From contig JALONG010000002.1 of NCBI GenBank assembly GCA_025455065.1, positions 422 to 64,421 of the forward strand: DNA of 64,000 nucleotides, in the 5' to 3' direction. The position numbers and the translations under genes are program-made. Positions 1-64,000 of this stretch are shown here, one piece after another (positions within the stretch are counted from its first letter, which is position 1; each line of letters begins with the position of its first letter). The notes under the pieces were generated by a model that had not been told where the DNA came from, ran no database searches, and worked only from the letters and a program-made list of their open reading frames with translations. The DNA comes from Candidatus Kapaibacterium sp. GTDB lineage: Bacteria > Bacteroidota > Ignavibacteria > Kapaibacteriales > UBA4661.

Positions 1-1
1 G

Positions 2-2971
2 TTATTCACGCGCCTACCCTTTGACAGTGCCGGAGCAAAAGCAAGCCTACATTGCACATTTATTGACACGTTCTCACGATTCTGGGTCGCAAAATCGAAT
101 GGGTTATACCTCTTTACAGGAATTCAGAGAAAAAAAATTGGTCGCCCTGTGGGATTCCCCTGTGATACCATAACAGCTATCGCGCAGGATTCAAGCGGTA
201 TGTTGTGGTTCGCCGGAAAGGGTGTACTTGCTGCATACAACGGCACATTTCGGCAAACTATTTATCTTCCTGATGCTTACCGTGCATCCTTTGTCCATTC
301 CTTGCAATGTAGTGCGGACGGTACGTTATGGCTTGTCGCCAAGGGCAATCTTCTTCGGTGGAATCATCATTCATGGCAAATCGTACAAGAAATCACCGAC
401 CTTGCCGACAAAATATTCTGTTTAGATAAGCAAGGGCGTGTATGGCTTAAAGCGCGTAACGGTCTGTGGTTTGGGCTGCCCGGTCAGTGGCAGTCCTTAA
501 CACGCAGCAAAGGGCTTTTAGAAGAAAATGTTCAAATGCTTGCTGAGGATAATGTCGGTGGGATGTGGATTGCTTATTTCAACAAAGGCTTGCAATACCT
601 GAAAAATAGTGACTTACAGGTTTATACCTTAGAAAACGGTCAATTATCAAATAACTCTGTACGTTCTCTTTTGGTTGGGCGTGAAGGCGAAATCTGGGTG
701 GGTACCAACAACGGTGGACTGAACCGGCTCCGACGAGGCTCACTTCAAATGTTGGATAAGTGGAGCGGTTTGCCGCATGAGAAGGTATTCCCTGTGATGG
801 AAGCACGTGATGGTGCGCTTTGGGTGGGAACTAGCGATGGTGGCGTTTATCGCTTTTTTCAAGGGAAGGTGCAGAATTTGAGTGAAAAGCAGGGCTTAGG
901 AACAAGCATTGCACGGAGTTTGTATGAAGATAAGCAGGGAAATATCTGGGTTGGAACCAGCGGCGGTGGCGCGCACTTGATTAATGTTCGTGCATGGAAG
1001 ATTCAAGAATCCTTACAAAATCGTCATGGGCTGACAAATAATACAGTATTCAGCATCATTCAAGACAAACGTGGTACGCTTTGGTTTGGAACAGAGGACG
1101 GGCTATATTATCGTACTGCTGCTCCGATGCATAAATCAGGTAATCAAGGAATGAAGCTGCATATCAAACAGATAACAACGAAAGAGGGTCTTTCCCACAA
1201 TCGCGTACGGTGTTTAGCACTCGACAGTACAGGAGCAATTTTGGTCGGGACGGCTCACGGATTGAATCGGATAGACACAACGGGCAAGATAACCGCGTAC
1301 ACCGATGCCAATGGATTACCCGGAACAAACCGTATTTTTGCCTTGTACGTTGCGCCGGATTCGACGATTTGGATAGGAACGTTTAATTCGGGGTTAATTC
1401 GCTTCAAAAATGGCGTATTTACGCATTTTACGCAAGCACAAGGACTCTTTGACGATGTTGTCTATGCGATTGCTGAAGATGAGCAAGGACGATTCTGGAT
1501 GTCGTCGAATCGTGGTATTTACTGCGTTGCAAAGAAGGTGCTGGAAGAATTTTCCACAGGAGGGCTTCCGCGTATCACGTGTAACGTTTTCAATAAATAC
1601 GACGGGATGAATGACAACGAATGTAATAGCGGCTCTACGCCGTCTGTTTGGCGGCTTAGGAATGGTCGCCTTGCTTTCCCAACGCTTGGTGGAGTGGCAT
1701 TTATTCAGCCGACGGCTTTGATAAAAAATACGTTGCCACCACCAGTGCTGATTGAATCGGTTATGAGTGATACAACTCAACTGTTGCCAAGTCAAGAACG
1801 TAGGTTCAATGAGCCTTTGACAATCACTCACACACAAAATCATCTGGAAATCCGCTTCACGGCAACAAGCCTTCTTGTTCCGGAAAAAGTTCGCTGCAAA
1901 TATATGTTGGAAGGGTACGACAAACAGTGGATTCAAGCCGAAGAGCGTCGTGTAGCGTATTACGCTAATCTTCCTTCCGGTGCTTATAGATTTCGTGTGA
2001 TTGCGCGTAATAACGCCGAGATATGGAATGACAAAGGCGCACAACTTGAGTTGAAAATTTTACCGCCATGGTGGTCTTCGTGGTGGGCGTGGAGTGTATA
2101 TATTTCAGTTGGAGTGAGTATCGCTTACGTGCTGTTGCGTTATCGAGACCGCCAACAACGGAAAATACTTTTGACAAAACAGCGTGAGCGTGAAGCGGAA
2201 ATTATTCGTCAAAAAAATGCGGAATTGGAAGAAGCAAATGCTGAACTGCGGAATTTGAATGAGGAGAAAAACGAGTTTTTGGGTATTGCCGCGCATGATT
2301 TGAAAAATCCGCTTGGAGCTATTAATATGTTTGCAGAAATGCTCCTCAACGATGATGAATCCATCACGAATGAAGAGCGCCGAATGTATTTGGAAACAAT
2401 GAAAGCATCGTCGGAGCGCATGATTGCTCTTATTGGTAATTTGTTGGATGTGAACGCTATTGAACGCGGAGGGTTTACCGTTAATACAGTCCATATTCCG
2501 ATTGCTCCCTTTGTACTTTCGTTGGTGGATTTGTACTGCGCGAGTGCAGAAAAAAAATCTCTTTTACTGCACTGTAAAATTGATGTAAATTCCGATACAT
2601 CTGTCCTTGCCGACGAGCAAGCATTGATGCAGGTTTTGGACAATCTCGTCTCCAATGCCGTGAAGTATTCGCCGCAAGGAAAAAACATCTATATTCGTTT
2701 AATACCAGGTATCAACGCTATTCGTGTGGAAATTCAGGACGAAGGTCCGGGCATTTCTTCGGAGGACATGAAAAAACTTTTTGGCAAATTTGCCCGCCTT
2801 TCTGCTCGTCCGACAGGCGGGGAACACAGTACCGGTCTGGGCTTGAGTATTGCCAAAAAAATGGTGGAAGCGATGAATGGGCGTGTATGGTGCGAAAGTG
2901 AGTTGGGCAAGGGTGCGACGTTTATTGTCGAGTTGCCGTGTACTCCGAATACTACTCTCAACAAAGCATGA
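2..2971 (+). CDS. Sensor histidine kinase, type A core: periplasmic beta-propeller (Reg_prop repeats), Y_Y_Y, TM, coiled coil, HisKA, HATPase_c. The 5' end is truncated by the window edge: the frame is open back to nt 2, and the first in-frame GTG is at 149.
   Basis: 940-aa ORF with repeated G..WxGTxxGLxxxD propeller motifs, the Y_Y_Y motif (RFRYMLEGYDKQW), one TM segment, H-box EFLGIAAHDLKNPL and N/G1/G2 boxes (NAVKYS, DEGPGIS, GGEHSTGLGLSI). No stop codon upstream in frame. Confidence 0.85.
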   Translation, partial: LFTRLPFDSAGAKASLHCTFIDTFSRFWVAKSNGLYLFTGIQRKKIGRPVGFPCDTITAIAQDSSGMLWFAGKGVLAAYNGTFRQTIYLPDAYRASFVHSLQCSADGTLWLVAKGNLLRWNHHSWQIVQEITDLADKIFCLDKQGRVWLKARNGLWFGLPGQWQSLTRSKGLLEENVQMLAEDNVGGMWIAYFNKGLQYLKNSDLQVYTLENGQLSNNSVRSLLVGREGEIWVGTNNGGLNRLRRGSLQMLDKWSGLPHEKVFPVMEARDGALWVGTSDGGVYRFFQGKVQNLSEKQGLGTSIARSLYEDKQGNIWVGTSGGGAHLINVRAWKIQESLQNRHGLTNNTVFSIIQDKRGTLWFGTEDGLYYRTAAPMHKSGNQGMKLHIKQITTKEGLSHNRVRCLALDSTGAILVGTAHGLNRIDTTGKITAYTDANGLPGTNRIFALYVAPDSTIWIGTFNSGLIRFKNGVFTHFTQAQGLFDDVVYAIAEDEQGRFWMSSNRGIYCVAKKVLEEFSTGGLPRITCNVFNKYDGMNDNECNSGSTPSVWRLRNGRLAFPTLGGVAFIQPTALIKNTLPPPVLIESVMSDTTQLLPSQERRFNEPLTITHTQNHLEIRFTATSLLVPEKVRCKYMLEGYDKQWIQAEERRVAYYANLPSGAYRFRVIARNNAEIWNDKGAQLELKILPPWWSSWWAWSVYISVGVSIAYVLLRYRDRQQRKILLTKQREREAEIIRQKNAELEEANAELRNLNEEKNEFLGIAAHDLKNPLGAINMFAEMLLNDDESITNEERRMYLETMKASSERMIALIGNLLDVNAIERGGFTVNTVHIPIAPFVLSLVDLYCASAEKKSLLLHCKIDVNSDTSVLADEQALMQVLDNLVSNAVKYSPQGKNIYIRLIPGINAIRVEIQDEGPGISSEDMKKLFGKFARLSARPTGGEHSTGLGLSIAKKMVEAMNGRVWCESELGKGATFIVELPCTPNTTLNKA

Positions 2972-4416
2972 AACACATCCAATATATAATCCAAATAACT
3001 GCACCGTTTATTGCACCGGAGGTCGTGAGTAACCCGCCCACGTTGCTGTATCAAAAAGCGATTTTTCTGGTCTTGGCGTTGATGGTTATTACCGTTTCCT
3101 CATTTGGTAGTATTTTCTTTTATGCAAGTATTGATGCGGCGGTGCTTGCAGTGTTTTCGGCTATTATTTTCTTGACCTGTCTGCTTTCCTTGGGTGTACT
3201 CTATTTTTCTCGCAATATCCACCAAGCAGCTAATATCCTTGTTTTGGGGCTGTTGATTGCCAATACGGCAGCCGTATTGCAGACCGGTGGAATTTTCTCC
3301 ATAATTATCTTCAGTTTTGCCCCTGTTGCAATACTGGGACTTGTTTTTTCTCATCGGCGGAAAATGGCGCAGATTGTATTTGTGTCAGTGGCTATTGTGC
3401 TTGTATTGATGATTCTTGAAGCTAACGGTTTCACACCAAAGCCAGTCTATAAAATTCAAGAAAGTTGGTTGTGGTTTGGGAGCATAATGATTCTACTCAT
3501 AATTGGTACGGTTGGCACTTTTTTCTTTTTGGATGCTATTAGGGAAAAAGCATATGAGCAATTGGAACAGGAACGGAATAGCGTCGAAGAGCGTATTTTG
3601 GAAGCAACGCAAAAACTGCAAAATCAACAACACCAAATTTCCCTCATCAACGAACATCTTGAAGAACGGAATACCGAGTTGCAACAAGCCATCCAGACCG
3701 CAGAAGCCGCACAAAAACTGCAAGCCGATGTGTTACGCAACATAGACCACGAAATGCGTACACCACTTTCGGTAATTCTGGGGTTTGCAGAAATTTTACA
3801 CGAAGAAGTTACCAGTCAAAACCCGGAATTGGTAACATTCGTCGAGCAGATTTCTCATGCCGGAGAAAACCTGTTGGGTATTTTTAACAATGCAAAAATA
3901 CTCACCACTGTCGAATCAAGCGATTTTGCGCTTAGTCCCAAAACCACGATTCTACCATCCTTGCTGCAGCAACTAACGGGGCTGTTTCATAACGAAGCAG
4001 TGCAAAAAGGTCTTGCGATATCGTGTTCGTGGTCGCCGGAGTGTGAAGAGCCTGTGTTGCTGGATGAAGAGTACGTGCAAATCATTCTGCGACAAGTGCT
4101 TTCAAACGCGGTGAAATTTACCAAACAAGGTTCGGTGCAGCTTCAATGTGCTGTTCTGAGGTCAAAAAGCGGTAAGGGCAGTGTGCTGGAGTTTCGTGTG
4201 ATTGATACGGGTGTGGGTATTGCAGCGGAATTTATGGACAAAATTTTTATGCCTTTTCAACAGCAGGATGCAAGCACCACAAGGCGCTTTGGCGGCTTAG
4301 GGCTTGGGCTTGCGGTGGTCTTGGCAATAGTGAATGCGATGAATGGCAAGGTTTGGTGCGAGTCTGTTGTGGGAAAAGGTACGACGTTTATTGTGGAATT
4401 GCCGCTTGCAGAATAG
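2968..4416 (+). CDS. Polytopic membrane sensor histidine kinase, type B core: about 6 TM helices, coiled coil, HisKA, HATPase_c. The likely start at ATG 2968 overlaps the upstream stop as ATGA; the ORF track begins at 2938.
   Basis: Hydrophobic N-terminal 190 aa, H-box NIDHEMRTPLSVILGFAEIL, NAVKFT, DTGVGI, GGLGLGLAVV. Paralog of 17200..18657. Confidence 0.8.
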   Translation: MKHIQYIIQITAPFIAPEVVSNPPTLLYQKAIFLVLALMVITVSSFGSIFFYASIDAAVLAVFSAIIFLTCLLSLGVLYFSRNIHQAANILVLGLLIANTAAVLQTGGIFSIIIFSFAPVAILGLVFSHRRKMAQIVFVSVAIVLVLMILEANGFTPKPVYKIQESWLWFGSIMILLIIGTVGTFFFLDAIREKAYEQLEQERNSVEERILEATQKLQNQQHQISLINEHLEERNTELQQAIQTAEAAQKLQADVLRNIDHEMRTPLSVILGFAEILHEEVTSQNPELVTFVEQISHAGENLLGIFNNAKILTTVESSDFALSPKTTILPSLLQQLTGLFHNEAVQKGLAISCSWSPECEEPVLLDEEYVQIILRQVLSNAVKFTKQGSVQLQCAVLRSKSGKGSVLEFRVIDTGVGIAAEFMDKIFMPFQQQDASTTRRFGGLGLGLAVVLAIVNAMNGKVWCESVVGKGTTFIVELPLAE

Positions 4417-4418
4417 CT

Positions 4419-4450
4419 ATTTGCCAAATAGCCGTAATTGCGTATTTTAT
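4419..4450 (+). terminator. Possible weak terminator hairpin after the type B HK gene.
   Basis: GCTATTTGCCAAATAGC inverted repeat followed by a T-rich segment (cgtaattgcgtattttatt). Confidence 0.3.
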
Positions 4451-4515
4451 TAGAAAGTTTGCCTTCTCATCAGATTGCTTGCTATTATTAGGGTAGATGC
4501 AACAAGACGCAACAA

Positions 4516-7500
4516 GTGATGAAGAGGTTATACCTCATAGATATGGGCTTCAGTTATTGCGCCATGAGACATTCTCTCCTCATCTTGCTTCTCCTTTTTG
4601 TTGCTGTCGCTGTACATTCTGTTGCGGCACAGCATTTGCCAATGTTTATGCCCCCGCAAGAACAACCTGCAACCCGCACTGCATTTGACCTCCATCCCCA
4701 AAAAAGCATTGCGCATTACATCCGCCGCACGTGGCAAATGGAGCAGGGGCTTCCGCAAAATTCCGCCCAAGCGCTTTGTCAGACACGCGACGGTTATTTA
4801 TGGATTGGCACCGAAGAAGGCTTGGTGCGCTTCGACGGAGTGCAGTTTACCGTTTTTGATGTGAATAATACCCCCGCTTTGGGGGCAAATACGATTCAGG
4901 CACTCTGCGAAGACCGCAGTGGAACGCTTTGGATAGGCACAAACGGCGGCGGGGTCTGTGCTTACAAAAACGGCGTGTTTACCTCATTTACGAGCCGTGA
5001 TGGCTTGTCCAACGATTTCGTCAGTTCCATTGTTGAAGACCGCACCGCAAGCGGCAAAACGGTGTTGTGGATTGGTACGTTGGGAGGTGGGCTGAATCGT
5101 ATGGAGATAAGCGGCAACGTGCCTGTTTTTACAGCCTACACAACTGCAAACGGGCTAACGCACAATATCATTTTCAGCCTTATTCAATCCCACACCGGAG
5201 CGCTGTGGATAGGTACAAACGGTGGAGGGGTGAATCGGTATGAACAGGGCGTATTTTCTGCCTTAACCACAGCCAACGGGCTGTCCCGCAATCAAGTCCG
5301 TTCTCTGTGCGAAGATAGGAACGGAGCGCTTTGGATAGGAACATTCGGCGGGGGCTTAAATTGCTATGCCGACGGCAAAATGACTGTCTTTACCACAAAA
5401 AACGGTCTGCGGCACGATATTGTCTGGTCGCTATGCGAAGACCGTAGTGGTGCGCTTTGGATAGGAACATTTGGCGGAGGGCTTAATCGTCTCTACAATG
5501 GCGTAATGAGCGCATATACCGAAAACAACGGACTTTCAAGTAACCTTGTGCGATCCATTTGCCAAGACCGCGAAGGTGCGCTCTGGGTAGGAACAGTGGG
5601 CGGTTTGAACAATTTTGCTGACGGGAAATTTACAACCTACACCACCAAAGACGGCTTGACGCATGATGTGGTGCGGGCTGTGCTTGGAGAGCGCTCAGGA
5701 AGCGGTATATGGGTTGGGACATTTGGCGGTGGTGTTAATGTCTTGACAAATGGTAACGTGCCAAGTGTCAAAAGTATCATTACTACTCGCGCCGGAGGAC
5801 TTCCGACGGACATCATTTATGCACTGTTGGAAGAGCGAAACGTTAGTGGAAAAGCGGGTGCCCTCTGGATAGGTACAAACGGCGGCGGATTATGCCGTGT
5901 ACAAGGCGGCAAAACAACGACGTTTACAACAAAAAACGGTTTGACCAACGATGTGGTTTTTACGCTGTTACAAGACAAAAAGGGCGTTTTGTGGATAGGA
6001 ACGGTCGGCGGTGGGGTAAACCGTTACGAAAACGGTGTATTTACGCATCTGACCACACAAGAAGGGCTTCCGAGCGACAATGTGCGAGCATTGCTGGAAG
6101 ATAGGAATGGTGCTGTTTGGATAGGAACTGTTGGGGGTGGTATTGCACAGTATTTCGAGGGGAAAATCACGGTTTACTCCACTAACGAAGGGCTTTCCAA
6201 CAACACCATCCGCTCATTCCACGAAGATGAAACGGGTGTGTTGTGGGTTGGTACGGTTGGCGGAGGGCTGTGCCGCTTCAAAGACGGCGTGTTTCGGGCA
6301 ATCACCACCAAACATGGGCTGTTTAATGACGTTATTCACTCCATTGTGGATGACGGTTGCGGATATTTCTGGATGTCCTGCAACAAAGGGATATTTCGTG
6401 TCCTGAAGCAAGATTTGAACGCCTTTGCCGACGGCACAAAAAAAAGTGTTACAAGCGATGTGTTCGGCACATTAGACGGAATGTTTAATGCCGAATGTAA
6501 TAGCGGCAGTCCCGCAGGAATACGCGACGCACGCGGGAATCTTTGGTTTGCAACGATGACGGGTGTTGTTACGGTGAACCCTCGCAGTAACGGGCTTGGC
6601 GGGGGAATGGTACAGCCGACGGTCATCATTGAAGCGGTGCAAGCAGACAGCCTTCGGAGAGACGTTTCTGCGCCGCTCACGGTGTCTGCGAATGCTGAGA
6701 ACATCGAATTTCATTATACCGCCACAAGTCTGACTGCGCCTGAGCGCACGCGCTTTCGCTATATGCTCGAAGGCTTCGACAAAGAATGGGTTGATGCAGG
6801 GAAACGGCGTGTTGCCTATTACACGCACTTGCCGAAAGGGCGTATGTACCGCTTTTGTGTACAGGCGAGTAATGGTCAAGGGCGCTGGGGAAGCGGTATG
6901 GCATCAGTGGAACTGACCTTGGAAGCAGCATTTTGGGAAACATGGTGGTTTTATGCGCTCTGTGGGATTTCGCTGGGGGGATTGATTATTCTTGCCGTGC
7001 GTATGCGGATTGGGCAGTTTCAGCGTCGTGCGAAGCGCTTGGAATCTCTTGTTTATGAGCGTACGACGGAGCTACGCCAAAGCAACGAAGAAATTCAACA
7101 TCATCTGGAAGTGCTGGACAAACAATCGCAGGAAATTGAGAGTGCAAACACCGTTCTCCGCGAGAAAAACCTTCAACTTGAGGCGTTGCACCAAGAAAAA
7201 GACGAGTTTTTGGGTATTGCCGCACATGATTTGCGGAATCCTTTGGCGAGCATCAAAATTGCGGCTGAACTCATTCGTAAAGCCCGTTCTGTGCCGTCTG
7301 GAGAAGGAATTGTTACTGAGCAGTTACACAAAATTGAGATTCTGGCAGAGCGTATGACGGGTATCGTTTCTAATTTCTTGGATTTGAACGCTCTAGAATC
7401 CGGTGCAATGCAGGTCGGTCGTCAGGAAGTAGCTCTGCGTCCGCTTGTGCAGGAAATCATTGAGGAATATCGTACCAAAGCAGCAATCAAACATATCACA

Positions 7501-7950
7501 GTTATTGCCGATTTCCCGGAAGCCGCTCCACTACTTGTGTTGGGGGATAAACAACTTATCGAAGAAGTTTTGGAAAATCTGCTGTCCAACGCCGTCAAAT
7601 TTTCGCCGCACGGGAAACGTGTCGTTGTCAGGATATGGGATAGCGGTAATGGGAAAAGGGCGGAGAACGTTGTAGAATCTTCATCTCCTGTTCCTTATCC
7701 TTCATCCGTGCTTCGTATCGAAATTCAGGACGAAGGTGCGGGAATTTCTGCCGAAGATATGCCGCTGTTGTTCAAAAAATTCACCAAACTCGCCACACGT
7801 CCGACAGGCGGCGAACACAGTACCGGTCTGGGACTCAGCATTGTCAAAAAGATGGTGGAAGCAATGAACGGGCGCGTTTGGTGCGAATCGGAATTAGGGA
7901 AAGGCGCGACATTTATTGTGGAATTGCCGCACGGGAGTGATATTTTGTGA
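4516..7950 (+). CDS. Sensor histidine kinase, type A core: beta-propeller, Y_Y_Y, TM, HisKA, HATPase_c. Alternative start at 4564 (MRHSLLILLLLF.., signal peptide).
   Basis: 1144-aa ORF with about 14 Reg_prop repeats, RFRYMLEGFDKEW, EFLGIAAHDLRNPL and GGEHSTGLGLSIVKKMVEAMNGRVWCESELGKGATFIVELP. A 20-aa insertion precedes the G1 box. Confidence 0.9.
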   Translation: MMKRLYLIDMGFSYCAMRHSLLILLLLFVAVAVHSVAAQHLPMFMPPQEQPATRTAFDLHPQKSIAHYIRRTWQMEQGLPQNSAQALCQTRDGYLWIGTEEGLVRFDGVQFTVFDVNNTPALGANTIQALCEDRSGTLWIGTNGGGVCAYKNGVFTSFTSRDGLSNDFVSSIVEDRTASGKTVLWIGTLGGGLNRMEISGNVPVFTAYTTANGLTHNIIFSLIQSHTGALWIGTNGGGVNRYEQGVFSALTTANGLSRNQVRSLCEDRNGALWIGTFGGGLNCYADGKMTVFTTKNGLRHDIVWSLCEDRSGALWIGTFGGGLNRLYNGVMSAYTENNGLSSNLVRSICQDREGALWVGTVGGLNNFADGKFTTYTTKDGLTHDVVRAVLGERSGSGIWVGTFGGGVNVLTNGNVPSVKSIITTRAGGLPTDIIYALLEERNVSGKAGALWIGTNGGGLCRVQGGKTTTFTTKNGLTNDVVFTLLQDKKGVLWIGTVGGGVNRYENGVFTHLTTQEGLPSDNVRALLEDRNGAVWIGTVGGGIAQYFEGKITVYSTNEGLSNNTIRSFHEDETGVLWVGTVGGGLCRFKDGVFRAITTKHGLFNDVIHSIVDDGCGYFWMSCNKGIFRVLKQDLNAFADGTKKSVTSDVFGTLDGMFNAECNSGSPAGIRDARGNLWFATMTGVVTVNPRSNGLGGGMVQPTVIIEAVQADSLRRDVSAPLTVSANAENIEFHYTATSLTAPERTRFRYMLEGFDKEWVDAGKRRVAYYTHLPKGRMYRFCVQASNGQGRWGSGMASVELTLEAAFWETWWFYALCGISLGGLIILAVRMRIGQFQRRAKRLESLVYERTTELRQSNEEIQHHLEVLDKQSQEIESANTVLREKNLQLEALHQEKDEFLGIAAHDLRNPLASIKIAAELIRKARSVPSGEGIVTEQLHKIEILAERMTGIVSNFLDLNALESGAMQVGRQEVALRPLVQEIIEEYRTKAAIKHITVIADFPEAAPLLVLGDKQLIEEVLENLLSNAVKFSPHGKRVVVRIWDSGNGKRAENVVESSSPVPYPSSVLRIEIQDEGAGISAEDMPLLFKKFTKLATRPTGGEHSTGLGLSIVKKMVEAMNGRVWCESELGKGATFIVELPHGSDIL

Positions 7951-8116
7951 ATGTTTTGGGGAGGATTGCCGATACAAAACCGTGATTTTCTGTTGGTATT
8001 TCTCCACAGAACTTTCTATTTTGTACCTACCGCATCTGCCAATATTCAAGAACACAAGCAAGTGGTTTTGCGGTGGTAGTATTGCGCTGTCAATCCATTG
8101 TTCTGTGTATCACGCT

Positions 8117-10369
8117 ATGATTCGGCAAAAGCCCCCGCTTATCTTTCCATTCATACAACCAAGCAGACTATCGCTTCAGGGGACGCTTCCCTTAGCGGTA
8201 ATCATGCTTATGGTCGCTTGCGCACATATCATTCCGGCTGTTGCGCAAATCTCCGAAATTGATTCTTTGCTGCTCAAACTTCAATCTGCCGAAAAAGCCT
8301 CTGCCACGGCAGACACCGCATATATTCGCCTTTTGAACCAACTCGCCTACCGCTACGACGGTTTCAAAACCGACAGTGCTATGTTCCTCGCCGAAAAAGC
8401 CCGCTCGTTTGCCGAAAAACTTGGCGACAAGCGGGGTTTGGCGCGTTCTTACATCAATATCGGGAACATCAATGAAACCAGAGGGCAGTACAATAGTGCG
8501 CTGAAGGCTCATTTGCAGGGTATTCAGATTGCAGAATCTATCGGCGATAAAAGTTTGACTGCCAGAGGATGTAACGGTTTAGGAATTGTCTATTGGGACA
8601 AAGGCGAGTATCAATCAGCATTGCAGAGCTATTTGAAATCACTGCGATTGTATGAAGAACTCAAAGACACCGTGAACACTGCCCGTGCGGTGAACAACAT
8701 CGCTATTATCCACCAACAGCAAAATAATTTCAAAGAAGCAATGAGGTTTTATCGGCTTTCCTACGACATTGCGCACAAAGGCAGAGACAAAAAATCTATC
8801 GCGGTGGCGGCAGGAAATATCGGACAACTGTTTTATCTGGAAAAACAGTACGATTCGACGCTGGCATACATGGAAGAATCGAAGGCGCTGGCATTGGACA
8901 TCAACGATAAACATACGATTGCCGCACGGATGACAGACATCGGGGAAGTGCAGCAAGCAACGGGAAAATACGACGAAGCACTCAAGAATCTTTTTGCAGC
9001 GCTGCGCATCAAAGAAGAAATCGGTGAATCAACCTACATCATCAATTCGCTCCAATCCATCGCTGTTACGCTTGCCGCCGCAGGACGCGCCCGCGAAGGT
9101 CTGCCATATGCGCTTCGTGCTGTGGATAGTGCGCAAGCATTGGGCGCAAAGTCGTATTTGCGGGATGCACTGCGAAATTTGGTAACGGTCTATGATTCCC
9201 TCCGAATGTACAAAGAAGCATACCAAACGCACCGAATCTTAGCCGATGTGCGCGATTCCTTGATAAGCAGTGAGTCCTTGCAAAAAACGCTGCAATTACA
9301 AGCAGAGTTTGAATCGGAGAAAAAAGACAAACAAATTTTGCTTTTAACTAAAGATCAAGAATTGCAAGCAACAACGCGAAATATGCTCATTGCGCTGGGG
9401 ATTGCCTTGGCACTCGGCATTGCAGCGCTGTATGCACGGTTTCGTTTGAAAGTTTCGTCGGAGCGGCAATTACAAGCGCAGAACGCAGAAATTTTGCGCC
9501 AGCAACATCTTTTAGAAGAGCAAGCCGCCGACATTGAAACAGCAAATACGGCACTGCATGAGAAAAATATCGCACTGGAGCGGCAGCAAAACATTTTGGA
9601 AGAACAAGCACGAGAAATCGAAATTGCGAACTCCGAGCTTCAGGAAAAAAATCTTACGCTTGAGGCTCTGAACCAAGAAAAGAACGAGTTTCTCGGAATT
9701 GCCGCACATGATTTGAAAAATCCGCTTCAGCAAATTATCATGGCTTCGGGGACTATTGCGCGGTATTATGACCGTATGAGCGATAACGACATTCAGCAGC
9801 AAGTCCATAATATGGGCGTTGTGGCGCATCGCATAACGGAAATTGTGACAAATTTGCTGGATGTGAACGCGATAGAACGCGGTGGAATGACCTTCACATC
9901 GCGCAATTTCGACATTCTGCCGATTGTGCAAAATGTTATTCAGAGTTATACTGCTTCTGCAAAAGAAAAAAATATCACGCTACACCTTCATGCAGGAAGA
10001 TCATCAAATCTTGTTTTTGCCGATGAACAAGCCACGCAGCAAGTTTTGGATAATCTCATTTCTAACGCTGTGAAATACTCACCACACGGAAAAAATATTG
10101 TTGTCCGCTTGAAATCAAGTACAGAAGTGGTTCGTGTAGAGATTCACGACGAAGGTCCGGGTATTTCTGCGGAAGATATGCGGAAGTTATTTGGTAAATT
10201 TGCACGTCTTTCGGCGCGTCCGACAGGCGGTGAGCATAGCACAGGTCTGGGTCTCAGCATAGTAAAAAAAATTGTAGAAGCGATGAACGGGCGTGTGTGG
10301 TGCGAATCGGAATTGGGAAAAGGCGCAATGTTTATTGTCGAACTTTCCTGCTTTCCTGCTTCCATTTAG
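8117..10369 (+). CDS. TPR-repeat sensor histidine kinase, type A core. Start uncertain: 8117 or 8204 (MLMVACAHIIPAVAQ, signal-like). The ORF track start at 7916 overlaps the upstream gene.
   Basis: TPR-like repeats (AYIRLLNQLAYRY.. ARSYINIGNI.. ARGCNGLGIVYW..), one TM segment, long coiled coil, EFLGIAAHDLKNPL and the conserved type A C-terminus. Confidence 0.85.
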   Translation: MIRQKPPLIFPFIQPSRLSLQGTLPLAVIMLMVACAHIIPAVAQISEIDSLLLKLQSAEKASATADTAYIRLLNQLAYRYDGFKTDSAMFLAEKARSFAEKLGDKRGLARSYINIGNINETRGQYNSALKAHLQGIQIAESIGDKSLTARGCNGLGIVYWDKGEYQSALQSYLKSLRLYEELKDTVNTARAVNNIAIIHQQQNNFKEAMRFYRLSYDIAHKGRDKKSIAVAAGNIGQLFYLEKQYDSTLAYMEESKALALDINDKHTIAARMTDIGEVQQATGKYDEALKNLFAALRIKEEIGESTYIINSLQSIAVTLAAAGRAREGLPYALRAVDSAQALGAKSYLRDALRNLVTVYDSLRMYKEAYQTHRILADVRDSLISSESLQKTLQLQAEFESEKKDKQILLLTKDQELQATTRNMLIALGIALALGIAALYARFRLKVSSERQLQAQNAEILRQQHLLEEQAADIETANTALHEKNIALERQQNILEEQAREIEIANSELQEKNLTLEALNQEKNEFLGIAAHDLKNPLQQIIMASGTIARYYDRMSDNDIQQQVHNMGVVAHRITEIVTNLLDVNAIERGGMTFTSRNFDILPIVQNVIQSYTASAKEKNITLHLHAGRSSNLVFADEQATQQVLDNLISNAVKYSPHGKNIVVRLKSSTEVVRVEIHDEGPGISAEDMRKLFGKFARLSARPTGGEHSTGLGLSIVKKIVEAMNGRVWCESELGKGAMFIVELSCFPASI

Positions 10370-10393
10370 CACAAGGCATACACTTCGCTTTTT

Positions 10394-12085
10394 GTGAAGG
10401 ACTTCCACACATACTTTTTCCGCATACCCTACATATTATTTATCCGCGAAATGAAATATCTTTTACCGTCACACGCAGTTCATCTTCCATACACTGAGAT
10501 AGAGCGCCTACGCAGACTCTATATGCTTGCTTTGGGCGTTATTGCACTGTTGGCAATTATGGGACAAATTGCCGTACAAATTGTCTTGCGCAACGACGAG
10601 ACCAATGCCAGAATTGTCAATATCGCAGGCAGACAACGGATGTTGAGCCAAAAATTGTGTAAACTTGCCGCGCAGATGAGTTTTATGGAGCAAACGCCTA
10701 CCTCGGCTGCGAAAGAGGATTTTCTCGCTTCGTTGTTGCTGTGGCGGCAATCTCACGCCGCTTTGCAGTATGGTGATGTTGCGCTGAAAATTTCCGAGGG
10801 AAAAATCAGCGATAGTGTGAAAGCGATGTTTGTCCGCCTTGCACCGACCTTTCTCAGTATGGATGCGCATTGTCAAAAAATACTCTCCCTTGCTTCCGAT
10901 ACGGCACAACGTCCGCTCATGCAGCATGAAGCCACGCTTCTCTTTCGCTATTCCAACGAATTTTTGCCACAGATGAACGCGATTGTGTTTCGGTATGACG
11001 AAGAATTTCGGGCATCTGTGAGGCGTTTGGAGATTCTCGAAGGTTTGCTTTTTGGTATAACACTGCTGGTATTGTTTTTGGAGGCAGCGCTTGTCTTTCG
11101 TCCCGCTGTGAAGCATTTACGCGCTTCGGTGGAGGCGATTGAAGCAACGAATAAGGAATTACGCCATAGCAACGACATTCTCGTTCGCCAGCAAGCCGTC
11201 TTGGAAGACCAAGCCGTCGAACTTGAGGCAATCAACGTGAAATCGCAGGAACAGTATCTTGAGTTGGAGCGCTATAAAACTACGTTGGAGCAGCAAAATC
11301 GTGAATTGGAGCAGCACCGAAGCGCTTTGCAAGAGCAGATGTTTGAGACGGAAAGGATGTACAACGAAGTACGTTTGGCTCGCCGCGCTCAATCGGAATT
11401 TCTGGCGAATCTTTCCCACGAAGTGCGTACGCCCTTGGCTGCGGTGATTGGTTTTACGGAAATTATTCTTGCGGATTTTATCACCGAAGAGGGGAAAGTG
11501 TTTGGTAATCGGGTGTTGCAAAGCGCAAATATGCTGCTTTTGCTGATGAATGATTTAATTGATTTTGCGCAAATTGAAGCGGGGCGTTTTGAAATTCATG
11601 GTGAATTGCAACCGATTCGTCCTGTCATTGAGGAATTGTCTGCTTTGATAGGTGCTGACGCGAGGGTAAAAGGGCTTCAGATGAATGTGGAAATTGCGCC
11701 GGAAGTACCGAAATTGCTGATATTTGACGCTGCTCGTGTGCGCCAAATTTGCTTTAATCTGCTCAGTAATGCTGTCAAGTTTACAGAAAAAGGTCGGGTT
11801 GATTTCCGCATATCGTTTAATGCTGCGACAGGAATGATGCGGTTTGAAGTCGAAGATACCGGCATTGGAATTCCCAATGAAGACCTTGACCGCGTGTTTG
11901 AGCCGTTTATTCAACAAGATGGCTCTCAAACGCGCAAATATGGTGGTGTTGGTGTCGGATTGGCGTTGGTACAGCGCATTGTGCGGCTGAAAGGCGGTAC
12001 TGTTACCCTTACCAGCGAACTTGGCAAAAGAACGCTCGTTGTAGTAGAATTGCCCCAAGAAACACCAAAAGAGAGCGAAGAATAA
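10394..12085 (+). CDS. Sensor histidine kinase, type B core, with a PilJ/NarX-type periplasmic sensor domain (motif [12 protein letters not shown]). Alternative start at 10451.
   Basis: [11 protein letters not shown] motif characteristic of the PilJ/NarX N-terminal sensor family, TM segments, coiled coil, H-box [40 protein letters not shown]. Confidence 0.8.
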
Positions 12086-12088
12086 CCA

Positions 12089-14449
12089 ATGCAGTGCAAT
12101 ATATTTCATACTATCTTGACGTTAAGTCCAAAACGCCATTACCGACTGTTTCAACGGTTAGTCGTGGTGCGATACTGCCTGCAATGGTGCTTCGCAATGG
12201 TGTGTATCATTTTGCCCTTGTCAGAAATTTTGGCACAAACGCGGATGCCCCCAGAAGCGCTATTGCTCACCGAAGCGTTGATGCTCACCGAACAAGATTT
12301 GGAGCGCGATGCCAATCTTTTGGGTATAACGGGTGTTCGCGGAGCAACGCTCTACACAGCGCCTTGGCGGTATTCTCCGGCGGATTCACCGGATTTTTCT
12401 TCTCCGACATTGAACGACAGCGCTTGGAAACGTCTGCCGTATTCAATGTTTTGTGCTGACACGATGTCTTGGAAGGTGTGGAAAGGTGCGGCATGGTTTC
12501 GTTTGCGGATAAAGGTTTCAAAAGATCTCCACCGCCGTCCGCTTGTGTTGGCTACGCCTTCAGTTGGCGCAATGGATGTGTATTGTGATGGTGTGCTGCT
12601 CGGGACGCTGGGGCGCGTCGGCACAAGCGCCGAAAACGAAATCCTACCAAATTATGCACGAAGTAGTATCCGCATTTTTCCACTGTTACCCGATTCCGCA
12701 CGAGAATACACGATTGCTGTGCGTTACTCATGTTTTAACCATAACAGCTACCGACGCGCTTTTCTAGGCTGGCAACCCGCGCCAATGCTGGGGATGAATA
12801 TGGTCGTAATGGAAGAATCATCATGGCAACTCTATCGAAGCCGCGTCCAATCGGTGTTGGTGGAGTTTGGCGCATACTGCATTGCGCCTTTGTTGGCGTT
12901 TGTGGTGCATTTGCTGTTTTTCTTGCTCTACCGCTCGGAGCGGAGCAATCTTGCCTTGGCGGTATGTAATCTGATGTTGGCAATCGCGGCATTTTTGGGT
13001 TTGTTGTTATTGCATGATGTTGGGCAGACAATTAAGACGATATTTTTTGCGAATATCCTTGTGCGCTCTGCGATAAGTTTTGCATTTTTAGCGTTTGCCT
13101 ATTCGCTGTATTATCTCTTTTTTGAGCCGCCGTTTCCCCGTACAAGGTATGCGATAATTGCGCTCACGGTCGTGGGGCAAATCTTCGCCTTCCGTCCGCT
13201 TTTTGTCGAGCCGAACTCTCGGTTTGCCAATGCGCAAGGTGTTCTGGTGTTGCCGTTATTGTATAGTTTGTATCTTGCTGTTCGCATAATGATGAAAAAG
13301 CCCAAAGGTGCATATACACTGGGGGTTGGAATCATCATTACCTTGATTGCCGTGGCGGTGGAAACCACATTGGAATTGCGCGGAGTAGTTTTTGCGGCAC
13401 GTCCGCCGCTTGTGGGCTTGATGATTCGTATGAGTATCTTTTTGTCATTGCCCATAGCGCTCATGCTGTCTATGGGGCAGCGTATCGCCGCTCAAACACA
13501 AGAGCTGACAGACCAAAATGAACTTCTTGAAAAGCAAGTTGAAGAGCGCACGGCAGAACTCCAAGCTGCAAATGAAGAAGTTCATCGTCAATTAACCATT
13601 TTAGAAGAGCAGTCCAGAAATATTGAGTTGGCAAGTGCCGAATTACAAGAGCGAAACAAGGTTCTCGACCAACTCAATACTGAAAAGGCAGAACTCATCG
13701 GCATTGTGGCGCACGATTTGAAAAATCCGATAAGCGGTGTTCTTGGTTTGACGGAGGTCTTATTAGAAGAAATTCCCAAAGAAGGTTTGGCAGCACAGAT
13801 TATTGAGCAAATTTCCTCGACAACAGCGCGAATGTTACAGTTGGTGAAAAATTTGCTGAATGTGCAGCAGTTCGAGACAGGAGGAATGCGGCTTCAGATG
13901 ACTGAATGTGATATGATGCCTCTTCTCGAATCCATTCTCTCGGCACATCGTCACCATGCCGAAGGGAAAAATATTGCAATCAATGTACTGCCAACATCAA
14001 CAAGTACAGTCGTTTTGGGCGATGAACAAGCGCTCTTGCAGGTGTTCGATAATCTCATTTCCAATGCCGTAAAATATTCCCCGCAGGGAAAAAATGTGTT
14101 CATTCGCCTGAGCAGGCACTCTCAAGACAGCAATAATACTGAAGCCACACACAAAACCAATGACCAGGGGCTAATGACTAATGACCACGCAACTAAGCAC
14201 CAGGCAACTAACCACCGCCTACGCATTGAAATTCAGGATGAAGGAGAAGGCATTACTGCTGAGGATATGAAAAAAATATTTGGTAAATATGCGCGTCTTT
14301 CTGCACGTCCGACCGCCGGAGAAGATAGTACAGGTTTGGGATTGAGCATTGTGAAATCATTGGTGACCGCCATGAATGGTGATGTTTGGTGCGAGTCTCA
14401 GCCACAACAAGGAGCGACGTTCCTAGTGGAATTGCCGTTAGCAGAGTAA
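12089..14449 (+). CDS. 7TMR-DISM sensor histidine kinase (extracellular domain plus 7 TM), type A core, with a 35-aa TNDQ-rich insertion before the G1 box.
   Basis: N-terminal extracellular domain followed by about 7 hydrophobic helices, coiled coil, ELIGIVAHDLKNPI, NAVKYSPQGKN and GEDSTGLGLSIVKSLVTAMNGDVWCES. Insertion SQDSNNTEATHKTNDQGLMTNDHATKHQATNHR. Confidence 0.85.
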   Translation: MQCNIFHTILTLSPKRHYRLFQRLVVVRYCLQWCFAMVCIILPLSEILAQTRMPPEALLLTEALMLTEQDLERDANLLGITGVRGATLYTAPWRYSPADSPDFSSPTLNDSAWKRLPYSMFCADTMSWKVWKGAAWFRLRIKVSKDLHRRPLVLATPSVGAMDVYCDGVLLGTLGRVGTSAENEILPNYARSSIRIFPLLPDSAREYTIAVRYSCFNHNSYRRAFLGWQPAPMLGMNMVVMEESSWQLYRSRVQSVLVEFGAYCIAPLLAFVVHLLFFLLYRSERSNLALAVCNLMLAIAAFLGLLLLHDVGQTIKTIFFANILVRSAISFAFLAFAYSLYYLFFEPPFPRTRYAIIALTVVGQIFAFRPLFVEPNSRFANAQGVLVLPLLYSLYLAVRIMMKKPKGAYTLGVGIIITLIAVAVETTLELRGVVFAARPPLVGLMIRMSIFLSLPIALMLSMGQRIAAQTQELTDQNELLEKQVEERTAELQAANEEVHRQLTILEEQSRNIELASAELQERNKVLDQLNTEKAELIGIVAHDLKNPISGVLGLTEVLLEEIPKEGLAAQIIEQISSTTARMLQLVKNLLNVQQFETGGMRLQMTECDMMPLLESILSAHRHHAEGKNIAINVLPTSTSTVVLGDEQALLQVFDNLISNAVKYSPQGKNVFIRLSRHSQDSNNTEATHKTNDQGLMTNDHATKHQATNHRLRIEIQDEGEGITAEDMKKIFGKYARLSARPTAGEDSTGLGLSIVKSLVTAMNGDVWCESQPQQGATFLVELPLAE
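14122..14220 (+). repeat. In-frame heptamer-like (ACCAATG / ACTAATG) repeat tract encoding a TNDQ-rich insertion inside the HATPase domain.
   Basis: AAAACCAATGACCAGGGGCTAATGACTAATGACCACGCAACTAAGCACCAGGCAACTAACCACC has 7-nt periodicity. Homologous tracts occur in three other HK genes. Confidence 0.55.
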
Positions 14450-14685
14450 TCCTATGGTTCTCGGCAACCAAGGTTCTTCAGCCAAGGTATCAAGCGAGAG
14501 TATGCCTTCTTGGGCAGGCTCTTGCTTCGGAATGAGAGCTATCCGCGTGAGAGGTAAGGTTCTCGCACCTGACCAGTTACCTTTCCTTGACGATGATACA
14601 CTTCTTTGATGCAATACACTGAATTTGGATAGAGGTTCTCACTATGAAAACTCCATTATTCTGATGAAATCAACTATTCGGAATC

Positions 14686-14922
14686 ATAACTATTCAGGTA
14701 TCGGTAAAAACAGTGAGAGTGGGAGGGACGCGGACTTCAGAGGACTTGAGAGGACGAAGAAGGCTTGAGAAAAAACCTTACGGGGGCGCTCCCATTCATG
14801 CGTCTGTTCCCTGTCGTCTCACATTCTTTGAAGTCATTTTGTCCTTTGAAGTCATTTTGTCCTTTGAAGTCCTCTTGTTCTCTCAAGTCTGCGTTCTTTG
14901 TATTGCATACCTGAATAGTTAC
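14686..14922. mobile_element. MITE-like 237-bp foldback element with 16-bp terminal inverted repeats and flanking 8-bp direct repeats (TCGGAATC).
   Basis: Left terminus ATAACTATTCAGGTAT (14686..14701) matches the reverse complement of the right terminus ATACCTGAATAGTTAC (14907..14922) at 15 of 16 positions. TCGGAATC occurs at 14678..14685 and 14923..14930. Internally there are GGACTTCAGA-type 10-mers (14732..14771), their inverse (14866..14889), and an 18-bp tandem repeat TTGAAGTCATTTTGTCCT x2.3 (14828..14875). Confidence 0.45.
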
Positions 14923-14949
14923 TCGGAATCTTTTACCACCAAACAATTC

Positions 14950-17097
14950 ATGGTTTACCTTTTTAAACAATATCTCCGCAACCGACAAACCAAGCACCAA
15001 TGCGCTTCAGCCTATTGGCGAGGTGTTTGTTGTCGTCTTGTTTGGAAGGCAGGTTTGGTGTTGTTGTTATTGCAGGTGTTTCGACAATTTCCAGTAACAG
15101 CGCAATCAAATGTGGCACAACAGTACCGCTTTCAAGGCAAATTAACGCTTGCACAACAAGAAGCGGAAAAAGCATTGCTGACACGATTAGAACGTGCGCG
15201 AGACACCGTGCGTGTAGAGATTTTGGATTCGATTGCTTGGGTGTATCGCGGAACGGATTTTGGTCGTGCAATGTATTACGCCCAACAAGCTGCGCAGGAA
15301 GTTGCACGCTTGGGTTTTCCTCGCGTACGAGCAGAAAATAACAATTACATCGGCATTATTCATCGGAATTTAGGGAACTATCCCAAAGCAATGCAATCTT
15401 TTGATGAAGCACGACGTATTGCCGAGCAGTATGGTTACAGACGGGAATTGGGCTATGCGCTGAATAATATCGGCGAGATTTACCGTTTTCAAGAGAAATA
15501 TGCCGAAGCACGGGATTATGTTTTCAGAGCGCAAAAAATTTTTCTCCAACTCCGCGATACAAGCGGTTTGTACTATTCAGCGATTCGTCTGGGGGAAATA
15601 GCCCTGAGTCTTCAGAGTTACCCACAAGGATTGGCATACTTTCAAGAGGCAGAGCGGTATTCCCTTTTAACGCATAACAAGGTTTGGGAAGCAGGTGTGC
15701 TGAATCGTCTTGGACAGGTGCTACGTTTGCAGAAGCAGTACCAATCAGCACTGGAAGTTTTTTTGCGAGCCTTAGCGATTGCACGGACATTAGAACACGA
15801 TGAAGATGAACAATCACATATTTTGATAGAAATTGGGAAAACACATATTGCCGTAGGAAGTACGGATTCAGCAACTCTATACTTGAAACAGGGATTAGCC
15901 ATAGCAGAAGCAATCGGTATCAAGCAACGTGTCTTAGAATCCTCAAAAAACCTAGCGGAAATTTTTACCCGACAGCGCAGTTACGAAGAAGCATTGCGGT
16001 ATCGTACCTTACAAATGACAATGAAAGACTCCCTGTTTTCTGAATTAGGGCGGCGAGAAATCGAAAAAATTAGCGCACGGTACGAGCTTGAAAAGCAGCA
16101 AAATGATATTGCTGCTTTGAGTGCAGCTCAAAAACAGGAGCGTATTATCAGCACCGGCTTAGTGATTGGTGTGATGTTGCTGCTGGCTGTTGCGTTACTG
16201 CTGTATCGAAATGTTCGAGCCGAACAACGTGCAAACCAAGAAATAATGCGCCAGCAGGAGGTTTTGGAGCATCAAGCGTTGGAAATTGAAACGACCAACA
16301 CGACGCTGCAAGAACAAAATGAGGAACTTGCTGCGCTGAACACCGAAAAAACAGAATTGATGAACATTGTGGCACATGATTTGAAAAACCCGATTGGAGC
16401 AATCCATGGGCTTGCAGACTTGATTACAAGCGGTATGGTACAGGAAAAACAAGTACAGGAAACGGCAGAGCATATCGCGATGACAGCAGAACGAATGTTG
16501 CGGCTGGTGACGAATGTTCTTGATAGTTCAAAGTTTGAGGCAGGGATGACCCAACTTGAGGCTGTGGAATTTGACATCATTCCCGTTATTGAACTGACGT
16601 GTTCTCAATACCAAGCAGCAGCCGAAGCAAAAGGCATTTCGCTTCATGTTGAATCTCATGGTGAATCGGCTCTCGCATTGGCTAATGAACAAGCGCTCAT
16701 ACAGGTTGCTGACAATATCATTTCCAATGCCGTGAAATATTCTCCGCAGGGAAAAAAAGTGTGGGTGAGAATTTGGAGCAAGAATGAAGAGTATTCGCCA
16801 ATGCTCAATGGTGATTCGTTCAATAACCAAATGACCAACGACCAAAAAACAAATGGTAATGTCGTCCGCATAGAAGTTGTGGATGAGGGACCCGGTATTT
16901 CGGAAGAGGATATGAAAAAACTCTTTGGTAAATTTGCACGCCTCTCTGCCCGTCCCACAGGTGGTGAGCATAGTACGGGTTTAGGGTTGAATATCGTAAA
17001 AATGCTGGTCGAATTGATGAACGGGCGCGTGTGGTGTGAATCGAAACTTGGGTACGGCGCAACATTTATCGTGGAATTGCCGACGAATGTCTCGTAG
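14950..17097 (+). CDS. TPR-repeat sensor histidine kinase, type A core. The likely start at 14950 (MVYLF..LVLLLLQVF..AQS, signal-like) lies just downstream of a foldback element; the ORF track start at 14713 reads through repeats.
   Basis: TPR-like repeats, TM segment (LVIGVMLLLAVALLLY), coiled coil, ELMNIVAHDLKNPI and GGEHSTGLGLNIVKMLVELMNGRVWCESKLGYGATFIVELP. Short insertion NNQMTNDQKTNG. Confidence 0.8.
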   Translation: MVYLFKQYLRNRQTKHQCASAYWRGVCCRLVWKAGLVLLLLQVFRQFPVTAQSNVAQQYRFQGKLTLAQQEAEKALLTRLERARDTVRVEILDSIAWVYRGTDFGRAMYYAQQAAQEVARLGFPRVRAENNNYIGIIHRNLGNYPKAMQSFDEARRIAEQYGYRRELGYALNNIGEIYRFQEKYAEARDYVFRAQKIFLQLRDTSGLYYSAIRLGEIALSLQSYPQGLAYFQEAERYSLLTHNKVWEAGVLNRLGQVLRLQKQYQSALEVFLRALAIARTLEHDEDEQSHILIEIGKTHIAVGSTDSATLYLKQGLAIAEAIGIKQRVLESSKNLAEIFTRQRSYEEALRYRTLQMTMKDSLFSELGRREIEKISARYELEKQQNDIAALSAAQKQERIISTGLVIGVMLLLAVALLLYRNVRAEQRANQEIMRQQEVLEHQALEIETTNTTLQEQNEELAALNTEKTELMNIVAHDLKNPIGAIHGLADLITSGMVQEKQVQETAEHIAMTAERMLRLVTNVLDSSKFEAGMTQLEAVEFDIIPVIELTCSQYQAAAEAKGISLHVESHGESALALANEQALIQVADNIISNAVKYSPQGKKVWVRIWSKNEEYSPMLNGDSFNNQMTNDQKTNGNVVRIEVVDEGPGISEEDMKKLFGKFARLSARPTGGEHSTGLGLNIVKMLVELMNGRVWCESKLGYGATFIVELPTNVS

Positions 17098-17199
17098 AAG
17101 AACAAAAAATATATCCGATTGGAGGCGCTTAGATGAGGTACAAATGGAGATGCTGTCATACATGAAATCACAATTTTTTATTTTATTTCCACTGCGCAG

Positions 17200-18657
17200 A
17201 TGCTTGACCAAGTTATCGCATACTTTATGCCGGAAGCGCTGGCACACGATACCGTATCAGCGGAGAATCAACGTGCAAGGTTGATTATTTTGGCAGCCGG
17301 CATCATCATTGTTCTGGCATCCTCCAGTGTTGTTGGGTATGCTGTGTATGGCGCATATCTCCTCAGTGTTTTAGCATTTGCAGCTGTTCTTTTGAGCATT
17401 GCTGCATTGTTGTTATTGCGATATAAAGCCAGCCTACAAGCCTCGGTTATTGTGATGATAGTAGGTTTATTGGTGATATTGTTTGGTACAATTCTGTTCA
17501 CCGGCGGAGTGCTGTCACCGCTCATTTTTTCTCTCTATGCGCCGCCCATTTTCGGCTTGCTATTTTTTGACAGAAAGGTCATGGTGCAAATTTTTGCCGT
17601 GTGTGTGGTGTTTATTCTTGTGGTCATTGGATTACATTGGCAAAGAATCACGTTTCCTCTTCTGTATCCTGCGGAGTTACACGGTTATTGGCAAGGTGTA
17701 ATCTCCATTCCATTGTTGATAGGTGTTATCGGTGCATTTTTCTTTTCGGACACTGTTCGTCGTCAAACGCTCGCGGTATTGCTGCACGAGCGGGATTCTA
17801 TTCAAGAAAAAGTTCAAGAAGCCACAGCAGTTTTACAAGAGCAGCAAGAGAATATAAGCCGCATAAATACTTCTCTCGCCGAGCAGAACGTTCAACTGCA
17901 AAACGCGATTCAGGAAGCGGAAACAGCAAAAAAATTGCAAACTGATTTTCTCCGCAATGTCAGCCACGAGGTACGCACGCCACTTTCTGCGGTGTTGGGT
18001 TTTGCGGAAATTCTGCAAGACCGCGCCCATCCTGACGACATGACGAGTAAAGAATTTATTGAGCAGATTCACCTTGCGGGGCAGAATTTGCTGGATATGT
18101 TCAATAATATCTTAGCCCTTTCGACGATTGAAGCCTCTGGTGTGGAAGTGACATACGAACTGGGGCATCTGCCGACGTTATTGCATGATATTGAACGTTC
18201 TCTTGCTCAGAATATCGCACAAAAAGGGCTTGCACAGAGTATAACCTGGACAAAAGAATGTGAAAAACCCTTGCTTATTGATGCCCACAATATCCGAGAG
18301 ATATTGCGGTATTTGCTTGCCAATGCAGTAAAGTTCACCGAGCATGGTACAATCACTTTGCACTGCGAACTTGCTCTCATGCCCGATACAAGTGACATTC
18401 AGAGCCTTCGTCTGAGCGTACGAGATACGGGAGTCGGTATGGAGCAGCAATATTTGGAGAACCTTTTTCAGACGTTTCGTCAGCAAGACGCAAGTAAAAA
18501 TCGGCGTTACGGGGGATTAGGTTTGGGACTGTCAATCGTCAAACGGCTTGTGGATGCGATGCACGGCGTGATTCGCTGTGAATCAGTTGTGGGCGAAGGT
18601 ACAACGTTTATTGTGGATATTCCCCAGGGCAAAATAAAAAAACTACCAACCAACTGA
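17200..18657 (+). CDS. Polytopic membrane sensor histidine kinase, type B core; paralog of 2968..4416.
   Basis: About 6 TM helices, then [80 protein letters not shown]. Confidence 0.85.
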   Translation: MLDQVIAYFMPEALAHDTVSAENQRARLIILAAGIIIVLASSSVVGYAVYGAYLLSVLAFAAVLLSIAALLLLRYKASLQASVIVMIVGLLVILFGTILFTGGVLSPLIFSLYAPPIFGLLFFDRKVMVQIFAVCVVFILVVIGLHWQRITFPLLYPAELHGYWQGVISIPLLIGVIGAFFFSDTVRRQTLAVLLHERDSIQEKVQEATAVLQEQQENISRINTSLAEQNVQLQNAIQEAETAKKLQTDFLRNVSHEVRTPLSAVLGFAEILQDRAHPDDMTSKEFIEQIHLAGQNLLDMFNNILALSTIEASGVEVTYELGHLPTLLHDIERSLAQNIAQKGLAQSITWTKECEKPLLIDAHNIREILRYLLANAVKFTEHGTITLHCELALMPDTSDIQSLRLSVRDTGVGMEQQYLENLFQTFRQQDASKNRRYGGLGLGLSIVKRLVDAMHGVIRCESVVGEGTTFIVDIPQGKIKKLPTN

Positions 18658-18664
18658 AAACCGC

Positions 18665-19888
18665 ATGATTACTGTCGCCGAAGCAAAACGTCTTGTGCAG
18701 CAGCACATTCCCCAACCAACGATTATTGCCCAAAACCTTGCAGAAGCCTGCGGATTCACGCTTGCAGAGGACATTACCGCCCCCTTTCCCTCACCAAGAT
18801 TTACCAATAGTGCAATGGACGGCTTTGCGCTGCGGTTTTCGGCATCCTTCGCAGAACATCATGGTGAAGTCCGATGCACGATTGTTGGTGAAAGTGCAGC
18901 AGGGAAGCCATTTCAAGGCACGTTGCGCGAAGGGGAAGTCATATCCATCAGCACCGGTGCAGTCGTGCCGGATGCTGCCGATACGGTTATTCCGCAGGAA
19001 GATTGTGAGGTGAGTGGCGAAGTGGTGCGCATTGTCAAGCCCTTTCGCAAAGGTCAGTGGGTGCGCCAAAAGGGTGCAGAATATGACGAAGGCGCATTGG
19101 TTCTGCGTTCAGGGACGGTCTTGCGTCCGGCGCATTGTGCCTTAGCAGCGCAGCTTGGCTTACACACGCTTCCCGTGTATGCCGCTCCACGGGTGGCTTT
19201 GCTTGCCACTGGGCGCGAAATTTTTTCAACAAGTTCCGCTCAACACGCTGCCCCCAGACTACTTGACGAAGGGCAGATTTATGATGCTAATACGCCCATG
19301 CTCCAAGCCGCCGTGCGGGATGCCGGGGCAGAAGTGAAAATGCTCCGCAGCATAGATGACACGTTGGAAGCCACACTGGAAGCGCTTTCGGAGGCTTCTG
19401 CGAAAGCTGATATTATCTGCACGACGGGTGGTGTGTCGGTTGGCGAACATGATTTTATCAAACAAGCTGCACAAATACTGGGCTTTGAGACTATTTTTTG
19501 GCGCGTCCGCCAAAAGCCCGGAAAACCACTTTTCTTTGCAAAGCGTGATAATACCTTGCTTTTCGGCTTGCCCGGCAATCCCGTTTCGACCTTGATGTGC
19601 TTTTTGCACTATGTCCGCCCGACGATTGCAACGCTTCTGGTGCGCAGTGCAACGTGGCAAACAATAACGGCGCGAATGAGTAAAAGCCTCGTTAATGTTG
19701 GGGGACGGGCAGAATTTCTCCGTGTTCGTTTGGTACATGAGGCTGAACACCCAATGCAAAGCGCTGTTCCGCTTGACAAACAAGAATCGTTTATGCTGAC
19801 ATCGCTCACGGATGCAGACGGATTTGTGTTTGTGGATGTTGATGCAAACCTGAGCGAAGGTGCGCCGATTGAGGTAATGCTGTTTTGA
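18665..19888 (+). CDS. moeA: Molybdopterin molybdotransferase (MoeA/gephyrin E-domain family).
   Basis: 407 aa with SAMDGFAL, GEVISISTGAVVPDAADTVIPQE, TTGGVSVGEHDFIK and LPGNPVS, all characteristic of MoeA. Confidence 0.85.
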   Translation: MITVAEAKRLVQQHIPQPTIIAQNLAEACGFTLAEDITAPFPSPRFTNSAMDGFALRFSASFAEHHGEVRCTIVGESAAGKPFQGTLREGEVISISTGAVVPDAADTVIPQEDCEVSGEVVRIVKPFRKGQWVRQKGAEYDEGALVLRSGTVLRPAHCALAAQLGLHTLPVYAAPRVALLATGREIFSTSSAQHAAPRLLDEGQIYDANTPMLQAAVRDAGAEVKMLRSIDDTLEATLEALSEASAKADIICTTGGVSVGEHDFIKQAAQILGFETIFWRVRQKPGKPLFFAKRDNTLLFGLPGNPVSTLMCFLHYVRPTIATLLVRSATWQTITARMSKSLVNVGGRAEFLRVRLVHEAEHPMQSAVPLDKQESFMLTSLTDADGFVFVDVDANLSEGAPIEVMLF

Positions 19889-19906
19889 GCTAACTGTTTG
19901 TGTCAT

Positions 19907-20023
19907 ATAGGACTTTCGCAAAACCATACTTTTGAGGCAAGGGGTTGAAACCCCTTGTTGCGTAAGTCATTGTTTAACAAGGGGCTTTAGCCCCTTGCGA
20001 CTTGTTTTTGCGAAAGTCCTATC
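19907..20023. repeat. Nested palindromic element: a perfect 17-bp outer inverted repeat enclosing two near-identical GC-stem hairpins. Probably a bidirectional terminator or a REP-like element between convergent genes.
   Basis: ATAGGACTTTCGCAAAA (19907..19923) and TTTTGCGAAAGTCCTAT (20007..20023) are perfect reverse complements. Inside are CAAGGGGTTGAAACCCCTTG (19938..19957) and CAAGGGGCTTTAGCCCCTTG (19978..19997). Confidence 0.6.
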
Positions 20024-20030
20024 ATAAATT

Positions 20031-20157
20031 TTTGACGCAGATTTTCATGATTCAACAGATTATCATGATTGCTCAAAAACAAACAACAAAACGAAAACTA
20101 TCTCGAAAGCCTCTCAAAATCAGCGCAATCAGTTTAATCATGACAATCTGCGTCAAA
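20031..20157. repeat. Short element bounded by a 22-bp imperfect inverted repeat (MITE-like, no clear target-site duplication).
   Basis: TTTGACGCAGATTTTCATGATT (20031..20052) matches the reverse complement of AATCATGACAATCTGCGTCAAA (20136..20157) at 21 of 22 positions. The spacer is A-rich. Confidence 0.45.
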
Positions 20158-20217
20158 GAGTGAAATAACAGTCTCGTTTTGATATGATGGCTACTTGACA
20201 ATGTTTTGAGGCAGGTA

Positions 20218-21624
20218 TTATGCAGTTTTTTTACCAAGCAAAAAGTACGTTTTCATCATGCCGCGTCCTTTGATGTCAATAGAGCCGCGCTCTTCAAAGG
20301 TAAAGGTTTTTTCCAACAAACCTTGCACCACTTCGGAGCAGTGAATCTTCCCCGGTTCTCCGTGTGATTCCATACGCGAAGCCACGTTTACGGTGTCGCC
20401 CCACAAATCATAGGCGAATTTGTGCTGTCCAATAACTCCTGCCACAACTGTTCCCGCATGAAGTCCGATGCGGATTTGCAGTGAAAGTGCTTTTTCTTCG
20501 TTAAATGTTTTCATTGTTTGAAGCAGTTCCAATGCCGTATATGCTGCACATTCGGCGTGTTCATCGCTGCGCTGCGGAGCGCCGGAAACTGCCATGTAGC
20601 CGTCGCCAATGGTCTTGATTTTTTCGACATTGTGTTTACGCAAGACATTATCGAAAACAGTAAAAATTTCATTGAGCATTTGTACAAGCTCTTCCGCCGA
20701 CATTCGCGCCGCAAGCGTCGTGAAGCCTACAATGTCAATAAATATCACGGTTACGGATTGGTAGGTGTCGGCAATAAGTTTTTCGCCGTGTTTCATGCGC
20801 TCTGCTATCGGCGCGGGAAGCATATTAAGCAAAAGCTGCTCGGAGCGGTGGCGCTCGGCATCAAGTGCTTGATTGGAATAGAGCAGTTCTTCGTTTGCCG
20901 ATTGCAAATTATCCATCATGCCGTTAAACGCATTGATTAAGCCGCCGACTTCGTTATCAAACGCTCGAATATGAAGCCGCTGCGTCAAATCTCCCGCGCC
21001 GACGCGCTGCGCAACGGAATACAAGGCAATGATGGGTTTTGCCAAACGCCGCGCAAAATAAAATGCACCAAGCGAAGAAATAAACGCTCCCAAAACCCCG
21101 ATAAACAGCAGCACTGAACGGCTGCGATTGATACTTTCTTGCGTTGCGCGAGTATTTAGCGCCAACATCACCTCGCCCAAACGTTCTTGATTCACCACTG
21201 CAATTATCGGCACAGTGGCAATGGCAATATCACCATTCAGAAAAACGTGAAGAAGCGTGTCGGGCTGCGTGTTGGTGTAGGTGCGGACAAAAGGAAGAAG
21301 CATAGATGGGGTTTTGGTGTAGATGCTGTCTCCTGTTGCATTGCGAATGATGATGCCCTCGAAGTTGGATAATTGCTCAATTCCCTGCATGGATTTTGCT
21401 AAAAATTCACGGTCATTGAACGCCACGCCTCCGGCGCTTCCCGCAGCAGCGAGTTTCCCGATGGCTTGGGTTTCCTGCAATACAAACTCATCCCCACTTT
21501 CTTTTTGCTGAAGAGCTGAAGCAATCACGTTCAGTGCCGTTAATGCTACAATAAACAGCAAAATCAACGCTGAAATTTGTGCGCTGATTGACCACGAGGC
21601 AATTACGGAAAAGCGAGAAGTCAT
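20218..21624 (-). CDS. Class III adenylate/guanylate cyclase with a CHASE8-like periplasmic sensor and HAMP domain. Alternative upstream start at 21699.
   Basis: TM, periplasmic domain, TM, HAMP (FYFARRLAKPIIAL...GDLTQRL), then a cyclase homology domain (VTVIFIDIVGFT...TIGDGYMAVSG...LWGDTVNVASRME). The N-terminal sensor is homologous to that of HK 24737..26491. Confidence 0.85.
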   Translation of the reverse strand: MTSRFSVIASWSISAQISALILLFIVALTALNVIASALQQKESGDEFVLQETQAIGKLAAAGSAGGVAFNDREFLAKSMQGIEQLSNFEGIIIRNATGDSIYTKTPSMLLPFVRTYTNTQPDTLLHVFLNGDIAIATVPIIAVVNQERLGEVMLALNTRATQESINRSRSVLLFIGVLGAFISSLGAFYFARRLAKPIIALYSVAQRVGAGDLTQRLHIRAFDNEVGGLINAFNGMMDNLQSANEELLYSNQALDAERHRSEQLLLNMLPAPIAERMKHGEKLIADTYQSVTVIFIDIVGFTTLAARMSAEELVQMLNEIFTVFDNVLRKHNVEKIKTIGDGYMAVSGAPQRSDEHAECAAYTALELLQTMKTFNEEKALSLQIRIGLHAGTVVAGVIGQHKFAYDLWGDTVNVASRMESHGEPGKIHCSEVVQGLLEKTFTFEERGSIDIKGRGMMKTYFLLGKKTA

Positions 21625-21749
21625 TCTTGGGAATTTGAGTATAGAAGAAAACAGAGCAATGCGAATATAGGAAAAAACTTGCACAATACAAGGAATCATG
21701 CCATATTGAGGCGTTGCCGAAATGTTTCTGTTACTCTGATTTTTTTACC

Positions 21750-24113
21750 ATGAATACCTGTTATTGCGCAAGTATGATTCTTCGGAGCATTGCAATCTAC
21801 ATCGGTTGTGGGCTTGCGTTTGTGCTGGCACCCGCATCAATCGAAGCCCGCCAAGATAGTACCCAAGTTTCTGACACAGCAAGCAAAGAGGCATTAAAGA
21901 ATCTGCTGGATAACTACCTCGACCTCTCCGCCGTCAGCAGTGTGGATGTGGGCGGTGTATCGCGTACACAACAAACATCGGCAAAAAATGCTCCCGCAAC
22001 TGTGATAACCATTACTGCCGAACAAATTCGCTTACGCGGCTATACCTCGCTGACGGATGTTCTCATGGATTTGCCGGATTACAAAATCGAAGGTTTGGCA
22101 GGTCAAGAATCCGTGAATCGCGTGAATGTGCGTGGAGTTTTTGGGCAGGATAAATTTATCGTTCTTTTGGACGGAGTGCGTATTTCCTCGCCAACGAATG
22201 AGTTTATGCCGCTTTTGGAAAATTATCCTGTGCATTTGGCATTGCAAATTGAGGTGATTTACGGACCCGCTTCGTCGCTTTACGGTGCAGATGCAGTAAT
22301 GGGCGTTATCAACATCGTTTCCAAGCGTTCTTTTGATATGGACGGTGCGGTGGAAGTGCAGGCAAGCGGCTCCATGTACAATCGCTTCAACGGCAATATC
22401 CTTGCGGGGTTTAAGCTGAATGAGCAAGTAAATATCATGTTCGGTGCGCAGTACATGACCGACCAATTTCCCGATTTGCGGCAGTTTTATCCCGACGATT
22501 ACGGGCGTGAAAATACGCTGCAAACGGGCGTGTTCCCAACGGCATTTGGCACAATGCGCCCACAAAAGCCCATCAAACAACAGTGGGCTTCTCCGATGAC
22601 GGCTAACGCCCAATGGCTTAAAGTCGAAGCGGGAGGATTGACGATAAACCTGCTCCGAAGCCATGCGCGGGCAACAACGAACTGGGGCTATCCGCAATCC
22701 AACGCTGTGTACAACGACGACGTGTTTTTTGCACCCACCATCACAATGCTTTCCGGCACATACCAAACCACGATTGACCGCACAACGCTTATTTCCTCGC
22801 TGGTTTATAGCCAATACGATTTAGATCCGCTTTCTAATTATCGCAATTTGTTTAACGACCTCGGACCCGGGTACAAATACGCATTTGGCTCAATGTTCAA
22901 AGCCGAGCAGCTAGTTCAGCACACGCTTTTGGACAATCTCACGCTCAGTGGCAGCATCACGGCGGAAAGTTTTATGTCCGTACCAAAAACAACGGATATG
23001 GTGAATCCGCAAGTTACCAGTGTTGGGTTGAATTATCTGGAAGGGCGAATTTTCGGCACTATAAACGCCCAAAACCCGCTTGGAATCAGCGCAGACATTT
23101 TCAAAATTCCGTATATCAATATCGGAGGTTTTGCGCAAGCACAATGGTTGCCTGTGCCGCAAGTGACCGTCACCGTCGGCGGGAGATATGATGCAAACTC
23201 GCTTTTTGGCACGTCGTTTAATCCGCGTGTCGGTGTAGTGTGGTCGCCCTCACGGCAATTTACCGCAAAAGCAATGTACGGAACGGCGTATTTAGGTGCT
23301 GCGCCGCGTTATGCCTACGAACAGTTTGGTGCATTTAGCTACGACAGCGTGAACAACACGTATTCAAGCGGTTTTTGGAAATTAGCGAATCCAAATTTGA
23401 AGCCGATTTCTTCGCAAACCGCAGAGTTGAACGTTTCTACATTTCTCAGTGATGATTTGAGTTTAACGGCAAGCGGCTTTTTTACAACGCTTACGGGGCT
23501 TTTCCGCGAAGTGTCTGATGCTACATCGCTGAATATCTACAACGGACGGTACAAGGGTTATCCTGTTTCGACGATTATCATTTTCATCAATCAAGGACGG
23601 CAATACACCTACGGCGCAACGCTGAACGCAAGCTATATTGCGCTTCGGAATCAAACCGCAAAACTGGAATTCTTCGGCGCTCTTTCGTGGATTGACGGCG
23701 CGGTGAGCATCACGGACAATAACGCTGATTTCCGCGAAACGCCCTACGTTTCGCCCTTTGCCTTCAAAGGTGGTGTGCAAGTGACGTTTGAAAAATTTAA
23801 TTTGAGCGCACGGGTGATTTGGCAAGACCGCCAGCGCACCGCAGCATTTCAGGCTGCACGACCGGAACGGCGGCAAACGATTGACGGTTTTACGCTGGTC
23901 AATCTCACGGCACGGTACGGTTTTGCGTCGTGGTTGGAAGCATTTGTGCGTATTGATAACGCGCTGGATTCGCGGTACAGAGGTGTAACAGACCTCACCA
24001 ATCCTGAAGCCGTTGGCAGACCAAATGCCTCGGAGATTGAGTTTTTGCGAGGCGTTCCGCAACTCCCGTTCAGGGCGACGGCGGGTGTTCAACTGACGAT
24101 TGGAGGGCAGTAA
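21750..24113 (+). CDS. TonB-dependent outer-membrane receptor (plug plus beta-barrel). Start at 21750 or 21774.
   Basis: Signal peptide, plug-domain motifs (ATVITITAEQIRLRGYTSLTDVLMDLPD; IEVIYGPASSLYGADAVMGVINIVSK), and a long beta-rich C-terminal region. Confidence 0.8.
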   Translation: MNTCYCASMILRSIAIYIGCGLAFVLAPASIEARQDSTQVSDTASKEALKNLLDNYLDLSAVSSVDVGGVSRTQQTSAKNAPATVITITAEQIRLRGYTSLTDVLMDLPDYKIEGLAGQESVNRVNVRGVFGQDKFIVLLDGVRISSPTNEFMPLLENYPVHLALQIEVIYGPASSLYGADAVMGVINIVSKRSFDMDGAVEVQASGSMYNRFNGNILAGFKLNEQVNIMFGAQYMTDQFPDLRQFYPDDYGRENTLQTGVFPTAFGTMRPQKPIKQQWASPMTANAQWLKVEAGGLTINLLRSHARATTNWGYPQSNAVYNDDVFFAPTITMLSGTYQTTIDRTTLISSLVYSQYDLDPLSNYRNLFNDLGPGYKYAFGSMFKAEQLVQHTLLDNLTLSGSITAESFMSVPKTTDMVNPQVTSVGLNYLEGRIFGTINAQNPLGISADIFKIPYINIGGFAQAQWLPVPQVTVTVGGRYDANSLFGTSFNPRVGVVWSPSRQFTAKAMYGTAYLGAAPRYAYEQFGAFSYDSVNNTYSSGFWKLANPNLKPISSQTAELNVSTFLSDDLSLTASGFFTTLTGLFREVSDATSLNIYNGRYKGYPVSTIIIFINQGRQYTYGATLNASYIALRNQTAKLEFFGALSWIDGAVSITDNNADFRETPYVSPFAFKGGVQVTFEKFNLSARVIWQDRQRTAAFQAARPERRQTIDGFTLVNLTARYGFASWLEAFVRIDNALDSRYRGVTDLTNPEAVGRPNASEIEFLRGVPQLPFRATAGVQLTIGGQ

Positions 24114-24114
24114 G

Positions 24115-24645
24115 GTGAAACCTCTGCTACGAACATATCTCATTCCGTTCTGCCTTGTATTCAGCATCAACGCTGCACGTTCTGTTGGCGTTATTGCTCA
24201 AGAGATGCCGATTCGTGTTGAAACGCAAGCAGAAATTTTCCGCAGAATTTTTCTCTTCAATAAGTCGTTTGAGGGGAAGAAAAAACTAAAAATTGCGGTT
24301 GTGTATAGTGCTTTATCCCAAGATGTCAAAGATGCGGCTGTGGCGGCTTTTCAAGCGCAAGGTATGACGGCTGTGGCAATCACGGAATCTGCATTGGAGA
24401 AGAATCTTTCCGATGTTCAAGCGGTGTATATTGCGTCCGGTGTGATGAACGCCGAAAAAATTTGTGCGCAAAACCGCGTCCTGTCTATCACCGGCATCCC
24501 TACACTCACCAGAAACGGCAAGGCTTCGATTGCGCTTGGCACCAAAAACGGCAAAGCAAGCATCATTGTTCACCGCCAACAACTCAAAAACGAAGCACAG
24601 GAAATGTCGGCGGAACTCCTGCAAATGGCACAGGTGATACAGTAG
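24115..24645 (+). CDS. Periplasmic YfiR-like (DUF4154) family protein. Likely GTG start at 24115, immediately after the receptor stop codon.
   Basis: About 175 aa with a signal peptide. The sequence pattern (KIAVVY...; C-terminal ...GKASIIVHRQQLKNEAQEMSAELLQMAQV) resembles YfiR/DUF4154 proteins, which typically sit next to TonB-receptor and membrane-sensor genes. Confidence 0.5.
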   Translation: MKPLLRTYLIPFCLVFSINAARSVGVIAQEMPIRVETQAEIFRRIFLFNKSFEGKKKLKIAVVYSALSQDVKDAAVAAFQAQGMTAVAITESALEKNLSDVQAVYIASGVMNAEKICAQNRVLSITGIPTLTRNGKASIALGTKNGKASIIVHRQQLKNEAQEMSAELLQMAQVIQ

Positions 24646-24736
24646 GGGGGAAGTATAAAGCATGAACAATGAAGTATAACCAAAAATGTAAGGACTCTTG
24701 AGTATGCAAGATGTTCATACTTTATACGTTGAAGTT

Positions 24737-26491
24737 TTATCCTTTCAGGTTTTCCTCCTCCAAAAGCATCGCACTTTCAGCGTTTACCGTTTTTTCCGTT
24801 GCAACAAACTCCGCAATAAATGTCGCTCCTTTGCCTAATTCCGATTCACACCAAACGCGCCCGTTCATTGCTTCGACCATTTTTTTGACAATACTCAAAC
24901 CCAGACCGGTACTGTGTTCGCCGCCTGTCGGTCGTGCCGACAACCGTGCAAATTTCCCAAACAGTTTTTTCATATCCTCCGGCGAAATACCGGGACCTTC
25001 GTCTTGAACTTCAACGCGAATTTTTTGGTCATTGGTCATTAGCGATTGGTCATTAGTCTTGTGTGACGCTTCAGTATTCGTACCGCTTACATTATCACCT
25101 AACGACTGACCAATGACCAATGGCGAATGACCGCCAATCCTCACAAACACATTCTTCCCTTGAGGCGAGTATTTAACGGCATTAGAAACAAGGTTATCCA
25201 AAACCTGCCCGACTGCCATGCTATCACCCATGATATAGGCTTCTGAGGCTGTACGGTTGAAATGGAGAGTAATAGATTTTGCGACGGCTTGCGGCTGATA
25301 AAAATCAATAATACGTTCTAAAATAGGCGCGAGATTGACTGCTTGTGCGGTAAATTGCCGCCCGCCTCGTTCCAGTGCATTGACATCCAGAAGATTGCGA
25401 ATAAGTTCAAACATTTTCACTGAAGAATTGCGCATCATCTTTGCCATTTCTTTGATGTCGCTTTCGTCAAGTTTTTCATTTACCAGCATATCGGACATCC
25501 CTTGTATTGCGCTCAAAGGGTTTTTCAAATCGTGCGCTGCAATGCCTAAAAACTCATCTTTTTCTTGGCTCAATTCCTCCAACACCGCATTTTTACTCTG
25601 TATTTCTTCGTTTGCCTGAGCCAGCTCTAATGCGCGTTGTTCGGTTTCTTCTTTGGCAATAGTCAAACTGTGGTTCAAACTTGCAAGTTCGAGATTTGCT
25701 GCCTGCATTTCTTCATTGCTTGCTTCCAGTGTGTCGAGCATTTCATTGAACGTCGTTGTTAAAACGCCAACTTCACTCCGCAAGGCGCTTCTGTGCTGTG
25801 CAGGGGCGCGTTGCATAAGGTCTCCTGCGCTTACCCGTTTTGCAATGCGGGATAAATTCTGGATTGGGCGGGCAATGCGCTGAACAAGAAAAAATGCTGC
25901 AATCGCACAGACAATAGCTGCAACAAGACTGCCCAGCAAAATACCGATGCGGCTTCGCAAAATCGTTTCGTTCATTTCATTAGTATTCAGTACCACAATC
26001 ACTTCGCCCAAAAGTTCCGGGTTGTCGTCGGTGCGGACAGGCGCAATTACCGGAACAATCGCTATGGCACGACCTTTCTCGTCAAAAGCAACATTTATGC
26101 TGTCGGAGCGAGTGAATAAACCGCGAGAACGAAGATCGGGAGAGGCTTTGGAGTAATTTCGTGTGTAAGCAGTGTCGCCATTGCGATTTTTAATAATAAT
26201 GAGTTCAAAGGACTGTAAGCGCTCAATTCCCTGCATGGATTTTTGCAAAAATTCGCGGTCATCAAATGCTAACCCCCCACCACTGCCTGCTGCGGCAAGC
26301 TCACCGATTGCACGTGCTTGGCTCAACGTAAACTCCTCCCCGCTTCGGCGCTGTTGGAGCGACGAAGTAAGGACATTCAACCCTGTTACAAGGATGATAA
26401 TCATCAAAACTAACTGCGTGATTTGTCCGCCAATAGACGAGCGTAATGCCGTAAAGCGTGATAAAACCTGCTTCGGTGGTGCAGAATTCAT
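24737..26491 (-). CDS. Sensor histidine kinase, type A core, with a CHASE8-like periplasmic sensor, HAMP and coiled coil. Contains the TNDQ insertion.
   Basis: TM, periplasmic domain homologous to the adenylate cyclase sensor, TM, HAMP, EFLGIAAHDLKNPL, NAVKYSPQGKN and GGEHSTGLGLSIVKKMVEAMNGRVWCESELGKGATFIAEF. Insertion GTNTEASHKTNDQSLMTNDQ. Confidence 0.85.
   Translation of the reverse strand: MNSAPPKQVLSRFTALRSSIGGQITQLVLMIIILVTGLNVLTSSLQQRRSGEEFTLSQARAIGELAAAGSGGGLAFDDREFLQKSMQGIERLQSFELIIIKNRNGDTAYTRNYSKASPDLRSRGLFTRSDSINVAFDEKGRAIAIVPVIAPVRTDDNPELLGEVIVVLNTNEMNETILRSRIGILLGSLVAAIVCAIAAFFLVQRIARPIQNLSRIAKRVSAGDLMQRAPAQHRSALRSEVGVLTTTFNEMLDTLEASNEEMQAANLELASLNHSLTIAKEETEQRALELAQANEEIQSKNAVLEELSQEKDEFLGIAAHDLKNPLSAIQGMSDMLVNEKLDESDIKEMAKMMRNSSVKMFELIRNLLDVNALERGGRQFTAQAVNLAPILERIIDFYQPQAVAKSITLHFNRTASEAYIMGDSMAVGQVLDNLVSNAVKYSPQGKNVFVRIGGHSPLVIGQSLGDNVSGTNTEASHKTNDQSLMTNDQKIRVEVQDEGPGISPEDMKKLFGKFARLSARPTGGEHSTGLGLSIVKKMVEAMNGRVWCESELGKGATFIAEFVATEKTVNAESAMLLEEENLKG
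25027..25140 (-). repeat. Heptamer-repeat tract plus an inverted copy, forming a roughly 110-bp imperfect palindrome inside a coding sequence (HK 24737..26491).
   Basis: On the + strand, TTGGTCATTGGTCATTAGCGATTGGTCATTAGTC (left) and GACTGACCAATGACCAATGGCGAATGACCGCC (right) are approximately reverse-complementary. They encode TNDQSLMTNDQ and HSPLVIGQS on the gene strand. Confidence 0.55.
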
Positions 26492-26696
26492 CGGAATATT
26501 CTACCAAATTGATGAAAGATAAGATTTCGGCGCAAAATAACACATTTTACGAGGCTTGCAAGGCGAATACGCAATACCTCCAAAATTTTGCACCATTGCT
26601 GCCCACTGACCAAAAAAGCAAGCCCGTTCAGCACTCGCCTAGTGCTGAACGGGAATACTCAATACTACAAACCAATAGCTACAAACCAAAACCAAA

Positions 26697-28145
26697 TCAC
26701 AGGGAATTGAGAAACGCCATTAGTGCATCGCGGTCACCTTTAGGCAGGCGGCGCACGTAATCACGCGAAGCAAGTGCCTCGCCGCCGTGCCAGAGAATTG
26801 CTTCCATGATGTTTCGTGCGCGTCCGTCGTGGAGCAGGAACGTGTGACCATTCACTGCTGCCGTCAAACCCAAGCCCCAAAGCGGTGTTGTGCGCCATTC
26901 GCGCCCATTGGCGAGGAAATCAGGGCGGTTGTCTGCCAAACCTTCGCCCATGTCGTGCAAGAGCATATCGGTATAAGCGAAAATCGTTTGATTCGAGACT
27001 TCGGGAACGCCTTGCAAATTGCCAGTTTGCATAGAAGGCGTGTGGCAAGCGGAGCATTTTGCTTGGTCGAAGAGAAGTTTTCCGCGCTGTACGCTTGCAT
27101 CATTCACATTGCGCCGTGCCGGAACGCCCAGAGTGCGCGTGTAATGGACAACATCGTTTAGTATGCGGTCGTTCACTTCGGGAGGATGTGCGGCGATTGC
27201 CTGCATCTGTCCTGCGGAGCTTTCTGTTGGGAAGAGTGATGTTGTTACGCCCATGTCGCCATTGTATGCACCGGCGTTTTGCTGACGAAGCGAGGGTTGA
27301 TTTGCTTTCCAGCCAAAACGCCCAAGCGTCACGCGCTGCGCCTGCACATCCCACACGCGATTGACTTTGCCGGAAATGCCGTCATTATTGCGGTCGTTTA
27401 CGTCCTCACCTGCAACGATGGTTTCTTCGGGAATTGCTTCCAACAAGCCCAAGCCAAAGACGGGTGAAGCAATACGCGGCGAAATCTGCACTCCGGCAGG
27501 GAAGGGTAAATACGTGTTCTGGATTTGGTAACGCGGGGAGCGAAGTGAGTAAGTGCCGCCGTCGGTGAATGTGCCGGGCTGCTCGGTGTAGGCAATCGAA
27601 AATTTGCCTTCGGGCTGAACTCCTGCTACGGCTTGGTCTTGCAACTGACCGCCGAAACCCGTGATTCCAAGAGGTTCTCCGTGTGCATCCGTTCCCATTT
27701 GACTAAGCCTGAGCAGCAAAGAATTGAAGCCTTTGTCGTCAAGCGACGGCTTTCCGCGCCCGTCCCCCACGTGGCAGCCTTCGCAAGAAACGTGATGAAA
27801 TATCGGTCCTAATCCGCCCGGATTCGTCGCTGTGGGGCGGGGCGCGTGTTCTGCGGCAAATGCTTCGTCTCCCGCATCATGCCTACGAAGACTTTCGGCA
27901 TTAAGGTTTGGTGCGGCTTGCGAGAACGCATTTTCATCGGTCAAAAAAACGGTTGTGGCTCCGCCTGCCAAGCGTTCATCAACGGCGCGGGGAGGGCGTT
28001 GGCGGACGGCGGCGAGGGATTCCCCTGAGAGTTCTTCGGTTTGGACGGGTAGAATTTCTTCGGTCGAACAGCCTGTAAATACTGACCCCGCGAAGATAGC
28101 GGCGCAGATGAGACCTGCTTTGCGCCTTTGCATAAACGTTTTCAT
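26697..28145 (-). CDS. Di-heme c-type cytochrome of the DUF1111 family (putative di-haem oxidoreductase/peroxidase-like), lipoprotein.
   Basis: Lipoprotein signal (..AGSVFTGCS) and two CxxCH motifs (CEGCH, CSACH) spaced as in DUF1111 proteins; about 480 aa mature protein. Confidence 0.65.
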   Translation of the reverse strand: MKTFMQRRKAGLICAAIFAGSVFTGCSTEEILPVQTEELSGESLAAVRQRPPRAVDERLAGGATTVFLTDENAFSQAAPNLNAESLRRHDAGDEAFAAEHAPRPTATNPGGLGPIFHHVSCEGCHVGDGRGKPSLDDKGFNSLLLRLSQMGTDAHGEPLGITGFGGQLQDQAVAGVQPEGKFSIAYTEQPGTFTDGGTYSLRSPRYQIQNTYLPFPAGVQISPRIASPVFGLGLLEAIPEETIVAGEDVNDRNNDGISGKVNRVWDVQAQRVTLGRFGWKANQPSLRQQNAGAYNGDMGVTTSLFPTESSAGQMQAIAAHPPEVNDRILNDVVHYTRTLGVPARRNVNDASVQRGKLLFDQAKCSACHTPSMQTGNLQGVPEVSNQTIFAYTDMLLHDMGEGLADNRPDFLANGREWRTTPLWGLGLTAAVNGHTFLLHDGRARNIMEAILWHGGEALASRDYVRRLPKGDRDALMAFLNSL

Positions 28146-28254
28146 AACGTTTCTCCAAAAAATAGTGAACAAAAATAGAGCGTTGCTTGCTGTCATTGCT
28201 CTTTGCTAACGATGCAATTTGCAATAAACACCGCTTCAATCCTTGTTCCTGGAA

Positions 28255-28346
28255 GTCATGTTCTTCTGTTCTCATTGGTCATTTTTTTGCCCTCCAAATC
28301 GTCATGTTTCTCTGTGCCAAAACGTCATACTGTTTTCTGCCAAAAG
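28255..28346. repeat. Four tandem degenerate 23-bp repeats, each beginning GTCAT, upstream of the propeller HK gene at 28428.
   Basis: gtcatgttcttctgttctcattg / gtcatttttttgccctccaaatc / gtcatgtttctctgtgccaaaac / gtcatactgttttctgccaaaag, with period 23. Confidence 0.5.
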
Positions 28347-28427
28347 AGAAACTTTTTCACCACACAACCGTAGATGACAACGGACGCTGATAATCTCTTG
28401 TTGTTCACCCATTGTTCCGTGTCGTGT

Positions 28428-31400
28428 ATGCAACGTTTTGTTCACGCTGTGCGGCTTTTTCCGCAGATAGTACGCTTATTCCGTTGCGCTTCAATCGGCA
28501 TTGATGCGCACGTGGGGTTGTTGCCGTTGATACTCGTTTTGCTGCCGTTGTATTGTGTTGTTGCCGCTCCCGAAACGCCTGTATTTCCTAAACGCGACCT
28601 CAAATTTGACCATTACAATCTTGCTGAAGGATTATCGCAAAGCAGCGTATTTGCTGTTCTCCAAGACCGCTACGGCTTTTTGTGGATAGGCACACAAGAC
28701 GGTCTGAACCGTTACGACGGCTATCGTTTCACGCATTATCGTCATAATCCCGACAATCCCCACTCACTCGCGTCAAATTTTATCAGTGCGCTCTACGAAG
28801 ACCGTTCGGGAACATTATGGGTGGGGACGCAAGAAGGCGGTCTCCATGTTTTTGACCGCACAACCGAAGGTTTTACGCGGTATCGCACAAATCCTGCCGA
28901 GCCCTTCAGCACAAAATTTATTGGAAGCAATTTTATCCGCGGCATCACCGAAGATGCGTCAGGAACGCTCTGGTTGGCTACGCTTGGTGCTGTCAGTACG
29001 TTCAACAAAAATACAGGAGAATGGCGGCATATCACGTCGAATACAAAGAATCCCGATGACGCAAAAAGCCTCAGTTCGCCGGCAACGTGCGGTATTCTGC
29101 GGGATAACGAGGGAATGATGTGGATAGCGACTTTGGGAGGCGGTCTCAACCGCATTAACCCGCAAACCGGCATTGTTACTCGCATCAATGACCATTCGGT
29201 GGGCTTTCGTATTTCCGGGCGCAATGTAACGGCGCTTTATCAAGACAATACAGGAAATATCTGGGTTGGAACGGACAACGGTGTGGATATTTTGCGGCTT
29301 CGTGAACAGAAATCTGAATATCTGCCATTGAACGAAACGATGAAAACAGGCGGTGTAGAAAGACCTGTCAGAGCATTTCAACAAGAGAGTGATTCCGTGA
29401 TGTGGATTGGCGTGGAATTTGGCGGTTTGACGGTGCTGAATATGCGCACGGGTAAGCAATCAAGCTACCGTCACGAACAAACCCGACTCTCAAGCCTCAG
29501 CAACGATTTTCTTTGGTGCATTTACCGCGACAAACAAGGTGCGTTCTGGGTTGGCACGCAAGGCGGCGGTGTGAATGTCTTCAATCCATTTGCAAGGAAA
29601 TTTACGTCCTTCAGGCAGGAAATCAATAATCCTTTCAGTCTGAACAATAATTTTGTTCGCGCAATGTCCGAAGACGGCAAAGGCACTCTTTGGGTTGGAA
29701 CCGAAGGTGGCGGTTTGAGCCGATATGACCGCCTCACGCAGCGCTTCACTGCTTATACCTTTGATAAAAAAGCGCGAAGTGGCATCAGCCATAATATCGT
29801 TCGTGCGATTGTCTATGACGCAAAGCGTGATGCACTCTGGGTAGGCACAGGCGGCGGATTGAACAAACTCGACCTGAAAAGCGGCGTGTTTACGGTCTTT
29901 CGCGCTGATAAGAACAATCCCCACGCAATTTCGGATGATGCCGTGCGGACGCTCTTGCTTGACGATGACGGTACACTGTGGGTAGGAACGGACAACGGTG
30001 GTGTGAATCATTTGAATCCCGAAACAAAGCGTTTTCGTGCGTATCAACATAACCCCAATGACGCTGCAAGCCTGAGTTTTAATGCCGTACTGTCTTTGCA
30101 CAAAGACCGCTTGGGAACGCTTTGGGTGGGAACGCTCAGGGGATTGAACAAACTGAACGCCGCAAATGGCACATTTACGGTCTTTGCTGCTGATAATACC
30201 AAAGCAACTATGCTGCAAAGTGGAAACATTCGTGCTATTCATGAAGACCGTAAAGGGCGATTCTGGATTGCAACGTGGGGCGGCGGGCTGCACCAATTCG
30301 ACCGCCAAAGCGGACATTTTGAGGTGTTCCGAGAAAAAGACGGGTTGCCGAATGATGCGGTGTACGGGATTTTGGAAGACAAATCGGGACATCTTTGGCT
30401 GACCACAAATAATGGACTTGCTCGCTTTAATCCTGACGAGCGCTCATTTCGCACCTATACCGTGGAAGACGGTTTGCAAAGTAACGAATTTAACGGAGGG
30501 GCGTATTTTCAAGGTGCTTCGGGTAGAATGTATGTCGGAGGTGTAAACGGACTAAGTGAATTTTGCCCCGAAACGATTACCGACAATGATGTGCCGCCTG
30601 CGGTTGTAATAACGGGCTTCAAAAAGTTCAATAAGCCCGTACAGTTGTGGAAAGACCTTAATGCCGAGCCGGAAATTACGTTGCCGCATGACGATAATTT
30701 TTTCTCAATCGAATTTGCCGCGCTGAGTTTTGCCAACGCAAAGAAAAATCGGTATCTCTACAAAATGGACGGCTTCGATAGGCAATGGATTGATGCCGGA
30801 ACAAGCAAGGAAGCGGCATACACGAACTTAGACCCGGGAAGCTATGTTTTTCGCGTTAAAGCCTGCAACAACGACGGTGTGTGGAATGAGGAAGGCGCAC
30901 GGCTGAGAATCAGCATTCTGCCGCCTTGGTGGATGTCGCTGTGGTTTCGAGCGGGAATAGTGCTGGGGTTTGTCGGAACAGGAGGGGCGTGGTTTTGGAT
31001 GCGCCTGCGTAATGAGCGGCGTCGCAGAGCAGAGTTAGAGCGCTTGGTGCATATTCGCACCGAGCAGTTGGAAACAAGCAACCATGAGCTTTCGCAGGCA
31101 AACGAAGAAATTCAGACCCATATCCAAACCCTCAGCGAACAGGCATGGGAAATTGCCACGATGAATACGCAATTACAATCGCGCAACCAAGAATTAGAGC
31201 GTTTGAACACGGAAAAAAATGAATTTTTGGGCATTGCTGCACATGATTTGAAAAACCCGCTTTCGAGTATTGTGCTGATGACAGAAATGCTCCAAATGCA
31301 GCATAAAACCTTAGCGTCAGAACAAGTACAGGAAAAACTCGGGCGGATTGAATCAACGGCTATGCGGATGCGGGATATCATCACCAATTTGCTGGATGTT

Positions 31401-32024
31401 AATGCCCTAGAATCCGGCGCACTCACGCTTTATCCGGCTGAGTTTGATGCCAAAGACCTTGTGCGGGATGTTGTTGAAGAATACCAAGAACGTGCAACAG
31501 AAAAAAATATCACGCTGCACCTCGACATTGCCGACGCGCCCGAACATGGGATATATGCGGACTATGCAAAAACGCACGAAGTTTTGGAAAATCTTGTTTC
31601 CAATGCCGTAAAATACTCGCCGACGGGGAAGAAGGTCAATGTGCGTGTGGTCGTTGGTCATTCGTCAGACGATAATGTCAGAAACACCAATACTGAAGCG
31701 GCACACAGGACTAATGACCAACGGCTAATGACCAATGACCAATCAACCAATGACCAATTCACCAAGCCCCAAGCAACCAACAATTACCTTCGTATTGAAG
31801 TCGCTGATGAAGGTCCGGGAATTTCGGATGAGGATATGAAGCGGCTTTTTGGTAAATTCGCCCGTCTGACTGCACAGCCGACAGGAGGCGAAGATTCTAC
31901 GGGCTTGGGACTGAGTATTGTGAAAAAAATCGTAGAAGCAATGAACGGCAGGGTTTGGTGTGAATCTGTTCTTGGAGCAGGAGCCACGTTTATTGTCGAG
32001 TTGCCTCGGAGCGGCGCAGAATAG
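28428..32024 (+). CDS. Sensor histidine kinase, type A core: beta-propeller, Y_Y_Y, TM, HisKA, HATPase_c, with a long TNDQ-rich insertion. ORF track start at 28374.
   Basis: Many Reg_prop repeats, Y_Y_Y (RYLYKMDGFDRQW), EFLGIAAHDLKNPL and GGEDSTGLGLSIVKKIVEAMNGRVWCESVLGAGATFIVELP. Insertion NTNTEAAHRTNDQRLMTNDQSTNDQFTKPQATNN. Confidence 0.85.
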   Translation: MQRFVHAVRLFPQIVRLFRCASIGIDAHVGLLPLILVLLPLYCVVAAPETPVFPKRDLKFDHYNLAEGLSQSSVFAVLQDRYGFLWIGTQDGLNRYDGYRFTHYRHNPDNPHSLASNFISALYEDRSGTLWVGTQEGGLHVFDRTTEGFTRYRTNPAEPFSTKFIGSNFIRGITEDASGTLWLATLGAVSTFNKNTGEWRHITSNTKNPDDAKSLSSPATCGILRDNEGMMWIATLGGGLNRINPQTGIVTRINDHSVGFRISGRNVTALYQDNTGNIWVGTDNGVDILRLREQKSEYLPLNETMKTGGVERPVRAFQQESDSVMWIGVEFGGLTVLNMRTGKQSSYRHEQTRLSSLSNDFLWCIYRDKQGAFWVGTQGGGVNVFNPFARKFTSFRQEINNPFSLNNNFVRAMSEDGKGTLWVGTEGGGLSRYDRLTQRFTAYTFDKKARSGISHNIVRAIVYDAKRDALWVGTGGGLNKLDLKSGVFTVFRADKNNPHAISDDAVRTLLLDDDGTLWVGTDNGGVNHLNPETKRFRAYQHNPNDAASLSFNAVLSLHKDRLGTLWVGTLRGLNKLNAANGTFTVFAADNTKATMLQSGNIRAIHEDRKGRFWIATWGGGLHQFDRQSGHFEVFREKDGLPNDAVYGILEDKSGHLWLTTNNGLARFNPDERSFRTYTVEDGLQSNEFNGGAYFQGASGRMYVGGVNGLSEFCPETITDNDVPPAVVITGFKKFNKPVQLWKDLNAEPEITLPHDDNFFSIEFAALSFANAKKNRYLYKMDGFDRQWIDAGTSKEAAYTNLDPGSYVFRVKACNNDGVWNEEGARLRISILPPWWMSLWFRAGIVLGFVGTGGAWFWMRLRNERRRRAELERLVHIRTEQLETSNHELSQANEEIQTHIQTLSEQAWEIATMNTQLQSRNQELERLNTEKNEFLGIAAHDLKNPLSSIVLMTEMLQMQHKTLASEQVQEKLGRIESTAMRMRDIITNLLDVNALESGALTLYPAEFDAKDLVRDVVEEYQERATEKNITLHLDIADAPEHGIYADYAKTHEVLENLVSNAVKYSPTGKKVNVRVVVGHSSDDNVRNTNTEAAHRTNDQRLMTNDQSTNDQFTKPQATNNYLRIEVADEGPGISDEDMKRLFGKFARLTAQPTGGEDSTGLGLSIVKKIVEAMNGRVWCESVLGAGATFIVELPRSGAE
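31690..31795 (+). repeat. In-frame GACCAAT heptamer-like repeat tract (about 9 units with 7/8-nt period) encoding a TNDQ-rich insertion in the HATPase domain.
   Basis: GACTAATGACCAACGGCTAATGACCAATGACCAATCAACCAATGACCAATTCACCAAGCCCCAAGCAACCAAC. Single-base deviations avoid in-frame TGA codons. Confidence 0.55.
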
Positions 32025-32147
32025 CTGATTTTTTGTCAAGAGGGAAGTCGCAAACTTTTCTTGCATTTTCATCAATGCCCCGTTATTGTGAACTACATCC
32101 GCGCTATTATTCCCGTTTTGATAGTTCGTCATTTCACTGCATCCTTG

Positions 32148-34230
32148 ATGCTGTGCGGGTTTCTCGTTTTTGGTGCTGCGGGACAAGCAACGGTGCTGTT
32201 TGCAGAGGCAAAAACATTTGAGGCAAAAATTGCCGAAGCGCGAAAACAAGGGAATGATACGCTCTTGGTGCTTGCCTTGGCGGATTGCGCCTATTCTCAT
32301 TATCTTTCCAATCCCAAGCAAGGAATTGCCGAAGCGGATGAAGCCATAGCATTGGCGGAGCGGGTGAAATTCCCGCGTGGTGCTGCAAAGGCATTTGTCT
32401 ATAAAGGTTGGTGCCATTATGTTCTTGCGGAATATGCAGAAGCAATTCGTGCATACTTGCAAGCGGAAACTCTTGCGGAGCAAAATGGCGATTCGTCTAG
32501 TCTAGGGCTTGCATTGCAGTACAAGGCGAATCTTTACCGTCGTGTGTATAAAGACGTAGAGCGCTCTTTCCAAGATCATGCTAAAGCCGCACGATTACTG
32601 GAAGGAAAAGTTGATAGCGCAGACATGATGCTGTTATGGCAAGATTTGGGTATTGATGAAGGAGCGCGGCTGCACACAAGCGAGAGTGTGCGCTATCTTG
32701 AGCAAACAGTGAGGTATTTCTTCGAGAAACGGGATACGGTGAATTGGCTTGTTAGCTATGCCTATATCGGAGAAGCGTACTTGCTTGCGGAGGAATATGA
32801 GCAAGCGAGACCATATTTTGAGGAAGTGCTGCGTATTGCCGAAAAAACGAACTCCTTCCGTGCCAAAGCCATGACACAGAGCCGTTTAGCGAGGATTTAC
32901 CTTTCGGAACGCCGATACTCGGAAGCGGCAATTTCCGCAAAGGAGGCTGTGGAAGCGTCGCAACTCGCAGGGTCGAAAGATTTTTTGGTGGACAGTTACG
33001 GCGCGTTAGCTGAGGCACTACGGGCTTTGCAGCGTTTTGAAGAGGCTTCCGATTACCAAGTTTTGCTCACAAATTTGCAAGATTCACTCTTTGCCGATAA
33101 AATGCGGAACTCGCTGACGGTGCAGCAAGCAAACTACGAAGCAGAAAAAGCACAAAGCAAAATTCAAGACTTGGAATTACAACAACAGGCTCAACGGCGC
33201 ATCGGATATGCTTTGGCTATTGTCGTTATTGTTGTTGTCTTGGCAGCACTTCGCATTTGGCGCTCTGCACGAGCCGAACATCGTGCATTGGTGCAGGTGG
33301 AAGAAAAAAATCGGAATATTTCGCAGCAACGCGAAGAATTGGAGCAGTTAAACGCACAACTGCTCACCGCAAACGAGGAAATCCAGCGCCAACTCACCAT
33401 TCAAGCCGAACAATCGCAGCAGTTGGAACTATCGCAAACGGAGATTCAAGCGGTCAGCGATGATTTGCAGGAAGCAAACCTCGAATTGAGGGCTTCCAAT
33501 GAACTACTCGCGCTGGAACGAGAGGCTTTGGAGCGCGTGAATACGGAGTTAGCGCTGAAAAATACGGCACTGTCGGAAGCAGAAGAGTTTCGGTTGAATA
33601 TGCTCAGTATCGTTTCGCATGACCTCAAAAACCCGATAAATTCTATCTCCGGCTTAGTCAGTGTTTTGCTGGATAATCCTGAGTTGGGAGAACGTGAACG
33701 TGAGATATTGCGCTATGTTCACGAATCAGGGGAACGAATGAGCGCACTTGTGCGGGATTTACTGGATACTGCTGCCAGAAGTGCCGGAAAAATCACGCTA
33801 CAATTAGCCCCGACGGAATTAAAGGACATCACCGCCGGAGTGCTTGCGCATCATATTCATTCGGCGGCGCGGAAAAAACAGCAGTTTATTTTTAATCCAC
33901 ATGAGGAAATTTGGGTAACAGGAGATGTGCGTCGTTTGTTTCAAGTGTTCGACAATTTGGTCAGTAATGCTCTCAAATACTCGCCATATGGCAGTTCGAT
34001 TTGGATTGGCATAGGACGAAAAGATTCTTCAGCGCTTTGGAGCGTCCGCGATGAAGGAGCGGGTTTCACGGAAGAAGACAAAACAAAGGCTTTCGGCTTT
34101 TTTCAAAAACTTTCTGCCGAGCCTACGGGCAGATTGTGGAACTGCACGGGGGAACAATTCGCATCGAAAGCGAGGCGGGGCAAGGTGCAACGATGATTGT
34201 CGAAATGCCGTTATTGCTGCCTTCGTAAGA
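32148..34230 (+). CDS. TPR-repeat sensor histidine kinase, type C core, with a frameshifting deletion in the G2-box region near 34135; possible pseudogene. The ORF track ends at 34196 in the wrong frame, and the conserved C-terminus QIVELHGGTIRIESEAGQGATMIVEMP continues in another frame to 34230.
   Basis: TPR-like repeats, TM segment (IGYALAIVVIVVVLAAL), coiled coil, H-box LNMLSIVSHDLKNPI, NALKYSP and FFQKLSAEPTG. The reading frame then shifts exactly where the GxGLGL box should be. Confidence 0.7.
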
Positions 34231-34356
34231 TATAAGACCAAATCTCAACGGAAATTTTTTTTCTTGTCCTTCTGATGGATGCAATGTAGATTGTTCTCCG
34301 CAAATTATTCTGAGCAGTTATCCTTGCTTCTTTTCTTGGTTATCACCTTCGGTCGC

Positions 34357-36616
34357 ATGGCGCATCGTTCCTTGATACATAATTTTCCTCGTTTGTTGCT
34401 GACAAGCGCCTGTTTGCTGTGGTTATGTGCCAATCTTTCTGCGCAATCCGCCAACCCGAAAAACCCCGGTACTCAAGGCTTTGAGCAGTCATCAAATCCT
34501 GTTGTAGAGCAGGTTTCAGAGAACATTCCACATTACACTGTTGAAACTGATGAGGCGGTGCAGTTATTTTTTCCATCGCTGTTGAAGGATGTGGCTCGCT
34601 CTGCAAGGATTGACGCGATTCTTGAGCAAGAAAGCCTTTTTCGTCTTAGTACCGCAATGTCGCTTTCTGCTACGCCGAATGCGGTTTGGCTGGTCTTTGA
34701 TGTGCAAAACAAAAGCGGGAAGCCGCTTGCTCTCTGGTTTGACGATACGGGATTAGACACATTACAAACGTTTTGTGTGGTGCGCGATGCTGCGGGAAAG
34801 AAGACCATTGTTTTGCACGAATATGCAGGATTAACCTTTGCTTCACACCCGATTGCGGGATTGCCTCTCAATATGCTCTACGCAACAGGAGCAGACACCC
34901 TCCCCAAGCGAGTTTTTGTGCGGCTTGCGAGCCGAGAACCCATGGCGATTTCGGTGTATAGCGGCTCCGATGATGCGCTTCGTCGCTATTACGAAGGGCG
35001 CTTTCTTTTAAATGCCGTTATTGTTGGTCTGATACTTGCACTGATAGCCTACAACGTGCTTTTGAGCCTTATGCTGCGGAGTGTCACGTATATGCTTTAT
35101 GTTGTTTACGGGCTTTCGGCATTGTTGTATATCCTTTATGCAACAGGGTTAATCGTCCCTTTTTGTGGAAAGGCTGTAACGGAATTTGTTCTCGGAAAAT
35201 CCTTTCAAATCGGCTTGTTGGTAATGTTTTTTACCGTAGCTTTTGCGACAAGATTCCTGCACGTTGCAGAGCGCCTCCCCGCATGGTTACTACCCGGTCG
35301 TGCTGTTTTGGTGATAATTGTCCTTAGCGGTTTTGTGCGGTCAATAGTACCGATGACGGAAACTGCCTACACGGTGATTATTGCTGTTGTTGCAACAATA
35401 ACATCAGTATTTTGTATCAGTATGAGCATCGTTGCAGGGCTTCGCGGCAACAAAGCGGCGTGGCTCTATTTACTGGCGTGGATATTACTTTTGACGATGT
35501 TTGTGATTTTGATTCCGGCAATAGAAGGGTATATTCCTTTGACTCCTTTGTTGTTGCTATTGCCGCAAGTCGGCTTCACTGTCGAACTCCTGCTCATGTC
35601 GTTTGCTCTTGCTTATCGGATTCGTATTCTCCAGCAGGAGCGGCAATCGGCATTGCTGGAAAATGAGCGCCTTGTGCAAGAGCAGAACCGTATTTTGGAG
35701 CAGAAAGTCCATGAGCGAACAATGGCGCTGGAGGACGCAAATTTACAGCTTGCTGCGGCAAATGAGGAAATTCAGCGACAGTTGGAAGTACAAACCGAGC
35801 AGGCTCATCATATCGAACTTTCCAATACCGAACTCCAAGAAACATCGGACAATCTTGCGCTCGTCAATCACGAACTTCTCGAATTAAATGAGCAATTATC
35901 GGGGCAGAAGGAAGAATTACAAGCCAAGAACCAAGCATTAGCGGACGCGGAACAGTTCCGCCTGAATATGCTCAGTATCGTTTCGCATGATTTGAAAAAT
36001 CCGATTAGCGCAATAACAGGCTTGGCGAGTGTGCTTCTGGATAATCAAGGGTTTGACGAGCGTACCAAAGAAATGCTCTATTACATTGCTGATTCGGGTG
36101 AGCGTATGAGCGCACTTGTCCGGGATTTGCTGGACACTGCCGCGAGAAGCTCGACACACATTGCCCTCGTGCTTGCACCAACGGAATTGAAAGACATCAC
36201 CGCCGGAGTCCTTGCGCATCATATTCACGCTTCGGAGCGCAAACGGCAGCGCTTGATTTTTACTTCGCATGAAGAAGTTTGGGTAAACGGTGATGTCAAG
36301 CGCCTCTTCCAAGTATTTGACAATTTGGTAAGCAACGCCGTGAAATACTCCCCTGAGGGCGGCACAATTTGGGTGAGTGTTAGCAAAATACTCACCCAAA
36401 CCGAGAAGAAAGCGCTTTGGAGCGTCCGCGATGAAGGAGCGGGTTTCACGGAAGAAGACAAAACAAAGGCTTTCGGCTTTTTTCAAAAACTTTCTGCCGA
36501 GCCTACGGGTTGCGCGGCAGATTGTGGATCTGCATGGGGGAACAATTCGCATCGAAAGCAAGGCGGGGCAAGGTGCTACGATGATTGTCGAATTGCCGTT
36601 GTTGCAAGATTGGTAG
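34357..36616 (+). CDS. 7TMR-DISM sensor histidine kinase, type C core, with a frameshift in the G2-box region near 36500; possible pseudogene. The true C-terminal frame corresponds to track ORF 36377..36616.
   Basis: Signal peptide, extracellular domain, 7 TM helices, coiled coil, LNMLSIVSHDLKNPI, NAVKYSPEGG and FFQKLSAEPTG. The conserved VARQIVDLHGGTIRIESKAGQGATMIVELP is then found in the +1 frame. Confidence 0.7.
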
Positions 36617-36808
36617 AATGTTGTTCTCTGTTATCAGAATATTCTCTCGCTAGGCAGTGCTAGGGGAATTGTTAGATGAAGAACGCATAAAACCTCACTG
36701 AAAGCACGGTGCTTGCTATATCGCAAGAAATTACTATTTTTGCGAAGCAGTATAATACCTCAAATGTGCTGTTTCTTGCGCAGTATGTGTTACAAACATT
36801 TTTGCACT

Positions 36809-37258
36809 ATGCGAAAACTTAAAATACATTGTTTGGCGTTGCAATTGGCTTTATTGCTTACGTTTGCAGCAGGTGGGAGGGTGGTAGCTTCACATCGGTT
36901 GCCTGCAATGGAACCCTCACCGTTTTGCCATTCTGTTGCCCAGGAAGCACAGCGAATACTCGTTTCAACAACGTTTCCCACTGAAATTACGAGCATCTGT
37001 TTCGCTCACACCGAAACACTGTCGCTTATTCACCCTCTTCGTTCCGCCATTGATATTGTTGAAACCACTGAACCGGAACAGGAAGATGATGATGAACATT
37101 CTGCCTTGAGTCGTGGTAGTGTAACCTTGTTCAACAACGACTGCGCAAAAAGTGATGCTCGTGCCGCAAACGCATCCTTCGGTGTTCTCTCTCCTGTCCC
37201 GCTTTATATCCTGCATCATAGCTGGAAACACTTCGTGCTGCCTCTTCCCCGCGCATAG
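36809..37258 (+). CDS. Hypothetical small secreted protein with an acidic stretch.
   Basis: ORF with an N-terminal signal-like segment (MRKLKIHCLALQLALLLTFAAGG). No recognisable family, and I do not see clear coding-bias evidence. Confidence 0.3.
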   Translation: MRKLKIHCLALQLALLLTFAAGGRVVASHRLPAMEPSPFCHSVAQEAQRILVSTTFPTEITSICFAHTETLSLIHPLRSAIDIVETTEPEQEDDDEHSALSRGSVTLFNNDCAKSDARAANASFGVLSPVPLYILHHSWKHFVLPLPRA

Positions 37259-37260
37259 GT

Positions 37261-37490
37261 TGTTCGTGCGCCATTCCTCCTTATCTCTACGTTAAATTTT
37301 TTATCGAAAGACGTGTAACGTTCCTGTTATGCGGCTTTTGCGGTATTTTCTTTCGTGAAATTTTATCACCAATCCGCGAGCCTGTCTGAAACTAGCACGA
37401 ATCCTTGAGTTTATCCTCAATAAACGTGATCGTTTCTAATTGCAATCACTGTTTTCATTCGTGAAGATTCGTGCAATTCGTGGACATAAT
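37261..37490 (+). promoter_or_regulatory. Cluster of TTCGTG/CACGAA motifs upstream of dabA, including three direct ATTCGTG repeats at helical-turn spacing (37457..37485). Candidate regulator binding sites.
   Basis: cATTCGTGaagATTCGTGcaATTCGTGgac lies 20 bp upstream of the dabA start codon. Further copies are at about 37264, 37354, 37398 (inverted) and 37424. Confidence 0.35.
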
Positions 37491-37507
37491 CATCGGAGAC
37501 AACAACG

Positions 37508-40078
37508 ATGACGACCAAACCTATTCAAAAATATCTTTTTATCGAAGATCACGTTCTTCACAAACTCCGACATTATCTGCCTTCGCAAGCGCCGTTGAAG
37601 GATTTTATTCATCACAATACGCTCCATGCTTTTCAACACCATTCTTTTCACAAGGCTTTACGCTTAGCTTCAGAGGTGTTCGGTTACAAGGTCTATTTGC
37701 CGCTCAAGGACTTCCGCGCACGGTTTCATTCTGGGCAGATTCGGGAAGATGTCCTGGAAGCTGTATTGCTGAAAGCCAAAGGCGCATTGTCACTGCCATT
37801 ATGGAAAATGCGTCTCTTGGAAAAAAACTACGACGCTACACTAAACGCCCGTATTGGTGAAGTACGCAAGCATTGGAAAGATTACGGTATTCATCTTGAC
37901 AAACTCGTGCATCCGCTTCTTTTCCGTATTCTGAGCGGGTATCTTGACCAAGGCATTGCGCTTTGGCGGATGCCTGTTCCGGCAAAAGGATTGCTGAAAG
38001 CACTCCGCGAAATGGAGCGGTTAAGCAGTTTTGGCGGTATTTTTACTACGCACCGCGCAAAGCGTCTTTTGCAAGATGAACACTGTTCTATGAAAAAATT
38101 GCTGCATATCGTCGTTGGTGATGAGGCACTGTTTGAACAGTATGTGTTTGACCAGCAATTTTCGCATCCGGGCTGGTCGGGCATGGTGGCGTTTTTGGAA
38201 GAGCATCCGCACGCACTTTTGGACGAGAAGCATATTGCGCTGCACGACCTCATTATGCTCGAATTGCTGCTCGAAATTGAAATGCTCGACCGTGCTTTCG
38301 GCGAGATTTGGTCGCCCCTCGGGTTGAAGTTAGAAGAGCATCCCACTCCACTGTTTCACGAAACAGAGTCCTCCGAACTTGAGCAAGTATGCGCTCTTTG
38401 GCAGGAAGCGTTTGAGTGGAGTTATTACGACCAAGTGCTGGCGGGGATTCAAGGCGCGAAAACAATGGCGTTCGCGGGAAATATTCCCAATGAGTCTGCA
38501 CAAAAGCCAGCAACGCTCAGTTTCCAAGCGATGTTCTGTATTGACGACCGCGAATGTTCCTTGCGGCGATATGTGGAGACGATTGAGCCGGAAAGCCGTA
38601 CCTACGGCACTCCGGGCTTCTTTAATGTGGAGTTTTATTTTCAGCCCGAGCACGGCAAATTTTACACAAAATCCTGTCCCGCACCGCTTTCGCCGAACTA
38701 TCTCATCAAAGAGATTGATACAACGCGCAAACACCAACGCGACGCGCATTTCACCAAACATACACACTCGCTTTTTCGTGGTTGGTTTATCACGCAAACG
38801 CTGGGTTTGTGGTCGGCGCTAAAACTTGCGGAAAGCGTTTTTAAGCCTACACTGAATCCCGCATCAACACACTCGTTTCGGCATACCGACAAACGCGCTA
38901 CACTCACTATTGAGCGCACGGACGATACGGCAGACGAAAACGGTTTGCACATTGGGTTTACCGTTGCCGAAATGGCAGATAGAATCGAGGGTTTGCTCAA
39001 AAGTACGGGGCTGACGCATGATTTTGCGACGCTTGTCTATCTCATCGGACACGGGGCGAGCAGCTCCAATAACACGCACTATGCAGGTTACGACTGCGGT
39101 GCGTGTTCCGGTCGCCCCGGGTCAGTGAATGCGCGTGTGGCGGCGTTTATGGCGAATCACACCTCTGTTCGTGCGGTATTGCAAGAGCGCGGTATTGTTA
39201 TCCCTGACACCACGCGCTTTCTGGGGGCATTACACGATACAACACGCGATGAAATCGAATTTTTCGATGACGCAAACCTTACCGAAAGCCAACAACAGCG
39301 CCACAAGCACAACACTCAGGTTTTTGCTCAAGCCCTCGACCTCAACGCAAAAGAGCGTTCGCGGCGTTTTGTGCTGACGAACTCCGCACAATCACCGGAG
39401 CGGATTCACAACGAGATGAAACTTCGCTCGGTATCGCTGTTTGAGCCGCGCCCCGAACTCAATCATGCTACGAACACACTTTGCATCGTGGGGCGGCGTG
39501 AAATGACGGAGCATCTTTTTTTAGACCGCAGAGCGTTTATGAACTCCTACGATTGTACCTTAGACCCTGATGGAATCTACCTTTTTAACATCTTGAAGGC
39601 AGCTGCGCCTGTCTGCGGCGGCATCAATTTGGAGTATTATTTTTCTCGCGTGGATAACTACCGTCTGGGCGCGGGAACAAAACTACCGCACAATGTGATT
39701 GGCTTAATTGGTGTTGCCAACGGTATAGATGGGGACTTACGTCCGGGCTTGCCAAGTCAGATGATTGAAATACACGACCCGACGCGGCTTTTGATGATTG
39801 TACAGCATTATCCCGACGTGGTTTTGCGCACAATTCAGAAAACGCCTGAACTGTACGAATGGTTCGCTCACGAGTGGATTCATTTGGTTGCGGTGCATCC
39901 TGAAACGGGGGAGTTGCTGCGTCTTGAAAAAGGGAAGTTTATACCCTACAAGCCGCTTCAAAAAACTCTTCCAATGACTGATAACCCCATGACACTGCTT
40001 GAATCGCACAAGGAAAATCTGCCCGTGATGGTTCTGACAAACAAACAGGAACCTCCAGTAATCGAAGAGGAGGCGTGA
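37508..40078 (+). CDS. dabA: DabA-type DUF2309 (YbcC) protein, the putative catalytic subunit of a DAB inorganic-carbon accumulation complex.
   Basis: 856 aa, soluble. Beta-carbonic-anhydrase-like CxDxR motif (FCIDDRE) and an H-x15-C pair (GHGASSSNNTHYAGYDC) spaced as the reported Zn ligands of DabA. The stop overlaps/abuts the next gene. Confidence 0.75.
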   Translation: MTTKPIQKYLFIEDHVLHKLRHYLPSQAPLKDFIHHNTLHAFQHHSFHKALRLASEVFGYKVYLPLKDFRARFHSGQIREDVLEAVLLKAKGALSLPLWKMRLLEKNYDATLNARIGEVRKHWKDYGIHLDKLVHPLLFRILSGYLDQGIALWRMPVPAKGLLKALREMERLSSFGGIFTTHRAKRLLQDEHCSMKKLLHIVVGDEALFEQYVFDQQFSHPGWSGMVAFLEEHPHALLDEKHIALHDLIMLELLLEIEMLDRAFGEIWSPLGLKLEEHPTPLFHETESSELEQVCALWQEAFEWSYYDQVLAGIQGAKTMAFAGNIPNESAQKPATLSFQAMFCIDDRECSLRRYVETIEPESRTYGTPGFFNVEFYFQPEHGKFYTKSCPAPLSPNYLIKEIDTTRKHQRDAHFTKHTHSLFRGWFITQTLGLWSALKLAESVFKPTLNPASTHSFRHTDKRATLTIERTDDTADENGLHIGFTVAEMADRIEGLLKSTGLTHDFATLVYLIGHGASSSNNTHYAGYDCGACSGRPGSVNARVAAFMANHTSVRAVLQERGIVIPDTTRFLGALHDTTRDEIEFFDDANLTESQQQRHKHNTQVFAQALDLNAKERSRRFVLTNSAQSPERIHNEMKLRSVSLFEPRPELNHATNTLCIVGRREMTEHLFLDRRAFMNSYDCTLDPDGIYLFNILKAAAPVCGGINLEYYFSRVDNYRLGAGTKLPHNVIGLIGVANGIDGDLRPGLPSQMIEIHDPTRLLMIVQHYPDVVLRTIQKTPELYEWFAHEWIHLVAVHPETGELLRLEKGKFIPYKPLQKTLPMTDNPMTLLESHKENLPVMVLTNKQEPPVIEEEA

Positions 40079-40079
40079 T

Positions 40080-41951
40080 ATGGATTGGATTATCAATAGT
40101 TTTTTATTCGTTCCCTTTGCCGGATTTGTCATCAGTTTGCTCATTCCTCAGACACAGGAAAAAATCTTGTCTCGTGTGGCTTTTCTCACATCGGGTACGA
40201 ATTTGCTGGGCTTTCTTGTCTTTGGCGTTCTGTGGCTTTGGAATGGCGTGCCGGTGCTGAATGTGAAGGATATTGTGCTGTATCGTACCGACGGTTATGA
40301 GTTTTTGGTGGATGTGTATTGCGATGCTGTAACGGCAGTGTATATGCTGGTTGGCTCGTTTTTGGCGCTCATTATTACGATGTACAGCCGGACGTATTTG
40401 CACAGAGAACAAGGTTACAAGCGCTTTTTCAACACAATTCTGCTGTTCTATTTCGGCTATACACTCACGATTTTTTCCGGCAATTTCGAGACCTTGTTCA
40501 TTGGTTGGGAAATACTGGGCTTATCGTCATTTTTGCTGATTGCGTTTTACCGCGACCGCTATTTGCCTGCGCGGAATGCAGTGAAAGTGTTTTCGGTCTA
40601 TCGTATTGGTGATGTGGGCATATTGTTGGCGATGTGGGCTTCGCATCATCTTTGGCATGAAAACATTACGTTTTTGAAGTTGAATAATTACGTGCTTGTC
40701 CACGAGCATTTGCAAAGCCACAGCGCTGTTGGGGCGTTTATTTCGTTGATGATTGTAGTAGCGGCTGCAGCAAAATCGGCGCAATTACCGTTTTCATCAT
40801 GGCTGCCCCGCGCAATGGAAGGTCCTACGCCGTCCTCAGCGATTTTTTACGGCTCGCTCTCGGTGCATATCGGCGTGTTTTTGCTGCTTCGCACGTACCC
40901 GTTTTGGGAATACCAATCTTCCGTGCGAGTGTTAATAGGTCTTCTGGGGCTTTCGACGGCGGTTGTCGCTTCGATGATAGCGCGAGTGCAATCGTCGGTG
41001 AAAAGCCAAATCGGGTATGCTTCGATTGCGCAAATTGGTATCATTTTTATCGAAATAGCGCTTGGATTCAAGGTTTTAGCACTTGTGCATTTTGCGTCGA
41101 ATGCGTTTTTGCGGACGTATCAACTCTTGGTTTCGCCGTCGGTGGTGAGCTATCTCATTCGTGAGCAGTTTTACCATTTCGTGCCGCATGAACACACGGT
41201 GGAAGACCGCTTGCCAAGGCGCTTGGAATATGGTTTTTATATGCTTTCGCTCAAAGAATGGAACTTGGATACAATGATGAGCCAGAGGCTTTTTGGCACG
41301 TTCAAGCGAGTAGGGCATACGCTGGATTTTCTCACCATGAAAAATGTGCTGCTTTGGGCGCTACCGCTCTACCTGATAGCATTGGTGCTGCTTTTTCGGC
41401 AGCCCGTTCTTCCACCGTACATTATTCCGTATCTGCCTGTTGTCTTTTCGATGATTGGTCTCAGCATGATTTTGAAGGCTTTTTCGGAGAAGGCTTCACC
41501 GCTTCTTTGCTGGCTTTTGATAATCATGTATCATTCGTGGATAGCGTTGGCGGTGGCATTTAACGAGCAGTTCGGCGCACGTGATGTGGTGATGTATTTG
41601 AGCGGTATCGCGATTATGGGTACTGTCGGCTACATAGGGCTTCGGCGCTTGCAGAAAGAGGAGAGAGAGCATTTTGCACTTGACCGATATTTCGGACACA
41701 GTTACGAGCATCCGCGCTTTGCAATGGTAGTATTGCTGGCGTGTTTGGGCGTGATGGGCTTTCCTATAACTCCAACCTTCATCGGCGAAGACTTGGTTTT
41801 TAGCCACATCCGTGAAGAGCAGTTTTTGCTGGCGTTTTTTAATGCGGTAGGTTTTGTGGTCGGCGGGATTGCGGTTATTCGTCTGTATGCCCGATTGTTC
41901 CTTGGTGCGCACGTGAAAACGTATCACGAAGTGCCGTATAAATCGGCGTGA
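40080..41951 (+). CDS. dabB: DabB-type membrane subunit (NuoL/MnhA-like proton-pumping antiporter fold, PF00361).
   Basis: 623-aa polytopic membrane protein with complex I subunit L-like motifs (LFIGWEILGLSSFLLIAFY, SWLPRAMEGPTPSSAIFYGSL), immediately downstream of dabA. Confidence 0.75.
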   Translation: MDWIINSFLFVPFAGFVISLLIPQTQEKILSRVAFLTSGTNLLGFLVFGVLWLWNGVPVLNVKDIVLYRTDGYEFLVDVYCDAVTAVYMLVGSFLALIITMYSRTYLHREQGYKRFFNTILLFYFGYTLTIFSGNFETLFIGWEILGLSSFLLIAFYRDRYLPARNAVKVFSVYRIGDVGILLAMWASHHLWHENITFLKLNNYVLVHEHLQSHSAVGAFISLMIVVAAAAKSAQLPFSSWLPRAMEGPTPSSAIFYGSLSVHIGVFLLLRTYPFWEYQSSVRVLIGLLGLSTAVVASMIARVQSSVKSQIGYASIAQIGIIFIEIALGFKVLALVHFASNAFLRTYQLLVSPSVVSYLIREQFYHFVPHEHTVEDRLPRRLEYGFYMLSLKEWNLDTMMSQRLFGTFKRVGHTLDFLTMKNVLLWALPLYLIALVLLFRQPVLPPYIIPYLPVVFSMIGLSMILKAFSEKASPLLCWLLIIMYHSWIALAVAFNEQFGARDVVMYLSGIAIMGTVGYIGLRRLQKEEREHFALDRYFGHSYEHPRFAMVVLLACLGVMGFPITPTFIGEDLVFSHIREEQFLLAFFNAVGFVVGGIAVIRLYARLFLGAHVKTYHEVPYKSA

Positions 41952-42010
41952 GGCATTATCATTGTTCCCCAATTTTTTACCAACGAATCTCAAACTTTTT
42001 TCAAAAAACT

Positions 42011-43666
42011 ATGAATACAACATCAAATAACGCCTCACAAACCGCACCGTTATCAGGTTTACGCGGACTTGCTCAATCGTGGCAGTCGGATATGCTTGCC
42101 GGCTTTTTAGTCTTTCTTATTGCGCTTCCCTTGTGCCTTGGAATATCAATGGCAAGCGGTTTTCCGCCTGTTGCGGGGATTTTTACGGCAATTATCGGCG
42201 GCATTGTCGTAAGTTTTTTCGGTGGTTCCAATTTAACAATTAAAGGACCGGCTGCAGGCTTGATTGTTATTGCGCTCGGCGCTGTGGAAGAACTCGGCAA
42301 AGGCGACCCGCTTGTGGGCTACAAACTAGCTTTGGCGGCGATTGTTGCGGCAGGTGTGCTGCAAATTCTTTTTGGCGTACTGAAATCGGGCGTGCTGGGA
42401 GATTTTTTTCCGTCGGCGGCTGTTCATGGAATGCTTGCGGCGATAGGAATTATTATCGCTTCCAAGCAAATTCACACTTTAGTCGGTGTGAAGCCCATAG
42501 GGAAAGAGCCGTTGCACCTTCTCGCCGAAATCCCACACAGTTTTTCGGTGATGAATCCCGAAATAGCCATTATCGGGGCGGTGAGCCTTCTGATTCTTTT
42601 CGGAATGCCGCTTATCAACAACAAGTACGTGAAGATGATTCCTGCGCCGCTTGTCGTGATTTTGGTAGCGATTCCACTCGGATTTTATTTCGATTTGGCG
42701 CATGAACACAAGTATTTGTTCTTGCCGCAGCACGAATACACGATCGGTCCGAAGTTCCTTGTAACGCTGCCGGAAAGCCTCTTTGCGGCAATTACATTTC
42801 CCGATTTTTCGCAAGTTTTTTCACCTGTTTCCATCAAGTACATCATCATGTTTGCGTTGGTGGGAAGTTTGGAATCACTGTTGAGTTCTAAGGCGATTGA
42901 CACGCTCGACCCGTATCACCGGAAATCGAATTTGAACCGTGATTTGCTGGGTGTAGGCGTTGGAAACACGCTTGCAGGTTTGATTGGTGGGCTACCGATG
43001 ATTTCCGAGATTGTGCGCTCGTCGGCGAATATCAATAACGGCGGAAAAACGTGGTGGTCTAATGTGTTTCACGGAGCATTTTTACTGGTGTTTGTGGCAC
43101 TCTTTCCCGGATTAATTCATCAAATTCCCTTGTCGGCATTAGCCGCAATGCTGATTGCAACAGGTTTCCGTTTGGCTGCACCGAAAGAATTTTACAAGAC
43201 CTTCAAAATCGGCGTAGAGCAGTTGGTGATTTTTTTGATAACGATTGCCGTAACGTTGGCAAGCGATTTGCTGATTGGCATTGCGATGGGGATTTTGACG
43301 AAATTTATCATCCACTTTGCCAATGGACTGCCACCGAAGTCAGCATTTAAGCCACTTTTTAGCGTGAATACGCCGTGTGACGACGAGTTTGTCGTGGATG
43401 TATTCCATTCTGCGGTGTTCTCGAATTACATCAAACTCAAAAAGTCGCTTGACAGCTTGCCTCGTGGGAAGAACATCACGATTGATTTCTCGAATACGGC
43501 GCTTGTGGATCATACCGTGATGGAGAATCTGTACCATTATCAGCATGATTATCGGCAGAATGGCGGTGAATTCACGATTCGCGGGTTGGAAAATCATCAA
43601 CCACTTTCCAATCACCCGCTTGCGTCGCGGAAGGCAGTTGTGTACTCGAAGCCGACATTGGTGTAA
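42011..43666 (+). CDS. SulP-family anion transporter with a C-terminal STAS domain (BicA-like bicarbonate/sulfate permease).
   Basis: About 11 TM helices with SulP signature regions, and a C-terminal STAS-like segment (ITIDFSNTALVDHTVMENL). ORF track start at 41948. Confidence 0.8.
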   Translation: MNTTSNNASQTAPLSGLRGLAQSWQSDMLAGFLVFLIALPLCLGISMASGFPPVAGIFTAIIGGIVVSFFGGSNLTIKGPAAGLIVIALGAVEELGKGDPLVGYKLALAAIVAAGVLQILFGVLKSGVLGDFFPSAAVHGMLAAIGIIIASKQIHTLVGVKPIGKEPLHLLAEIPHSFSVMNPEIAIIGAVSLLILFGMPLINNKYVKMIPAPLVVILVAIPLGFYFDLAHEHKYLFLPQHEYTIGPKFLVTLPESLFAAITFPDFSQVFSPVSIKYIIMFALVGSLESLLSSKAIDTLDPYHRKSNLNRDLLGVGVGNTLAGLIGGLPMISEIVRSSANINNGGKTWWSNVFHGAFLLVFVALFPGLIHQIPLSALAAMLIATGFRLAAPKEFYKTFKIGVEQLVIFLITIAVTLASDLLIGIAMGILTKFIIHFANGLPPKSAFKPLFSVNTPCDDEFVVDVFHSAVFSNYIKLKKSLDSLPRGKNITIDFSNTALVDHTVMENLYHYQHDYRQNGGEFTIRGLENHQPLSNHPLASRKAVVYSKPTLV

Positions 43667-43759
43667 TCTACTCATCGGCAAACGTCGTTAAATCCAACCA
43701 TCAGTTAAGAGTGCAGAAGTAGGCTCATGGTGGTCGGATGTTTATTGACGCAAATGCGC

Positions 43760-44758
43760 CTATTCACGCGGCTTCCAGCCGTATGTGCAATACTCGCGGT
43801 CAAATGTGCCGTCGTTATACAAATTCACCATTGCGTATCCCGGTTCGCACTCTTGCCACGCACCTTTCCACCACGCGCCACTTACTGCGCCGTTGCAAAA
43901 GTACGTTACACCCGTGTAATCAAGCCTGTCCACCAAATGCGTATGTCCCGAAAGGCAGACTTTTACATTAGGATACTTGCGGAAAAGCTGCTGAATTTGT
44001 AAACCGTCGGAGTGCATGAGGTTGCGCTGAATCGTCCAATCGCTGTTCTGGTCTGGTTTGCGGAGGAAAAATGCCGATGTCATGCTTAAAATTGGAATAT
44101 GCGAAAGAACGAGAATGGGCGTTGTCGGCTTGATGGTTGCTAATTCACCGCGAAGCCATTCGTATTGTTCGCTATCCAATCGTGCCTCGTACCCCGCATT
44201 GCCGCGAGATTGTGTACTGTCCAGTACGATAAAATGCCAACCGGCTTGTGCAAAAGAGTAATACCTGTGCGGTAATCCAAGCACTTCCACAGCCCATTTT
44301 TTGCCGTAACGCTGCTCATTTCCCTTTGCGCCGCTTTTGTCCTGAAGCCATCCCCAAACATCGTGATTGCCGATGCAGTGCTTAATAGGTGTTTTGTTTT
44401 CGCGTTTCAGTGTCTCAAAAAACATATCCCATTGGAGTTGTGTTCTCGCCTCGTTCTGCTCCAAAGCATCCATAATCGAATCACCGCCATTGAGCAACAA
44501 GTCGGGTTTATCCGTTTGTGCGTGAATGTGTCGGAGGCAAGCCGTCATGCCCTCTGCCGCGCCGCGTTCCGGCTGCACGTGAACGTCGGTGAAATGGGCA
44601 ATTCGCAACACCCGCTTGCGGTCGGGGTTTGAGGGAATTGTGGTCTGTTCTGATGTTTCGGTATTGGTCAGGAACTGCTCTGCGCTGAGGAAAGAAGCAG
44701 ATGCCAGAGCAGTTTGTTGTAGGAAATTACGACGGGAAGCGTTAGATGAAGTGTGCAT
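43760..44758 (-). CDS. Tat-exported calcineurin-like metallophosphoesterase.
   Basis: Twin-arginine signal (RRNFLQQTALASASFLSA) and phosphoesterase motifs (HFTDVH, GGDSIMD, GNHD, GHTH). Confidence 0.8.
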   Translation of the reverse strand: MHTSSNASRRNFLQQTALASASFLSAEQFLTNTETSEQTTIPSNPDRKRVLRIAHFTDVHVQPERGAAEGMTACLRHIHAQTDKPDLLLNGGDSIMDALEQNEARTQLQWDMFFETLKRENKTPIKHCIGNHDVWGWLQDKSGAKGNEQRYGKKWAVEVLGLPHRYYSFAQAGWHFIVLDSTQSRGNAGYEARLDSEQYEWLRGELATIKPTTPILVLSHIPILSMTSAFFLRKPDQNSDWTIQRNLMHSDGLQIQQLFRKYPNVKVCLSGHTHLVDRLDYTGVTYFCNGAVSGAWWKGAWQECEPGYAMVNLYNDGTFDREYCTYGWKPRE

Positions 44759-44867
44759 TGGTCAAGTCTGACGGTAACAATGAGCGGAAGATTGATTGCT
44801 ATAAAATACAGGTTTTTTCGGTATTTTGTTTGAGCAGTAAAAAAAATTTCACAAAAATCTTTATTGC

Positions 44868-45467
44868 ATGATGAAAAGTATCACTATGAGAAGTATCGCT
44901 GTTTATTGCGGCTCCTCGTTTGGGGCGGAAGAACTCTACAAACAACACGCTTTTGCGCTTGGAAAAACTCTTGCCGAGCGGGGGATAACGGTGGTGTACG
45001 GCGGAGCAAACGTAGGGCTTATGGGGGAAGTCGCCGAAGGCGCATTACAAGAGGGTGGGAAGGTTATTGGCGTATTGCCGCGCTTTTTGCAGCGCAAAGA
45101 ACTGGCGCATGAAGGCTTGTCTGAACTGCATTTGGTTGAAACCATGCACGAGCGGAAGCTCAAAATGAATGATTTGTGTGATGGCGTTATTGCGCTTCCG
45201 GGGGGCTTTGGGACGATGGAAGAACTCTTTGAAATGCTAACGTGGGGGCAACTTGGTTTACACGCAAAGCCTGTTGCGCTCTTGAATACAGGCGGGTTTT
45301 ACGACGGTCTCTTGGCATTTCTGGACACGATGAGTAATCACGGGTTTTTGAAGCGTGACAATAGGGAAATGCTCTTGGTGGGCGCTTCGGCGGAGGAAGT
45401 GTTAGAGAAGATGAACAGCTATTCACCGCCCAAAGTCCCAAAATGGATTTCTCGTCAGACGGCATAA
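44868..45467 (+). CDS. LOG-family cytokinin riboside 5'-monophosphate phosphoribohydrolase-like protein.
   Basis: 199 aa with IAVYCGSSFG, the PGGFGTMEELFE (GGxGTxxE) motif and a conserved C-terminal region. Confidence 0.8.
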   Translation: MMKSITMRSIAVYCGSSFGAEELYKQHAFALGKTLAERGITVVYGGANVGLMGEVAEGALQEGGKVIGVLPRFLQRKELAHEGLSELHLVETMHERKLKMNDLCDGVIALPGGFGTMEELFEMLTWGQLGLHAKPVALLNTGGFYDGLLAFLDTMSNHGFLKRDNREMLLVGASAEEVLEKMNSYSPPKVPKWISRQTA

Positions 45468-45671
45468 AATCGTGCTATCTCGCCTGTCGTTGTTCAAGAA
45501 CGGGAGTCGTTTTTGCGGGAAATTTCCAACTATTTGCAAAATTTTTCCAATTTGTCCTAAGAACTTGCATATTTCGTCAATTTTTGCGTAAATTCCAATG
45601 CTTCGGTGTTGTATGAGTTACTGCGACTATTCGCTTATTGTTTTTTTTATTCCGCAACAACAATTTTTTCC

Positions 45672-45693
45672 CACAATCGTCTAGGCGATTGTG
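45672..45693. promoter_or_regulatory. Perfect 8-bp-arm palindrome CACAATCG-TCTAGG-CGATTGTG about 120 bp upstream of fadD. Candidate operator for a dimeric repressor (FadR/TetR type).
   Basis: Seen directly in the sequence. The location in the fadD 5' region and the symmetric architecture are typical of repressor operators. Confidence 0.4.
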
Positions 45694-45815
45694 CAATAAT
45701 TTTGGTTAAATAAACCTTCATTAATCAACAGTTTGTGTGAGTGTTTTGTCGGAGATTCGTGTGTGTAATTTCCCGCAAACAGTCCATTTTGTTCACCCTC
45801 AAATTTTTTACAGCT

Positions 45816-47507
45816 ATGGTGCAAGAAGTAGAAAAACTCTGGCTAAAATCCTACCCGAAAGGTGTTCCCGAAACCATAAATCCCGACCATTTCGGTTCGC
45901 TTTTGGAATTTATGGATGATTGCTTAAAGCAATATGGCGATAAACCGGGATATGAAAATTTGGGTGTGATTATGACGTACAACGAGGTAGATAAGCAGGC
46001 AAGAAATTTCGCCGCGTTTTTGCAGAGCAAAGGCTTGAAAAAAGGCGACCGTATTGCTGTTCAGATGCCGAATATGATTCAATACGCCATTACCGTCATG
46101 GGCGCTCTCAGAGCGGGTTTGACGGTGGTCAATACGAATCCGCTTTATACACCTCAGGAAATGCGTCATCAGTTCAATGATTCCGGTGCAACGGCGCTGG
46201 TGATTGTGGCGAATTTTGCGGCAAGTTTGCAAACGATTCTGGCAGAAACGAAACTCAAAACCGTGATTATTACGGAAATTGCAGACGTAGTGCCGGGTAT
46301 CAAAGGTTGGGTCATGAATATGGCGATTAAGTATGTCAAAAAAATGGTGCCGCCATTCGATATTCCCAATGCTATCAAGTTCAACGATGCTCTTGCAGAG
46401 GGCGCAAAACTCAAATATACCAAACCCGACCTCCAAAACAGCGACCTCGCATTTTTGCAGTACACCGGCGGTACGACGGGCGTTTCCAAAGGTGCAATGC
46501 TGACGCACCGCAATATCCTCGCGAATATGGAAATGCTTGTAGCGTGGACGTTCTTCAAATTGGACAAACCGGGCGAAGAAATTATCATTACTGCGCTTCC
46601 ACTCTATCACATCTTTGCTTTGACGTTTAACTTTTTCGGTCCAATGCGCTACGGAGCGAAGAATGTGCTTATCACCAATCCCCGCGATATGGACGGCTTT
46701 GTGGCGGAATTGAAGCGTCATAAATTTTCCGTCATAAGCGGTGTAAACACGCTCTTCAACGGTTTGCTCAATCATCCTGAATTTGCAAATTGCGATTTTT
46801 CGCATCTCAAAATTTCGCTTGGTGGCGGTATGGCTGTGCAAGATGCTGTTGCGGAAAAATGGGAAAAAGTTACGGGCTGTGTGTTGAATGAGGCATACGG
46901 GTTAACCGAAACGTCACCCGGATTGACGGTTAATCCGATGGACGGTACGCACCGCAGAGGCTACATCGGCTTGCCGATTCCCAGCACGGAAATTGGTATT
47001 TTTAACGACGATAACCAAATGGTGCCGCTTGGAGAACGCGGTGAAATCTGGGCGCGTGGACCGCAGATTATGCTTGGTTATTGGCAGCGTCCTGACGAAA
47101 CAGCAAATGTTATGCACGATAACTGGTTCAAAACCGGCGACATCGGCGTTATGGATGAGAGCGGTTTTATCAAGATCGTGGATAGAAAAAAAGAAATGAT
47201 TCTCGTTTCGGGCTTTAATGTTTATCCGAATGAAGTGGAAAATGCGATTGCTCTTCATCCGAAAGTGCTGGAAGTAGGCGTTATCGGTGTTCCCGACGAC
47301 AAATCGCATGAAGCAGTGAAAGCCTTTATTGTGAAAAAAGACCCGAGTTTGACGGCGGATGAAATCAAAGAATTCTGTAAACAACATTTAACGGGCTACA
47401 AAGTTCCGAAACACGTAGAATTCCGTACCGAGTTACCCAAAACAAACGTTGGAAAGATTTTACGCCGCGTGTTAAAAGATACTGACACAACGATTAAAAA
47501 ATCGTAA
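45816..47507 (+). CDS. fadD: Long-chain-fatty-acid--CoA ligase (AMP-binding FadD family). ORF track start at 45741.
   Basis: AMP-binding motif YTGGTTGVSKGAMLTHRNI, the GYGLTE motif, and C-terminal GDIGVMDESGFIKIVDRKKE...PKTNVGKILRR. Confidence 0.85.
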   Translation: MVQEVEKLWLKSYPKGVPETINPDHFGSLLEFMDDCLKQYGDKPGYENLGVIMTYNEVDKQARNFAAFLQSKGLKKGDRIAVQMPNMIQYAITVMGALRAGLTVVNTNPLYTPQEMRHQFNDSGATALVIVANFAASLQTILAETKLKTVIITEIADVVPGIKGWVMNMAIKYVKKMVPPFDIPNAIKFNDALAEGAKLKYTKPDLQNSDLAFLQYTGGTTGVSKGAMLTHRNILANMEMLVAWTFFKLDKPGEEIIITALPLYHIFALTFNFFGPMRYGAKNVLITNPRDMDGFVAELKRHKFSVISGVNTLFNGLLNHPEFANCDFSHLKISLGGGMAVQDAVAEKWEKVTGCVLNEAYGLTETSPGLTVNPMDGTHRRGYIGLPIPSTEIGIFNDDNQMVPLGERGEIWARGPQIMLGYWQRPDETANVMHDNWFKTGDIGVMDESGFIKIVDRKKEMILVSGFNVYPNEVENAIALHPKVLEVGVIGVPDDKSHEAVKAFIVKKDPSLTADEIKEFCKQHLTGYKVPKHVEFRTELPKTNVGKILRRVLKDTDTTIKKS

Positions 47508-47552
47508 CAGCACGTATCGTTTTAATCCAAGCATATTGCACGTCTTACAGGC

Positions 47553-47595
47553 AAAAGCCGCATTCAACAAAGGTTGGATGCGGCTTTTGCGTTTG
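47553..47595 (+). terminator. Rho-independent terminator downstream of fadD.
   Basis: AAAAGCCGCATTCAAC-aaag-GTTGGATGCGGCTTTTGCGTTTG: GC-rich stem of about 12 bp followed by a T-rich tract, 46 bp after the fadD stop. Confidence 0.6.
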
Positions 47596-48102
47596 CCCGA
47601 TTGGTGAAGCAACGCGGATGCAAGGCGTAAGTGTGAAAGTTTTGCCATCGTACCTTGCGTCGTCCTTGAAAAACCTCAAAGAGCAAGGAGATACCAGTGT
47701 TGTTGATATTCCAAAATGCTGAGTCAAAATTCCCGGAAAAGCGTAGATTTACCTATTCTTATGAGGGTTTTGCTCTTGAATCTCAAACAATTGCACCATC
47801 TTTCTGATGAATAAACGATAGCCGAGTAGCGAGAAAACGCCTCTTGGCAATACTTTTCGGGCGAGAATAATTTTTTCGGGCGAGAAAACCTTCCAGTGGC
47901 ACATTTCCTGCGACCAGTTGGAGATGAGTTGGTTACGTCAGCGCTTTAGCGACATCGGTATCGAACGAATCTTTTAGTCCAGCATCATGATTCATGGCGC
48001 GGCGGCAAAGGAAATTGAAATAATAACTGATAAAACGGTTCAAGAAAAGAATATCACCTTTTTGATTGATAGCATATTGGTAATCAAATTCGTTGAAGCA
48101 AC

Positions 48103-48945
48103 ATGGCGGATTGCCACGCAGGAAGATGTTTGTTTTCCCCAAAGCCAAGTTCATACTTTTGCTTCCTCTACATTTTTCCCCACTTTTCTCCACTTCTCAT
48201 TACAACCTTGAATACATCACCAAACCTCACGCCACGCATCGTCATCATCATTCCTGCACTCAATGAAGAAGATTCCATTGGGCTTGTGTTGAGCCATATT
48301 CCGAAAGAACTCGCTGCAACGGTTATTGTCTGTGATAATGCCTCTCAAGACCGCACGGGCGCTGTTGCTGCGGAATTTGGTGCTGTGGTGGTGCCAGAGG
48401 AAGAGCGCGGCTATGGAGCGGCGTGTTTACGGGCGCTTCAAGAGGCGAATCGGTATTTACCCGATATGGTTGTATTCCTTGATGCTGATTACAGCGACAC
48501 ACCGGAAGAAATGATGCTTTTGCTTGAGCCGTTAAGACGCGGCGAAGCAGATTTGGTTATCGGTTCACGGCGTTTAGGGATGGCTGTGGGAATGGTTGAA
48601 CGCGGAGCGCTGTTGCCGCAAGCGCGGTTTGGGAATTGGCTTGCAACATGGCTTATTCGCTTGATTTGGGGTGTGCGATTTACCGATTTAGGACCGTTTC
48701 GCGCAATTACATGGGAAGCTCTTGAAGCTTTGCAAATGCAAGACCGCAATTTTGGCTGGACGGTCGAGATGCAGGTGAAAGCAGCACAACAAGGGTTTCG
48801 CTGTGTTGAAATTCCCGTGTCGTACCGAGTACGCATTGGGAAATCAAAAATCACCGGTACGCTCAAAGGTACTGTCAGAGCCGGATACAAAATACTTTGG
48901 ACAATCGCTGTTGCAGCATGGAGAAGTATGCAGTACACTAAGTGA
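48103..48945 (+). CDS. Family 2 glycosyltransferase (DPM1/dolichyl-phosphate mannosyltransferase-like). The true start is probably a non-ATG codon downstream of 48103.
   Basis: IVIIIPALNEEDSIG, VCDNASQDRTG and LDADYSD, characteristic of GT2 A-type folds. Confidence 0.75.
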   Translation: MADCHAGRCLFSPKPSSYFCFLYIFPHFSPLLITTLNTSPNLTPRIVIIIPALNEEDSIGLVLSHIPKELAATVIVCDNASQDRTGAVAAEFGAVVVPEEERGYGAACLRALQEANRYLPDMVVFLDADYSDTPEEMMLLLEPLRRGEADLVIGSRRLGMAVGMVERGALLPQARFGNWLATWLIRLIWGVRFTDLGPFRAITWEALEALQMQDRNFGWTVEMQVKAAQQGFRCVEIPVSYRVRIGKSKITGTLKGTVRAGYKILWTIAVAAWRSMQYTK

Positions 48946-49092
48946 CAATGTTCTTTCGACAAAATGCTACGTCAATCTCAGCCTGAACTCCGCATAAAAT
49001 CTCACTTGATGCTGTCGAAAGGCTGTCTTGAATTTTTGTCAATGAGTTTAGAGACTACACGCAACCAAGAAAATGATGATAATTGAAAAAGC

Positions 49093-49126
49093 AAAACCCC
49101 ACAAACACACGTGTTTGCAGGGTTTT
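49093..49126. terminator. Bidirectional hairpin terminator between the convergent GT2 and DUF2807 genes.
   Basis: AAAACCCCACAAACACACGTGTTTGCAGGGTTTT: stem flanked by an A-tract and a T-tract. Confidence 0.55.
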
Positions 49127-49185
49127 CTTTCGTTGTGGAGGAGAGTATTGCTAAGGGTCTTCACGTTTATTTTCTACATTTGTCG

Positions 49186-50109
49186 TTAGCGTTTGCTAAC
49201 GCTTCCGCTTCCGCGAATAGTTTTGCTGACGCTGGTTGCATTGCCGGAATAGTAAACATCACCACTTGCGAAAATTTGCGCGTCGAGTGATTTGTTTGCA
49301 TAAACTGTCGCGTCGCCTGAACCGGAGATTTGAACGCTGACATTCTCCGCCTGGAGGCGCTCTGCTTGGACGTTTCCGCTTCCTTTGATAGTAACATCCA
49401 ATTTTTCTGCTTTTCCGCCTCGAAAGCGTATTGAGCCGCTACCGCTTGAGTTCGATGTAAAGTATTGTCCTTCGGCGGAACTCTCTACGTCCAATGAGCC
49501 GCTTCCTGTCATTTGAGTTTTTAACGTTTTTGCCGCATAAATGCTTGCATCACCTGAACCATAAATCTGCACGGCTGCTTCATTGGCTTGCAATTTGCTT
49601 GCATTGATGCTACCACTACCGCTAATGGTCAGGTCGTGCTGCTCAACTTTTCCGCCTTTGTAGCGAATAGAGCCGCTTCCACTTACCACTGACACAAAGC
49701 GCTTTGCGTCAATCAAGCCTTCGATATCAGCCGAACCGCTTCCGCTTATTTTCACGCCTTCGAGTGTAGGATTGGTGATGATAAATTTCAGATGAATATT
49801 GTTGTACGAGCCACTTTTCATGCCGAGTTTGAGTTCTCCGTCAGCGGAAACTTCCGTCAGAACTGATTCCCAAATATTATCATCGGCTTCGATGACCACT
49901 TCGCGTTTATTGCCTTTTTTGAACAGGACATCGCCTGTGCCAACGATGTTAATCTTGGAAAATTCTGTAACGGGGCGGGTGTCGGAGAGAATTTTTCCTG
50001 AGCCGCGTGTGCCTCCGCCGCCAAACCATTGTGCAGGGGAAGAAACTGTTGCCGTAATGCTCAAAACCAGCGCTGTTGCTGCTATGCGAAAGAAGGAAAA
50101 AGTTTTCAT
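49186..50109 (-). CDS. DUF2807/DUF4097-family putative adhesin-like beta-helical protein with a signal peptide.
   Basis: Signal peptide (MKTFSFFRIAATALVLSITA) followed by repeated G-S-G-S-I/A..K..V..SGSG beta-helix-like repeats typical of the DUF2807 (head GIN domain) family. Confidence 0.6.
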   Translation of the reverse strand: MKTFSFFRIAATALVLSITATVSSPAQWFGGGGTRGSGKILSDTRPVTEFSKINIVGTGDVLFKKGNKREVVIEADDNIWESVLTEVSADGELKLGMKSGSYNNIHLKFIITNPTLEGVKISGSGSADIEGLIDAKRFVSVVSGSGSIRYKGGKVEQHDLTISGSGSINASKLQANEAAVQIYGSGDASIYAAKTLKTQMTGSGSLDVESSAEGQYFTSNSSGSGSIRFRGGKAEKLDVTIKGSGNVQAERLQAENVSVQISGSGDATVYANKSLDAQIFASGDVYYSGNATSVSKTIRGSGSVSKR

Positions 50110-50488
50110 TGGTTGTGAAGAAAAAATGTTGAACAAGTATCTATTTTTTTCTCACTACGCACAAGAGGTAAATTTTGTTTCAAAAAATACGAAAACCACC
50201 ATTTTCCCTCCGCTCTATATATAGCTCTGAAACAAGTATTAACGAGGCTTCTTCAGCAGATGTAAAAAATACTCCCATAATTAGTTTCAGCAAAATAATG
50301 AGCAAAAATGCTTTCGGTCGATTTTAATGTACGACTTTGCGAGAGAATTTACAGTATTGCGTCCTAAGCGCATGGATATTATCGTGGAAAGCAGAAAAAC
50401 ACTCGCTCCTAAGCAAAAAAGTTGTAGATTGTTGCTCTATTCCCGTCGTAAATCTCTACTTGTTTTACGCTTATTTTTCCTACGAAAA

Positions 50489-53400
50489 ATGACGCTTGCT
50501 AGTCGTGTAGGTGCTGTCGGTATGCTGGTCTTGAGCCTTCTGGTCTTTGGGACAGAAAGCCTTCATGCACAATTTTTACCGCGTGATTCGCTCTTGAAAG
50601 AATTGGCTGTACGCCGCGCCGCAAGTGCTGTTCGGGATTCGGATTATGTGCGCCTGTTATTCCTCGTTGCGCGGAGTTATCGCCCCAACACCGTACAAAT
50701 GCGCCCTTTTGTGGATGAAGCGCGGCAATTAGTTGAGATCTTGCACAGTCCACGCCTGCGGGCATTATTGCACCTTAATATCGGGAATATCTTACGCTTA
50801 GAGCGCCGTTTCACAGAAGCCCGCGATACGCTGAACCTTGCTTTTCAGGGTTTTTCCGAGCAGCGCGATTCTTCAAATATGTCCTCGACGGCGGGGCTGA
50901 TTGCGGTGCTGTATCAGCAGCGTGATATGTTCTCTATGGCGCTTCAATACTATATGCAGGAGATGGAAATTGCGGATAAATGCGGTGATGATAAGAACAG
51001 TTTTTTAGCACGAGTCAATCTCAGTGAAATTTCGATTGCGATGCAACAGCCGGAAAAGGCTCTGTACTTTGTTCGGCAGGCAAAACCGATTTTGGCGCGT
51101 ATTGGCTCAGATGCTTTCCGTGTGGAATGGGCGAAATCTATGGCTGCTGCGTACAGAATGACGCAAAAGCCTGATTCTGCCTTGCTTGTGGCGCAAGAAG
51201 GCGTGAAAGGCTCATGGAAACTTAATGACACGCTTTTGGTGGTGAATTTGTTAGCCCAGGAAGTTCGTTCGTTACGGGCAATGCAACGGTTTGATGAAGC
51301 ATTGGTACGTTTGGATTCCCTTGTCAGTCTTGATGTGGGGCTGAGTGCCGAAGGAGTTTTGCGCCCTACGATGTGTGCTTTGGCTGCTGAGGTGATGAGT
51401 GCTGCCGCGTTAGACTCTGTTTTTCTGTCCAAAACGTCGGCAGTCCGAAAAACTCATCTGTTGGAACAGGCGTTATCCTTTGCCAAGCGGGGGGTATCGC
51501 ATCCCAAAGCAAGCAAAAAAGATATGCTTGATTTGTATGTGGTCTTAGCAAAAGTGTACAATGCGCAAGGTCGGACTAATGAAGCATTTCTAGCCCAAAG
51601 CAGCCTTCTTACATTACGCGATTCGGTCTTTACGGCAAGCCTGCACGCGAGTATTGCCGATATGCAGGAACGCTACGCGCTTGCGCAAAAAGAAGCCGAA
51701 ATTGCTCTGCTGCAAGCGCAGGAGCGCCGCGCAACGATGCTGAATCTGCTATTGACAACGCTCACGCTTTGCGGTCTGTTTGTTGCTGGTGTTTCCTATC
51801 ATCGGTATCGTTCCCAAGAGCGCTCGGAACGGGCTTTACAGGAGGCAAATGAACGTTTGCAGGGGTTATACAAAGAAGCTCTTGCCTACAAAACGCGCAT
51901 TGAAGACCAAAATATGGTCTTAATGGCGCATGAGCGGAAATTACTTGAATCGTTACAGCACAAACAGTTTTTGTCCATTGTTGCCGGTAGTACGTCGCAA
52001 ATGGTCATTATTACTGATGCCGAAGGGCGTGTGCAATTTGTCAATGAGCAGTTTGAGCAGCGCACCGGGTACACTGCTTCGGAAATGATTGGGATAAAAC
52101 CCGGAAAAGTGTTGCAGGGCAAAAACACCAATCCTGAAACGACACGGGAAATCGCACAAGCGCTCCGAGAACGCCGTGCTTTTGAAGGTGAAATCGTGAA
52201 TTACACTAAAGAAGGACGTGAGTATTGGGTGCATCTTTCCATTACACCCGTGTTCAATGACAATGGTGAATGTGAGCATTTTTTGGCGATGCAATACGAT
52301 GTTACTGACCAGCTCCGCAAGCAAGCAGAGGAGCGGATTCAGGCGGAGTTAACGCTGCAAAGTATGATGGCTTCGACGCGAGAAATTGTGATGCTGGTCG
52401 GTGCGGATTTTCAGATGATGCAGTTCAATAAAACCGCTTACAAAGCTATGCGTGAGATGATGCCGGAAATTGAACCGGCAATCGGAATGGATATGCGGCG
52501 ATATTCTCCGGTTCCTTTGGAGGAAGTAGAAAAAGATTTTGAAGAGGTAATGAAAGGCAAATCTGTTGCGTTTGATTTGGATATGCCAAATCCCTCAAAC
52601 CCCACAGAAACACTGACTTTTGAAGTGAACTATAATCCCGTGCGCAATTTACAAGGGGAAATTATTGCGGTAAGTTTTGTTGCGCGAAATATCACCAAAC
52701 GCCGACAGGCTCAGGCACAAATTGAGCAAATGAATCTTTGGTTGGAAAAGCGCGTCCAAGAGCGTACAAAAGAGATAGAAATGCGGGCATTGCAACTTTC
52801 GGCAACAAATAACAAACTTGCGACAGCGTATGCCGACTTGGAAATGGCACAGTTGGAATTGTGGTCGAAAAATCAGGAGTTAGAAAATGTGAATGTGCAA
52901 TTACAGGAAGCAAACTACGAAAAAAGCGAGATTTTAGGTATTGTTGCACACGATTTGAAAAGTCCGCTTTCGGGTATTCAAGGGCTTGCTGAAGTCTTGC
53001 GTGCAGGTATTGATACGGAGTATGCCCAACAAGCCGCTATCGAAATTTACAACGCTTCCGAAAGAATGTTTCGCCTTATCACGAATCTTTTGGATGTCAA
53101 TGCGATTGAAACAGGCAAAATGCCGATAAATCTTGGTCCTTTAGATGTGGGGTTCATCATTGAAACGATTGTTGAAAATTACACTTTGAGGGCTTTGGCA
53201 AAAGTAATTACGATTAATGTCGTTCTCCCCACAAGCCGTGTTTACGCGCTCGCAGATGAATTTGCACTGCCGCAGGTCGTGGAAAATTTAGTCAGTAATG
53301 CCGTTAAATATTCGCCGTTTGAAAAACAGGTTTGGGTTCGCGTGAAAGAAACAATCAACACCCAGAAACAAGCAGTGGTGAGGGTGGAAGTGCAAGACCA

Positions 53401-53605
53401 AGGACCCGGTATTTCTTCGGGCGATATGCAGAAACTTTTCAGTAAGTTCTCTCGCCTTTCTGCTCAACCCACAGGAGGTGAACACAGCACCGGTCTGGGG
53501 TTGAACATTGCCAAAAAAATTGTTGAAGCGATGAAAGGCAAGATTTGGTGTGAGTCTGTGCTTGGAGAAGGAGCAACGTTTATCGTTGAACTTCCGAAAG
53601 CCTAG
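50489..53605 (+). CDS. TPR plus tandem PAS sensor histidine kinase, type A core. ORF track start at 50327.
   Basis: Signal/TM, TPR-like repeats, TM segment, two PAS-like segments (VIITDAEGRVQFVNEQFEQRTGY...; second around 52380..52700), EILGIVAHDLKSPL and GGEHSTGLGLNIAKKIVEAMKGKIWCESVLGEGATFIVELP. Confidence 0.85.
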   Translation: MTLASRVGAVGMLVLSLLVFGTESLHAQFLPRDSLLKELAVRRAASAVRDSDYVRLLFLVARSYRPNTVQMRPFVDEARQLVEILHSPRLRALLHLNIGNILRLERRFTEARDTLNLAFQGFSEQRDSSNMSSTAGLIAVLYQQRDMFSMALQYYMQEMEIADKCGDDKNSFLARVNLSEISIAMQQPEKALYFVRQAKPILARIGSDAFRVEWAKSMAAAYRMTQKPDSALLVAQEGVKGSWKLNDTLLVVNLLAQEVRSLRAMQRFDEALVRLDSLVSLDVGLSAEGVLRPTMCALAAEVMSAAALDSVFLSKTSAVRKTHLLEQALSFAKRGVSHPKASKKDMLDLYVVLAKVYNAQGRTNEAFLAQSSLLTLRDSVFTASLHASIADMQERYALAQKEAEIALLQAQERRATMLNLLLTTLTLCGLFVAGVSYHRYRSQERSERALQEANERLQGLYKEALAYKTRIEDQNMVLMAHERKLLESLQHKQFLSIVAGSTSQMVIITDAEGRVQFVNEQFEQRTGYTASEMIGIKPGKVLQGKNTNPETTREIAQALRERRAFEGEIVNYTKEGREYWVHLSITPVFNDNGECEHFLAMQYDVTDQLRKQAEERIQAELTLQSMMASTREIVMLVGADFQMMQFNKTAYKAMREMMPEIEPAIGMDMRRYSPVPLEEVEKDFEEVMKGKSVAFDLDMPNPSNPTETLTFEVNYNPVRNLQGEIIAVSFVARNITKRRQAQAQIEQMNLWLEKRVQERTKEIEMRALQLSATNNKLATAYADLEMAQLELWSKNQELENVNVQLQEANYEKSEILGIVAHDLKSPLSGIQGLAEVLRAGIDTEYAQQAAIEIYNASERMFRLITNLLDVNAIETGKMPINLGPLDVGFIIETIVENYTLRALAKVITINVVLPTSRVYALADEFALPQVVENLVSNAVKYSPFEKQVWVRVKETINTQKQAVVRVEVQDQGPGISSGDMQKLFSKFSRLSAQPTGGEHSTGLGLNIAKKIVEAMKGKIWCESVLGEGATFIVELPKA

Positions 53606-53650
53606 CTTGGCTTCACCGTGATATAATTTTCAATATTCCCTACAAACCCC

Positions 53651-54103
53651 ATGAATCCTGTTGTTGAACTTTTCCGCTCGTATATCGGTGTGGAAACGCT
53701 TGATGAGCGCGTACCAGTGGTAGTGCGCTGGCTGAATTTGCAGATTGTCGAAGCAAATGTTGGTCATATTAAACTCTCTGCCCGTGTACGCCCCGATATG
53801 TGCAACCCCGCACAGGTACTGCACGGCGGACTGCAATGTACGATTATGGACGAGGCTTTTGGTATGGCAGTCGGAACACTGGGCGTGGATAATTTTCACG
53901 TCAATACGAATCTGCACGTTGATTTCTTGCGCCCTGCGCCGCTTCATGCTGTTGTTATTGCAGAAGCACGTGTCGTGCGTGCGGGAAAGCAGATAAAAAA
54001 TGTCGAATGTGAATTACGTTTGGAAGACGGTTCTATCGTTGCTCGTGGCACATCAAATCTTTTCCGTACGGGAATTAATCCCTTAAAAGCGCATACGGGA
54101 TAA
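53651..54103 (+). CDS. PaaI-family hotdog-fold thioesterase.
   Basis: 150 aa with HGGLQCTIMDEAFGMAV, the TIGR00369/PaaI-type motif. Confidence 0.75.
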   Translation: MNPVVELFRSYIGVETLDERVPVVVRWLNLQIVEANVGHIKLSARVRPDMCNPAQVLHGGLQCTIMDEAFGMAVGTLGVDNFHVNTNLHVDFLRPAPLHAVVIAEARVVRAGKQIKNVECELRLEDGSIVARGTSNLFRTGINPLKAHTG

Positions 54104-54111
54104 TTGTCGTA

Positions 54112-57100
54112 ATGTCCATGTTTGTCATATCTGTCATAACTTTTTTCAGCAGATGTATGCACGTGCTTGTTATCGTCATATCGTTGTTATTGCTCTATGC
54201 GGAACCTGCATCAGGGCAGGGAGCATATTCGCCCCAAATTGCCTTTAAGCATTTGACGATTGATAACGGATTGCCGCAAAATACCGTATTTTCTATTGCG
54301 CAAGACCATCACGGCTTTATGTGGTTTGGTACGCAAGACGGACTTTGTCGGTACGATGGTTATGAAATGAAGGTATTTCGCCATGACCGCAAAAAACCGT
54401 ATTCGTTGCTCAATAATTATGTTTTATCCATGCTGATTGACAGCAAACAACGGCTTTGGGTGGGAACTGCCGGTGGCGGACTGAGCCTTTACAATGAAAA
54501 AAATAATCATTTTACGCCCTTTGTCCATAATCCCCATGTCGCACAAACACTTTCAGACAACAGAATTTATGCACTATGCGAAGACCGGACGGGTAAACTT
54601 TGGGTGGGCACTGAGCGCGGCGGAATAAATCTCTTTAATCCTGAAACGGGCAAGGCGCGAGCCTTTCTGCATAATCCGAGCGATATTCACAGTATTCCTG
54701 CAAATCGTGTCGCGGCGATTGTGAAGGATGCCGCAAAAACTTTGTGGATAGCAACGGTTGGGGGCGGTCTCTGTTATTTCAATCCCACGGATTCTACGTT
54801 TATTCGTGTACGGTTTGAGGCAAATGACGCTATGGCAACGCATGGAATTGTGAAAACGCAAGACCGTGCTGAAAAAGCAGGGAAGCCGCTGTTGGCGATT
54901 GACAACAATAGTGTTTCTGCGCTGTATGCCGACAGCGAAGGGTATTTGTGGGTGGGAACGCACGGAGCAGGGGTTTTGCGAGTTAATGTACGCCATAACA
55001 CGTGGGAGCGCGTTGTATCGAACTTTTCGGGCAAGCAACTACGCCCTGAAAATGACGTTTTTTCTATTGTTGGTGACCAAAATGGACGGATTTGGATTGG
55101 ATTGGAAGGCGGTGGTGTAAGAATTTATGACCGCTTGGGCGGTATTATCCTTTCCTGTGTCCACGACCCGCTCAATGCACCGAGTTTAAGCGATAATGTT
55201 GTCCGAAGAATGTACTGCGATAATGCCGGAACCATGTGGATAGGCACTGCCACAGGTGGGGTGAATAAATACGCCTCCGGAGCGCACCGTTTTTCGGTGT
55301 ATCGGCATGAACCCCTGAATCCGGGAAGTCTCGCGGCAGATGTTGTTCGGGCATTTTGCGAGGATGCAGCAGGAAATATTTGGGTAGGTGCTGTGGACGG
55401 TGGATTAAACAGATTCTTGCGAAAAGAAGGTACTTTCGAGCGTCATCAATACGCACCTTTGCACGATAAAGCCTTGGGAAGCGAGGATGTATGGGCATTA
55501 GCGGCTGCACCCGATGGTGAATTGTGGGTTGGAACACAAAATGGTTTATTTGCGTATCATCCAACAACAAAAACGCGCACGGTTTATCGTCATAGTCCTA
55601 GCGAAGCCGGTTCTATAACAAATAATATCATTCGCGCCCTGCATTTTGACCGCGACGGTGTGTTGTGGGTAGGAACAAATTTGGGTGGATTATGTCGTTT
55701 TGATGCTGCTTCGCGGTCGTTCAAATCATACCGTTTTTTGTTTAATGACAGTTTGACGACAACCGGAGCCGGAACAGTTTCTGACCCGATACGAGATATT
55801 CTCCACGCTTCCGACGGTACGTTGTGGGTTGGAACGGTAAACTTAGGCGTTCTGGCATTTGACAAAGAGCGAGGCGTAATTAAGGCTTCGTACAGGCACA
55901 ATGAGGCTGCTCCGGAAGGGCAGAAAGGTTTGAGCAACAATACCATTCGCTATTTGCACGAAGACAAACGCGGCAATATATGGGCTGGGACGCTGGACGG
56001 ACTAAATTGCATCAGCCCGCAAACAGGAGCAATTCGTGTTTATACCGAAGATGACGGGTTGCCGAATGAGGTTATTTACGGGATTTTGGAGGATAATGGA
56101 GGATTTTTTTGGCTTACCACTAATAAAGGTTTGGTACGCTTTCATCCCGAAAAACGTTCCTTCAAAACCTATACAAAACAGGACGGCTTGCAGAGTAATG
56201 AGTTCAATGGGCGAGCAGTGATGCGGGGTTCGGATGGCTGGTTTTACATGGGCGGTATAGGGGGTTTTAATACCTTCCACCCTGATTCTATTCGTGATAA
56301 TGGGCGTATTCCACCTGTTGTTTTGACTGATATTAAAGTCTTCGGAAGAAGCCTTGAACTTGACACAACAATTACGGAGCGCACAACACTGACATTGCCG
56401 TACACGCACTCGAATTGCACGTTTTCCTTTGTTGCACTGAATTTTGTCGGTGCGGAAAAAAATCAATATCGCTACATTTTAGAAGGCTTCGACAAGGAGT
56501 GGGTTGAAGCCGGAACAAGGCGGGAAGCCATTTACACGAATTTAGAGCCGGGCGATTATACCTTCCGTGTGCAAGGCAGCAACAACGACGGTATTTGGAA
56601 TATGGAAGGGGCTGTATTGACGATAACCATCACGCCGCCTTGGTGGGGAACGTGGTATTTTCGCTTGGGCGCGGTTGCCGGTGTTATTGCATTTGGCGTT
56701 TTTACATATCGTCGTCGGATTTTTGTCTATAGAGAAAATGAGCGTCGTTTGGAAAACCTTGTGCAGATGCGGACGCAGGTGCTGACCGAGACAAACAACC
56801 GCTTGGGTGCGGCGAATGAAGAAATTCAGCGTCAGATGATGATGCAACATGAGCAGTCGCACGAGTTGCAGAAGGCTTATATGCAACTTGACGAAGCAAA
56901 TGATATTTTGATTACGCGAAATCACGAACTGATGCAACTAAACAAAGAGAAAAACGACCTTTTGGCGATTGTTTCGCATGACCTCCGTAATCCGCTTGTT
57001 TCCACGCTTTTGGCTATTAAACTCCTGCAAAAACGGTACCCGAATTTGAGTGATGAAGAAAAGTTTGCATATTTAGCAAAAATCCAGAGTGCGAGTGAGC

Positions 57101-57747
57101 AGATGATTGATTTTATCACGAAATTGCTGGATGTAAACGCGCTGGAAACGGGAAAAATGCCCGTCAGCCTTGTTCCTTGCGATATTCGCGTAGCAACAGA
57201 AGCCATTATGGAAAATTATCACCCCCGCGCTGTTGCAAAAGGCATAACATTTAGCTATGAAGCCGCTTCCGAACCGATTGCTCTGGCTGATGCCGTGCTG
57301 TTGCCACAGGTATTGGATAATTTGCTTTCCAATGCACTCAAGTATTCGCCAAATGACAAAGTGATTGCAGTGCGCATCACCACTCGCAGCGCGAATAATG
57401 TTGAAAATACAAACGATGGAAAAACTGTCCGTTTGGAAGTCCAAGACCAAGGACCGGGCTTAACAGAGGAAGATAAACGACGATTATTTCAAAAATTCGC
57501 TCGACTTTCGGCGCGTCCCACCGGAGGCGAACACAGCACAGGTCTTGGATTAAGCATTGTGAAAAAAATGGTGGAAGCGATGCACGGCAAGGTTTGGTGC
57601 GAGTCTGAAATTGGCGTAGGCTCAACGTTTGTGGTTGAATTACCTGCGTTTCAATCAGCTAATCAGTCTGTCAATCATTTCGGTAATACGTACATCGGTT
57701 ATGCAGCACTCATGAACAGCGAACAGCATAAATACACGCTTCATTAA
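54112..57747 (+). CDS. Sensor histidine kinase, type A core: beta-propeller, Y_Y_Y, TM, HisKA, HATPase_c.
   Basis: 1211 aa with many Reg_prop repeats, YRYILEGFDKEW, DLLAIVSHDLRNPL and GGEHSTGLGLSIVKKMVEAMHGKVWCESEIGVGSTFVVELP. Confidence 0.9.
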   Translation: MSMFVISVITFFSRCMHVLVIVISLLLLYAEPASGQGAYSPQIAFKHLTIDNGLPQNTVFSIAQDHHGFMWFGTQDGLCRYDGYEMKVFRHDRKKPYSLLNNYVLSMLIDSKQRLWVGTAGGGLSLYNEKNNHFTPFVHNPHVAQTLSDNRIYALCEDRTGKLWVGTERGGINLFNPETGKARAFLHNPSDIHSIPANRVAAIVKDAAKTLWIATVGGGLCYFNPTDSTFIRVRFEANDAMATHGIVKTQDRAEKAGKPLLAIDNNSVSALYADSEGYLWVGTHGAGVLRVNVRHNTWERVVSNFSGKQLRPENDVFSIVGDQNGRIWIGLEGGGVRIYDRLGGIILSCVHDPLNAPSLSDNVVRRMYCDNAGTMWIGTATGGVNKYASGAHRFSVYRHEPLNPGSLAADVVRAFCEDAAGNIWVGAVDGGLNRFLRKEGTFERHQYAPLHDKALGSEDVWALAAAPDGELWVGTQNGLFAYHPTTKTRTVYRHSPSEAGSITNNIIRALHFDRDGVLWVGTNLGGLCRFDAASRSFKSYRFLFNDSLTTTGAGTVSDPIRDILHASDGTLWVGTVNLGVLAFDKERGVIKASYRHNEAAPEGQKGLSNNTIRYLHEDKRGNIWAGTLDGLNCISPQTGAIRVYTEDDGLPNEVIYGILEDNGGFFWLTTNKGLVRFHPEKRSFKTYTKQDGLQSNEFNGRAVMRGSDGWFYMGGIGGFNTFHPDSIRDNGRIPPVVLTDIKVFGRSLELDTTITERTTLTLPYTHSNCTFSFVALNFVGAEKNQYRYILEGFDKEWVEAGTRREAIYTNLEPGDYTFRVQGSNNDGIWNMEGAVLTITITPPWWGTWYFRLGAVAGVIAFGVFTYRRRIFVYRENERRLENLVQMRTQVLTETNNRLGAANEEIQRQMMMQHEQSHELQKAYMQLDEANDILITRNHELMQLNKEKNDLLAIVSHDLRNPLVSTLLAIKLLQKRYPNLSDEEKFAYLAKIQSASEQMIDFITKLLDVNALETGKMPVSLVPCDIRVATEAIMENYHPRAVAKGITFSYEAASEPIALADAVLLPQVLDNLLSNALKYSPNDKVIAVRITTRSANNVENTNDGKTVRLEVQDQGPGLTEEDKRRLFQKFARLSARPTGGEHSTGLGLSIVKKMVEAMHGKVWCESEIGVGSTFVVELPAFQSANQSVNHFGNTYIGYAALMNSEQHKYTLH

Positions 57748-60074
57748 TGATTACGCATCAAAGTACAAACGACGAGTTGTCAATTTTTTCTAGTGTTTTA
57801 GGAGCAGTAATGTCTTGTCAATGGCTTGCAATCAGGGCTTTAAGCATAATTAGCCTAATGATGCTTGGGTTTGGTGTTGGCAATGCGGTATTTGCACAAA
57901 TGCCGCAGAATATAGCTTCAATCAACCTTGCAGGCAATGAAGGGCGTATCAATATCGGGCGAGAATCCTTGCACTATATCGAAGATGCTTCCGGTAAGCG
58001 CAGTATTCAGGAGGTAATCAATGCGGATACTTTTTTATGGAAGAACGTTCCTACCGACAAGCCCAGCTTTGGTTTTACGCGCTCTGCTTATTGGTTTCGC
58101 TTTTGTGTGCAGCAGTCAAACTCGCCGCTTCGGAGTGCAAATATCGGTGTAAATACCGTAGTGGGATTCGGCAATGATTGGCTTCTGGAAATTGATTATC
58201 CGCCATTAGATTACATCACTATATTCCACACAACCCTCTCCAAAAGAGGCTTGGGTAGTGCTTCGCAGGCAGATTCTTTGGTTGTAAGGAAAATAATTGA
58301 AACAGGCGATAGAGTGCCGTTCCAAACAAGGCTTGTGCCGCACCGAAACTACGTTATACCGCTTGTTATCAGCGACACCGCAACTCACGTGTACTATGTG
58401 CGCATTGTGACCGAAAGTTCGCTGCAAGTCCCTATGACGCTTTATCGGAGAGATGCCTTTGAGCGTCATAATACGCGATTTGATATGTTTTATGGAGCGC
58501 TGTTCGGCACGATGCTAACAATGGTCGCTTACAATTTGGTGTTGTTTTTTGCAATGGGCGTACCGTCGTATCTTCTTTTTGTGTTGTATATGTCGGCTTC
58601 GGCGTGGTATTATGCGGCTATTAGCGGGTATGGGTTGTATGTTGTCGGCGAAATGCCGTATTGGGCCAATACGCTAACGTTGGTCGCGCTGTTTGCCGCA
58701 TACACGAGTTTAGCCTTTTTTGCACGATATTTCTTACAAACCTTCCGGCATAGCCCTACGTTAGACAAAGCGCATTTTACGATAGGAATTCTAGGCTGCA
58801 TTGGGCTTGTAGGGGTGTTTGTGTTGCCATACAGCATTATGGTTTTCTTCGGTTCGGCTTTGGTTCTTATTGTCTCAATCTTGTGCTTTACCAGTAGTAT
58901 CGTGATGATACGGCGCGGCAATAAAAGTGCGCAGTATTTCCTCATTGCGTTGGCGGCATTTTTAGTAGGAGGTTTAACGACGTTATTGCGAAATGTCGGG
59001 CTTGTACCGAATAATATTTTTTCGGTGCATAGCGTTGAAATCGGCTCTGCACTTGAAGGAATTTTGTTCTCGTTTGGTTTGGCAGGGCAATACCGTATGC
59101 TGAAAAAGCAAAAAGAACAGGCGCAGGAAAAAGCATTGCAACTCCAAAAAGAAGCAAATGAGCGTTTGGAAGAAAAAGTGCGCGAAAGGACATTAGAACT
59201 GGAAGAAAGCAATGATGAGATTCAGCGCCAATTAAAAATTTTAGACGAGCAGTCGCGTGAAATTGAAATTGCCAACACGACGCTTCAGGAAAAAAATCTG
59301 CAATTAGAAGACCTCAATCGCGAGAAAAACGAGTTTCTGGGCATTGCGGCGCATGATTTGAAAAATCCGCTTTCATCCATTACGATGTCTGCTTCCATTG
59401 TGCTTTCCTACCGTGACAAACTTACGCAGGAAATGCTTGAAGACCGCTTGCAAACTATCTTAAACACCTCAGGGCGAATGATGGAAATTATCAAAAATCT
59501 GCTGGATGTGAATGCGATTGAATCAGGGCAGTTCGCTTTTACGGTGGAACACGTCGAAATGAACGAGATTGCAAGCGGTTTGGTGAATGAATATCAAGAC
59601 CGCGCCGCCGCAAAATCTCTTGAACTTGTTTATGAGCCGCAAGCAGCCTTAACAACCGTCATGGGCGACAAAACGGCGCTCACGGAGGTTTTGGAAAATC
59701 TCATTTCCAATGCAATCAAATACTCACCACCGCACAAACGGATTTTTGTTACGCTGACTAATCGTCAGAACATAGATTCTATGGGTCTTTCAGAGCAACC
59801 TCGCACACAGAGCCTATCACCGATAACCTCTATCCTCATTGCAGTTCGTGACGAAGGTCCCGGGCTTTCGGATGACGATAAGACAAAACTTTTTGGGAAA
59901 TTTGCACGGCTTTCCGCACGACCAACAGGCGGGGAACACAGTACCGGACTGGGACTCAGCATTGTGAAAAAAATGGTGGAGGCAATGCACGGGCGCGTGT
60001 GGTGTGAATCGGAATTGGGCAAAGGTGCGATGTTTTTGGTGGAACTGCCCGTCAGCAATACAAGCTCAAACTAA
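57747..60074 (+). CDS. 7TMR-DISM sensor histidine kinase, type A core. The start overlaps the upstream stop as TAATG.
   Basis: Signal peptide, 7TMR-DISM extracellular domain, 7 TM helices, coiled coil, EFLGIAAHDLKNPL and GGEHSTGLGLSIVKKMVEAMHGRVWCESELGKGAMFLVELP. A 25-aa insertion precedes the G1 box. Confidence 0.85.
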   Translation: MITHQSTNDELSIFSSVLGAVMSCQWLAIRALSIISLMMLGFGVGNAVFAQMPQNIASINLAGNEGRINIGRESLHYIEDASGKRSIQEVINADTFLWKNVPTDKPSFGFTRSAYWFRFCVQQSNSPLRSANIGVNTVVGFGNDWLLEIDYPPLDYITIFHTTLSKRGLGSASQADSLVVRKIIETGDRVPFQTRLVPHRNYVIPLVISDTATHVYYVRIVTESSLQVPMTLYRRDAFERHNTRFDMFYGALFGTMLTMVAYNLVLFFAMGVPSYLLFVLYMSASAWYYAAISGYGLYVVGEMPYWANTLTLVALFAAYTSLAFFARYFLQTFRHSPTLDKAHFTIGILGCIGLVGVFVLPYSIMVFFGSALVLIVSILCFTSSIVMIRRGNKSAQYFLIALAAFLVGGLTTLLRNVGLVPNNIFSVHSVEIGSALEGILFSFGLAGQYRMLKKQKEQAQEKALQLQKEANERLEEKVRERTLELEESNDEIQRQLKILDEQSREIEIANTTLQEKNLQLEDLNREKNEFLGIAAHDLKNPLSSITMSASIVLSYRDKLTQEMLEDRLQTILNTSGRMMEIIKNLLDVNAIESGQFAFTVEHVEMNEIASGLVNEYQDRAAAKSLELVYEPQAALTTVMGDKTALTEVLENLISNAIKYSPPHKRIFVTLTNRQNIDSMGLSEQPRTQSLSPITSILIAVRDEGPGLSDDDKTKLFGKFARLSARPTGGEHSTGLGLSIVKKMVEAMHGRVWCESELGKGAMFLVELPVSNTSSN

Positions 60075-60121
60075 AATAATCAACACTGTACTCATGTTTT
60101 TACCACTATCTATTTTGCACT

Positions 60122-60478
60122 ATGGCAACAAAACAATTCAAACTCACCGCCGAACAAATTAAACCGCTTGCAGAAGGCTATGGCGCTTGCTTTGCGACCG
60201 ATAAAATCACGGTTGAAGGGCGCAACGTCGGCTTCATGTACCGCGAAGAACCGGATTATGAGAACGATAGCGGCTGGCGCTTTTTGGCTGGCGATGAAAC
60301 CGGAGAATATATGAACGAAGCAGATAATGTCGGGGTTTATGACGTGAACACGATTGCGAATTATGACGAAGAAATCATTCCCTTTTTGGATGCTGACGAA
60401 GGTACAGCCTTTGCACGGGATAAAGAAACGGGGGAATTTTTTGAGGTGGAATATGATGACGAGGATGATGAAGAATAA
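60122..60478 (+). CDS. DUF2185-domain protein (the family I recall as Imm33-type immunity protein) with an acidic C-terminal tail.
   Basis: 118 aa; pattern FKLTAEQIKPL..GYGACFATDKITVEGRNVGFMYREEP....SGWRFLAGDE..EY.....N..VYDVNTIANYD..I.P.LDA..GTAF.R matches DUF2185 members as I recall them. Confidence 0.6.
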   Translation: MATKQFKLTAEQIKPLAEGYGACFATDKITVEGRNVGFMYREEPDYENDSGWRFLAGDETGEYMNEADNVGVYDVNTIANYDEEIIPFLDADEGTAFARDKETGEFFEVEYDDEDDEE

Positions 60479-60620
60479 GTATTGATGCGGTCTGCACGGT
60501 TGAATCTTTTTTGAAGGTTTTTCCGTATATTGCACGCATCATCTCAGGTAATTATCGCTGCGACTATATTCACAAACCCACGACCAACAGGCAATTTTCC
60601 TCATTTTTCCTTCCAGAATT

Positions 60621-61094
60621 ATGGCACGGTTTTCTTTAACAATCAATACCAAACCTACAACCGTAGATGTAGAGCCGGATACACCGCTTTTGTGGGTTCT
60701 CAGAGACGAACTCGGTATGACGGGAACAAAGTACGGGTGCGGCATTGCGCAGTGTGGTGCGTGTACCGTGCATCTGAACGGCGCTCCGGTGCGCTCATGT
60801 TCGCTTCCTGTGTCGGCGGCTGTGGGGCAGAAAATTACTACGATTGAAGGGCTGTCGCCTGACCGCAGTCATGCGTTGCAACAAGCATGGATAGCAGAGC
60901 AGGTACCGCAATGCGGCTATTGTCAATCAGGGCAGTTAATGTCTGCCGCAGCGCTCTTGGCTGCAAATCCGAGTCCGACTGATGAGGAGATTGATACCGC
61001 CATGCAAGGAAATATCTGCCGTTGCGGGACGTATGTGCGTATTCGCAAAGCAATTCATCGTGCCGCAGCAATGAAGCCTTCGGGCAGCCGATAA
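60621..61094 (+). CDS. (2Fe-2S)-binding small subunit of a molybdenum hydroxylase (IorA/CoxS-like).
   Basis: 157 aa with [18 protein letters not shown] and CRCGTY cysteine clusters typical of the two [2Fe-2S] centres of xanthine dehydrogenase/aldehyde oxidase small subunits. Confidence 0.85.
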
Positions 61095-61122
61095 TTTTCT
61101 ATCAGTAACTTTCCATCGTTCT

Positions 61123-61641
61123 ATGTACTACTTGTCAAAAGCTATGAAAGCACCGCTATTCCTCGCTTTTATCGCAATCTGCGAAATGTCTGCACAAGCA
61201 TCTGCACAAGAAAAACCCAGCGACATTGTGCGCTTCAGTAACCCGCCAACTATGTCGCAACCAAAGGCTTACAGCCATGTTGCGGAAGTTCGCGGTGGGC
61301 GTTTGGTGTTTTTGTCGGGACAAGTGGCACAAGACACGCTTGGGAACGTTGTCGGCAAGGGCGATATTCGCGTACAGACAAAGCAGGTCTTTGCCAATAT
61401 CCAAGCGGGTTTGGCATCGGTTGGCGCGGATTGGTCAAATGTTGTAAAGATGAACACGTACCTCACCGACGCGAGCAATATCGCTGCTTTCCGTGAAGTT
61501 CGGGAGCAGGTCATGGCAAACGTGAAACCGCGCCCTGCCAGTACGGCAGTTGTTATTGCAAAACTTTTTGGCGAAGAGTGGCTTTTGGAGATTGAAGTTG
61601 TGGCGGTTGTTCCCGAAAAGCCTCGTAAAACCAAGCGCTGA
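61123..61641 (+). CDS. RidA/YjgF-family protein with an N-terminal signal peptide.
   Basis: RidA fold motifs (VRFSNPPTMSQPKAYSHVAEVRGGRLVFLSGQVA, VVKMNTYLTD) preceded by a hydrophobic leader (MKAPLFLAFIAICEMSAQASAQ). Confidence 0.75.
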   Translation: MYYLSKAMKAPLFLAFIAICEMSAQASAQEKPSDIVRFSNPPTMSQPKAYSHVAEVRGGRLVFLSGQVAQDTLGNVVGKGDIRVQTKQVFANIQAGLASVGADWSNVVKMNTYLTDASNIAAFREVREQVMANVKPRPASTAVVIAKLFGEEWLLEIEVVAVVPEKPRKTKR

Positions 61642-61653
61642 CGGAAGCGTATC

Positions 61654-62556
61654 ATGAGAACAGATTCTTTTTATTACAAACTGTTTCAACTTTTGCCGGA
61701 AGTCTTGTTATTACTTGCGGGAGCAGATACAACGCGGGCGAGAGAGTATCGGTTTCATTCGGTTGAGGTAAAAGATTTTGCCTTTCGTTTGGATGGCGTG
61801 TTGGCGCTGGCGGAATACCACGATGTGTTCTTTTTCGTGGAAGTACAGTACCAAAAAGATAAGCATTTATATCATCGCTTGTTTGCCGAAATAATGACAT
61901 TTCTCTACCAACAGCGTCCTAAAGGTGAATGGCAAATTGTGGTTATTTTCCCTAAACGCAGCATAGATACAGGCGTTCCACCGGATTTTCGAGAATATCA
62001 CTCTTCTGGGCGCTTGAACGTCGTGTATCTTGACGAATTGCCGCAGAGCCTTACAGACCGCTACCCGCTTACACTTCTCCAGCTTGTTAATGCGCCATCT
62101 CGCAAAGAAATCATTGCGCCATTGGCAAGAGAAGTATTGACAGAAGCCATGCAGAATGAAGAAGAACCTGACCGCAGAGCAGAGTTTGAGCGGCTTGTGG
62201 CGCGAATTATTAGCGTAAAATTACCCAAACTTTCCATTGAGGAGATTAGAGCAATGACAGAACCATTATTAAGCGACTTCGAGAAAACACGGGTGTACCG
62301 TGAAATCCTTGCCCGTGGCATAGCAAAGGGTGAGGCAAAAGGTGAACGCCGAGGTCTTAGTCAAGGTCTTAATCAAGGTATCAGCCTTGGGCAGCGCAAG
62401 CAGCAAGAAACTAGTGCGCTAAATTTTCTTGCCATAGGCTTGAGCGTCGCCGATGTTGCCAAAGGTACGGGCTTGTCGGAGGCAGAAGTACGCACATTAC
62501 AGCAACAAGCTACAAAAGAGCAGCCCAAAACCCGCAGAAAACCACATAATTCGTAA
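61654..62556 (+). CDS. Rpn-family recombination-promoting nuclease/putative transposase (PD-(D/E)XK fold with a DUF4351-like C-terminus).
   Basis: N-terminal YYKLFQLLPEVLLLLAG...RFHSVEVKDFAFRLDGVL...FFFVEVQYQKD matches the Rpn/YhgA-like transposase_31 family pattern. The C-terminal helical region is DUF4351-like. Confidence 0.65.
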   Translation: MRTDSFYYKLFQLLPEVLLLLAGADTTRAREYRFHSVEVKDFAFRLDGVLALAEYHDVFFFVEVQYQKDKHLYHRLFAEIMTFLYQQRPKGEWQIVVIFPKRSIDTGVPPDFREYHSSGRLNVVYLDELPQSLTDRYPLTLLQLVNAPSRKEIIAPLAREVLTEAMQNEEEPDRRAEFERLVARIISVKLPKLSIEEIRAMTEPLLSDFEKTRVYREILARGIAKGEAKGERRGLSQGLNQGISLGQRKQQETSALNFLAIGLSVADVAKGTGLSEAEVRTLQQQATKEQPKTRRKPHNS

Positions 62557-62587
62557 TCACACTTCCTCGTATTTTTTTTCTGACCAC

Positions 62588-64000
62588 TATGAGTACCGCT
62601 ATCTCACACCAACGCCGCGATTTTCTCAAAACTTCATCTGTCGCTGGTACCGCTTTGGTACTCGGTTTTTCGGATGTTTTTGCTGAAAATGCCACATCGG
62701 AATCAATGCTGATTGCCTCTGAATCTCATGAAATCACACCGTTTGTGAAAATAGATGCAAACGGCGCAGTAACGCTCTTCAACCCGCGTCCCGACATGGG
62801 GCAAGGCACGTTCCAATCAATGCCGGCGCTGCTTGCGGAAGAACTTTGCATTTCAATGGACAATGTGAAGATTGTGCAAACCGAAGGCGATGCAAAGCAC
62901 GGCAATCAAAACGCAGGCGGCTCAAGCAGCGTGAGGGGCTTATGGAAACCTTTGCGCACCGTTGGCGCGGCTGCACGGGAAATGCTGATTTCTGCTGCTG
63001 CTGCTACATGGGGCGTTCCGGTGAGCGAGTGCAAGGCGGAAAACGGGCGTGTCCTTCATACGACGAGCAAACGTTCATTAGGTTATGGTGAACTTGCCGC
63101 AAAAGCAGCAACAATACCTGTTCCGAAAGAGCCGACACTCAAAGAGCAGAAAGATTTTACGATTTTGGGTAAACCCGCTTCCCGTGCCGATGTGCCGATG
63201 AAAGTGGATGGTACGGCGAAATTCGGCATTGATGCACGTGTTTCGGGTATGGTCTATGCTTCTGTTGAACATTCGCCAACGGTTGGCGGAAAAATTGTGA
63301 GCATTGACGACGGAAAGGCACTCAAAGTGAAAGGTGTGAAGAGGGTTGTAAGGGTGATGCGTCCACTCTTCGGTTCAGAATTGGAAGGTGTCGCCGTTAT
63401 TGCTGATTCCTACTATGCTGCGCTGAAAGGACGGAAAGCGCTTAATGTAACGTGGGACACCAAAGGGTTTGATACCTTCTCTACCGATAGCTTTTACGCG
63501 GCGATGCGGCAGGCGGCTGCAAAAGACGGAATCCGTGTGGAAGCATCCAAGGGCGATTTTTCAACAAGCACAAAAGTTGCCGCAAAAATGCTGGAAGCGG
63601 TCTATGAAACGCCCTTTGTTGCTCATGCGCCGATGGAGCCTGAAGCAGTCGTAGCGCATTACAAAGACGACGGCACGATTGAAATTTGGGCTTCGACGCA
63701 AGGTCCGGTCTGGACAAAACGTGCAGTGGCAAAGCAGTTCGGTATTGCTGCCGAAAAAATTATGGTGCATCCGCAGTTTTTGGGCGGGAGCTTCGGTCGG
63801 AAGGGCGGTTTGGATGATTTTATCATGGAAGCCGTGCATCTTTCTAAAGAAGTGAAAGCGCCTGTAAAGCTGGTTTGGACACGTGAGGACGACATTACGC
63901 AAGGTCCCTTCCGCCCCGGTATGGTTAATGCACTTTCAGCAACAATGGATGCAAATGGAGCAGTTACAGGGATTCGGCATCGTATTGTCGGACCGTCCAT
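62588..64000 (+). CDS. Molybdopterin-binding large subunit of an IorB/aldehyde-oxidase-family oxidoreductase with a Tat signal; 3' end truncated by the window. Not in the ORF track because there is no stop.
   Basis: Own translation of frame 2: MSTAISHQRRDFLKTSSVAGTALVLG (twin-arginine signal) then ..KIDANGAVTLFNPRPDMGQGTFQSMPALLAEEL..WASTQGPVWTKRAVAKQFGIAAEKIMVHPQFLGGSFGRKGG.., typical of isoquinoline 1-oxidoreductase beta subunits. Confidence 0.8.

Follow-up and report, generated by a model that had tools for sequence, protein, structure and literature searches.

An island of 15 histidine kinases with varied sensors and old catalytic-core paralogues in Kapabacteria

Organization of the kinase island

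A Pfam scan of the window, the whole 64-kb stretch of Kapabacteria (Bacteroidota) DNA that was analysed, identified 15 open reading frames (ORFs) with both a HisKA and a HATPase_c domain between positions 2 and 60074 (PF00512 and PF02518 were each matched in 15 of 15). In agreement with the original prediction, which had counted 15 histidine kinases (HKs) and assigned them more than half of the window, these ORFs sum to ~37.4 kb, or 58% of its length. The array is mostly tandem and on one strand, and 15 kinases per 60 kb is an unusual density. Promoters in Bacteroidota are of a different type from the sigma-70-type consensus. The kinases and the two arms of a conversion tract are located as follows.

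2..2971, plus strand: HK01, type A, beta-propeller (Reg_prop) and Y_Y_Y sensor (Pfam); N-terminus cut by the window, full-length protein 1124 aa in the JGI contig gene call
2968..4416, plus strand: HK02, type C (TorS/BarA/LuxQ-like), multi-TM N-terminus without a known sensor domain
4543..7950, plus strand: HK03, type A, beta-propeller/Y_Y_Y sensor (Pfam)
8210..10369, plus strand: HK04, type A, TPR sensor (Pfam)
10523..12085, plus strand: HK05, type C, PilJ-like N-terminal sensor (Pfam)
12089..14449, plus strand: HK06, type A, weak 7TMR-DISM 7TM match (Pfam)
14713..17097, plus strand: HK07, type A, TPR sensor (Pfam)
17200..18657, plus strand: HK08, type C, without a known sensor domain (Pfam)
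24737..26491, minus strand: HK09, type A, TM and HAMP (Pfam)
28428..32024, plus strand: HK10, type A, beta-propeller/Y_Y_Y sensor (Pfam)
32061..34230, plus strand: HK11, type B, TPR sensor (Pfam); frameshifted in the window
34031..34217, plus strand: conversion tract, HK11 arm (nucleotide comparison with HK12)
34279..36616, plus strand: HK12, type B, 7TMR-DISM sensor (Pfam); frameshifted in the window
36411..36605, plus strand: conversion tract, HK12 arm (nucleotide comparison with HK11)
50327..53605, plus strand: HK13, type A, TPR and PAS (Pfam)
54157..57747, plus strand: HK14, type A (most divergent), beta-propeller/Y_Y_Y sensor (Pfam)
57747..60074, plus strand: HK15, type A, 7TMR-DISMED2 and 7TMR-DISM (Pfam); 1-nt overlap of its start with the HK14 stop codon

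The three shared cores that had been proposed hold loosely. Type A comprises ten cores (HK01, HK03, HK04, HK06, HK07, HK09, HK10, HK13, HK14 and HK15) and the two type-B cores (HK11 and HK12) are 70% identical, but the type-C cores (HK02, HK05 and HK08) share just 34-47% identity. The sensors of the type-A kinases are four beta-propeller/Y_Y_Y modules, three TPR modules (one with PAS), two 7TMR-DISM modules (one weak) and one HAMP domain. Relative to the earlier assignment, the TPR, 7TMR-DISM and HAMP counts stand, the number of beta-propeller/Y_Y_Y sensors falls from five to four, and a CHASE8-like domain has no Pfam match at a search threshold of E 0.01.

All ten type-A cores have the same His, N, G1, F and G2 residues; the HDxxN phosphatase motif and every catalytic box are intact and canonical, as in class I HisKA kinases (the G2 box of HK11 and HK12 is seen in the JGI assembly described below). 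With these motifs intact, the proteins are most likely ordinary bifunctional kinases/phosphatases. An H-box string that had been given for all ten is exact in five, and HK03 provides a sixth that differs by K to R alone. No NCBIfam equivalog attains its cutoff, so that none of the proteins can be given the name of a specific kinase. The CA loop carries inserts in HK06 (degenerate heptamer, ~14140-14215), HK07 (short TNDQ, ~16800-16850), HK09 (palindromic heptamer, ~25019-25127) and HK10 (palindromic heptamer, ~31647-31757).

Divergence and orthology of the type-A cores

The type-A cores had been described as almost identical, and ongoing gene conversion, or concerted evolution that homogenizes the cores of paralogues while their sensors diverge, had been offered as one explanation. 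High conservation is limited to the C-terminal ~75 residues (mean 76%) and to the catalytic boxes; across the whole DHp and CA region, pairwise amino-acid identity is 41-60%. Synonymous sites are saturated, with a mean pS of 0.72 in the C-terminal block and ~0.70-0.72 in every part of the core. The conserved block has no excess codon identity: at identical residues, codons agree in 46% of cases in this block versus 49% elsewhere in the core, and codon usage predicts ~36-39%. In addition, over the 126-nt segment from G2 to ELP, nucleotide identity is 0.79 between window kinases, 0.78 between window and foreign kinases and 0.77 between foreign kinases. The core identity is therefore confined to the protein level, with saturated synonymous sites, which is the pattern that the original prediction had itself associated with old paralogues and no conversion.

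Orthologue relationships are in agreement with this result. Full-length orthologues (50-68% identical) of HK04, HK10 and HK14 are present in the syntenic Kapabacteria loci L013, L040 and L065, respectively. In a set of 147 type-A cores, drawn both from the window and from other genomes, for which foreign loci were chosen by exact match to two C-terminal peptide motifs, such that conserved C-termini are over-represented and the orthologue set is incomplete, no window type-A kinase is nearest to a window paralogue by alignment identity. Most window kinases are closest to a same-sensor orthologue in another Kapabacteria genome. By bit score, the best core match is foreign for seven of the ten type-A kinases; HK06 best matches HK09, and a window paralogue ranks second for HK01 and HK09. 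The type-B kinases HK11 and HK12 are each other's best match.

Several local similarities bear on the conversion reading. HK03 and HK09 share a 118-130-nt segment at 91-92% identity. This segment was ruled out as a conversion tract, since over the 126-nt stretch from G2 to ELP HK03 matches kinases from other species as closely (87-88%) as it matches HK09. Codon identity is raised at the 3' ends of the pairs HK09/HK15, HK03/HK09 and HK03/HK15 (z 3.4-5.1), and some slight room is left for old, short conversion in these pairs. The palindromic CA-loop insert that is common to HK09 and HK10 (84% over 95 nt) is absent from the HK10 orthologues L040 and L054, which suggests that paralogues have exchanged some sequence.

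Type-A paralogues of this genome do not cluster to the exclusion of orthologues, as would be expected from concerted evolution. The near-identical tracts, low synonymous divergence and sharp breakpoints that mark conversion are found in the 3' tract of HK11/HK12 alone, and the type-A DHp residues are paralogue-specific and kept across species. Recent duplication in the terminal lineage is likewise at odds with the saturated synonymous sites and with orthologues in other Kapabacteria genomes. The conversion reading is refuted for type A, and ongoing homogenization of the island's cores is very improbable. Instead, the saturated synonymous sites and the separate orthologues of each paralogue indicate an old duplication with historic sensor shuffling. 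A near-identical block in ten neighbouring paralogues can resemble gene conversion; here it is best read as purifying selection on old genes. Orthologue comparison and synonymous sites are what decide between the two, and in this respect the island is mainly a clean negative.

Sensor and core combinations

The other explanation that had been put forward, modular sensor swapping onto a common cassette, is upheld on an evolutionary time scale. The nearest core neighbour belongs to the same sensor class in 82 of 135 cases (23% expected by chance) and to a different sensor class in 39% (147 type-A cores, window and other genomes), and the latter fraction indicates that sensors were shuffled over evolutionary time. 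Closest paralogues differ in sensor within the window as well, as is characteristic of domain shuffling. The closest window cores to that of HK01 (propeller) are those of HK04 (TPR) and HK09 (HAMP), and the type-B core is common to a TPR (HK11) and a 7TMR-DISM (HK12) sensor. The combination of one cassette, composed of a coiled-coil linker, DHp and CA, with unrelated sensor modules is supported. At least 562 relatives have the same motifs at 49-62% identity, and these are found in Kapabacteria/'Ignavibacteria' MAGs, Verrucomicrobia, Abditibacteriaceae, Bryobacteraceae and Thioploca/Thiomargarita. This cross-phylum spread may be due to horizontal transfer and not to age.

The HK11/HK12 tract and assembly comparison

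The 3' ~190 nt of HK11 and HK12 (220 nt with a missing segment restored) is the one clear conversion tract in the island. It is 95-100% identical, whereas the cores are otherwise 55-80% identical: identity is 100% over 97 nt 5' of the gap and ~95% 3' of the gap, and at least 129 nt are identical at the 3' end once the missing segment is restored. In the window, HK11 lacks 40 nt after position 34128 and HK12 lacks 32 nt after position 36508; each gap removes the G2 box and shifts the reading frame. Both genes are intact in a JGI assembly of the same sample (intact HK12, 789 aa, P0001), for which the read set is SRR12684587 / JGI 3300037462, and their reading as fixed pseudogenes was not retained. 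For annotation, the lesson is that the two apparent kinase pseudogenes of this repeated tract are whole in a second assembly from one and the same sample.

The two gaps between the window and the JGI assembly fall exactly inside this repeated tract, and the two JGI contigs, of 34.6 kb and 152.7 kb, break at the tract and 45 nt upstream of HK01, as might be seen if the array or its repetitiveness were an artefact of collapsed or chimeric metagenome paralogues. Outside the two indels, however, the JGI and Logan assemblies have 0 mismatches to the window. Paralogues that are merely 41-60% identical are also too different for collapse, and comparable islands are present in several independent MAGs. 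Such an artefact is extremely unlikely.

Response regulators in the window and in related arrays

No REC, Hpt or HTH output domain was detected with Pfam in any large ORF of the window, and a six-frame search of the window with three REC/response-regulator profiles gave a best E-value of 0.14. The absence of a REC domain, receiver or HTH output from the window had been correctly read from the sequence. No regulator is encoded in the 8.5 kb past the window end either, and the designation of all 15 kinases as orphans holds within this 64 kb plus 8.5 kb. In a metagenome scan for upstream neighbours by means of the HK01 propeller region, only distant propeller proteins (20-32% identity) were recovered.

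Related arrays provide a candidate partner. One related contig encodes 17 HKs and one NarL-type (REC-GerE) regulator in 53 kb. This regulator family is lineage-specific, with identities of 44-97% followed by a drop to 35%. Four related populations have a type-A array with a single orthologous REC-GerE regulator, whose conservation (70-97%) greatly exceeds that of the kinases. In three of the four populations, the regulator is at the 3' end of the array, after differently sensing kinases: in L162 and L167, 27-48 nt separate it from the type-A HK that precedes it, and in L170 a TPR kinase is followed by a truncated copy. In the fourth, Clear-D13, it is placed within the array, immediately 3' of a type-A kinase. 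In a distant relative, the regulator adjoins an NtrC-type regulator outside any array. When the regulator of the present organism was sought among database matches, every context came from other samples. This uncultured Bacteroidota lineage thus keeps dense, conserved sensor-kinase arrays with at most one regulator each. Type-A REC-HisKA-HATPase proteins are also encoded by relatives.

Proposed origin and signalling of the island

The explanation that we consider quite probable is that the island arose from old tandem duplication and sensor combination, and now consists of stable, vertically inherited genes for ordinary kinases with regulators elsewhere. Tandem duplication of one HisKA/HATPase_c cassette would have built the island, and the cassette would have been joined over evolutionary time to periplasmic beta-propeller/Y_Y_Y, TPR, 7TMR-DISM, HAMP and PAS modules, with each sensor-plus-core combination now a stable gene. 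Purifying selection on the catalytic fold would keep the near-identical motifs, among them the GGEHSTGLGLSIVKKMVEAMNGRVWCES...ELP block at the C-terminus, and these motifs characterize the whole subfamily rather than this genome. Phosphate would pass to response regulators encoded outside the window, for which the conserved Kapabacteria NarL-type regulator at the 3' end of, or inside, related arrays is the leading candidate.

The single regulator per related array makes many-to-one convergence plausible but unproven. In its fullest form, the island would be the input layer of a very large multikinase network, in which most or all type-A kinases act on one NarL-type regulator encoded at another array. 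Multikinase networks are established for GacS/RetS (PMC5992135, PMC8498467) and for the KinA-E/Spo0A phosphorelay (PMC8749435), and the position and conservation of the regulator in the four related populations are consistent with such an arrangement. Three observations weigh against it. The first two are the place of the distant relative's regulator, next to an NtrC-type regulator rather than in an array, and the failure to find this organism's regulator in the window, in the 8.5 kb downstream or among database matches. The third concerns the DHp alpha-1 positions, which reportedly, from the work of Skerker and Laub, set partner specificity in the HisKA kinases studied. These positions are the most variable among the ten paralogues (1.8-2.9 bits), and the residues specific to each paralogue are kept in its orthologues. 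This pattern is expected of insulated, distinct partnerships and argues against one shared interface. On balance, a single-regulator network is a tentative possibility. Slightly more doubtful is a more specific version, in which at least 15 differently sensing HisKA kinases per conserved Kapabacteria island, each with its own conserved DHp surface, share one lineage-specific NarL-type target, and an in-frame palindrome of TTGGTCA heptamers adds variation in the CA loop. If true, this many-to-one network would exceed every described one several-fold in size. There is no indication of a non-canonical output.

It is also conceivable, though unlikely, that some kinases act on other kinases, by RetS-like heteromers or cross-phosphorylation, which would explain both the translationally coupled type-A/type-C pairs and the missing regulator. 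Each of the three type-C kinases adjoins a type-A kinase: the HK01 stop codon and the HK02 start overlap by 4 nt, HK06 starts 3 nt past the HK05 stop codon, and HK07 and HK08 are separated by 103 nt. 7TMR-DISM sensors are known from RetS and LadS too, and the type-A REC-HisKA-HATPase proteins of relatives could accept phosphate from other kinases. In a tandem array, however, neighbouring positions by themselves are to be expected; the catalytic and phosphatase motifs are canonical throughout, and the window is without a REC or Hpt domain.

Comparison with known systems

Orphan kinases and domain shuffling generally accompany the expansion of kinase families (Alm et al. 2006, PMC1630713). With its several paralogues (10 type A, 2 type B and 3 type C) and their orphan status, the island resembles the expansions of Alm, Huang and Arkin (2006): many paralogues of one kinase-domain subfamily have varied N-terminal sensors, most copies are away from a regulator, and one or a few are in an operon with one (here in related genomes). 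Unlike those expansions, the duplications are not recent and predate the divergence of the sampled Kapabacteria, the distance among the paralogues equals that to homologues from other phyla, and the arrangement of 15 kinases in 60 kb, mostly in tandem on one strand, is unusual. The island is thus an unusually dense, otherwise ordinary kinase-family expansion. The lineage is a natural test case for an open question of Alm et al. (2006), namely whether orphan kinases converge or have distant single partners. A search of the literature on Kapabacteria and histidine kinases yielded nothing relevant.

In the P. aeruginosa GacS/RetS and B. subtilis KinA-E to Spo0A networks, many inputs reach one regulator, and the island kinases may do likewise. 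7TMR-DISM sensors are present in both the island and such networks, and one conserved NarL-family regulator accompanies each array in the island's relatives. In contrast, the island has no Hpt or receiver domains, its putative specificity residues differ from kinase to kinase, and a network of its scale would exceed any characterized one several times over.

The same propeller/Y_Y_Y-HisKA fusion is seen in the hybrid two-component systems of Bacteroides, from a Bacteroidota-related lineage (Reg_prop, Y_Y_Y, HisKA, HATPase_c, REC and AraC HTH), but the four propeller kinases end at the CA domain and do not have the REC and AraC HTH domains. Similarly, HK12 and HK15 (and weakly HK06) have the 7TMR-DISM module of RetS/LadS-type hybrid kinases without a C-terminal REC domain. 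Finally, the DHp and CA fold and boxes are those of class I HisKA structures (HK853, 3DGE; VicK, 4I5S; WalK; PhoR), with profile E-values of 1e-33 to 1e-40. Unlike the solved kinases, type A is marked by a conserved C-terminal block of its own (VWCES...ELP) and by a CA-loop insert that varies.

Kinase genes of the window

Based on ORF listing and Pfam scans, HisKA and HATPase_c domains are encoded by 15 genes between positions 2 and 60074 (HK01 to HK15, numbered along the window), which total ~37.4 kb, or 58% of the window. Fourteen lie on the plus strand and HK09 alone on the minus strand. The same sequence is found in two JGI contigs (34.6 kb and 152.7 kb) of metagenome 3300037462 and in Logan contigs of SRR12684587; apart from two indels, there are 0 mismatches to the window, which rules out an assembly chimera as the origin of the array. 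The lineage is Bacteroidota. The nearest relatives and syntenic loci belong to MAGs bearing the name Candidatus Kapaibacterium, Kapabacteria or 'Ignavibacteria bacterium', and a flanking gene product carries a Por_Secre_tail domain, the sorting signal for type IX secretion that is typical of Bacteroidota. The Pfam tally of sensors differs slightly from the counts in the original prediction, an observation that was largely correct but also too strong on core identity.

Sensor domains of the window kinases (Pfam)
HK01, HK03, HK10, HK14: beta-propeller (Reg_prop) with Y_Y_Y
HK04, HK07, HK11, HK13: TPR (HK13 also with PAS)
HK12, HK15: 7TMR-DISM (HK06, weak match)
HK09: HAMP
HK05: PilJ-like N-terminal domain
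HK02, HK08: sensor not recognised

The kinase blocks are separated by genes whose Pfam domains bear no relation to the kinases: MoeA, a HAMP-adenylate cyclase, a TonB-dependent receptor with a YfiR-like protein, a di-haem oxidoreductase, DabA/DabB with a SulP transporter, an acyl-CoA ligase and others. Several kinase genes are tightly spaced, and all three type-C kinases (HK02, HK05 and HK08) adjoin a type-A kinase.

2968-2971 (+): 4-nt overlap of HK01 and HK02
12085-12089 (+): 3-nt gap between HK05 and HK06
57747 (+): 1-nt overlap of HK14 and HK15

Type-A cores are old paralogues

Within type A (HK01, 03, 04, 06, 07, 09, 10, 13, 14 and 15; n = 10), the DHp and CA domains are 41-60% identical, with regional means of 36% for DHp, 60% for the N-box region and 76% for the last ~75 residues (C-terminal block). 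The description of these cores as almost identical thus fits the catalytic boxes and the C-terminal block, but not the core as a whole. The two type-B cores (HK11 and HK12) share 70% identity and, like those of type A, are PnpS/WalK/PhoR-like, while type C is a loose group (34-47%) with TorS/BarA/LuxQ-like cores. None of the kinases reaches the cutoff of an NCBIfam equivalog, and ordinary HisKA kinases, HK853 among them, are the closest with a solved structure.

Five tests agree that the type-A genes are old paralogues rather than products of gene conversion, and the proposed ongoing homogenisation of their cores is not borne out. Nei-Gojobori synonymous differences are saturated throughout the core, C-terminal block included (mean pS 0.70-0.72), the very outcome that had been named as refuting conversion. 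Where the amino acid is the same, codon identity is 46% in the C-terminal block versus 49% in the rest of the core, and codon usage by itself would give about 36-39%; the conserved block thus has no extra nucleotide similarity. When the type-A alignment was scanned against one genome per species, at least 562 relatives were found to share the C-terminal motifs, mostly in Kapabacteria MAGs but also in Verrucomicrobia, Abditibacteriaceae, Bryobacteraceae and Thioploca/Thiomargarita. They are 49-62% identical to the query, the range also seen between window paralogues. By bit score, a foreign core is the top match of seven of the ten kinases, with the best window paralogue ranking anywhere from 1st to 41st. 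The 147 type-A cores, compared by alignment identity, never pair a window kinase with a window paralogue as nearest neighbour; the nearest core mostly belongs to a foreign kinase of the same sensor class. Full-length orthologues, 50-68% identical, occupy syntenic loci. Finally, among pairs with at least 88% amino-acid identity, the 126-nt G2-to-ELP segment has a mean nucleotide identity of 0.79 for window-window, 0.78 for window-foreign and 0.77 for foreign-foreign comparisons. A tract shared by HK03 and HK09 (91-92% over 118-130 nt) was rejected as a conversion candidate, as it is matched by HK03 against kinases of other species (87-88%).

A recent conversion tract in HK11 and HK12

A real, recent conversion tract is present in the tandem type-B genes HK11 and HK12, whose sensors are TPR and 7TMR-DISM, respectively. 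Their cores are 55-80% identical at the nucleotide level, and identity over the last ~190 nt is 95-100%, within sharp breakpoints.

34031-34217 (+): tract in HK11; 40 nt missing after 34128 (34128/34129)
36411-36605 (+): tract in HK12; 32 nt missing after 36508 (36508/36509)

Both gaps start at one and the same position within the repeat, delete the G2 box and cause a frameshift. In other genomes the orthologues are intact, as are both genes in the JGI assembly of the same sample, so the frameshifts are either an artefact of the window assembly or a minority/population variant. One JGI contig includes the first 13 nt of the segment that HK11 lacks and then ends; the second begins inside the tract and supplies the HK11 3' end and the 789-aa HK12 (P0001), both complete. 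Once the missing segments are put back, the two copies share a repeat of at least 129 identical nt, which accounts for the break in the JGI assembly.

Sensors and cores are mostly inherited together

The cassette shared by type-A kinases reaches upstream of the H-box into the coiled-coil linker (repeat family D7). Deep core similarity does not track sensor class: the cores nearest to that of HK01 (propeller) are those of HK04 (TPR) and HK09 (HAMP). Among 135 informative cores, 82 (61%) have a nearest neighbour of the same sensor class, compared with 23% expected by chance, indicating that sensor and core are mostly co-inherited. Sensor shuffling has thus recurred in the history of the family, though sensor and core mostly travel together, and in this historical sense the suggested swapping of sensors onto a common cassette is right. 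Alm et al. 2006 (PMC1630713) described the expansion of kinase families with domain shuffling and orphan kinases, and the window is a new, unusually dense case of this pattern.

Output of the array

No Response_reg, Hpt or HTH output domain was detected in Pfam scans of the window's large ORFs. Three profiles (a 5-sequence REC profile, one of the Kapabacteria NarL-type regulator family and one of 120 NarL-type sequences) were run against all 889 six-frame fragments of 40 aa or longer, with a best E-value of 0.14; as a positive control, the 5-sequence REC profile picked up 49 REC-bearing fragments in related loci. REC was likewise not found in the 8.5 kb past the window end; upstream, the only other contig begins 45 nt before HK01. 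These searches confirm that the kinases are locally orphans, as predicted.

All type-A kinases retain the His, N, G1, F and G2 residues and the HDxxN motif, which is associated with phosphatase activity in HisKA kinases. From this conservation, ordinary kinase/phosphatase action on REC domains would be expected by default. In Kapabacteria MAG Clear-D13 (JACVZY010000104), where 17 kinases occupy one strand over 53 kb, a single REC-GerE regulator lies directly 3' of one type-A kinase. Its family is lineage-specific, with identities of 44-97% that then drop to ~35% for generic NarL-type regulators. The same regulator follows the last kinase of a type-A array by 27-48 nt in two more populations (L162 and L167), and a truncated copy is found 3' of a TPR kinase in L170. 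The preceding kinases differ in sensor: 7TMR-DISM (twice), TPR and, for a 500-aa kinase, none known. In a more distant relative, the regulator sits beside an NtrC-type regulator with kinase-like (HATPase_c) genes nearby, not at the end of a type-A array.

The single regulator seen with type-A arrays of related genomes makes a many-to-one wiring plausible, and its position after kinases with different sensors would suit convergence of the kinases on one regulator. Such convergence is nevertheless rather unlikely. The positions of DHp alpha-1 at +7, +8 and +10 to +15 after the His, which determine partner specificity according to EnvZ/HK853 work, are the most variable of the whole H-box region (1.8-2.9 bits), and each paralogue's version is kept in its own orthologues, which argues against a single shared interface.

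Relatives also encode type-A REC-HisKA-HATPase proteins of 375-440 aa (L027, L030, L031, L038, L047, L048, L050, L051, L056, L060, L061 and L071; all Verrucomicrobia MAGs except L031, an unclassified MAG). In most of these loci, a large hybrid kinase (1450-2470 aa where complete) is encoded immediately upstream, and this two-gene module is conserved.

Inserts in the CA loop and neighbouring features

In HK09 and HK10, the loop that joins the N-box strand to the G1 box is extended by an insert of 95-110 nt.

25019-25127 (-): in-frame palindromic insert, HK09
31647-31757 (+): in-frame palindromic insert, HK10
about 14140-14215 (+): degenerate copy at the same site, HK06
about 16800-16850 (+): degenerate copy at the same site, HK07

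The HK09 and HK10 inserts are built of the heptamer TTGGTCA and its complement (TGACCAA), are hairpin-forming (z = -3.7 for HK09) and encode the peptide ...LVIG...TNDQ..LMTNDQ.... When up to 2 mismatches are allowed, the 14-mer TGACCAATGACCAA has 12 occurrences, compared with 0.48 expected; 11 of them are in the CA loops of HK06, HK07, HK09 and HK10, and one lies at 26600-26613. HK10 orthologues from two other species have no insert, and kinases of other genomes have related ones. This pattern suggests either that an element favours this site for in-frame insertion or that the insert has passed between paralogues; the insert resembles in-frame palindromic elements such as Rickettsia RPEs.

Other features of the window
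20031-20157: 40-nt inverted repeat between the convergent MoeA and cyclase genes, probably a terminator
20218-21699 (-): HAMP-adenylate cyclase, within the kinase island
21714-24645 (+): TonB-dependent receptor and YfiR/HmsC-like DUF4154 protein, divergent from the cyclase
26623-26655: strong intergenic hairpin with a perfect 13-bp stem (z = -5.8), probably a terminator
37508-43666: DabA (856 aa), DabB-like proton-pumping subunit and SulP-family transporter, between HK12 and a metallophosphoesterase; putative inorganic-carbon uptake module
60122-60478: lone Imm33 immunity-protein gene directly 3' of the last kinase, no toxin gene seen nearby

In relative L009, a REC-adenylate cyclase is found beside a stand-alone REC. 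In relative L054, the HK11 orthologue directly adjoins the metallophosphoesterase. At 61654-62556 of the window and 13156-14010 of L160, the large subunit in a molybdenum hydroxylase operon (2Fe-2S subunit, RidA, MoCoBD) lies between a DUF2887 protein and a PDDEXK_2 nuclease-family protein.

Follow-up and report, generated by a model that had tools for sequence, protein, structure and literature searches.

Four sensor histidine kinases encoded in the window, the 64,000-nt stretch of Candidatus Kapaibacterium DNA analysed here, carry at one and the same position of their catalytic domain an insert built of heptamer repeats. This insert is an in-frame quasi-palindrome, in which a reverse-complement heptamer arm is followed by a short core and a forward heptamer arm. 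We think it somewhat probable that it represents a tolerated insert at the tip of a β-hairpin in the HisKA-type kinases of the Kapabacteria, which evolves by slippage and by gene conversion among paralogues. Thus it is unusual, unstable and probably harmless DNA, and we infer for it the status of a neutral passenger.

Alignment of the paralogues places homologous, TNDQ-rich peptides in all four kinases (K1–K4, Table 1) between the N-box (SNAVKYSP) and the G1 box (DEGPGI), with GACCAAT and GACTAAT as their coding units. In this the original prediction, made from the window sequence, was right: the peptides it quoted occur in the genes it assigned them to, the interval it gave for K1 (14122-14220) spans the K1 insert, and other paralogues do have a different insert or none at this loop. 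With up to two mismatches allowed, the two-unit pattern GACCAATGACCAAT matches the window 10 times against 0.54 expected, a count that 0 of 100 shuffles reached; ATGACYAATGAC matches three times against 0.01 expected, and every match of either pattern lies inside the four kinase loops. Tandem Repeats Finder reports the tracts as period-7 arrays (14171-14185, 25025-25058, 25107-25132 and 31709-31758) and as 15-nt composite periods (14184-14216 and 31731-31780), with the consensus units GACCAAT, TGACCAA and TTGGTCA; the arrays consist of 2–7 imperfect units with 72–78% matches. The host genes are HisKA-type sensor kinases by their N, G1 and G2 boxes and Bergerat fold, and Pfam HisKA and HATPase_c were found in all 10 of 10 paralogues. 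K1 has an exact protein match in an NCBI metagenome-assembled genome labelled ‘Candidatus Kapabacteria bacterium’.

Table 1. Host genes and parts of the heptamer-repeat insert in the window (window positions).
Feature	Position	Strand	Remarks
K1 host, histidine kinase	12089..14449	+	HisKA + HATPase_c; without Pfam-recognised sensor domain
K1 insert (HSQDSNNTEATHKTNDQGLMTNDHATKHQATNHR)	14117..14218	+	Left arm lost; core NTEATHK
K1 right-arm heptamers, then decayed 15-nt repeat	~14156-14188, then 14184-14216	+
K2 host, TPR-sensor histidine kinase	14950..17097	+
K2 insert, decayed palindrome	16792..16857	+	Left YSPMLNGDSF 16792-16821; right QMTNDQKTNG 16828-16857
K3 host, HAMP histidine kinase	24737..26491	-
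K3 left arm	25100..25132	-	Coding-strand (TTGGTCA)-type heptamers; reads GHSPLVIGQSL
K3 central core (GDNVSGTNTEASHK)	25058..25099	-	Genome-specific core variant common to K1, K3 and K4
K3 right arm	25025..25057	-	(TGACCAA)-type heptamers; reads TNDQSLMTNDQ; pairs with K3 left arm
K4 host, Reg_prop/Y_Y_Y histidine kinase	28428..32024	+
K4 left arm, with GTTGGTCATTCGTCA (VGHSS)	31648-31667; GTTGGTCATTCGTCA 31653..31667	+	Reverse-complement heptamer
K4 central core (DDNVRNTNTEAAHR)	31668..31709	+
K4 right arm and tail (TNDQRLMTNDQSTNDQFTKPQATNN)	31710..31784	+	Contains 15-nt (7+8) unit ACCAATGACCAATCA, polymorphic between strains
Fifth paralogue, possible relic of the insert of K1–K4	57391..57417	+	ANNVENTND (cf. 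K4 DDNVRNTNT); tentative, weak alignment

The original prediction described the right arm correctly as a heptamer tract and missed the upstream, reverse-complement arm of K3 and K4; in K4, 13 of 14 bases of this left arm agree with GACTAATGACCAAC (31709-31722) taken in reverse complement. The K2 insert, which had been taken for a short version, is complete but has decayed, and its left arm is identical to HSPLVIGQSL of K3 at about 24 of 30 nt, as judged by eye from a DNA alignment. The left arm, (TTGGTCA)n, has no stop in any of the three frames, giving LVIGHWS, and reads in the kinases as (G)HSS-LVIGHSS or GHSS/LVIGH. It is followed by a short core, S-D-[DE]-N-S-P-H-S-T-like in general and NTEAxH[KR] in the window genome. 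The right arm, (TGACCAA)n, reads PMTNDQ and, whichever frame is used, can run for no more than six codons before it meets TGA: a perfect (GACCAAT)n array reads PMTNDQ* in every one, and real tracts put TCA, TCG, TTC, CGG or AAA in place of the TGA, so that the proposed avoidance of stop codons by base changes is confirmed. Because TGA threatens in any frame, the right arm survives only as PMTNDQ blocks split by a substituted codon, which gives rise to 15-nt (7+8) units, and perfect runs of the sense arm cannot exceed about 18 nt. Across copies the consensus of the insert is HSSLVIGHSS-DEN-..-PMTNDQ.

The tract had been called hypervariable and prone to slippage, and a comparison of its length across strains had been proposed. 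Searching a metagenome collection with the DNA pattern of the core gave one match, an informative one, from a second strain (L002, VYMD01000874.1), in which K4 has one extra 15-nt STNDQ unit relative to the window; this unit is the sole indel in 7125 aligned bases at 97.9% identity. Tract length moves in in-frame composite steps, of 15 nt in the right arm and 21 nt in the left. In K1, five of the 17 amino-acid differences between two strains fall within the loop (37 of 786 residues). Close orthologues can differ by the entire insert: P0245 has it, and the orthologue P0268, 92% identical, is without it. Of the K3 orthologues, one at 71% identity differs in its spacing, which is 63 residues, one at 68% identity has no insert, and the more distant ones all go without. 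The claimed variability thus holds, but slippage alone is insufficient to account for the patterns, given the concerted evolution of the paralogues.

Insert variants are common to the paralogues of one genome and not to orthologues across genomes. Flanking the inserts of K1, K3 and K4, third-codon-position identity is 0.34–0.53. The insert cores of K3 and K4 are identical at 62 of 72 nt, and at 20 of 25 third positions (manual count from a codon listing; binomial p = 0.005). In another genome (L093) the orthologues of K3 and K4 have a different variant in common (47 of 55 nt). At the P0245/P0268 pair, 10 of the 12 differences downstream of the insert fall in the first 26 residues after it. Since variants found within a genome are absent from the orthologues, gene conversion between paralogues is indicated as the likely source of the common variants. 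Strong selection at the nucleotide level could also raise insert identity, but leaves sharing by paralogues and not by orthologues unexplained.

We suggest that a heptamer repeat of the cyanobacterial type may have been trapped, and then propagated, inside this kinase gene family. Replication slippage, aided by the hairpin potential of the arms, would lengthen, shorten or delete the tract; short-tract gene conversion would copy it from loop to loop among the very numerous and often adjacent paralogous kinase genes; and selection would merely remove variants that are frameshifted or bear a stop. The encoded peptide of 20–50 residues would be a disordered, tolerated surface loop without a demonstrated catalytic role; the turn that carries it and the G1 box lie at the two ends of the second hairpin strand.

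The insert is not limited to the three or four paralogues named in the original prediction. Some 38 Kapabacteria kinases whose sensor domains are unrelated have it at the same turn (11, 15 and 8 carriers in the respective search sets), their sensor modules being REC, TPR, 7TMR-DISM, Y_Y_Y or HAMP. Among 1.84 billion representative proteins only two non-kinase carriers of the two-armed insert were found, a GGDEF protein (P0246) and an NRPS (P0261), so some route besides kinase-to-kinase conversion must exist. Every heptamer dimer in ~207 kb from carrier organisms sits in the N-box to G1 loop (two of them at contig ends in truncated kinases), in agreement with the expectation that the motif is something other than a generic repeat scattered through these organisms; the ‘kinase-only’ picture is drawn from the kinase-rich DNA of these 12 loci. 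The best 80 kinase loci from GTDB genomes contained no heptamer insert, and only four isolated, chance-like dimers occurred in 1.3 Mb, in other taxa; the representative genomes used thus sample carriers poorly. The core DNA pattern had no match in a collection of one genome per species, and the insert peptide alone returned no candidates in a protein word-index search. Several database kinases (P0249, P0257) end inside the tract, which may just reflect contig ends.

On a neighbour-joining tree of kinase domains, built without bootstrap support, the insert is scattered. This distribution, the inverted-repeat architecture, presence and absence between 92%-identical orthologues and the copies in the GGDEF and NRPS proteins would all suit a MITE- or REP-like miniature mobile element that has heptamer terminal inverted repeats and targets this codon region of kinases independently in each gene. 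So would another palindromic insert family, unrelated to the first (EGG.MK...SSFL; GGAAGGATGAA/TTCATCCTT), which occupies the same loop of other Kapabacteria kinases. We nevertheless consider a mobile element unlikely. The 12 insert junctions inspected have no consistent direct repeat or target-site duplication and no fixed termini, arm length and ends varying instead by repeat units; no copy lies outside kinase loops in the ~207 kb; and the substitutions clustered beside the P0245 insert, relative to P0268, are more easily explained by a conversion tract than by a clean insertion. The sole Y1 transposase gene nearby (Y1_Tnp, L095 271-816) is flanked by unrelated, GC-rich REP repeats of its own, and a RAYT/REP link was rejected on this ground. 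We also dropped the idea of an invertible segment between the arms: the reverse complement of the K3 core is open in frame (by eye; ~44% by chance), and no homologue has an inverted core.

In an AlphaFold model of the kinase (mean pLDDT 84) the insert (residues 147-182, pLDDT ~50) lies between strands 140-146 and 183-190 and forms a disordered tip on the β-hairpin E140-146/E183-190. The ATP lid follows G1 as an element of its own (~residues 203-223); the loop lies at the surface, as proposed, but not next to the lid. Foldseek top matches are to HK853 (E = 2e-20), with which the fold agrees, and the structural alignments with HK853 and SrrB break at the insert. Such a loop could be a selected protein feature, that is, a flexible, length-tunable spacer or docking segment, rich in Ser/His and Thr/Asn/Asp/Gln, which tunes the behaviour of the kinase or its choice of partner and whose repeat DNA varies the loop adaptively. 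The insert is always in frame, strains differ in its length, and the fact that numerous paralogues and species have kept it, with core and consensus still recognisable, could mean function. Weighed against these points, the low pLDDT with no predicted structure, the distal position at the hairpin tip, the close orthologues that manage without the insert, the enrichment of amino-acid changes in the K1 loop and a codon usage that follows the DNA heptamer and not just the peptide make adaptive tuning improbable, a shade more so than a mobile element.

Codon choice in the inserts follows the heptamer well beyond what the peptide needs. Relative to a baseline taken from the window genome only, Thr is encoded by ACC/ACT in 85% vs 33% of cases, Asp by GAC in 85% vs 45%, Gly by GGT in 68% vs 30% and Ser by TCG/TCA in 62% vs 35%. 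Long arm-to-arm stems can be drawn in most copies; the K3 arms fold as DNA at -22.8 kcal/mol (z = -4.0) and as RNA at -43 kcal/mol. These codons, together with hairpins that exceed synonymous-codon randomisation in K3 (z = -2.8) and L089 (z = -2.05) and the proposal of the same heptamer as a regulatory element in Nostoc, could point to an element acting at the nucleic-acid level, where a hairpin in the mRNA or the DNA, or else a repeat-binding factor that binds the heptamer array, modulates transcript stability, translation or recombination of the kinase genes. We hold this to be quite unlikely: in 10 of the 12 inserts the hairpin is no more stable than the synonymous null, and we accordingly claim no conserved RNA structure; the left arm of K1 is entirely lost, arm variants are without consistent compensation, some orthologues have no insert, and no Rfam family matches the window at gathering thresholds. 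Just as doubtful, in our estimation, is a more active role in which the heptamer palindrome, made of a repeat that cyanobacteria use near start codons, is recognised in Kapabacteria by a factor for repeat binding or recombination. This factor would drive targeted copying of loop cassettes between kinases or, through single-unit slippage, the reversible truncation of individual sensors. If true, the cell would possess a built-in way of diversifying or switching its very large set of kinases, and recognition of the repeat by a factor would mean that simple repeats bear on how two-component systems are regulated or diversified.

One ancient insertion, passed down vertically as the kinases multiplied and followed only by independent decay or loss without gene exchange, would explain why all copies occupy the same loop in the same reading frame with the same overall architecture, and why decayed copies exist (K1, K2). 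It is very unlikely, as paralogue inserts are far more alike than the synonymous sites of the same paralogues, variants are specific to genomes and not to orthologues, and the more distant K3 orthologues all lack the insert. Least credible is a contingency (phase-variation) switch, in which gain or loss of a single 7-nt unit would shift the frame, truncate the kinase before G1/G2 and turn the sensor off reversibly; the unit is not a multiple of three, TGA follows immediately in any shifted frame, copy number differs between strains and P0249 and P0257 end inside the tract, but the tracts are imperfect and short, at 2–5 units, the sole polymorphism observed (15 nt) is in frame, no frameshifted allele is documented, and truncated gene calls are accounted for by the tendency of contigs to break at heptamer tracts.

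A tolerated insert spread by slippage and conversion would imply that a type of short repeat known from cyanobacterial intergenic DNA can live in frame in a conserved catalytic domain and spread over dozens of paralogues without destroying them. It would offer a clean case of paralogues that are otherwise saturated but evolve in concert over a short tract, as well as a natural experiment in how much unstructured sequence is tolerated at the tip of the ATP-binding β-hairpin of a kinase, which may be useful in choosing sites for engineered insertions. There is also a practical warning, that these tracts break metagenome assemblies and truncate Kapabacteria gene calls.

Several known systems resemble the insert in part. 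PARCELs are coding repeats with DNA dyad symmetry, a patchy distribution and intragenomic shuffling (PMC2996958), all of which recall the Kapabacteria insert, but they are structured amphipathic domains of 25 residues in membrane or surface proteins of unknown function, have no heptamers and do not lie in an enzyme domain. As in concerted evolution by gene conversion generally, paralogues within a genome have insert variants that orthologues lack; what differs from the usual case is that the homogenised tract is essentially the insert and ~25 codons, the remainder of the kinase domain being saturated at synonymous sites. Intragenic heptanucleotide repeats reportedly make the O-acetyltransferase NeuO phase-variable, and such contingency loci share with the insert a 7-nt unit within an ORF, variation in copy number between strains and a frame kept at only some copy numbers. 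Contingency tracts, however, are long and perfect and act as on/off switches, whereas those of the Kapabacteria are short and imperfect, move by in-frame composite steps and have no off alleles among those seen. Rickettsia palindromic elements (RPEs) and other intragenic MITEs place palindromic DNA in frame within genes, the peptide falling at a position compatible with the fold (PMC10969869). The Kapabacteria insert likewise combines a palindromic body with an added in-frame peptide; RPEs, by contrast, measure ~150 bp and are spread over dozens of unrelated genes, whereas the insert consists of variable heptamer arrays almost all of which lie in kinase loops, and the DNA sampled has neither target duplications and defined ends nor many copies in unrelated or intergenic sequence.

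The closest likeness is to Nostoc PCC 7120, in which GAC(C/T)AAT is repeated eight times upstream of recO and repeats occur near at least 13 genes (bioRxiv 10.1101/2022.06.06.494920). The unit is identical (GACCAAT/GACTAAT = TGACCAA = complement of TTGGTCA) and is arranged head to tail, so the insert is best seen as a cyanobacterial-type repeat. Translation of the cyanobacterial heptamers yields the same peptides, as in the short ORFs of LVIGHWS and PMTNDQ type present in public data. The cyanobacterial arrays, which we take to belong to the STRR class, are long, near-perfect, intergenic and dispersed, whereas those of the Kapabacteria are short, interrupted, paired in inverted orientation and in frame, and reside in a catalytic domain, in one loop of one gene family of a non-cyanobacterial lineage; intergenic dispersal of the STRR kind is not seen in the ~207 kb, where all heptamer dimers lie in kinase loops. 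The unit and the type of repeat are thus already known from cyanobacteria, and their two-armed, in-frame form in a kinase loop is a new variant.

The window has 15 annotated histidine-kinase (HisKA/HATPase_c) genes, all within positions 1-60074, which is an extreme density; no response-regulator gene was noticed among its annotated ORFs. Tandem kinase arrays are likewise found in related loci. Ten of the 15 kinases have in common a closely related transmitter module, which follows sensors of unrelated kinds (Reg_prop/Y_Y_Y, TPR, HAMP, PAS or 7TMR-DISM) or no recognised domain at all, and homologues of this module mostly bear Kapabacteria/Kapaibacteriota labels. Alignment of the ten paralogues bounds a variable segment by the strand after the N-box (SNAVKYSPxGKxVxVR) and the strand entering G1 (VRVEVQDEGPGI). 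Here four of the ten (K1-K4) carry the TNDQ-rich insert, while the others, as the original prediction had held, have a different loop (four) or a minimal turn (two). Long non-heptamer loops occupy this turn in two further paralogues (DSGNGKRAENVVESSSPVPYPSS, NRQNIDSMGLSEQPRTQSLSPITS; see table), their fold stability not being above the synonymous-codon null. Two other features of the window lie outside these loops: an 18-nt tandem repeat just 5′ of the K2 start (CTTTGAAGTCATTTTGTC x3.6, 89% matches), which encodes FEVILS repeats in a longer alternative ORF starting at 14713, and a 300-aa ORF with a match to DUF2887 (E = 9e-54), a family found mostly in cyanobacteria. The latter may bear on an exchange of genes with cyanobacteria.

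Features of the window, of related loci (L-numbers, DNA) and of proteins (P-numbers and the K3 model, in residues)
Feature	Sequence	Position	Strand
K1 histidine kinase gene	window	12089-14449	+
K1 insert	window	14122-14220	+
K2 histidine kinase gene	window	14950-17097	+
K3 histidine kinase gene	window	24737-26491	-
K3 left arm	window	25107-25132	
K4 histidine kinase gene	window	28428-32024	+
K4 left arm	window	31648-31667	
Long non-heptamer loop (first)	window	7588-7746	
Long non-heptamer loop (second)	window	59709-59867	
18-nt tandem repeat	window	14826-14889	
DHOR/cytochrome c gene	window	26697-28196	
DUF2887 ORF	window	61654-62556	
Heptamer dimers at contig ends	L093	1-33; 14732-14795	
Second insert family	L003	10394-10549	
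Second insert family	L067	10385-10567	
IS200-like Y1 transposase gene	L095	271-816	-
30-nt repeat cluster	L095	150-1290	both
N-box helix	K3 AlphaFold model	117-134	
Strand before insert	K3 AlphaFold model	140-146	
Insert (pLDDT ~50)	K3 AlphaFold model	147-182	
Strand running into G1	K3 AlphaFold model	183-190	
Lid region, separate element	K3 AlphaFold model	~203-223	
Two-armed insert, GGDEF protein	P0246	372-402	
Two-armed insert, NRPS	P0261	78-116	

All four kinase genes encode the TNDQ-rich peptides quoted for them. Tandem Repeats Finder identified period-7 arrays in the four loops (consensus GACCAAT, TGACCAA, TTGGTCA), as well as 15-nt composite periods, and two-unit heptamer matches numbered 10 in the window vs 0.54 expected, with none outside the four loops. 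A perfect sense array would read PMTNDQ and then a stop in every frame, and the real tracts have another codon in place of TGA; both the heptamer observation and the remark on TGA avoidance are therefore confirmed. In addition, we identified a heptamer arm of opposite orientation, absent from the original prediction, in the upstream part of the loop in K3 and K4. On the coding strand it is (TTGGTCA)n, open in three frames as LVIGHWS, and reads GHSPLVIGQSL in K3 and VGHSS in K4. The insert is therefore composed of a left arm, a short core and a right arm, (TGACCAA)n, and its loop-only alignment consensus is xHSSLVIGHSS-D[DE]N-..-TN-xPMTNDQ-xTND. In K4, GTTGGTCATTCGTC matches the reverse complement of GACTAATGACCAAC at 13 of 14 positions; K2 has a decayed left arm, alignable to that of K3, and K1 has lost this arm, while some homologous copies exhibit a clean 21-nt (GHSSLVI) plus 15-nt (PMTNA) periodicity.

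The original prediction put the loop beside the ATP lid. An AlphaFold model of the K3 transmitter module, with a mean pLDDT of 84 and a match to HK853, argues otherwise: the insert, modelled as disordered, is flanked on either side by strands, and this order makes it a β-hairpin tip, at the strand end opposite the G1 aspartate, with the lid a separate element. Sequence alignments with HK853 and SrrB break precisely at this insert; in the solved structures, a short turn occupies its place. Judged from the predicted fold, the insert would stand at a distance from the nucleotide pocket.

The three-part insert recurs, its position and frame unchanged, in many homologous kinases (11, plus 15 more, plus 8 more) from independent assemblies (JGI, ENA, NCBI, Logan), with REC, TPR, 7TMR-DISM, Y_Y_Y or HAMP modules at their N-termini. 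In the DNA sampled, it did not behave as a common genome-wide repeat: in ~207 kb of carrier-organism DNA (the window, L083-L085 and L088-L096), all heptamer dimers with at most one mismatch fell within N-box to G1 loops. The two apparent exceptions are the ends of the 14.8-kb L093 contig, in truncated kinase genes whose translations enter the loop; both ends are heptamer tracts, which shows that assemblies break there, and such breaks in short-read assemblies lead to truncated kinase gene calls. In other taxa, 1.3 Mb around kinase genes contained only four isolated, chance-like dimers. Among 1.84 billion representative proteins, a loop-only profile found both arms in 11 kinases and two non-kinases: a GGDEF diguanylate-cyclase-like protein, whose disordered linker carries the insert, and a 2139-residue NRPS, where it directly precedes the adenylation-domain motif LAYIIYTSGTTGKPK. 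Further matches were short ORFs of LVIGHWS or PMTND-type repeats alone, which look like translated pure arrays. The heptamer unit is a known repeat elsewhere, but in the carrier organisms it is essentially a kinase-loop feature. Such placement might also be the work of a target-specific miniature mobile element; however, 12 insert junctions showed no consistent target duplication. A nearby IS200-like Y1 transposase (Pfam Y1_Tnp, 28.9 bits) was rejected as a source: it is flanked by its own repeats, at least nine copies of the GC-rich 30-nt CCGCCCGACGGCGAAGAAGCCGCCGGACGG, and this is a typical RAYT/REP cluster, unrelated to the heptamer.

A functional protein loop is another alternative. In 12 inserts compared with genome usage, heptamer-compatible codons were far above prediction, i.e. 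Thr ACC/ACT (85% vs 33%, p = 2e-15), Asp GAC (85% vs 45%, p = 3e-7), Gly GGT (68% vs 30%, p = 1e-4) and Ser TCG/TCA (62% vs 35%, p = 7e-6); it is the DNA repeat, rather than the peptide, that is kept or regenerated. A functional nucleic-acid element is a further alternative, and the K3 insert is predicted to fold back on itself in an extended stem (-22.8 kcal/mol as DNA, z = -4.0; -43 kcal/mol as RNA). Yet hairpin stability exceeded the synonymous-codon null in K3 and L089 only, and arm variants showed no systematic compensation; we therefore make no claim of a selected RNA or DNA structure. Rfam yielded no family match. Other Kapabacteria kinases (proteins P0015, P0017, P0088, P0161, P0236) have, at this β-hairpin turn, an insert of a second, unrelated family (K.EGG.MKQ...SSFL). 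Its DNA is palindromic too (GGAAGGATGAA ... TTCATCCTT; ‘SSFL’ is encoded by the reverse complement of ‘KEGG’), with fold z = -2.3 and -3.6, which suggests that hairpin-forming inserts generally accumulate at this turn.

Length variation between strains, as had been anticipated, was found in K4. A second strain (VYMD01000874.1) is 97.9% identical to window positions 27020-34129, with 135 mismatches and one gap, this sole gap being an extra 15-nt STNDQ unit in its K4 right arm. The K1 and K2 tracts did not change in length between the two strains, and five of the 17 amino-acid differences in K1 lie inside the 37-residue loop. A phase switch is a further rival explanation; the K4 length change is in frame. 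Among K3 orthologues, a syntenic one at 71% identity has a longer, different insert, one at 68% has the minimal turn, and those at 39-47% lack the insert. Likewise, the TPR kinases P0245, P0266 and P0267 have the insert, while their 92%-identical orthologue P0268 has the minimal turn.

The K1, K3 and K4 transmitter modules are old duplicates, with low identity at third codon positions (0.34-0.53) and 0.48-0.74 over all nucleotides. Their inserts are far more similar, with the core variant NTEAxH[KR]TNDQxLMTNDQ common to all three. The K3 and K4 insert cores are identical at 62 of 72 nt and, when the listed codons are counted by hand, at 20 of 25 third positions (binomial p = 0.005) and at 18 of 18 from AAT ACT onward. 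Their orthologues in the related genome L093 have another variant in common (SPLA[IV]GH.SNDN.N, 47 of 55 nt). Paralogue inserts within a genome are thus closer than orthologue inserts, a signature of concerted evolution rather than of pure vertical descent. P0245 and P0268 differ at 12 residues downstream of the insert, and 10 of these fall within the 26 residues that immediately follow it, a clustering of the kind that a short conversion tract would leave. When modules without their loops were placed on a neighbour-joining tree, carriers were interspersed with kinases that have 7-residue turns. K3 and K4, the pair with the most similar inserts, are divergent neighbours with only the DHOR/cytochrome c gene between them. 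This arrangement, conserved in L093, makes the inserts an inverted pair with ~6.5 kb between them, a geometry that would favour conversion within the chromosome.

The best-supported explanation of the heptamer loops is a tolerated, repeat-driven insert. We suggest that a cyanobacterial-type heptamer array with an inverted copy was fixed in frame at a permissive kinase turn, that slippage would shift its length by composite in-frame steps, that hairpin-prone DNA would allow easy deletion, and that short-tract gene conversion among many, often adjacent kinase paralogues would have spread and homogenised it. Selection would act only against stops and frameshifts, the peptide itself being presumably neutral, and a historical link of the insert to cyanobacteria is conceivable.

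No description of a kinase-loop heptamer insert was found in the literature searched, and the case may be of use to students of bacterial repeats, two-component systems and gene-family evolution. Present evidence does not make it a new kind of system. In Nostoc PCC 7120, GAC(C/T)AAT x8, a unit identical to that of the Kapabacteria insert, lies upstream of recO, with repeats near at least 13 genes (bioRxiv 10.1101/2022.06.06.494920), and heptamer repeats of another unit are common to Cyanobacteria, Beggiatoaceae and Bacteroidetes (PMC4679880). Like the Rickettsia RPE (PMC10969869), the insert is an in-frame palindromic insertion; it works like intragenic simple-sequence repeats and uses the unit of the cyanobacterial heptamer repeats, but lacks what defines each of these known families as regards dispersal through the genome, fixed termini or switching on and off.

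Follow-up and report, generated by a model that had tools for sequence, protein, structure and literature searches.

A probable MITE with ISBst12-group ends between two tandem histidine kinase genes

The window considered here (the whole stretch of DNA analysed, 64,000 nucleotides or 64 kb) contains four kinase genes in a row and, after them, moeA; two co-oriented histidine kinase genes of this array are kept apart by a spacer of 500 bp. Upstream lies the gene for a 7TMR-DISM-like histidine kinase with HisKA and HATPase_c domains (12089-14449, plus strand), and downstream a TPR histidine kinase gene (14950-17097, plus strand, start ATG at 14950). Inside the spacer sits a short segment that a sequence-only reading had described as a non-autonomous transposable element with a target-site duplication. 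The locus raises the questions of whether this segment was ever mobile, which transposase would have moved it, and what it means for the kinase gene that follows.

The segment (14686-14922) is 237 bp long, non-coding and able to fold back on itself. Its left terminal inverted repeat, ATAACTATTCAGGTAT (14686-14701, plus strand), departs from the consensus GTAACTATTCAGGTAT at position 1, where G is replaced by A; the right repeat, ATACCTGAATAGTTAC (14907-14922, minus strand), reads GTAACTATTCAGGTAT on the minus strand. The two agree at 15 of 16 positions, with a 15-nt core that is complementary throughout (15/15), and the 15-mer end, allowing up to two mismatches, occurs in the 64-kb window at two sites, both of them ends of the element, where shuffled sequences lead one to expect 0.10. 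The direct repeat TCGGAATC adjoins both ends as identical 8-bp copies (14678-14685 and 14923-14930, 8/8). The length of 237 bp, the 16-bp inverted termini and the perfect 8-bp direct repeat claimed in the sequence-only reading were thus all recovered.

The interior consists largely of two opposed arms. The left arm carries 10-bp repeats, GGACTTCAGA / GGACTTGAGA / AGGCTTGAGA (14729-14770, plus strand), with the GGACTTCAGA-type repeat at 14732-14755 and a looser extension to about 14770. These are complementary to an 18-bp tandem repeat in the right arm, CTTTGAAGTCATTTTGTC, present in 3.6 copies (14826-14889, plus strand), and the arms set GGACTTC and GAAGTCC motifs against each other, as had been noted before together with the tandem repeat. 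The long hairpin proposed on these grounds was also borne out by folding: as DNA, the element forms one long hairpin of -38.9 kcal/mol (z = -4.56), and as RNA it reaches -90.2 kcal/mol (z = -6.22), with none of 200 shuffles as stable in either case. Rfam contains no family for the element: its sole match, a plant miRNA model, scores 21.7 bits where the gathering threshold is 120. Searches by tblastn with IS66 and ISBst12 transposases gave no match in the 64-kb window, and the only ORF that crosses the element is the artefactual one from 14713, discussed below. The HIP1 palindrome GCGATCGC, typical of cyanobacteria, is absent from the window, and the names under which homologues are filed indicate Kapabacteria/Bacteroidota.

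Does the same end occur elsewhere? The collections were searched with the pattern CTATTCAGGTAT, N160-220, ATACCTGAATAG (chance expectation <1), which matched 54 loci in the metagenome collection and two in the genome collection, one in a Ruminococcus MAG (L097) and one in a Bacteroidetes MAG (L098). Twenty-two elements, corresponding to 20 independent insertions, reach the same 16-bp end, GT(A/T)ACTATTCAGGTAT; this count takes in the window copy, its orthologue and one duplicate record. These roughly 20 same-ended elements are 190-250 bp long, are found on Bacteroidota-type metagenome contigs and in the two MAGs, and diverge right inside and right outside the 16-bp end, with unrelated interiors and different flanks. 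Perfect 8-bp duplications border 10 of the 20 independent insertions, the window copy included, and two more show duplications matching at 7 of 8 positions; the duplicated sites all differ from one another and are mostly AT-rich. Since the search pattern required 12 exact bases per end, independent evidence within this MITE set comes only from what it did not impose, namely the outer four bases and the 8-bp duplications. Judged from these outer bases and duplications, the elements that share this terminus are a family that has transposed. It divides into several subfamilies, unrelated in their interiors; one has at least 14 copies in metagenome SDBV01. The informative neighbours of family members are Bacteroidota-type housekeeping genes, for example Por_Secre_tail and SprB.

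The SDBV01 subfamily, the largest of the sister subfamilies (L108 1798-2034, L112 14370-14606, L139 997-1240 and others), has features of its own: subterminal repeats, GGTATAAGG/GGTATAGGG, similar to the inner portion of the terminal repeat, and a conserved 32-codon ORF, MKKPKEYINDKKEEYKVEDILVKYNAQKEVVV. Other candidates were set aside. At 35 loci of the metagenome assembly JAAUYA01 the 12-mer lies inside a longer terminal repeat starting CACAGGCTTACATC, and the copies checked by eye have 4-bp duplications, which marks them as a different family and the match as coincidental. The JAAUYA01 MITE (L100, L102, L105, L109-L111 and others) is abundant and about 270 bp long, with long terminal repeats CACAGGCTTACATCAAGAAAGGGCGTACACCTATTCAGGTAT... 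and with CTATTCAGGTAT placed internally and not at the terminus; it most likely represents an unrelated family. Candidates on viral contigs were likewise dropped, as the 95 matches to the 15-mer end are about the number expected by chance, and the long candidate 'elements' in L067/L096 and L045/L051 sit within phage gene arrays. A literature search for the end sequence returned only an irrelevant primer.

A second copy with the interior of the window element was found neither in the 64-kb window nor in PLSDB or the other collections searched, the source genome being outside the genome collection; blastn against PLSDB with the element and with a sister MITE gave no match. Among the 76 ORFs neighbouring the MITEs no transposase was seen (best 25 of 153 Pfam families), and tblastn detected no ISBst12-type transposase on any contig bearing a MITE of the family.

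The identity of the transposase was approached through the ends. To our knowledge, ends that begin with GTAA are found only in the IS66 family among IS families. The right end of the window element begins GTAAC, and the left ATAAC, through a single substitution that is also present in the orthologue. The published hallmark by which the IS66 family is recognised combines GTAA at the ends with duplications of 8 bp, the ends being given as starting GTAAGCG and producing 8-bp repeats (PMC11946415). IS682 of E. coli Sakai, with ends GTAAGCGT and the duplication TCTTTCTC, agrees with this hallmark. The classical IS66 group was nevertheless rejected as the source of the window element: classical ends run GTAAGCG..., as in GTAAGCGT, GTAAGCGCC and GTAAACGC, whereas the window end reads GTAACTATTC, and the likeness stops after GTAA. 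A tblastn search of plasmids with classical TnpC was dominated by enterobacterial IS66 elements, gut 'phage' contigs yielded only classical IS66 with GTAAGCG ends, and pLW1071 contains no IS66 element.

A much closer likeness was found in the ISBst12 group of the same family. ISDge4, an experimentally active member, carries GTGACTACTCAGCA / GTAACTGCTCAGCA at its ends and makes an 8-bp duplication (PMC12898284). An element of the Geobacillus plasmid pHTA426, listed as belonging to the ISBst12 group (PMC8024623), occupies L167 14107-15741 and contains a single ORF for a 485-aa protein that matches DDE_Tnp_IS66 with E = 1.9e-64; its left end is GTATCTATTCAGCCC, its right end GTAACTATTCAGCCC, and the 8-bp duplication GACGAGTT is present on both sides. 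On contigs of the metagenome and viral collections, homologous transposases belong to ISs with GTAACTATTCAG ends and perfect 8-bp duplications: ATAAAAAG in L168 (ends GTAACTATTCAGCCCC / GTAACTATTCAGGACA), CATTTAAT in L181, CTAACGAC in L185, AGAAAATC in L188/189, AAATCCCC in L190 and CTATGGCA in L192. Other homologous ISs have the variant end motifs GTAACTGCTCAG, GTAACTACTCAG and GTTACTACTTAG. The first 12 nt of the window end, GTAACTATTCAG, recur unchanged at the ends of the pHTA426 IS, the P0092 IS and the ISs of L181, L185, L188/189, L190 and L192. The full 16-mer (...GGTAT) was found in none of the autonomous ISs examined, the best match being 13/16 at the right end of the P0092 IS. The contigs L168-L171 show one ISBst12-type IS with its flanks swapped among three sites (ATAAAAAG, CACCTTTT, AGAAGTTC), which suggests that IS copies recombined or that contigs were chimerically assembled across them.

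The identity of the ends and the equal length of the duplication assign the window element to the ISBst12 group, as a derivative or a parasite, and the conservation of ISBst12-group ends across several phyla explains why the same terminus is met in unrelated hosts. The element is best read as an ISBst12-group-derived MITE that would have been moved in trans. Together with the roughly 20 same-ended elements, these ends lend support to the earlier description of a non-autonomous transposable element with a target-site duplication. With a probability of roughly 85%, then, we interpret 14686-14922 as a MITE with ISBst12-group (IS66 family) ends that was inserted with an 8-bp duplication and is unable to move alone. 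We infer that a cognate ISBst12-type transposase exists or existed in the host and moved the window copy. In the proposed sequence of events, a single-ORF DDE transposase of the ISBst12 group, made elsewhere in the genome, would bind both ends of the element and, by cutting the DNA between the two kinase genes with an 8-bp stagger, insert it there; repair of this cut would leave the TCGGAATC duplication; and, after the split of two strains described below, the only changes to the interior would have been whole repeat units gained or lost. The open-access literature yielded no description of ISBst12-derived MITEs, and the element probably belongs to an undescribed MITE family.

Two other origins would keep the element a transposon product. 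The first is a MITE moved by another family of transposases that makes 8-bp duplications (IS6, ISL3, IS256, IS1595 or others), its likeness to ISBst12 being a coincidence. The missing cognate transposase, both in the window and on MITE-bearing contigs, would suit this origin, as would the inner GTAT of the end, absent from every autonomous IS examined. It is nonetheless very improbable, given that 12 consecutive terminal nucleotides are identical in at least seven distinct ISBst12-group ISs from different hosts, that these ISs have the same duplication length, and that GTAAGCG ends with 8-bp repeats are what PMC11946415 gives for IS66. The second is an in-situ remnant of a full-length ISBst12-type IS, which lost its transposase gene by internal deletion and never transposed in its short form. 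Such a remnant would have IS-type ends and an interior known in a single copy, as observed here; what makes it quite improbable is that the interior is a near-perfect foldback of short repeats and bears no similarity to transposase coding sequence or to subterminal IS sequence, and that many sister elements of the same size class are multi-copy MITEs.

The history of the insertion can be followed in one close relative, L099 (the same locus as L133), from JGI metagenome 3300017675, which has the same gene array, near-identical flanks and a kinase that is 99% identical. Its element lies at the same site between the same TCGGAATC flanks, which places the insertion in the window before the split of the two strains. 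Compared with the window copy, the left arm has gained one repeat unit, the right arm has lost one 18-bp unit, and a few SNPs are present, one of which changes the right end from GTAAC to GTGAC; the predicted hairpin is more stable (-99.3 kcal/mol, z = -7.4). In more distant relatives, whose kinases are about 60% identical and which lack strict synteny, the kinase abuts the gene upstream, the distance being -4 to 82 bp. A check for empty sites comes down to L099, the only close relative, which is occupied, and to distant relatives that have no such spacer in a context that is not strictly syntenic. These short spacers fit a secondary origin of the 500-bp spacer, within the limits set by the loose synteny.

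L099 also contains a second, unrelated foldback element of 193 bp (3456-3648), whose terminal repeat, GGTTCTAAATGATTGTAGTTGGAAA, is 25 bp long and whose 8-bp duplication reads CGGAATCA. Its insertion point falls exactly between the left duplication and the first base of the first element (window 14685/14686). The window does not have it and thereby represents its empty site; no copy of it was found anywhere in the 64 kb. Its GG... ends and 8-bp duplication would suit IS6 or ISL3.

The comparison with L099 bears on an explanation without any mobility, namely that the segment is a vertically inherited structured regulatory region, such as a long 5'-UTR or an intercistronic hairpin, in which the inverted ends and the direct repeat are incidental. 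Sequence and flanks are indeed alike in the sole close relative, folding predicts a very stable hairpin for either strain, and the collections searched contain no second copy of the interior. Against this stand the 16-bp ends common to about 20 elements with other interiors, other flanks and 8-bp duplications, the match of these ends to autonomous ISBst12-group ISs, the lack of an Rfam match, and the distant relatives that do without such a spacer. The shared transposon ends largely refute this explanation, which we consider extremely improbable.

The spacer upstream of the ISBst12-type MITE contains further end-like sequence. The left flank AACTATTCGGAATC (14672-14685, plus strand), which includes the left copy of the duplication, matches the conserved 12-nt end motif at 9 of 12 positions, so that the resemblance to the terminus, raised earlier as the ground for a possible nested or duplicated insertion, is real and marginal (estimated p ~0.03 for the neighbourhood). 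A solo ISBst12-type end motif, GTAACTGGTCAG (14569-14580, minus strand), is an exact match to GTAACTNNTCAG, of which about 0.1-0.2 are expected per window; it lies 105 bp upstream of the MITE in right-end orientation, is conserved in L099, and has no partner end, duplication or foldback around it. The possibility that the spacer 14440-14685 is itself a degenerate copy of the MITE found no support, its local alignment score of 22 falling within the range of shuffles (mean 17.5, maximum 25). As far as these motifs indicate, an earlier insertion of this type may have left a relic in the spacer; alternatively, the transposase may prefer targets that resemble the ends. Elsewhere in the window, an exact GTAACTGCTCAG, the ISDge4-type end, occurs on the minus strand at 7316-7327 inside the ORF 4516-7950, and is probably due to chance.

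Is the window copy still able to move, and does it affect the genes around it? A terminal G is found in 40 of 42 ends of the family; only the window copy and its orthologue (L133) depart from this, each with A at its left end. The change from G to A at the left terminus probably cripples the window copy, which on this evidence would now probably be a fixed, immobile fossil. The strains differ in the interior by whole repeat units gained or lost, which fits replication slippage in a neutrally evolving foldback. Around the element no promoter was detected, either of the sigma-70 type or with the Bacteroidota -7 motif TAnnTTTG, and a terminator-like hairpin is present on the minus strand (14795-14780). 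Should the kinase genes be co-transcribed, the transcript would gain from the element a hairpin of 237 nt and about -90 kcal/mol, placed 27 nt before the start codon, and a regulatory side-effect of this predicted structure is possible.

A stronger version of this idea is that the host has co-opted the MITE, either through the hairpin, as a terminator, insulator or RNase target, or through the GGACTTC repeats, which, spaced at 10 bp, could be protein-binding sites that control how strongly the downstream kinase is expressed. Its position in a kinase array that is elsewhere densely packed, 27 bp before the kinase start, its retention in both strains with a hairpin in the relative of -99 kcal/mol, and the terminator-like hairpin on the minus strand would all be in keeping with such a role. 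Co-option is nevertheless unlikely, considering that neither kind of promoter-like site is seen, that the repeat number varies between the strains, and that the relative tolerates a second MITE at the very edge of the element. Doubtful, too, is a broader proposal in which the window element and its approximately 20 relatives, in Bacteroidota-type hosts and one Ruminococcus MAG, would form an undescribed and widely dispersed MITE superfamily that parasitises ISBst12-group transposases, the window copy perhaps being kept as an insulator or tuner of the tandem kinases.

The ISBst12-type MITE has a more direct consequence for the annotation of the downstream kinase. The ORF called from GTG 14713 begins at the first start codon after a stop, and transposon sequence makes up its initial 79 codons. 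In the same frame, ATG 14950, 27 bp downstream of the right end of the element, is the start called in a 99%-identical homologue (P0001), and related kinases are 649-754 aa long. The downstream kinase starts at 14950, as the sequence-only reading had proposed as probable and as the P0001 start call and the sizes of related kinases now support, and the 14713 start is an artefact of reading through the MITE; in the longest ORF, the N-terminal 79 codons are to be annotated as transposon sequence and not as protein.

The spacer after moeA contains two further MITE-like foldbacks. The first (19907-20022) has arms ATAGGACTTTCGCAAAACCA / TGTTTTTGCGAAAGTCCTAT, TCATA on both flanks and two hairpins of type CAAGGGGYTTNARCCCCTTG inside; the second (20031-20157) has 40-nt arms that are 83% complementary. 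The spacer that contains them (19889-20217) is unrelated to the matching spacer of the 99%-identical strain (L099 8849-9004), and the CAAGGGGYTTNARCCCCTTG-type hairpin module is also present in the second L099 element and in a distant relative (L165 8750-8830). Small foldback elements are still turning over between 99%-identical strains of this uncultured Bacteroidota/Kapabacteria-like lineage. In practical terms, the signature of GTAACTATTCAG ends with an 8-bp duplication can be used to spot ISBst12-group ISs and their MITEs in metagenomes, where such elements break assemblies and inflate ORF calls. The current understanding of transposition is left unchanged, and the value for annotation is modest.

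Among known systems, classical IS66 elements of the IS682/ISEc8 type resemble the window element in ends that start with GTAA and in 8-bp duplications, but their ends continue as GTAAGCG... where the window element has GTAACTATTCAG, and they contain three ORFs, tnpA-tnpB-tnpC, whereas the window element is non-coding. The ISBst12 group (ISBst12, the pHTA426 element annotated as 'IS66-like element ISGka4 family', and ISDge4) is closer: the 12 nt at the termini, GTAACTATTCAG, agree fully or almost fully, the target-site duplication is 8 bp in both, and both types occur in Bacteroidota- and Firmicutes-type hosts. In contrast to these ISs of about 1.6-1.8 kb, the window element measures 237 bp without a transposase gene, its left terminal G is mutated to A, and the inner GTAT of its terminal repeat and its whole interior are unrelated to theirs. 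From other bacterial MITEs it differs in its parent, which is ISBst12/IS66 and not IS982, IS630 or IS5, and in a multi-copy state that is seen only in sister subfamilies of other organisms. Like them, for example the IS982-derived MITE of Cardinium (PMC9769881), it is small, non-coding and intergenic with foldback potential, and, as in bacterial MITEs generally, it combines the ends of its parent IS with a target-site duplication.

Follow-up and report, generated by a model that had tools for sequence, protein, structure and literature searches.

The locus at positions 20218-26491 of a 64,000-nt stretch of Candidatus Kapaibacterium sp. DNA (GCA_025455065.1 JALONG010000002.1:422-64421; the whole stretch is termed the window in the following) is tentatively read as a Yfi-type signalling module, in which a secreted YfiR-like protein would act as periplasmic partner of a membrane-bound adenylate cyclase and thereby control cAMP output. 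The conserved core across relatives consists of the genes for the predicted cyclase, a TonB-dependent receptor (TBDR) and the YfiR-like (DUF4154) protein; a histidine kinase (HK) sharing the sensor of the cyclase is a variable neighbour, restricted to the closest relatives. Most of the concept has precedents in the modular YfiR-PAS/HAMP core (PMC3375315) and in an NCBIfam trio of TBDR, YfiR-like protein and sensor HK; new here are the output via a cyclase and the occurrence in Bacteroidota (Kapaibacteriaceae-like).

Gene arrangement and conservation among relatives

Gene map and Pfam domains place the genes as given in the initial annotation, in the order cyclase (-), TBDR (+), DUF4154/YfiR-like (+), HK (-) and di-haem oxidoreductase (DHOR, -):

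20218..21624, - strand: predicted membrane adenylate cyclase, 468 aa if translated from the 21624 ATG (Pfam HAMP and Guanylate_cyc)
21025..21591, - strand: sensor module of the cyclase, i.e., TM1, periplasmic domain of ~135 aa and TM2 (AlphaFold2, Foldseek)
21664..21707, no strand assigned: 44-nt block in the divergent cyclase/TBDR intergenic region (alignment of window, L001 and L010)
21774..24113, + strand: TBDR, 779 aa, in an ORF from 21714 (Pfam Plug E 9.9e-17, barrel E 1.1e-27)
24115..24645, + strand: predicted secreted YfiR/HmsC-family (DUF4154) protein, 176 aa (PF13689)
24737..26491, - strand: histidine kinase, 584 aa (Pfam HAMP, HisKA, HATPase_c), with the same sensor-HAMP module as the cyclase
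25856..26443, - strand: sensor module of the kinase, i.e., TM1, periplasmic domain and TM2 (tblastn with the periplasmic domain of the cyclase)
26623..26653, - strand: strong terminator-like hairpin between the DHOR and kinase genes (13-bp stem with 8 G-C pairs, then a T-run)
26697..28196, - strand: di-haem oxidoreductase (PF06537, E 8.2e-110)

Synteny was assessed in four closely related loci only (window/L007/L015, L010, L001=L008 and L002): in each of them, the DUF4154 gene is immediately preceded by a TBDR gene, and a divergent cyclase gene is present in each of the three loci whose contig extends that far. Compared to the window, the products of L001 share 72 % (cyclase), 74 % (TBDR) and 70 % (DUF4154) identity, and the arrangement of these three genes is kept in this relative although identity of the flanking MoeA is as low as 57 % and other genes follow downstream. 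Further cyclase orthologues are encoded in L008 (likewise 72 %), L010 and L007, and P0007 is another; the ORF of the window spans 20218..21699 (-), with 21624 as the probable start. The TBDR and YfiR-like genes form a translationally coupled operon, the latter starting with GTG 1 nt past the TBDR stop codon (the same distance as in L010). Both products (779 and 176 aa) also resulted from an independent gene call on metagenome contig L015, which encodes an identical HK. The DHOR gene, found in L010 and L015 but missing from L001 and L002, is a neighbour outside the conserved core and, since the terminator-like hairpin marks a boundary, a separate transcription unit.

The 44-nt block between the divergent genes is near-invariant in the alignment of window, L001 and L010, and an exact 18-mer of it recurs in L001, L007, L008 and L010. 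It is unique within the window (0 matches expected by chance), and inspection of its + strand revealed TTGCAC-17 nt-CATATT. No Rfam family matched the block, i.e., neither a riboswitch nor another Rfam element is present. Probably, this block represents a shared promoter/operator of the cyclase gene and the TBDR operon.

Components of the proposed module

The product of the divergent gene comprises TM1, a periplasmic PAS/PDC-like domain, TM2, HAMP (E 4.7e-13), a signalling helix and a class III cyclase domain (Guanylate_cyc, PF00211; E 4.7e-67, 225.6 bits). Its translation contains (i) the metal-binding Asp residues (FIDIVGF, IGDGYM), (ii) the adenine-specifying Lys (KTIGD) and Asp (YDLWGD), and (iii) the transition-state Asn/Arg pair (TVNVASR), with residue roles which we take from established knowledge of class III cyclases. 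A catalytic domain complete in metal-binding, substrate-specifying and transition-state residues identifies the predicted enzyme as class III adenylate cyclase.

The TBDR is composed of a signal peptide, a conserved N-terminal extension of ~40 residues for which no family match was found, plug and barrel; Pfam indicates Plug and barrel only, i.e., no STN signalling domain. Identity to the L001 protein amounts to 86-96 % for N-terminal extension and plug versus 68-82 % for the barrel.

The initial annotation had proposed a DUF4154 protein for the 24115..24645 product, and PF13689 ('YfiR/HmsC-like') indeed matches it with 27.6 bits (cutoff 24.9, E 3.5e-6), residues 59-177 covering positions 24-142 of the 143-position profile. 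All five close homologues also match PF13689, one of them being named 'YfiR/HmsC family protein' by NCBI. Inspection of the translation revealed a signal peptide (MKPLLRTYLIPFCLVFSINAARSVGVIA, followed by QE) with basic n-region, hydrophobic core and a cleavage-like site between VIA and QE. The protein shares 16-17 % identity with YfiR of E. coli and P. aeruginosa; alignment with both (A5) shows that none of the four YfiR cysteines is conserved and that pocket residue L166 is replaced by Arg, and the mature protein contains a single Cys. In YfiR, the Cys71-Cys110 disulfide is redox-sensitive and Cys145-Cys152 is essential (PMC4655355). Judged by sequence, the small protein is a secreted, highly divergent member of the DUF4154/YfiR-HmsC family.

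The sensor module shared by cyclase and kinase

As the initial annotation had stated, both flanking enzymes display sensor-HAMP architecture, the kind of arrangement targeted by YfiR in YfiN; they share a common TM-periplasmic-TM-HAMP module (46 % identity over 265 aa, E 7e-56; BLASTP). The periplasmic domain of the cyclase, searched against the window by tblastn, was recovered at 25949..26377 within the HK (52 % identity, E 6e-32), and these are the only two copies in the window. The AlphaFold2 model of the cyclase sensor module, based on an 8-sequence alignment (A2; pLDDT 80.7, pTM 0.69), has the topology long helix-helix-2 strands-helix-3 strands-TM2. Its best Foldseek match in the PDB is WalK (E 5.8e-8, TM-score 0.67), followed by LuxQ, erWalK, CitA and Tlp3 (E 1e-4 to 1e-3), with the LapD-like CdgS9 also among the top matches. 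The sensor is accordingly modelled as a generic single PAS/PDC (Cache-like) periplasmic domain between two TM helices.

The more specific label 'CHASE8-like' of the initial annotation was not confirmed. With CHASE8 (PF17152, cutoff 27), the cyclase reached 14.4 bits (E 0.047) and P0007 ~18 bits (E 0.001-0.0035), both sub-threshold, and neither the HK nor five other members of the sensor family (8 sensors in total) matched at all. A HMM of enterobacterial CHASE8 domains finds none of the family, and HMMER yielded nothing significant in both directions. In NCBIfam, the top match of both sensor-HAMP modules is NF053592 ('sensor histidine kinase, YfiR-like protein-associated'; 48.7 bits for the cyclase, 52.2 bits for the HK), a score which drops to ~15 bits once HAMP is removed; the DgcN/YfiN model gives 30.6 bits (cyclase) and 44.9 bits (HK).

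A Phe in the tip motif (GGVAF and GGLAF in the two sensors) is invariant in all 8 family members. Alignment of the family with enterobacterial YfiN sensor domains by hhalign (E 0.007, probability only 5 %) sets this residue on the Phe of AAVVF in E. coli DgcN. Genetic evidence for YfiN assigns YfiR binding to this conserved AAVVF motif, which sits at the end of the sensor farthest from the membrane (PMC3375315). The tip near the invariant Phe is the best conserved part of the cyclase/HK alignment (80 % in columns 26-50), and the region of the usual PDC pocket lid is the least conserved (columns 76-100, 25 % identical) as well as the least confidently modelled (pLDDT ~65).

Outputs fused to this rare sensor family are cyclase, HKs and chemoreceptors (MCPs). 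Within 8 kb of four other sensor clusters (HKs P0008 and P0010, MCPs P0011 and P0012), no TBDR + DUF4154 pair is present. A lone TBDR gene was observed ~6 kb from MCP P0012.

Candidate mechanism and alternative readings

In the proposed mechanism, the YfiR-like protein would bind the membrane-distal tip of the periplasmic domain at the invariant Phe of GGVAF/GGLAF and thereby lock HAMP into a single signalling state. How much YfiR-like protein is available for binding would depend on an event at the TBDR, either by ligand loading and exposure of the conserved N-terminal segment of the receptor, or by handing an imported ligand to the YfiR-like protein, whereupon the output of the cyclase would switch. 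In lineages possessing the kinase, the latter may likewise be controlled by this periplasmic partner. Of these steps, the link from YfiR-like protein to cyclase is considered the likeliest, whereas it is a guess in which direction regulation would act and what exactly the TBDR would do, including YfiB-like sequestering.

From the YfiBNR-like tripartite module with cAMP and phosphorelay outputs suggested by the initial annotation, the secreted DUF4154 protein, the sensor-HAMP modules of both enzymes and the cyclase/TBDR/YfiR-like synteny are retained; CHASE8 and a fixed place for the HK are not. The partner-protein sensors among the best matches of the sensor model (WalK-YycH, LuxQ-LuxP and a LapD-like protein) are consistent with the proposed module. 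It is weakened by the orientation of the cyclase and kinase genes, which, unlike yfiR-yfiN, are not co-directional with the YfiR-like gene, by the four sensor clusters lacking a nearby TBDR + DUF4154 pair, by the loss of the YfiR cysteines and of L166, by the CHASE8 and NCBIfam trio scores below cutoff, and by the density of HK genes in the window.

It is possible, if somewhat doubtful, that the kinase is present by history, i.e., that its sensor-HAMP module arose by local duplication or domain shuffling in an HK-rich, rapidly rearranging region and that the YfiR-like protein does not regulate it. The kinase (identical to P0006) has no receiver domain and is convergent with the YfiR-like gene. 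Since 15 HKs are encoded among the window's 34 large ORFs, an HK adjoining any gene here is unremarkable, and its only specific feature is the shared sensor. The kinase adjoins the DUF4154 gene only in window/L015 and L010; its slot is taken by unrelated HKs in L001 (7TMR-DISM HK) and L002 (PilJ HK), and the orthologous HKs P0008 and P0010 adjoin DUF4835 genes, without a YfiR-like gene. Moreover, its periplasmic domain is 54 % identical to that of the cyclase, compared to 36-43 % to those of its orthologues P0008-P0010. Nevertheless, the one HK next to the YfiR-like gene is also the only one of the 15 with this sensor, the adjacency recurs in L010, and the tip motif is retained in both proteins.

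Independent function of the parts is unlikely, but would account for several observations. TBDR and YfiR-like protein would then constitute an uptake or envelope module, cyclase and kinase would sense a small molecule directly via their PDC domains (like CitA, DcuS and Tlp3), and adjacency would reflect co-regulation at most. Ligand-binding PDC sensors (CitA, Tlp3, PctC) fit the sensor fold no less well than partner-binding ones do, the HK sensor without HAMP matches the DcuS/MalK family (E 3.6e-4), relatives of the sensor work elsewhere without the adjacent gene pair, and the genes are located on opposite strands. Furthermore, there is a resemblance between YfiR and type I periplasmic binding proteins, namely their N-terminal half (PMC4655355), and the YfiR-like protein could therefore be a periplasmic carrier. 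This reading is opposed by the retention of the three-gene arrangement and the 44-nt block amid reshuffled surroundings, by the conservation of the Phe tip rather than the pocket lid, and by the NCBIfam curators having independently connected TBDR, YfiR-like and sensor-HK genes.

Rather improbable is a co-sensor of the LuxP/LuxQ kind, in which the YfiR-like protein would be a ligand-binding adaptor instead of a repressor released by sequestration, capturing what the TBDR imports and then docking on, or leaving, the PDC domains of cyclase and kinase. In its favour, the top structural matches include the periplasmic domain of LuxQ, which is under control of the binding protein LuxP, and the absence of an STN signalling domain from the TBDR makes an intermediate diffusing through the periplasm plausible. 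Moreover, the hydrophobic pocket by which P. aeruginosa YfiR contacts its partner takes up vitamin B6 and L-Trp, albeit weakly. However, the measured affinities are in the tens of millimolar (PMC4887326), the DUF4154 domain represents only half a binding-protein fold without hinge-enclosed site (PMC4655355), and neither a riboswitch nor another Rfam element is present.

Comparison with known systems

The favoured reading of a Yfi-type module with cAMP output relates the locus to YfiBNR (TpbB / AwsXRO / HmsCDE) of Pseudomonas, E. coli and Yersinia, with which it shares (i) a secreted DUF4154 protein, (ii) a membrane enzyme with periplasmic PAS-like domain, HAMP and output domain, (iii) an outer-membrane partner encoded alongside, and (iv) possibly a hydrophobic sensor tip motif ending in Phe (AAVVF in YfiN, GGVAF/GGLAF here). 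The effector of YfiBNR is a CHASE8/PAS-HAMP-GGDEF diguanylate cyclase, whereas a predicted class III adenylate cyclase and an HK are found here, with no GGDEF domain and no CHASE8 match at threshold. In place of the OmpA/Pal-like lipoprotein YfiB, the outer-membrane partner is a co-transcribed TBDR, and none of the 34 large ORFs of the window has an OmpA-family match. In addition, it is the outer-membrane gene, not the enzyme gene, that shares a transcript with the YfiR-like gene, and the YfiR-like product is distant from YfiR in identity and cysteines, as given above.

Malone 2012 (PMC3375315) described in silico the combination of YfiR with PAS/HAMP membrane proteins carrying HK, HPT, GGDEF-EAL or MCP outputs, most YfiR-YfiN[PAS/HAMP] pairs being without YfiB and occurring in distant phyla, including Rhodothermus. 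Hence, the idea of rewired outputs, as suggested by the initial annotation, had already been published in silico for HK and MCP outputs, but adenylate cyclase output and TBDR partner are absent from that work ('adenylate' and 'TonB', 0 occurrences each). Its pairs are usually syntenic yfiN-yfiR, in contrast to the divergent or convergent enzyme genes here.

The NCBIfam trio NF053590 (TOL_0244 TBDR), NF053591 (TOL_0243 YfiR-like periplasmic protein) and NF053592 (sensor HK) comprises the same three kinds of components in adjacent genes. Adjacency of TBDR, YfiR-like and sensor-HAMP genes is kept in L010 and, for the cyclase, in L001/L008. The proteins of the window match all three models weakly, and membership was rejected: TBDR 69 bits vs cutoff 645 (plug region only), YfiR-like protein 17.7 bits (E 0.0027) vs 125, and the above N-terminal scores of cyclase and HK vs 194. 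The reference TBDR has ~600 aa compared to 779 aa here, and its sensor partner is a kinase, whereas the conserved partner here is the cyclase. In Thalassolituus, long-chain alkane induces TOL_0244 (PMC6304351); nothing was seen that would link the present TBDR to alkanes.

LuxP-LuxQ, WalK-YycH/YycI and LapD-LapG, all among the best structural matches, involve PAS/PDC periplasmic domains signalling via a partner protein, and are precedents for a single PDC domain responding to a protein partner instead of a small molecule. The likeness is at fold level only (7-18 % identity), and the partner proteins belong to unrelated families. Compared to TonB-dependent transducers (FecA-FecR-FecI), the locus contains no STN domain, anti-sigma factor or ECF sigma factor, and the proposed relay would run from a soluble YfiR-like protein to a second messenger.

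HAMP-regulated class III adenylate cyclases, e.g., of the mycobacterial Rv3645-type, are organized as TM-HAMP-signalling helix-cyclase and possess the adenine-specifying Lys/Asp pair. The cyclase of the window has the same plan and the same pair, to which it adds a folded periplasmic PAS/PDC domain between its TM helices and a linked YfiR-family gene.

Organization of the locus

ORF mapping and a Pfam scan reproduced the initially annotated gene order, i.e., adenylate cyclase (-), TonB-dependent receptor (TBDR; +), YfiR-like protein (+), histidine kinase (HK; -) and di-haem protein (-).

Features of the locus (window coordinates, strand, description)
20218..21699 (-): ORF of a membrane adenylate cyclase, start almost certainly ATG 21624 (468 aa); HAMP (E 4.7e-13) and class III cyclase (E 4.7e-67) domains (Pfam)
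21774..24113 (+): TBDR, start 21774 probable; Plug and barrel domains (Pfam)
24115..24645 (+): YfiR-like protein, 176 aa, GTG start; PF13689 "YfiR/HmsC-like", 27.6 bits (gathering score 24.9)
24737..26491 (-): HK, convergent with the YfiR-like gene; HAMP, HisKA and HATPase_c domains (Pfam)
26623..26653 (-): strong hairpin between the DHOR and HK genes (terminator scan)
26697..28196 (-): di-haem DHOR protein (Pfam)

The PF13689 match spans the whole model, confirming the DUF4154 assignment proposed for the product of 24115..24645, the only DUF4154 gene in the 64-kb window (tblastn). A single nucleotide separates the TBDR stop codon from its GTG. The shorter starts of the TBDR (21774) and the cyclase (21624) are preferred, since they fit the signal peptide, the position of the first transmembrane helix (TM1) and other gene calls; the longest-ORF or automatic starts (TBDR: TTG 21714 in the window, 4604..7039 as called in the related locus L010; cyclase: ATG 21699) run into a conserved intergenic block. 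The near-identical contig L007 matches the 468-aa cyclase over its full length, and genes called independently on a JGI metagenome contig encoding an identical HK yield the same 779-aa TBDR and 176-aa YfiR-like products. Upon inspection, the translated cyclase contains both metal-binding aspartates, the adenine-specifying Lys/Asp pair and the Asn/Arg transition-state pair, these roles being established for class III cyclases. Since these residues are all there, the protein should be an active adenylate cyclase, as predicted from its sequence. The TBDR was rejected as an STN-type transducer, since it has no STN domain, and the DHOR protein as a member of the module, since it is a transcription unit of its own and is missing from the related loci L001 and L002.

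Shared sensor of cyclase and kinase

The N-terminal 265 residues of cyclase and HK (TM1, periplasmic domain, TM2 and HAMP) share 46 % identity (BLASTP E 7e-56). The periplasmic domains, of which tblastn detected only these two copies within the 64-kb window, are 54 % identical, as compared to 36–43 % between the window HK and other HKs of this sensor family. The gene layout and the shared sensor of the initial annotation thus stand, but its CHASE8 label does not hold at threshold: Pfam CHASE8 matched the cyclase with 14.4 bits (E 0.047; cutoff 27) and the HK not at all, and among eight members of the sensor family sub-threshold matches occurred in the two cyclases only. HMMER comparison of the family with CHASE8 yielded nothing significant in either direction. 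With hhalign, the E. coli DgcN sensor region or a small enterobacterial alignment gave E 0.007–0.009 at a probability of ~5 %, the alignment being narrow (mostly enterobacterial fragments plus frameshifted or truncated pieces from a DgcN sensor-region search).

From the eight-sequence alignment, AlphaFold2 produced a model of reasonable confidence (pLDDT 80.7, pTM 0.69; the single-sequence model, pLDDT 47, was uninformative), in which a long helix and a second helix are followed by two strands, a further helix and three strands between the TM helices. Foldseek against the PDB retrieved WalK (E 5.8e-8), LuxQ, CitA, Tlp3 and the LapD-like CdgS9, and the modelled fold is that of a single extracytoplasmic PAS/PDC domain. 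The periplasmic domain of YfiN, for which a PAS model was built on CitA, has also been modelled in the PAS/PDC fold class (Malone 2012, PMC3375315); sharing this class by itself does not prove CHASE8 membership.

An exhaustive HMMER search with a two-sensor profile over 1.84 billion representative proteins yielded only seven genuine clusters: the window HK (identical sequence), one cyclase (P0007), three further HKs (P0008–P0010) and two chemoreceptors (MCPs; P0011, P0012). Since there are only seven clusters, with cyclase, HK and MCP outputs, the sensor-HAMP module is, judging from these sequences, modular yet restricted to a narrow clade. Relatives 77 % identical to the cyclase sensor exist in the protein collection; among metagenome contigs, a search with the two window sensors found the window's own organism only. 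A DUF4835 gene adjoins each of the HKs P0008 and P0010, preceding the sensor-sharing HK in the contigs L003 (4837..9659) and L012 (7049..9647). In L003, two TPR-adenylate cyclase genes flank the HK, i.e., cyclases recur in a different conserved context without a YfiR-like gene. The contexts of the two MCPs are unrelated.

Conservation of the locus and its surroundings

Only five close homologues of the YfiR-like protein are detectable, all with PF13689; one, from a Bacteroidota MAG, is named "YfiR/HmsC family protein", and the nearest named genome to the clade is Candidatus Kapaibacterium sp. Scanning genome contigs with the DUF4154 clade returned one locus, identical to L001, and tblastn against plasmids gave no match. 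Four independent loci were compared, i.e., the window (together with contigs L007 and L015), L010, L001 (identical to L008) and L002. L010 (YfiR-like protein 92 % identical) shares the layout of the window, with both the sensor-sharing HK and the DHOR gene present. L001 contains MoeA, cyclase (-), TBDR (+) and DUF4154 (+) genes followed by a 7TMR-DISM kinase instead; its three core proteins are 70–74 % identical to those of the window, the neighbouring MoeA 57 %. In L002 (~80 % identity), TBDR and DUF4154 genes are followed by a PilJ-type kinase, and the contig stops short of the expected cyclase position. Co-occurrence across these loci, a check suggested in the initial annotation, was observed for the TBDR gene directly upstream of the DUF4154 gene (four of four loci) and for the divergent cyclase (three of three assessable loci), but for the sensor-sharing HK in only two of the four.

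Within the cyclase/TBDR intergenic region, a 44-nt block (21664..21707; AATATAGGAAAAAACTTGCACAATACAAGGAATCATGCCATATT) is almost invariant among the loci of relatives and unique within the window. It is better conserved than the flanking coding sequence, the proteins of the compared loci being only 70–74 % identical. The block looks like a putative shared divergent promoter/operator. It contains a promoter-like pair, TTGCAC-17-CATATT, as well as a weak symmetry, CTTG-N7-CAAG. A CRP/FNR-type palindrome was rejected, since the symmetry comprises only this unconvincing 4-bp match. Rfam revealed no riboswitch or other RNA over 19000..29000, and sigma-70 promoter and terminator scans stayed at background apart from the hairpin at 26623..26653.

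HKs account for 15 of the 34 large ORFs in the window, all without receiver domain, so that an HK as neighbour carries little information. That the sensor-sharing HK is only a historical neighbour of the triad is possible, if doubtful: its presence in half of the loci and the surrounding kinase array would fit, while it shares its sensor with the cyclase. In the route proposed below, this HK would instead be a second, lineage-specific client of the YfiR-like protein. The array (149..36663 and 50327..60074) carries Reg_prop/Y_Y_Y, TPR, PilJ, 7TMR-DISM, PAS or HAMP sensors and is rearranged in relatives. A near-identical C-terminal ATPase motif (KFARLSAQPTGGEHSTGLGLSIVKKMVEAMNG) common to many of its HKs suggests paralogous expansion with swapped sensors. 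In L002, a 122-aa ORF (4291..4659) beside the PilJ-type kinase comprises only the ATPase C-terminus of an HK, with 55 % identity to the window kinase, and was probably left behind when the kinase array rearranged. Neither response regulators nor cNMP-binding regulators are encoded within the 64 kb.

The MoeA (molybdopterin molybdenumtransferase) gene adjoins the cyclase gene on its downstream side, in convergent orientation, in the window (18665..19888), L001 (4683..5921) and L010 (1889..3103), and a SulP/MOT1-like transporter is encoded at 41948..43666 of the window; linking the TBDR to molybdenum or tungsten supply would be pure speculation. At 37508..41951, a DabA gene (E 2e-220) and a Proton_antipo_M gene form a DabAB-type inorganic carbon uptake pair, and a SulP-family permease gene comes next.

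Proposed signalling route and relation to YfiR systems

The YfiR-like protein is tentatively predicted, at slightly less than even confidence, to act on the cyclase. It would dock on the tip of the periplasmic PAS/PDC domain of the cyclase and set the HAMP state, and a change in cAMP output would be the last step. The TBDR, whose translation is coupled to that of the YfiR-like protein, would alter the available amount of the latter: either the conserved N-terminal segment of the loaded receptor captures it (YfiB-like), or the receptor supplies it with a ligand (LuxP-like). Co-sensor instead of repressor logic, one of the two main rival readings, appears unlikely.

In the known system, a C-terminal hydrophobic patch of YfiR binds the exposed "AAVVF" at the membrane-distal tip of the YfiN PAS domain, as defined genetically (PMC3375315). 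The YfiR-like protein shares 16–17 % identity with E. coli and P. aeruginosa YfiR and none of the four YfiR cysteines; the C-terminal hydrophobic positions F162, I169, V176 and L181 of YfiR align to I, L, M and L, respectively, and L166 to Arg. Neither did phmmer match the YfiR-like protein to the PDB, nor did hhalign meaningfully align its clade with E. coli YfiR. On the side of the sensor, the sole invariant aromatic residue of the family is the Phe ending helix 1 ("GGVAF-NDR" in the cyclase, "GGLAF-DDR" in the HK). A weak, non-significant hhalign alignment matches this residue precisely with the Phe of "AAVVF-ADG" in E. coli DgcN. Tips most similar to AAVVF occur in the two window sensors; in members not adjoining a YfiR-like gene, the Phe is preceded by polar or charged residues (VIF, VTF, ITF, LDF, VDF; small sample). 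Due to the small sample and the non-significant alignment, this suggestive resemblance is a lead rather than evidence.

In the other main rival reading, the proteins would function independently, the PDC domain sensing a small molecule directly, which we consider somewhat unlikely. The TBDR/DUF4154 pair is indeed not adjacent to P0008, P0010, P0011 or P0012 (the P0009 contig is too short to judge). Conservation between the cyclase and HK sensors peaks (80 %) in alignment columns 26–50, near the membrane-distal end of helix 1, and is lowest (25 %) in the segment usually forming the PDC pocket lid. The rewired YfiBNR-like module originally envisaged is partly supported: the cyclase/TBDR/YfiR-like triad is conserved, but the HK is variable and the other sensors that could be judged do not adjoin a TBDR/DUF4154 pair. 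If the YfiR-like protein does not act on the cyclase, the locus represents an ordinary nutrient-uptake operon in a kinase-rich region. If it does, the "periplasmic repressor" principle of YfiR reaches beyond proteobacterial c-di-GMP to cAMP control in Bacteroidota, and the locus provides a concrete example, amenable to testing, of inward signalling from an outer-membrane transporter via a soluble protein rather than an anti-sigma factor. It would also provide a function for TBDR/YfiR-like gene pairs, which NCBI curators already group. One may further speculate, though this is improbable, that such pairs represent a distinct type of cell-surface signalling, in which a soluble protein of the YfiR family passes on receptor occupancy or transport to PAS/HAMP membrane enzymes; in this lineage, a single periplasmic relay would then serve both cAMP and a phosphorelay, with no sigma/anti-sigma pair involved.

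NCBIfam release 20 contains a curated trio: NF053590 (TOL_0244 family TBDR), NF053591 (TOL_0243 family YfiR-like periplasmic protein) and NF053592 ("sensor histidine kinase, YfiR-like protein-associated"; a 223-position model of an N-terminal domain). Window proteins match all three, every score being far under the curated cutoff. NF053592 is the best NCBIfam match of both window sensor-HAMP modules (48.7 and 52.2 bits) and ranks first or close to it for P0007, P0011 and P0012, its score deriving mostly from HAMP (~15 bits without it). Literature searches on DUF4154/YfiR with TonB and on "YfiR-like" turned up no study of YfiR homologues linked to a TBDR; TOL_0244 appears only as a TBDR of Thalassolituus induced by long-chain alkanes (PMC6304351). 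The YfiR-YfiN[PAS/HAMP] core has been reported in silico to be widespread and modular, with HK, HPT, GGDEF-EAL or MCP outputs and mostly without YfiB (PMC3375315). Adenylate cyclases and TonB-dependent receptors, both present at the window locus, do not appear in that report. Judged from gene context only, the window locus would represent an already known kind of module in a form that is new in its cyclase output, TBDR coupling and Bacteroidota setting.
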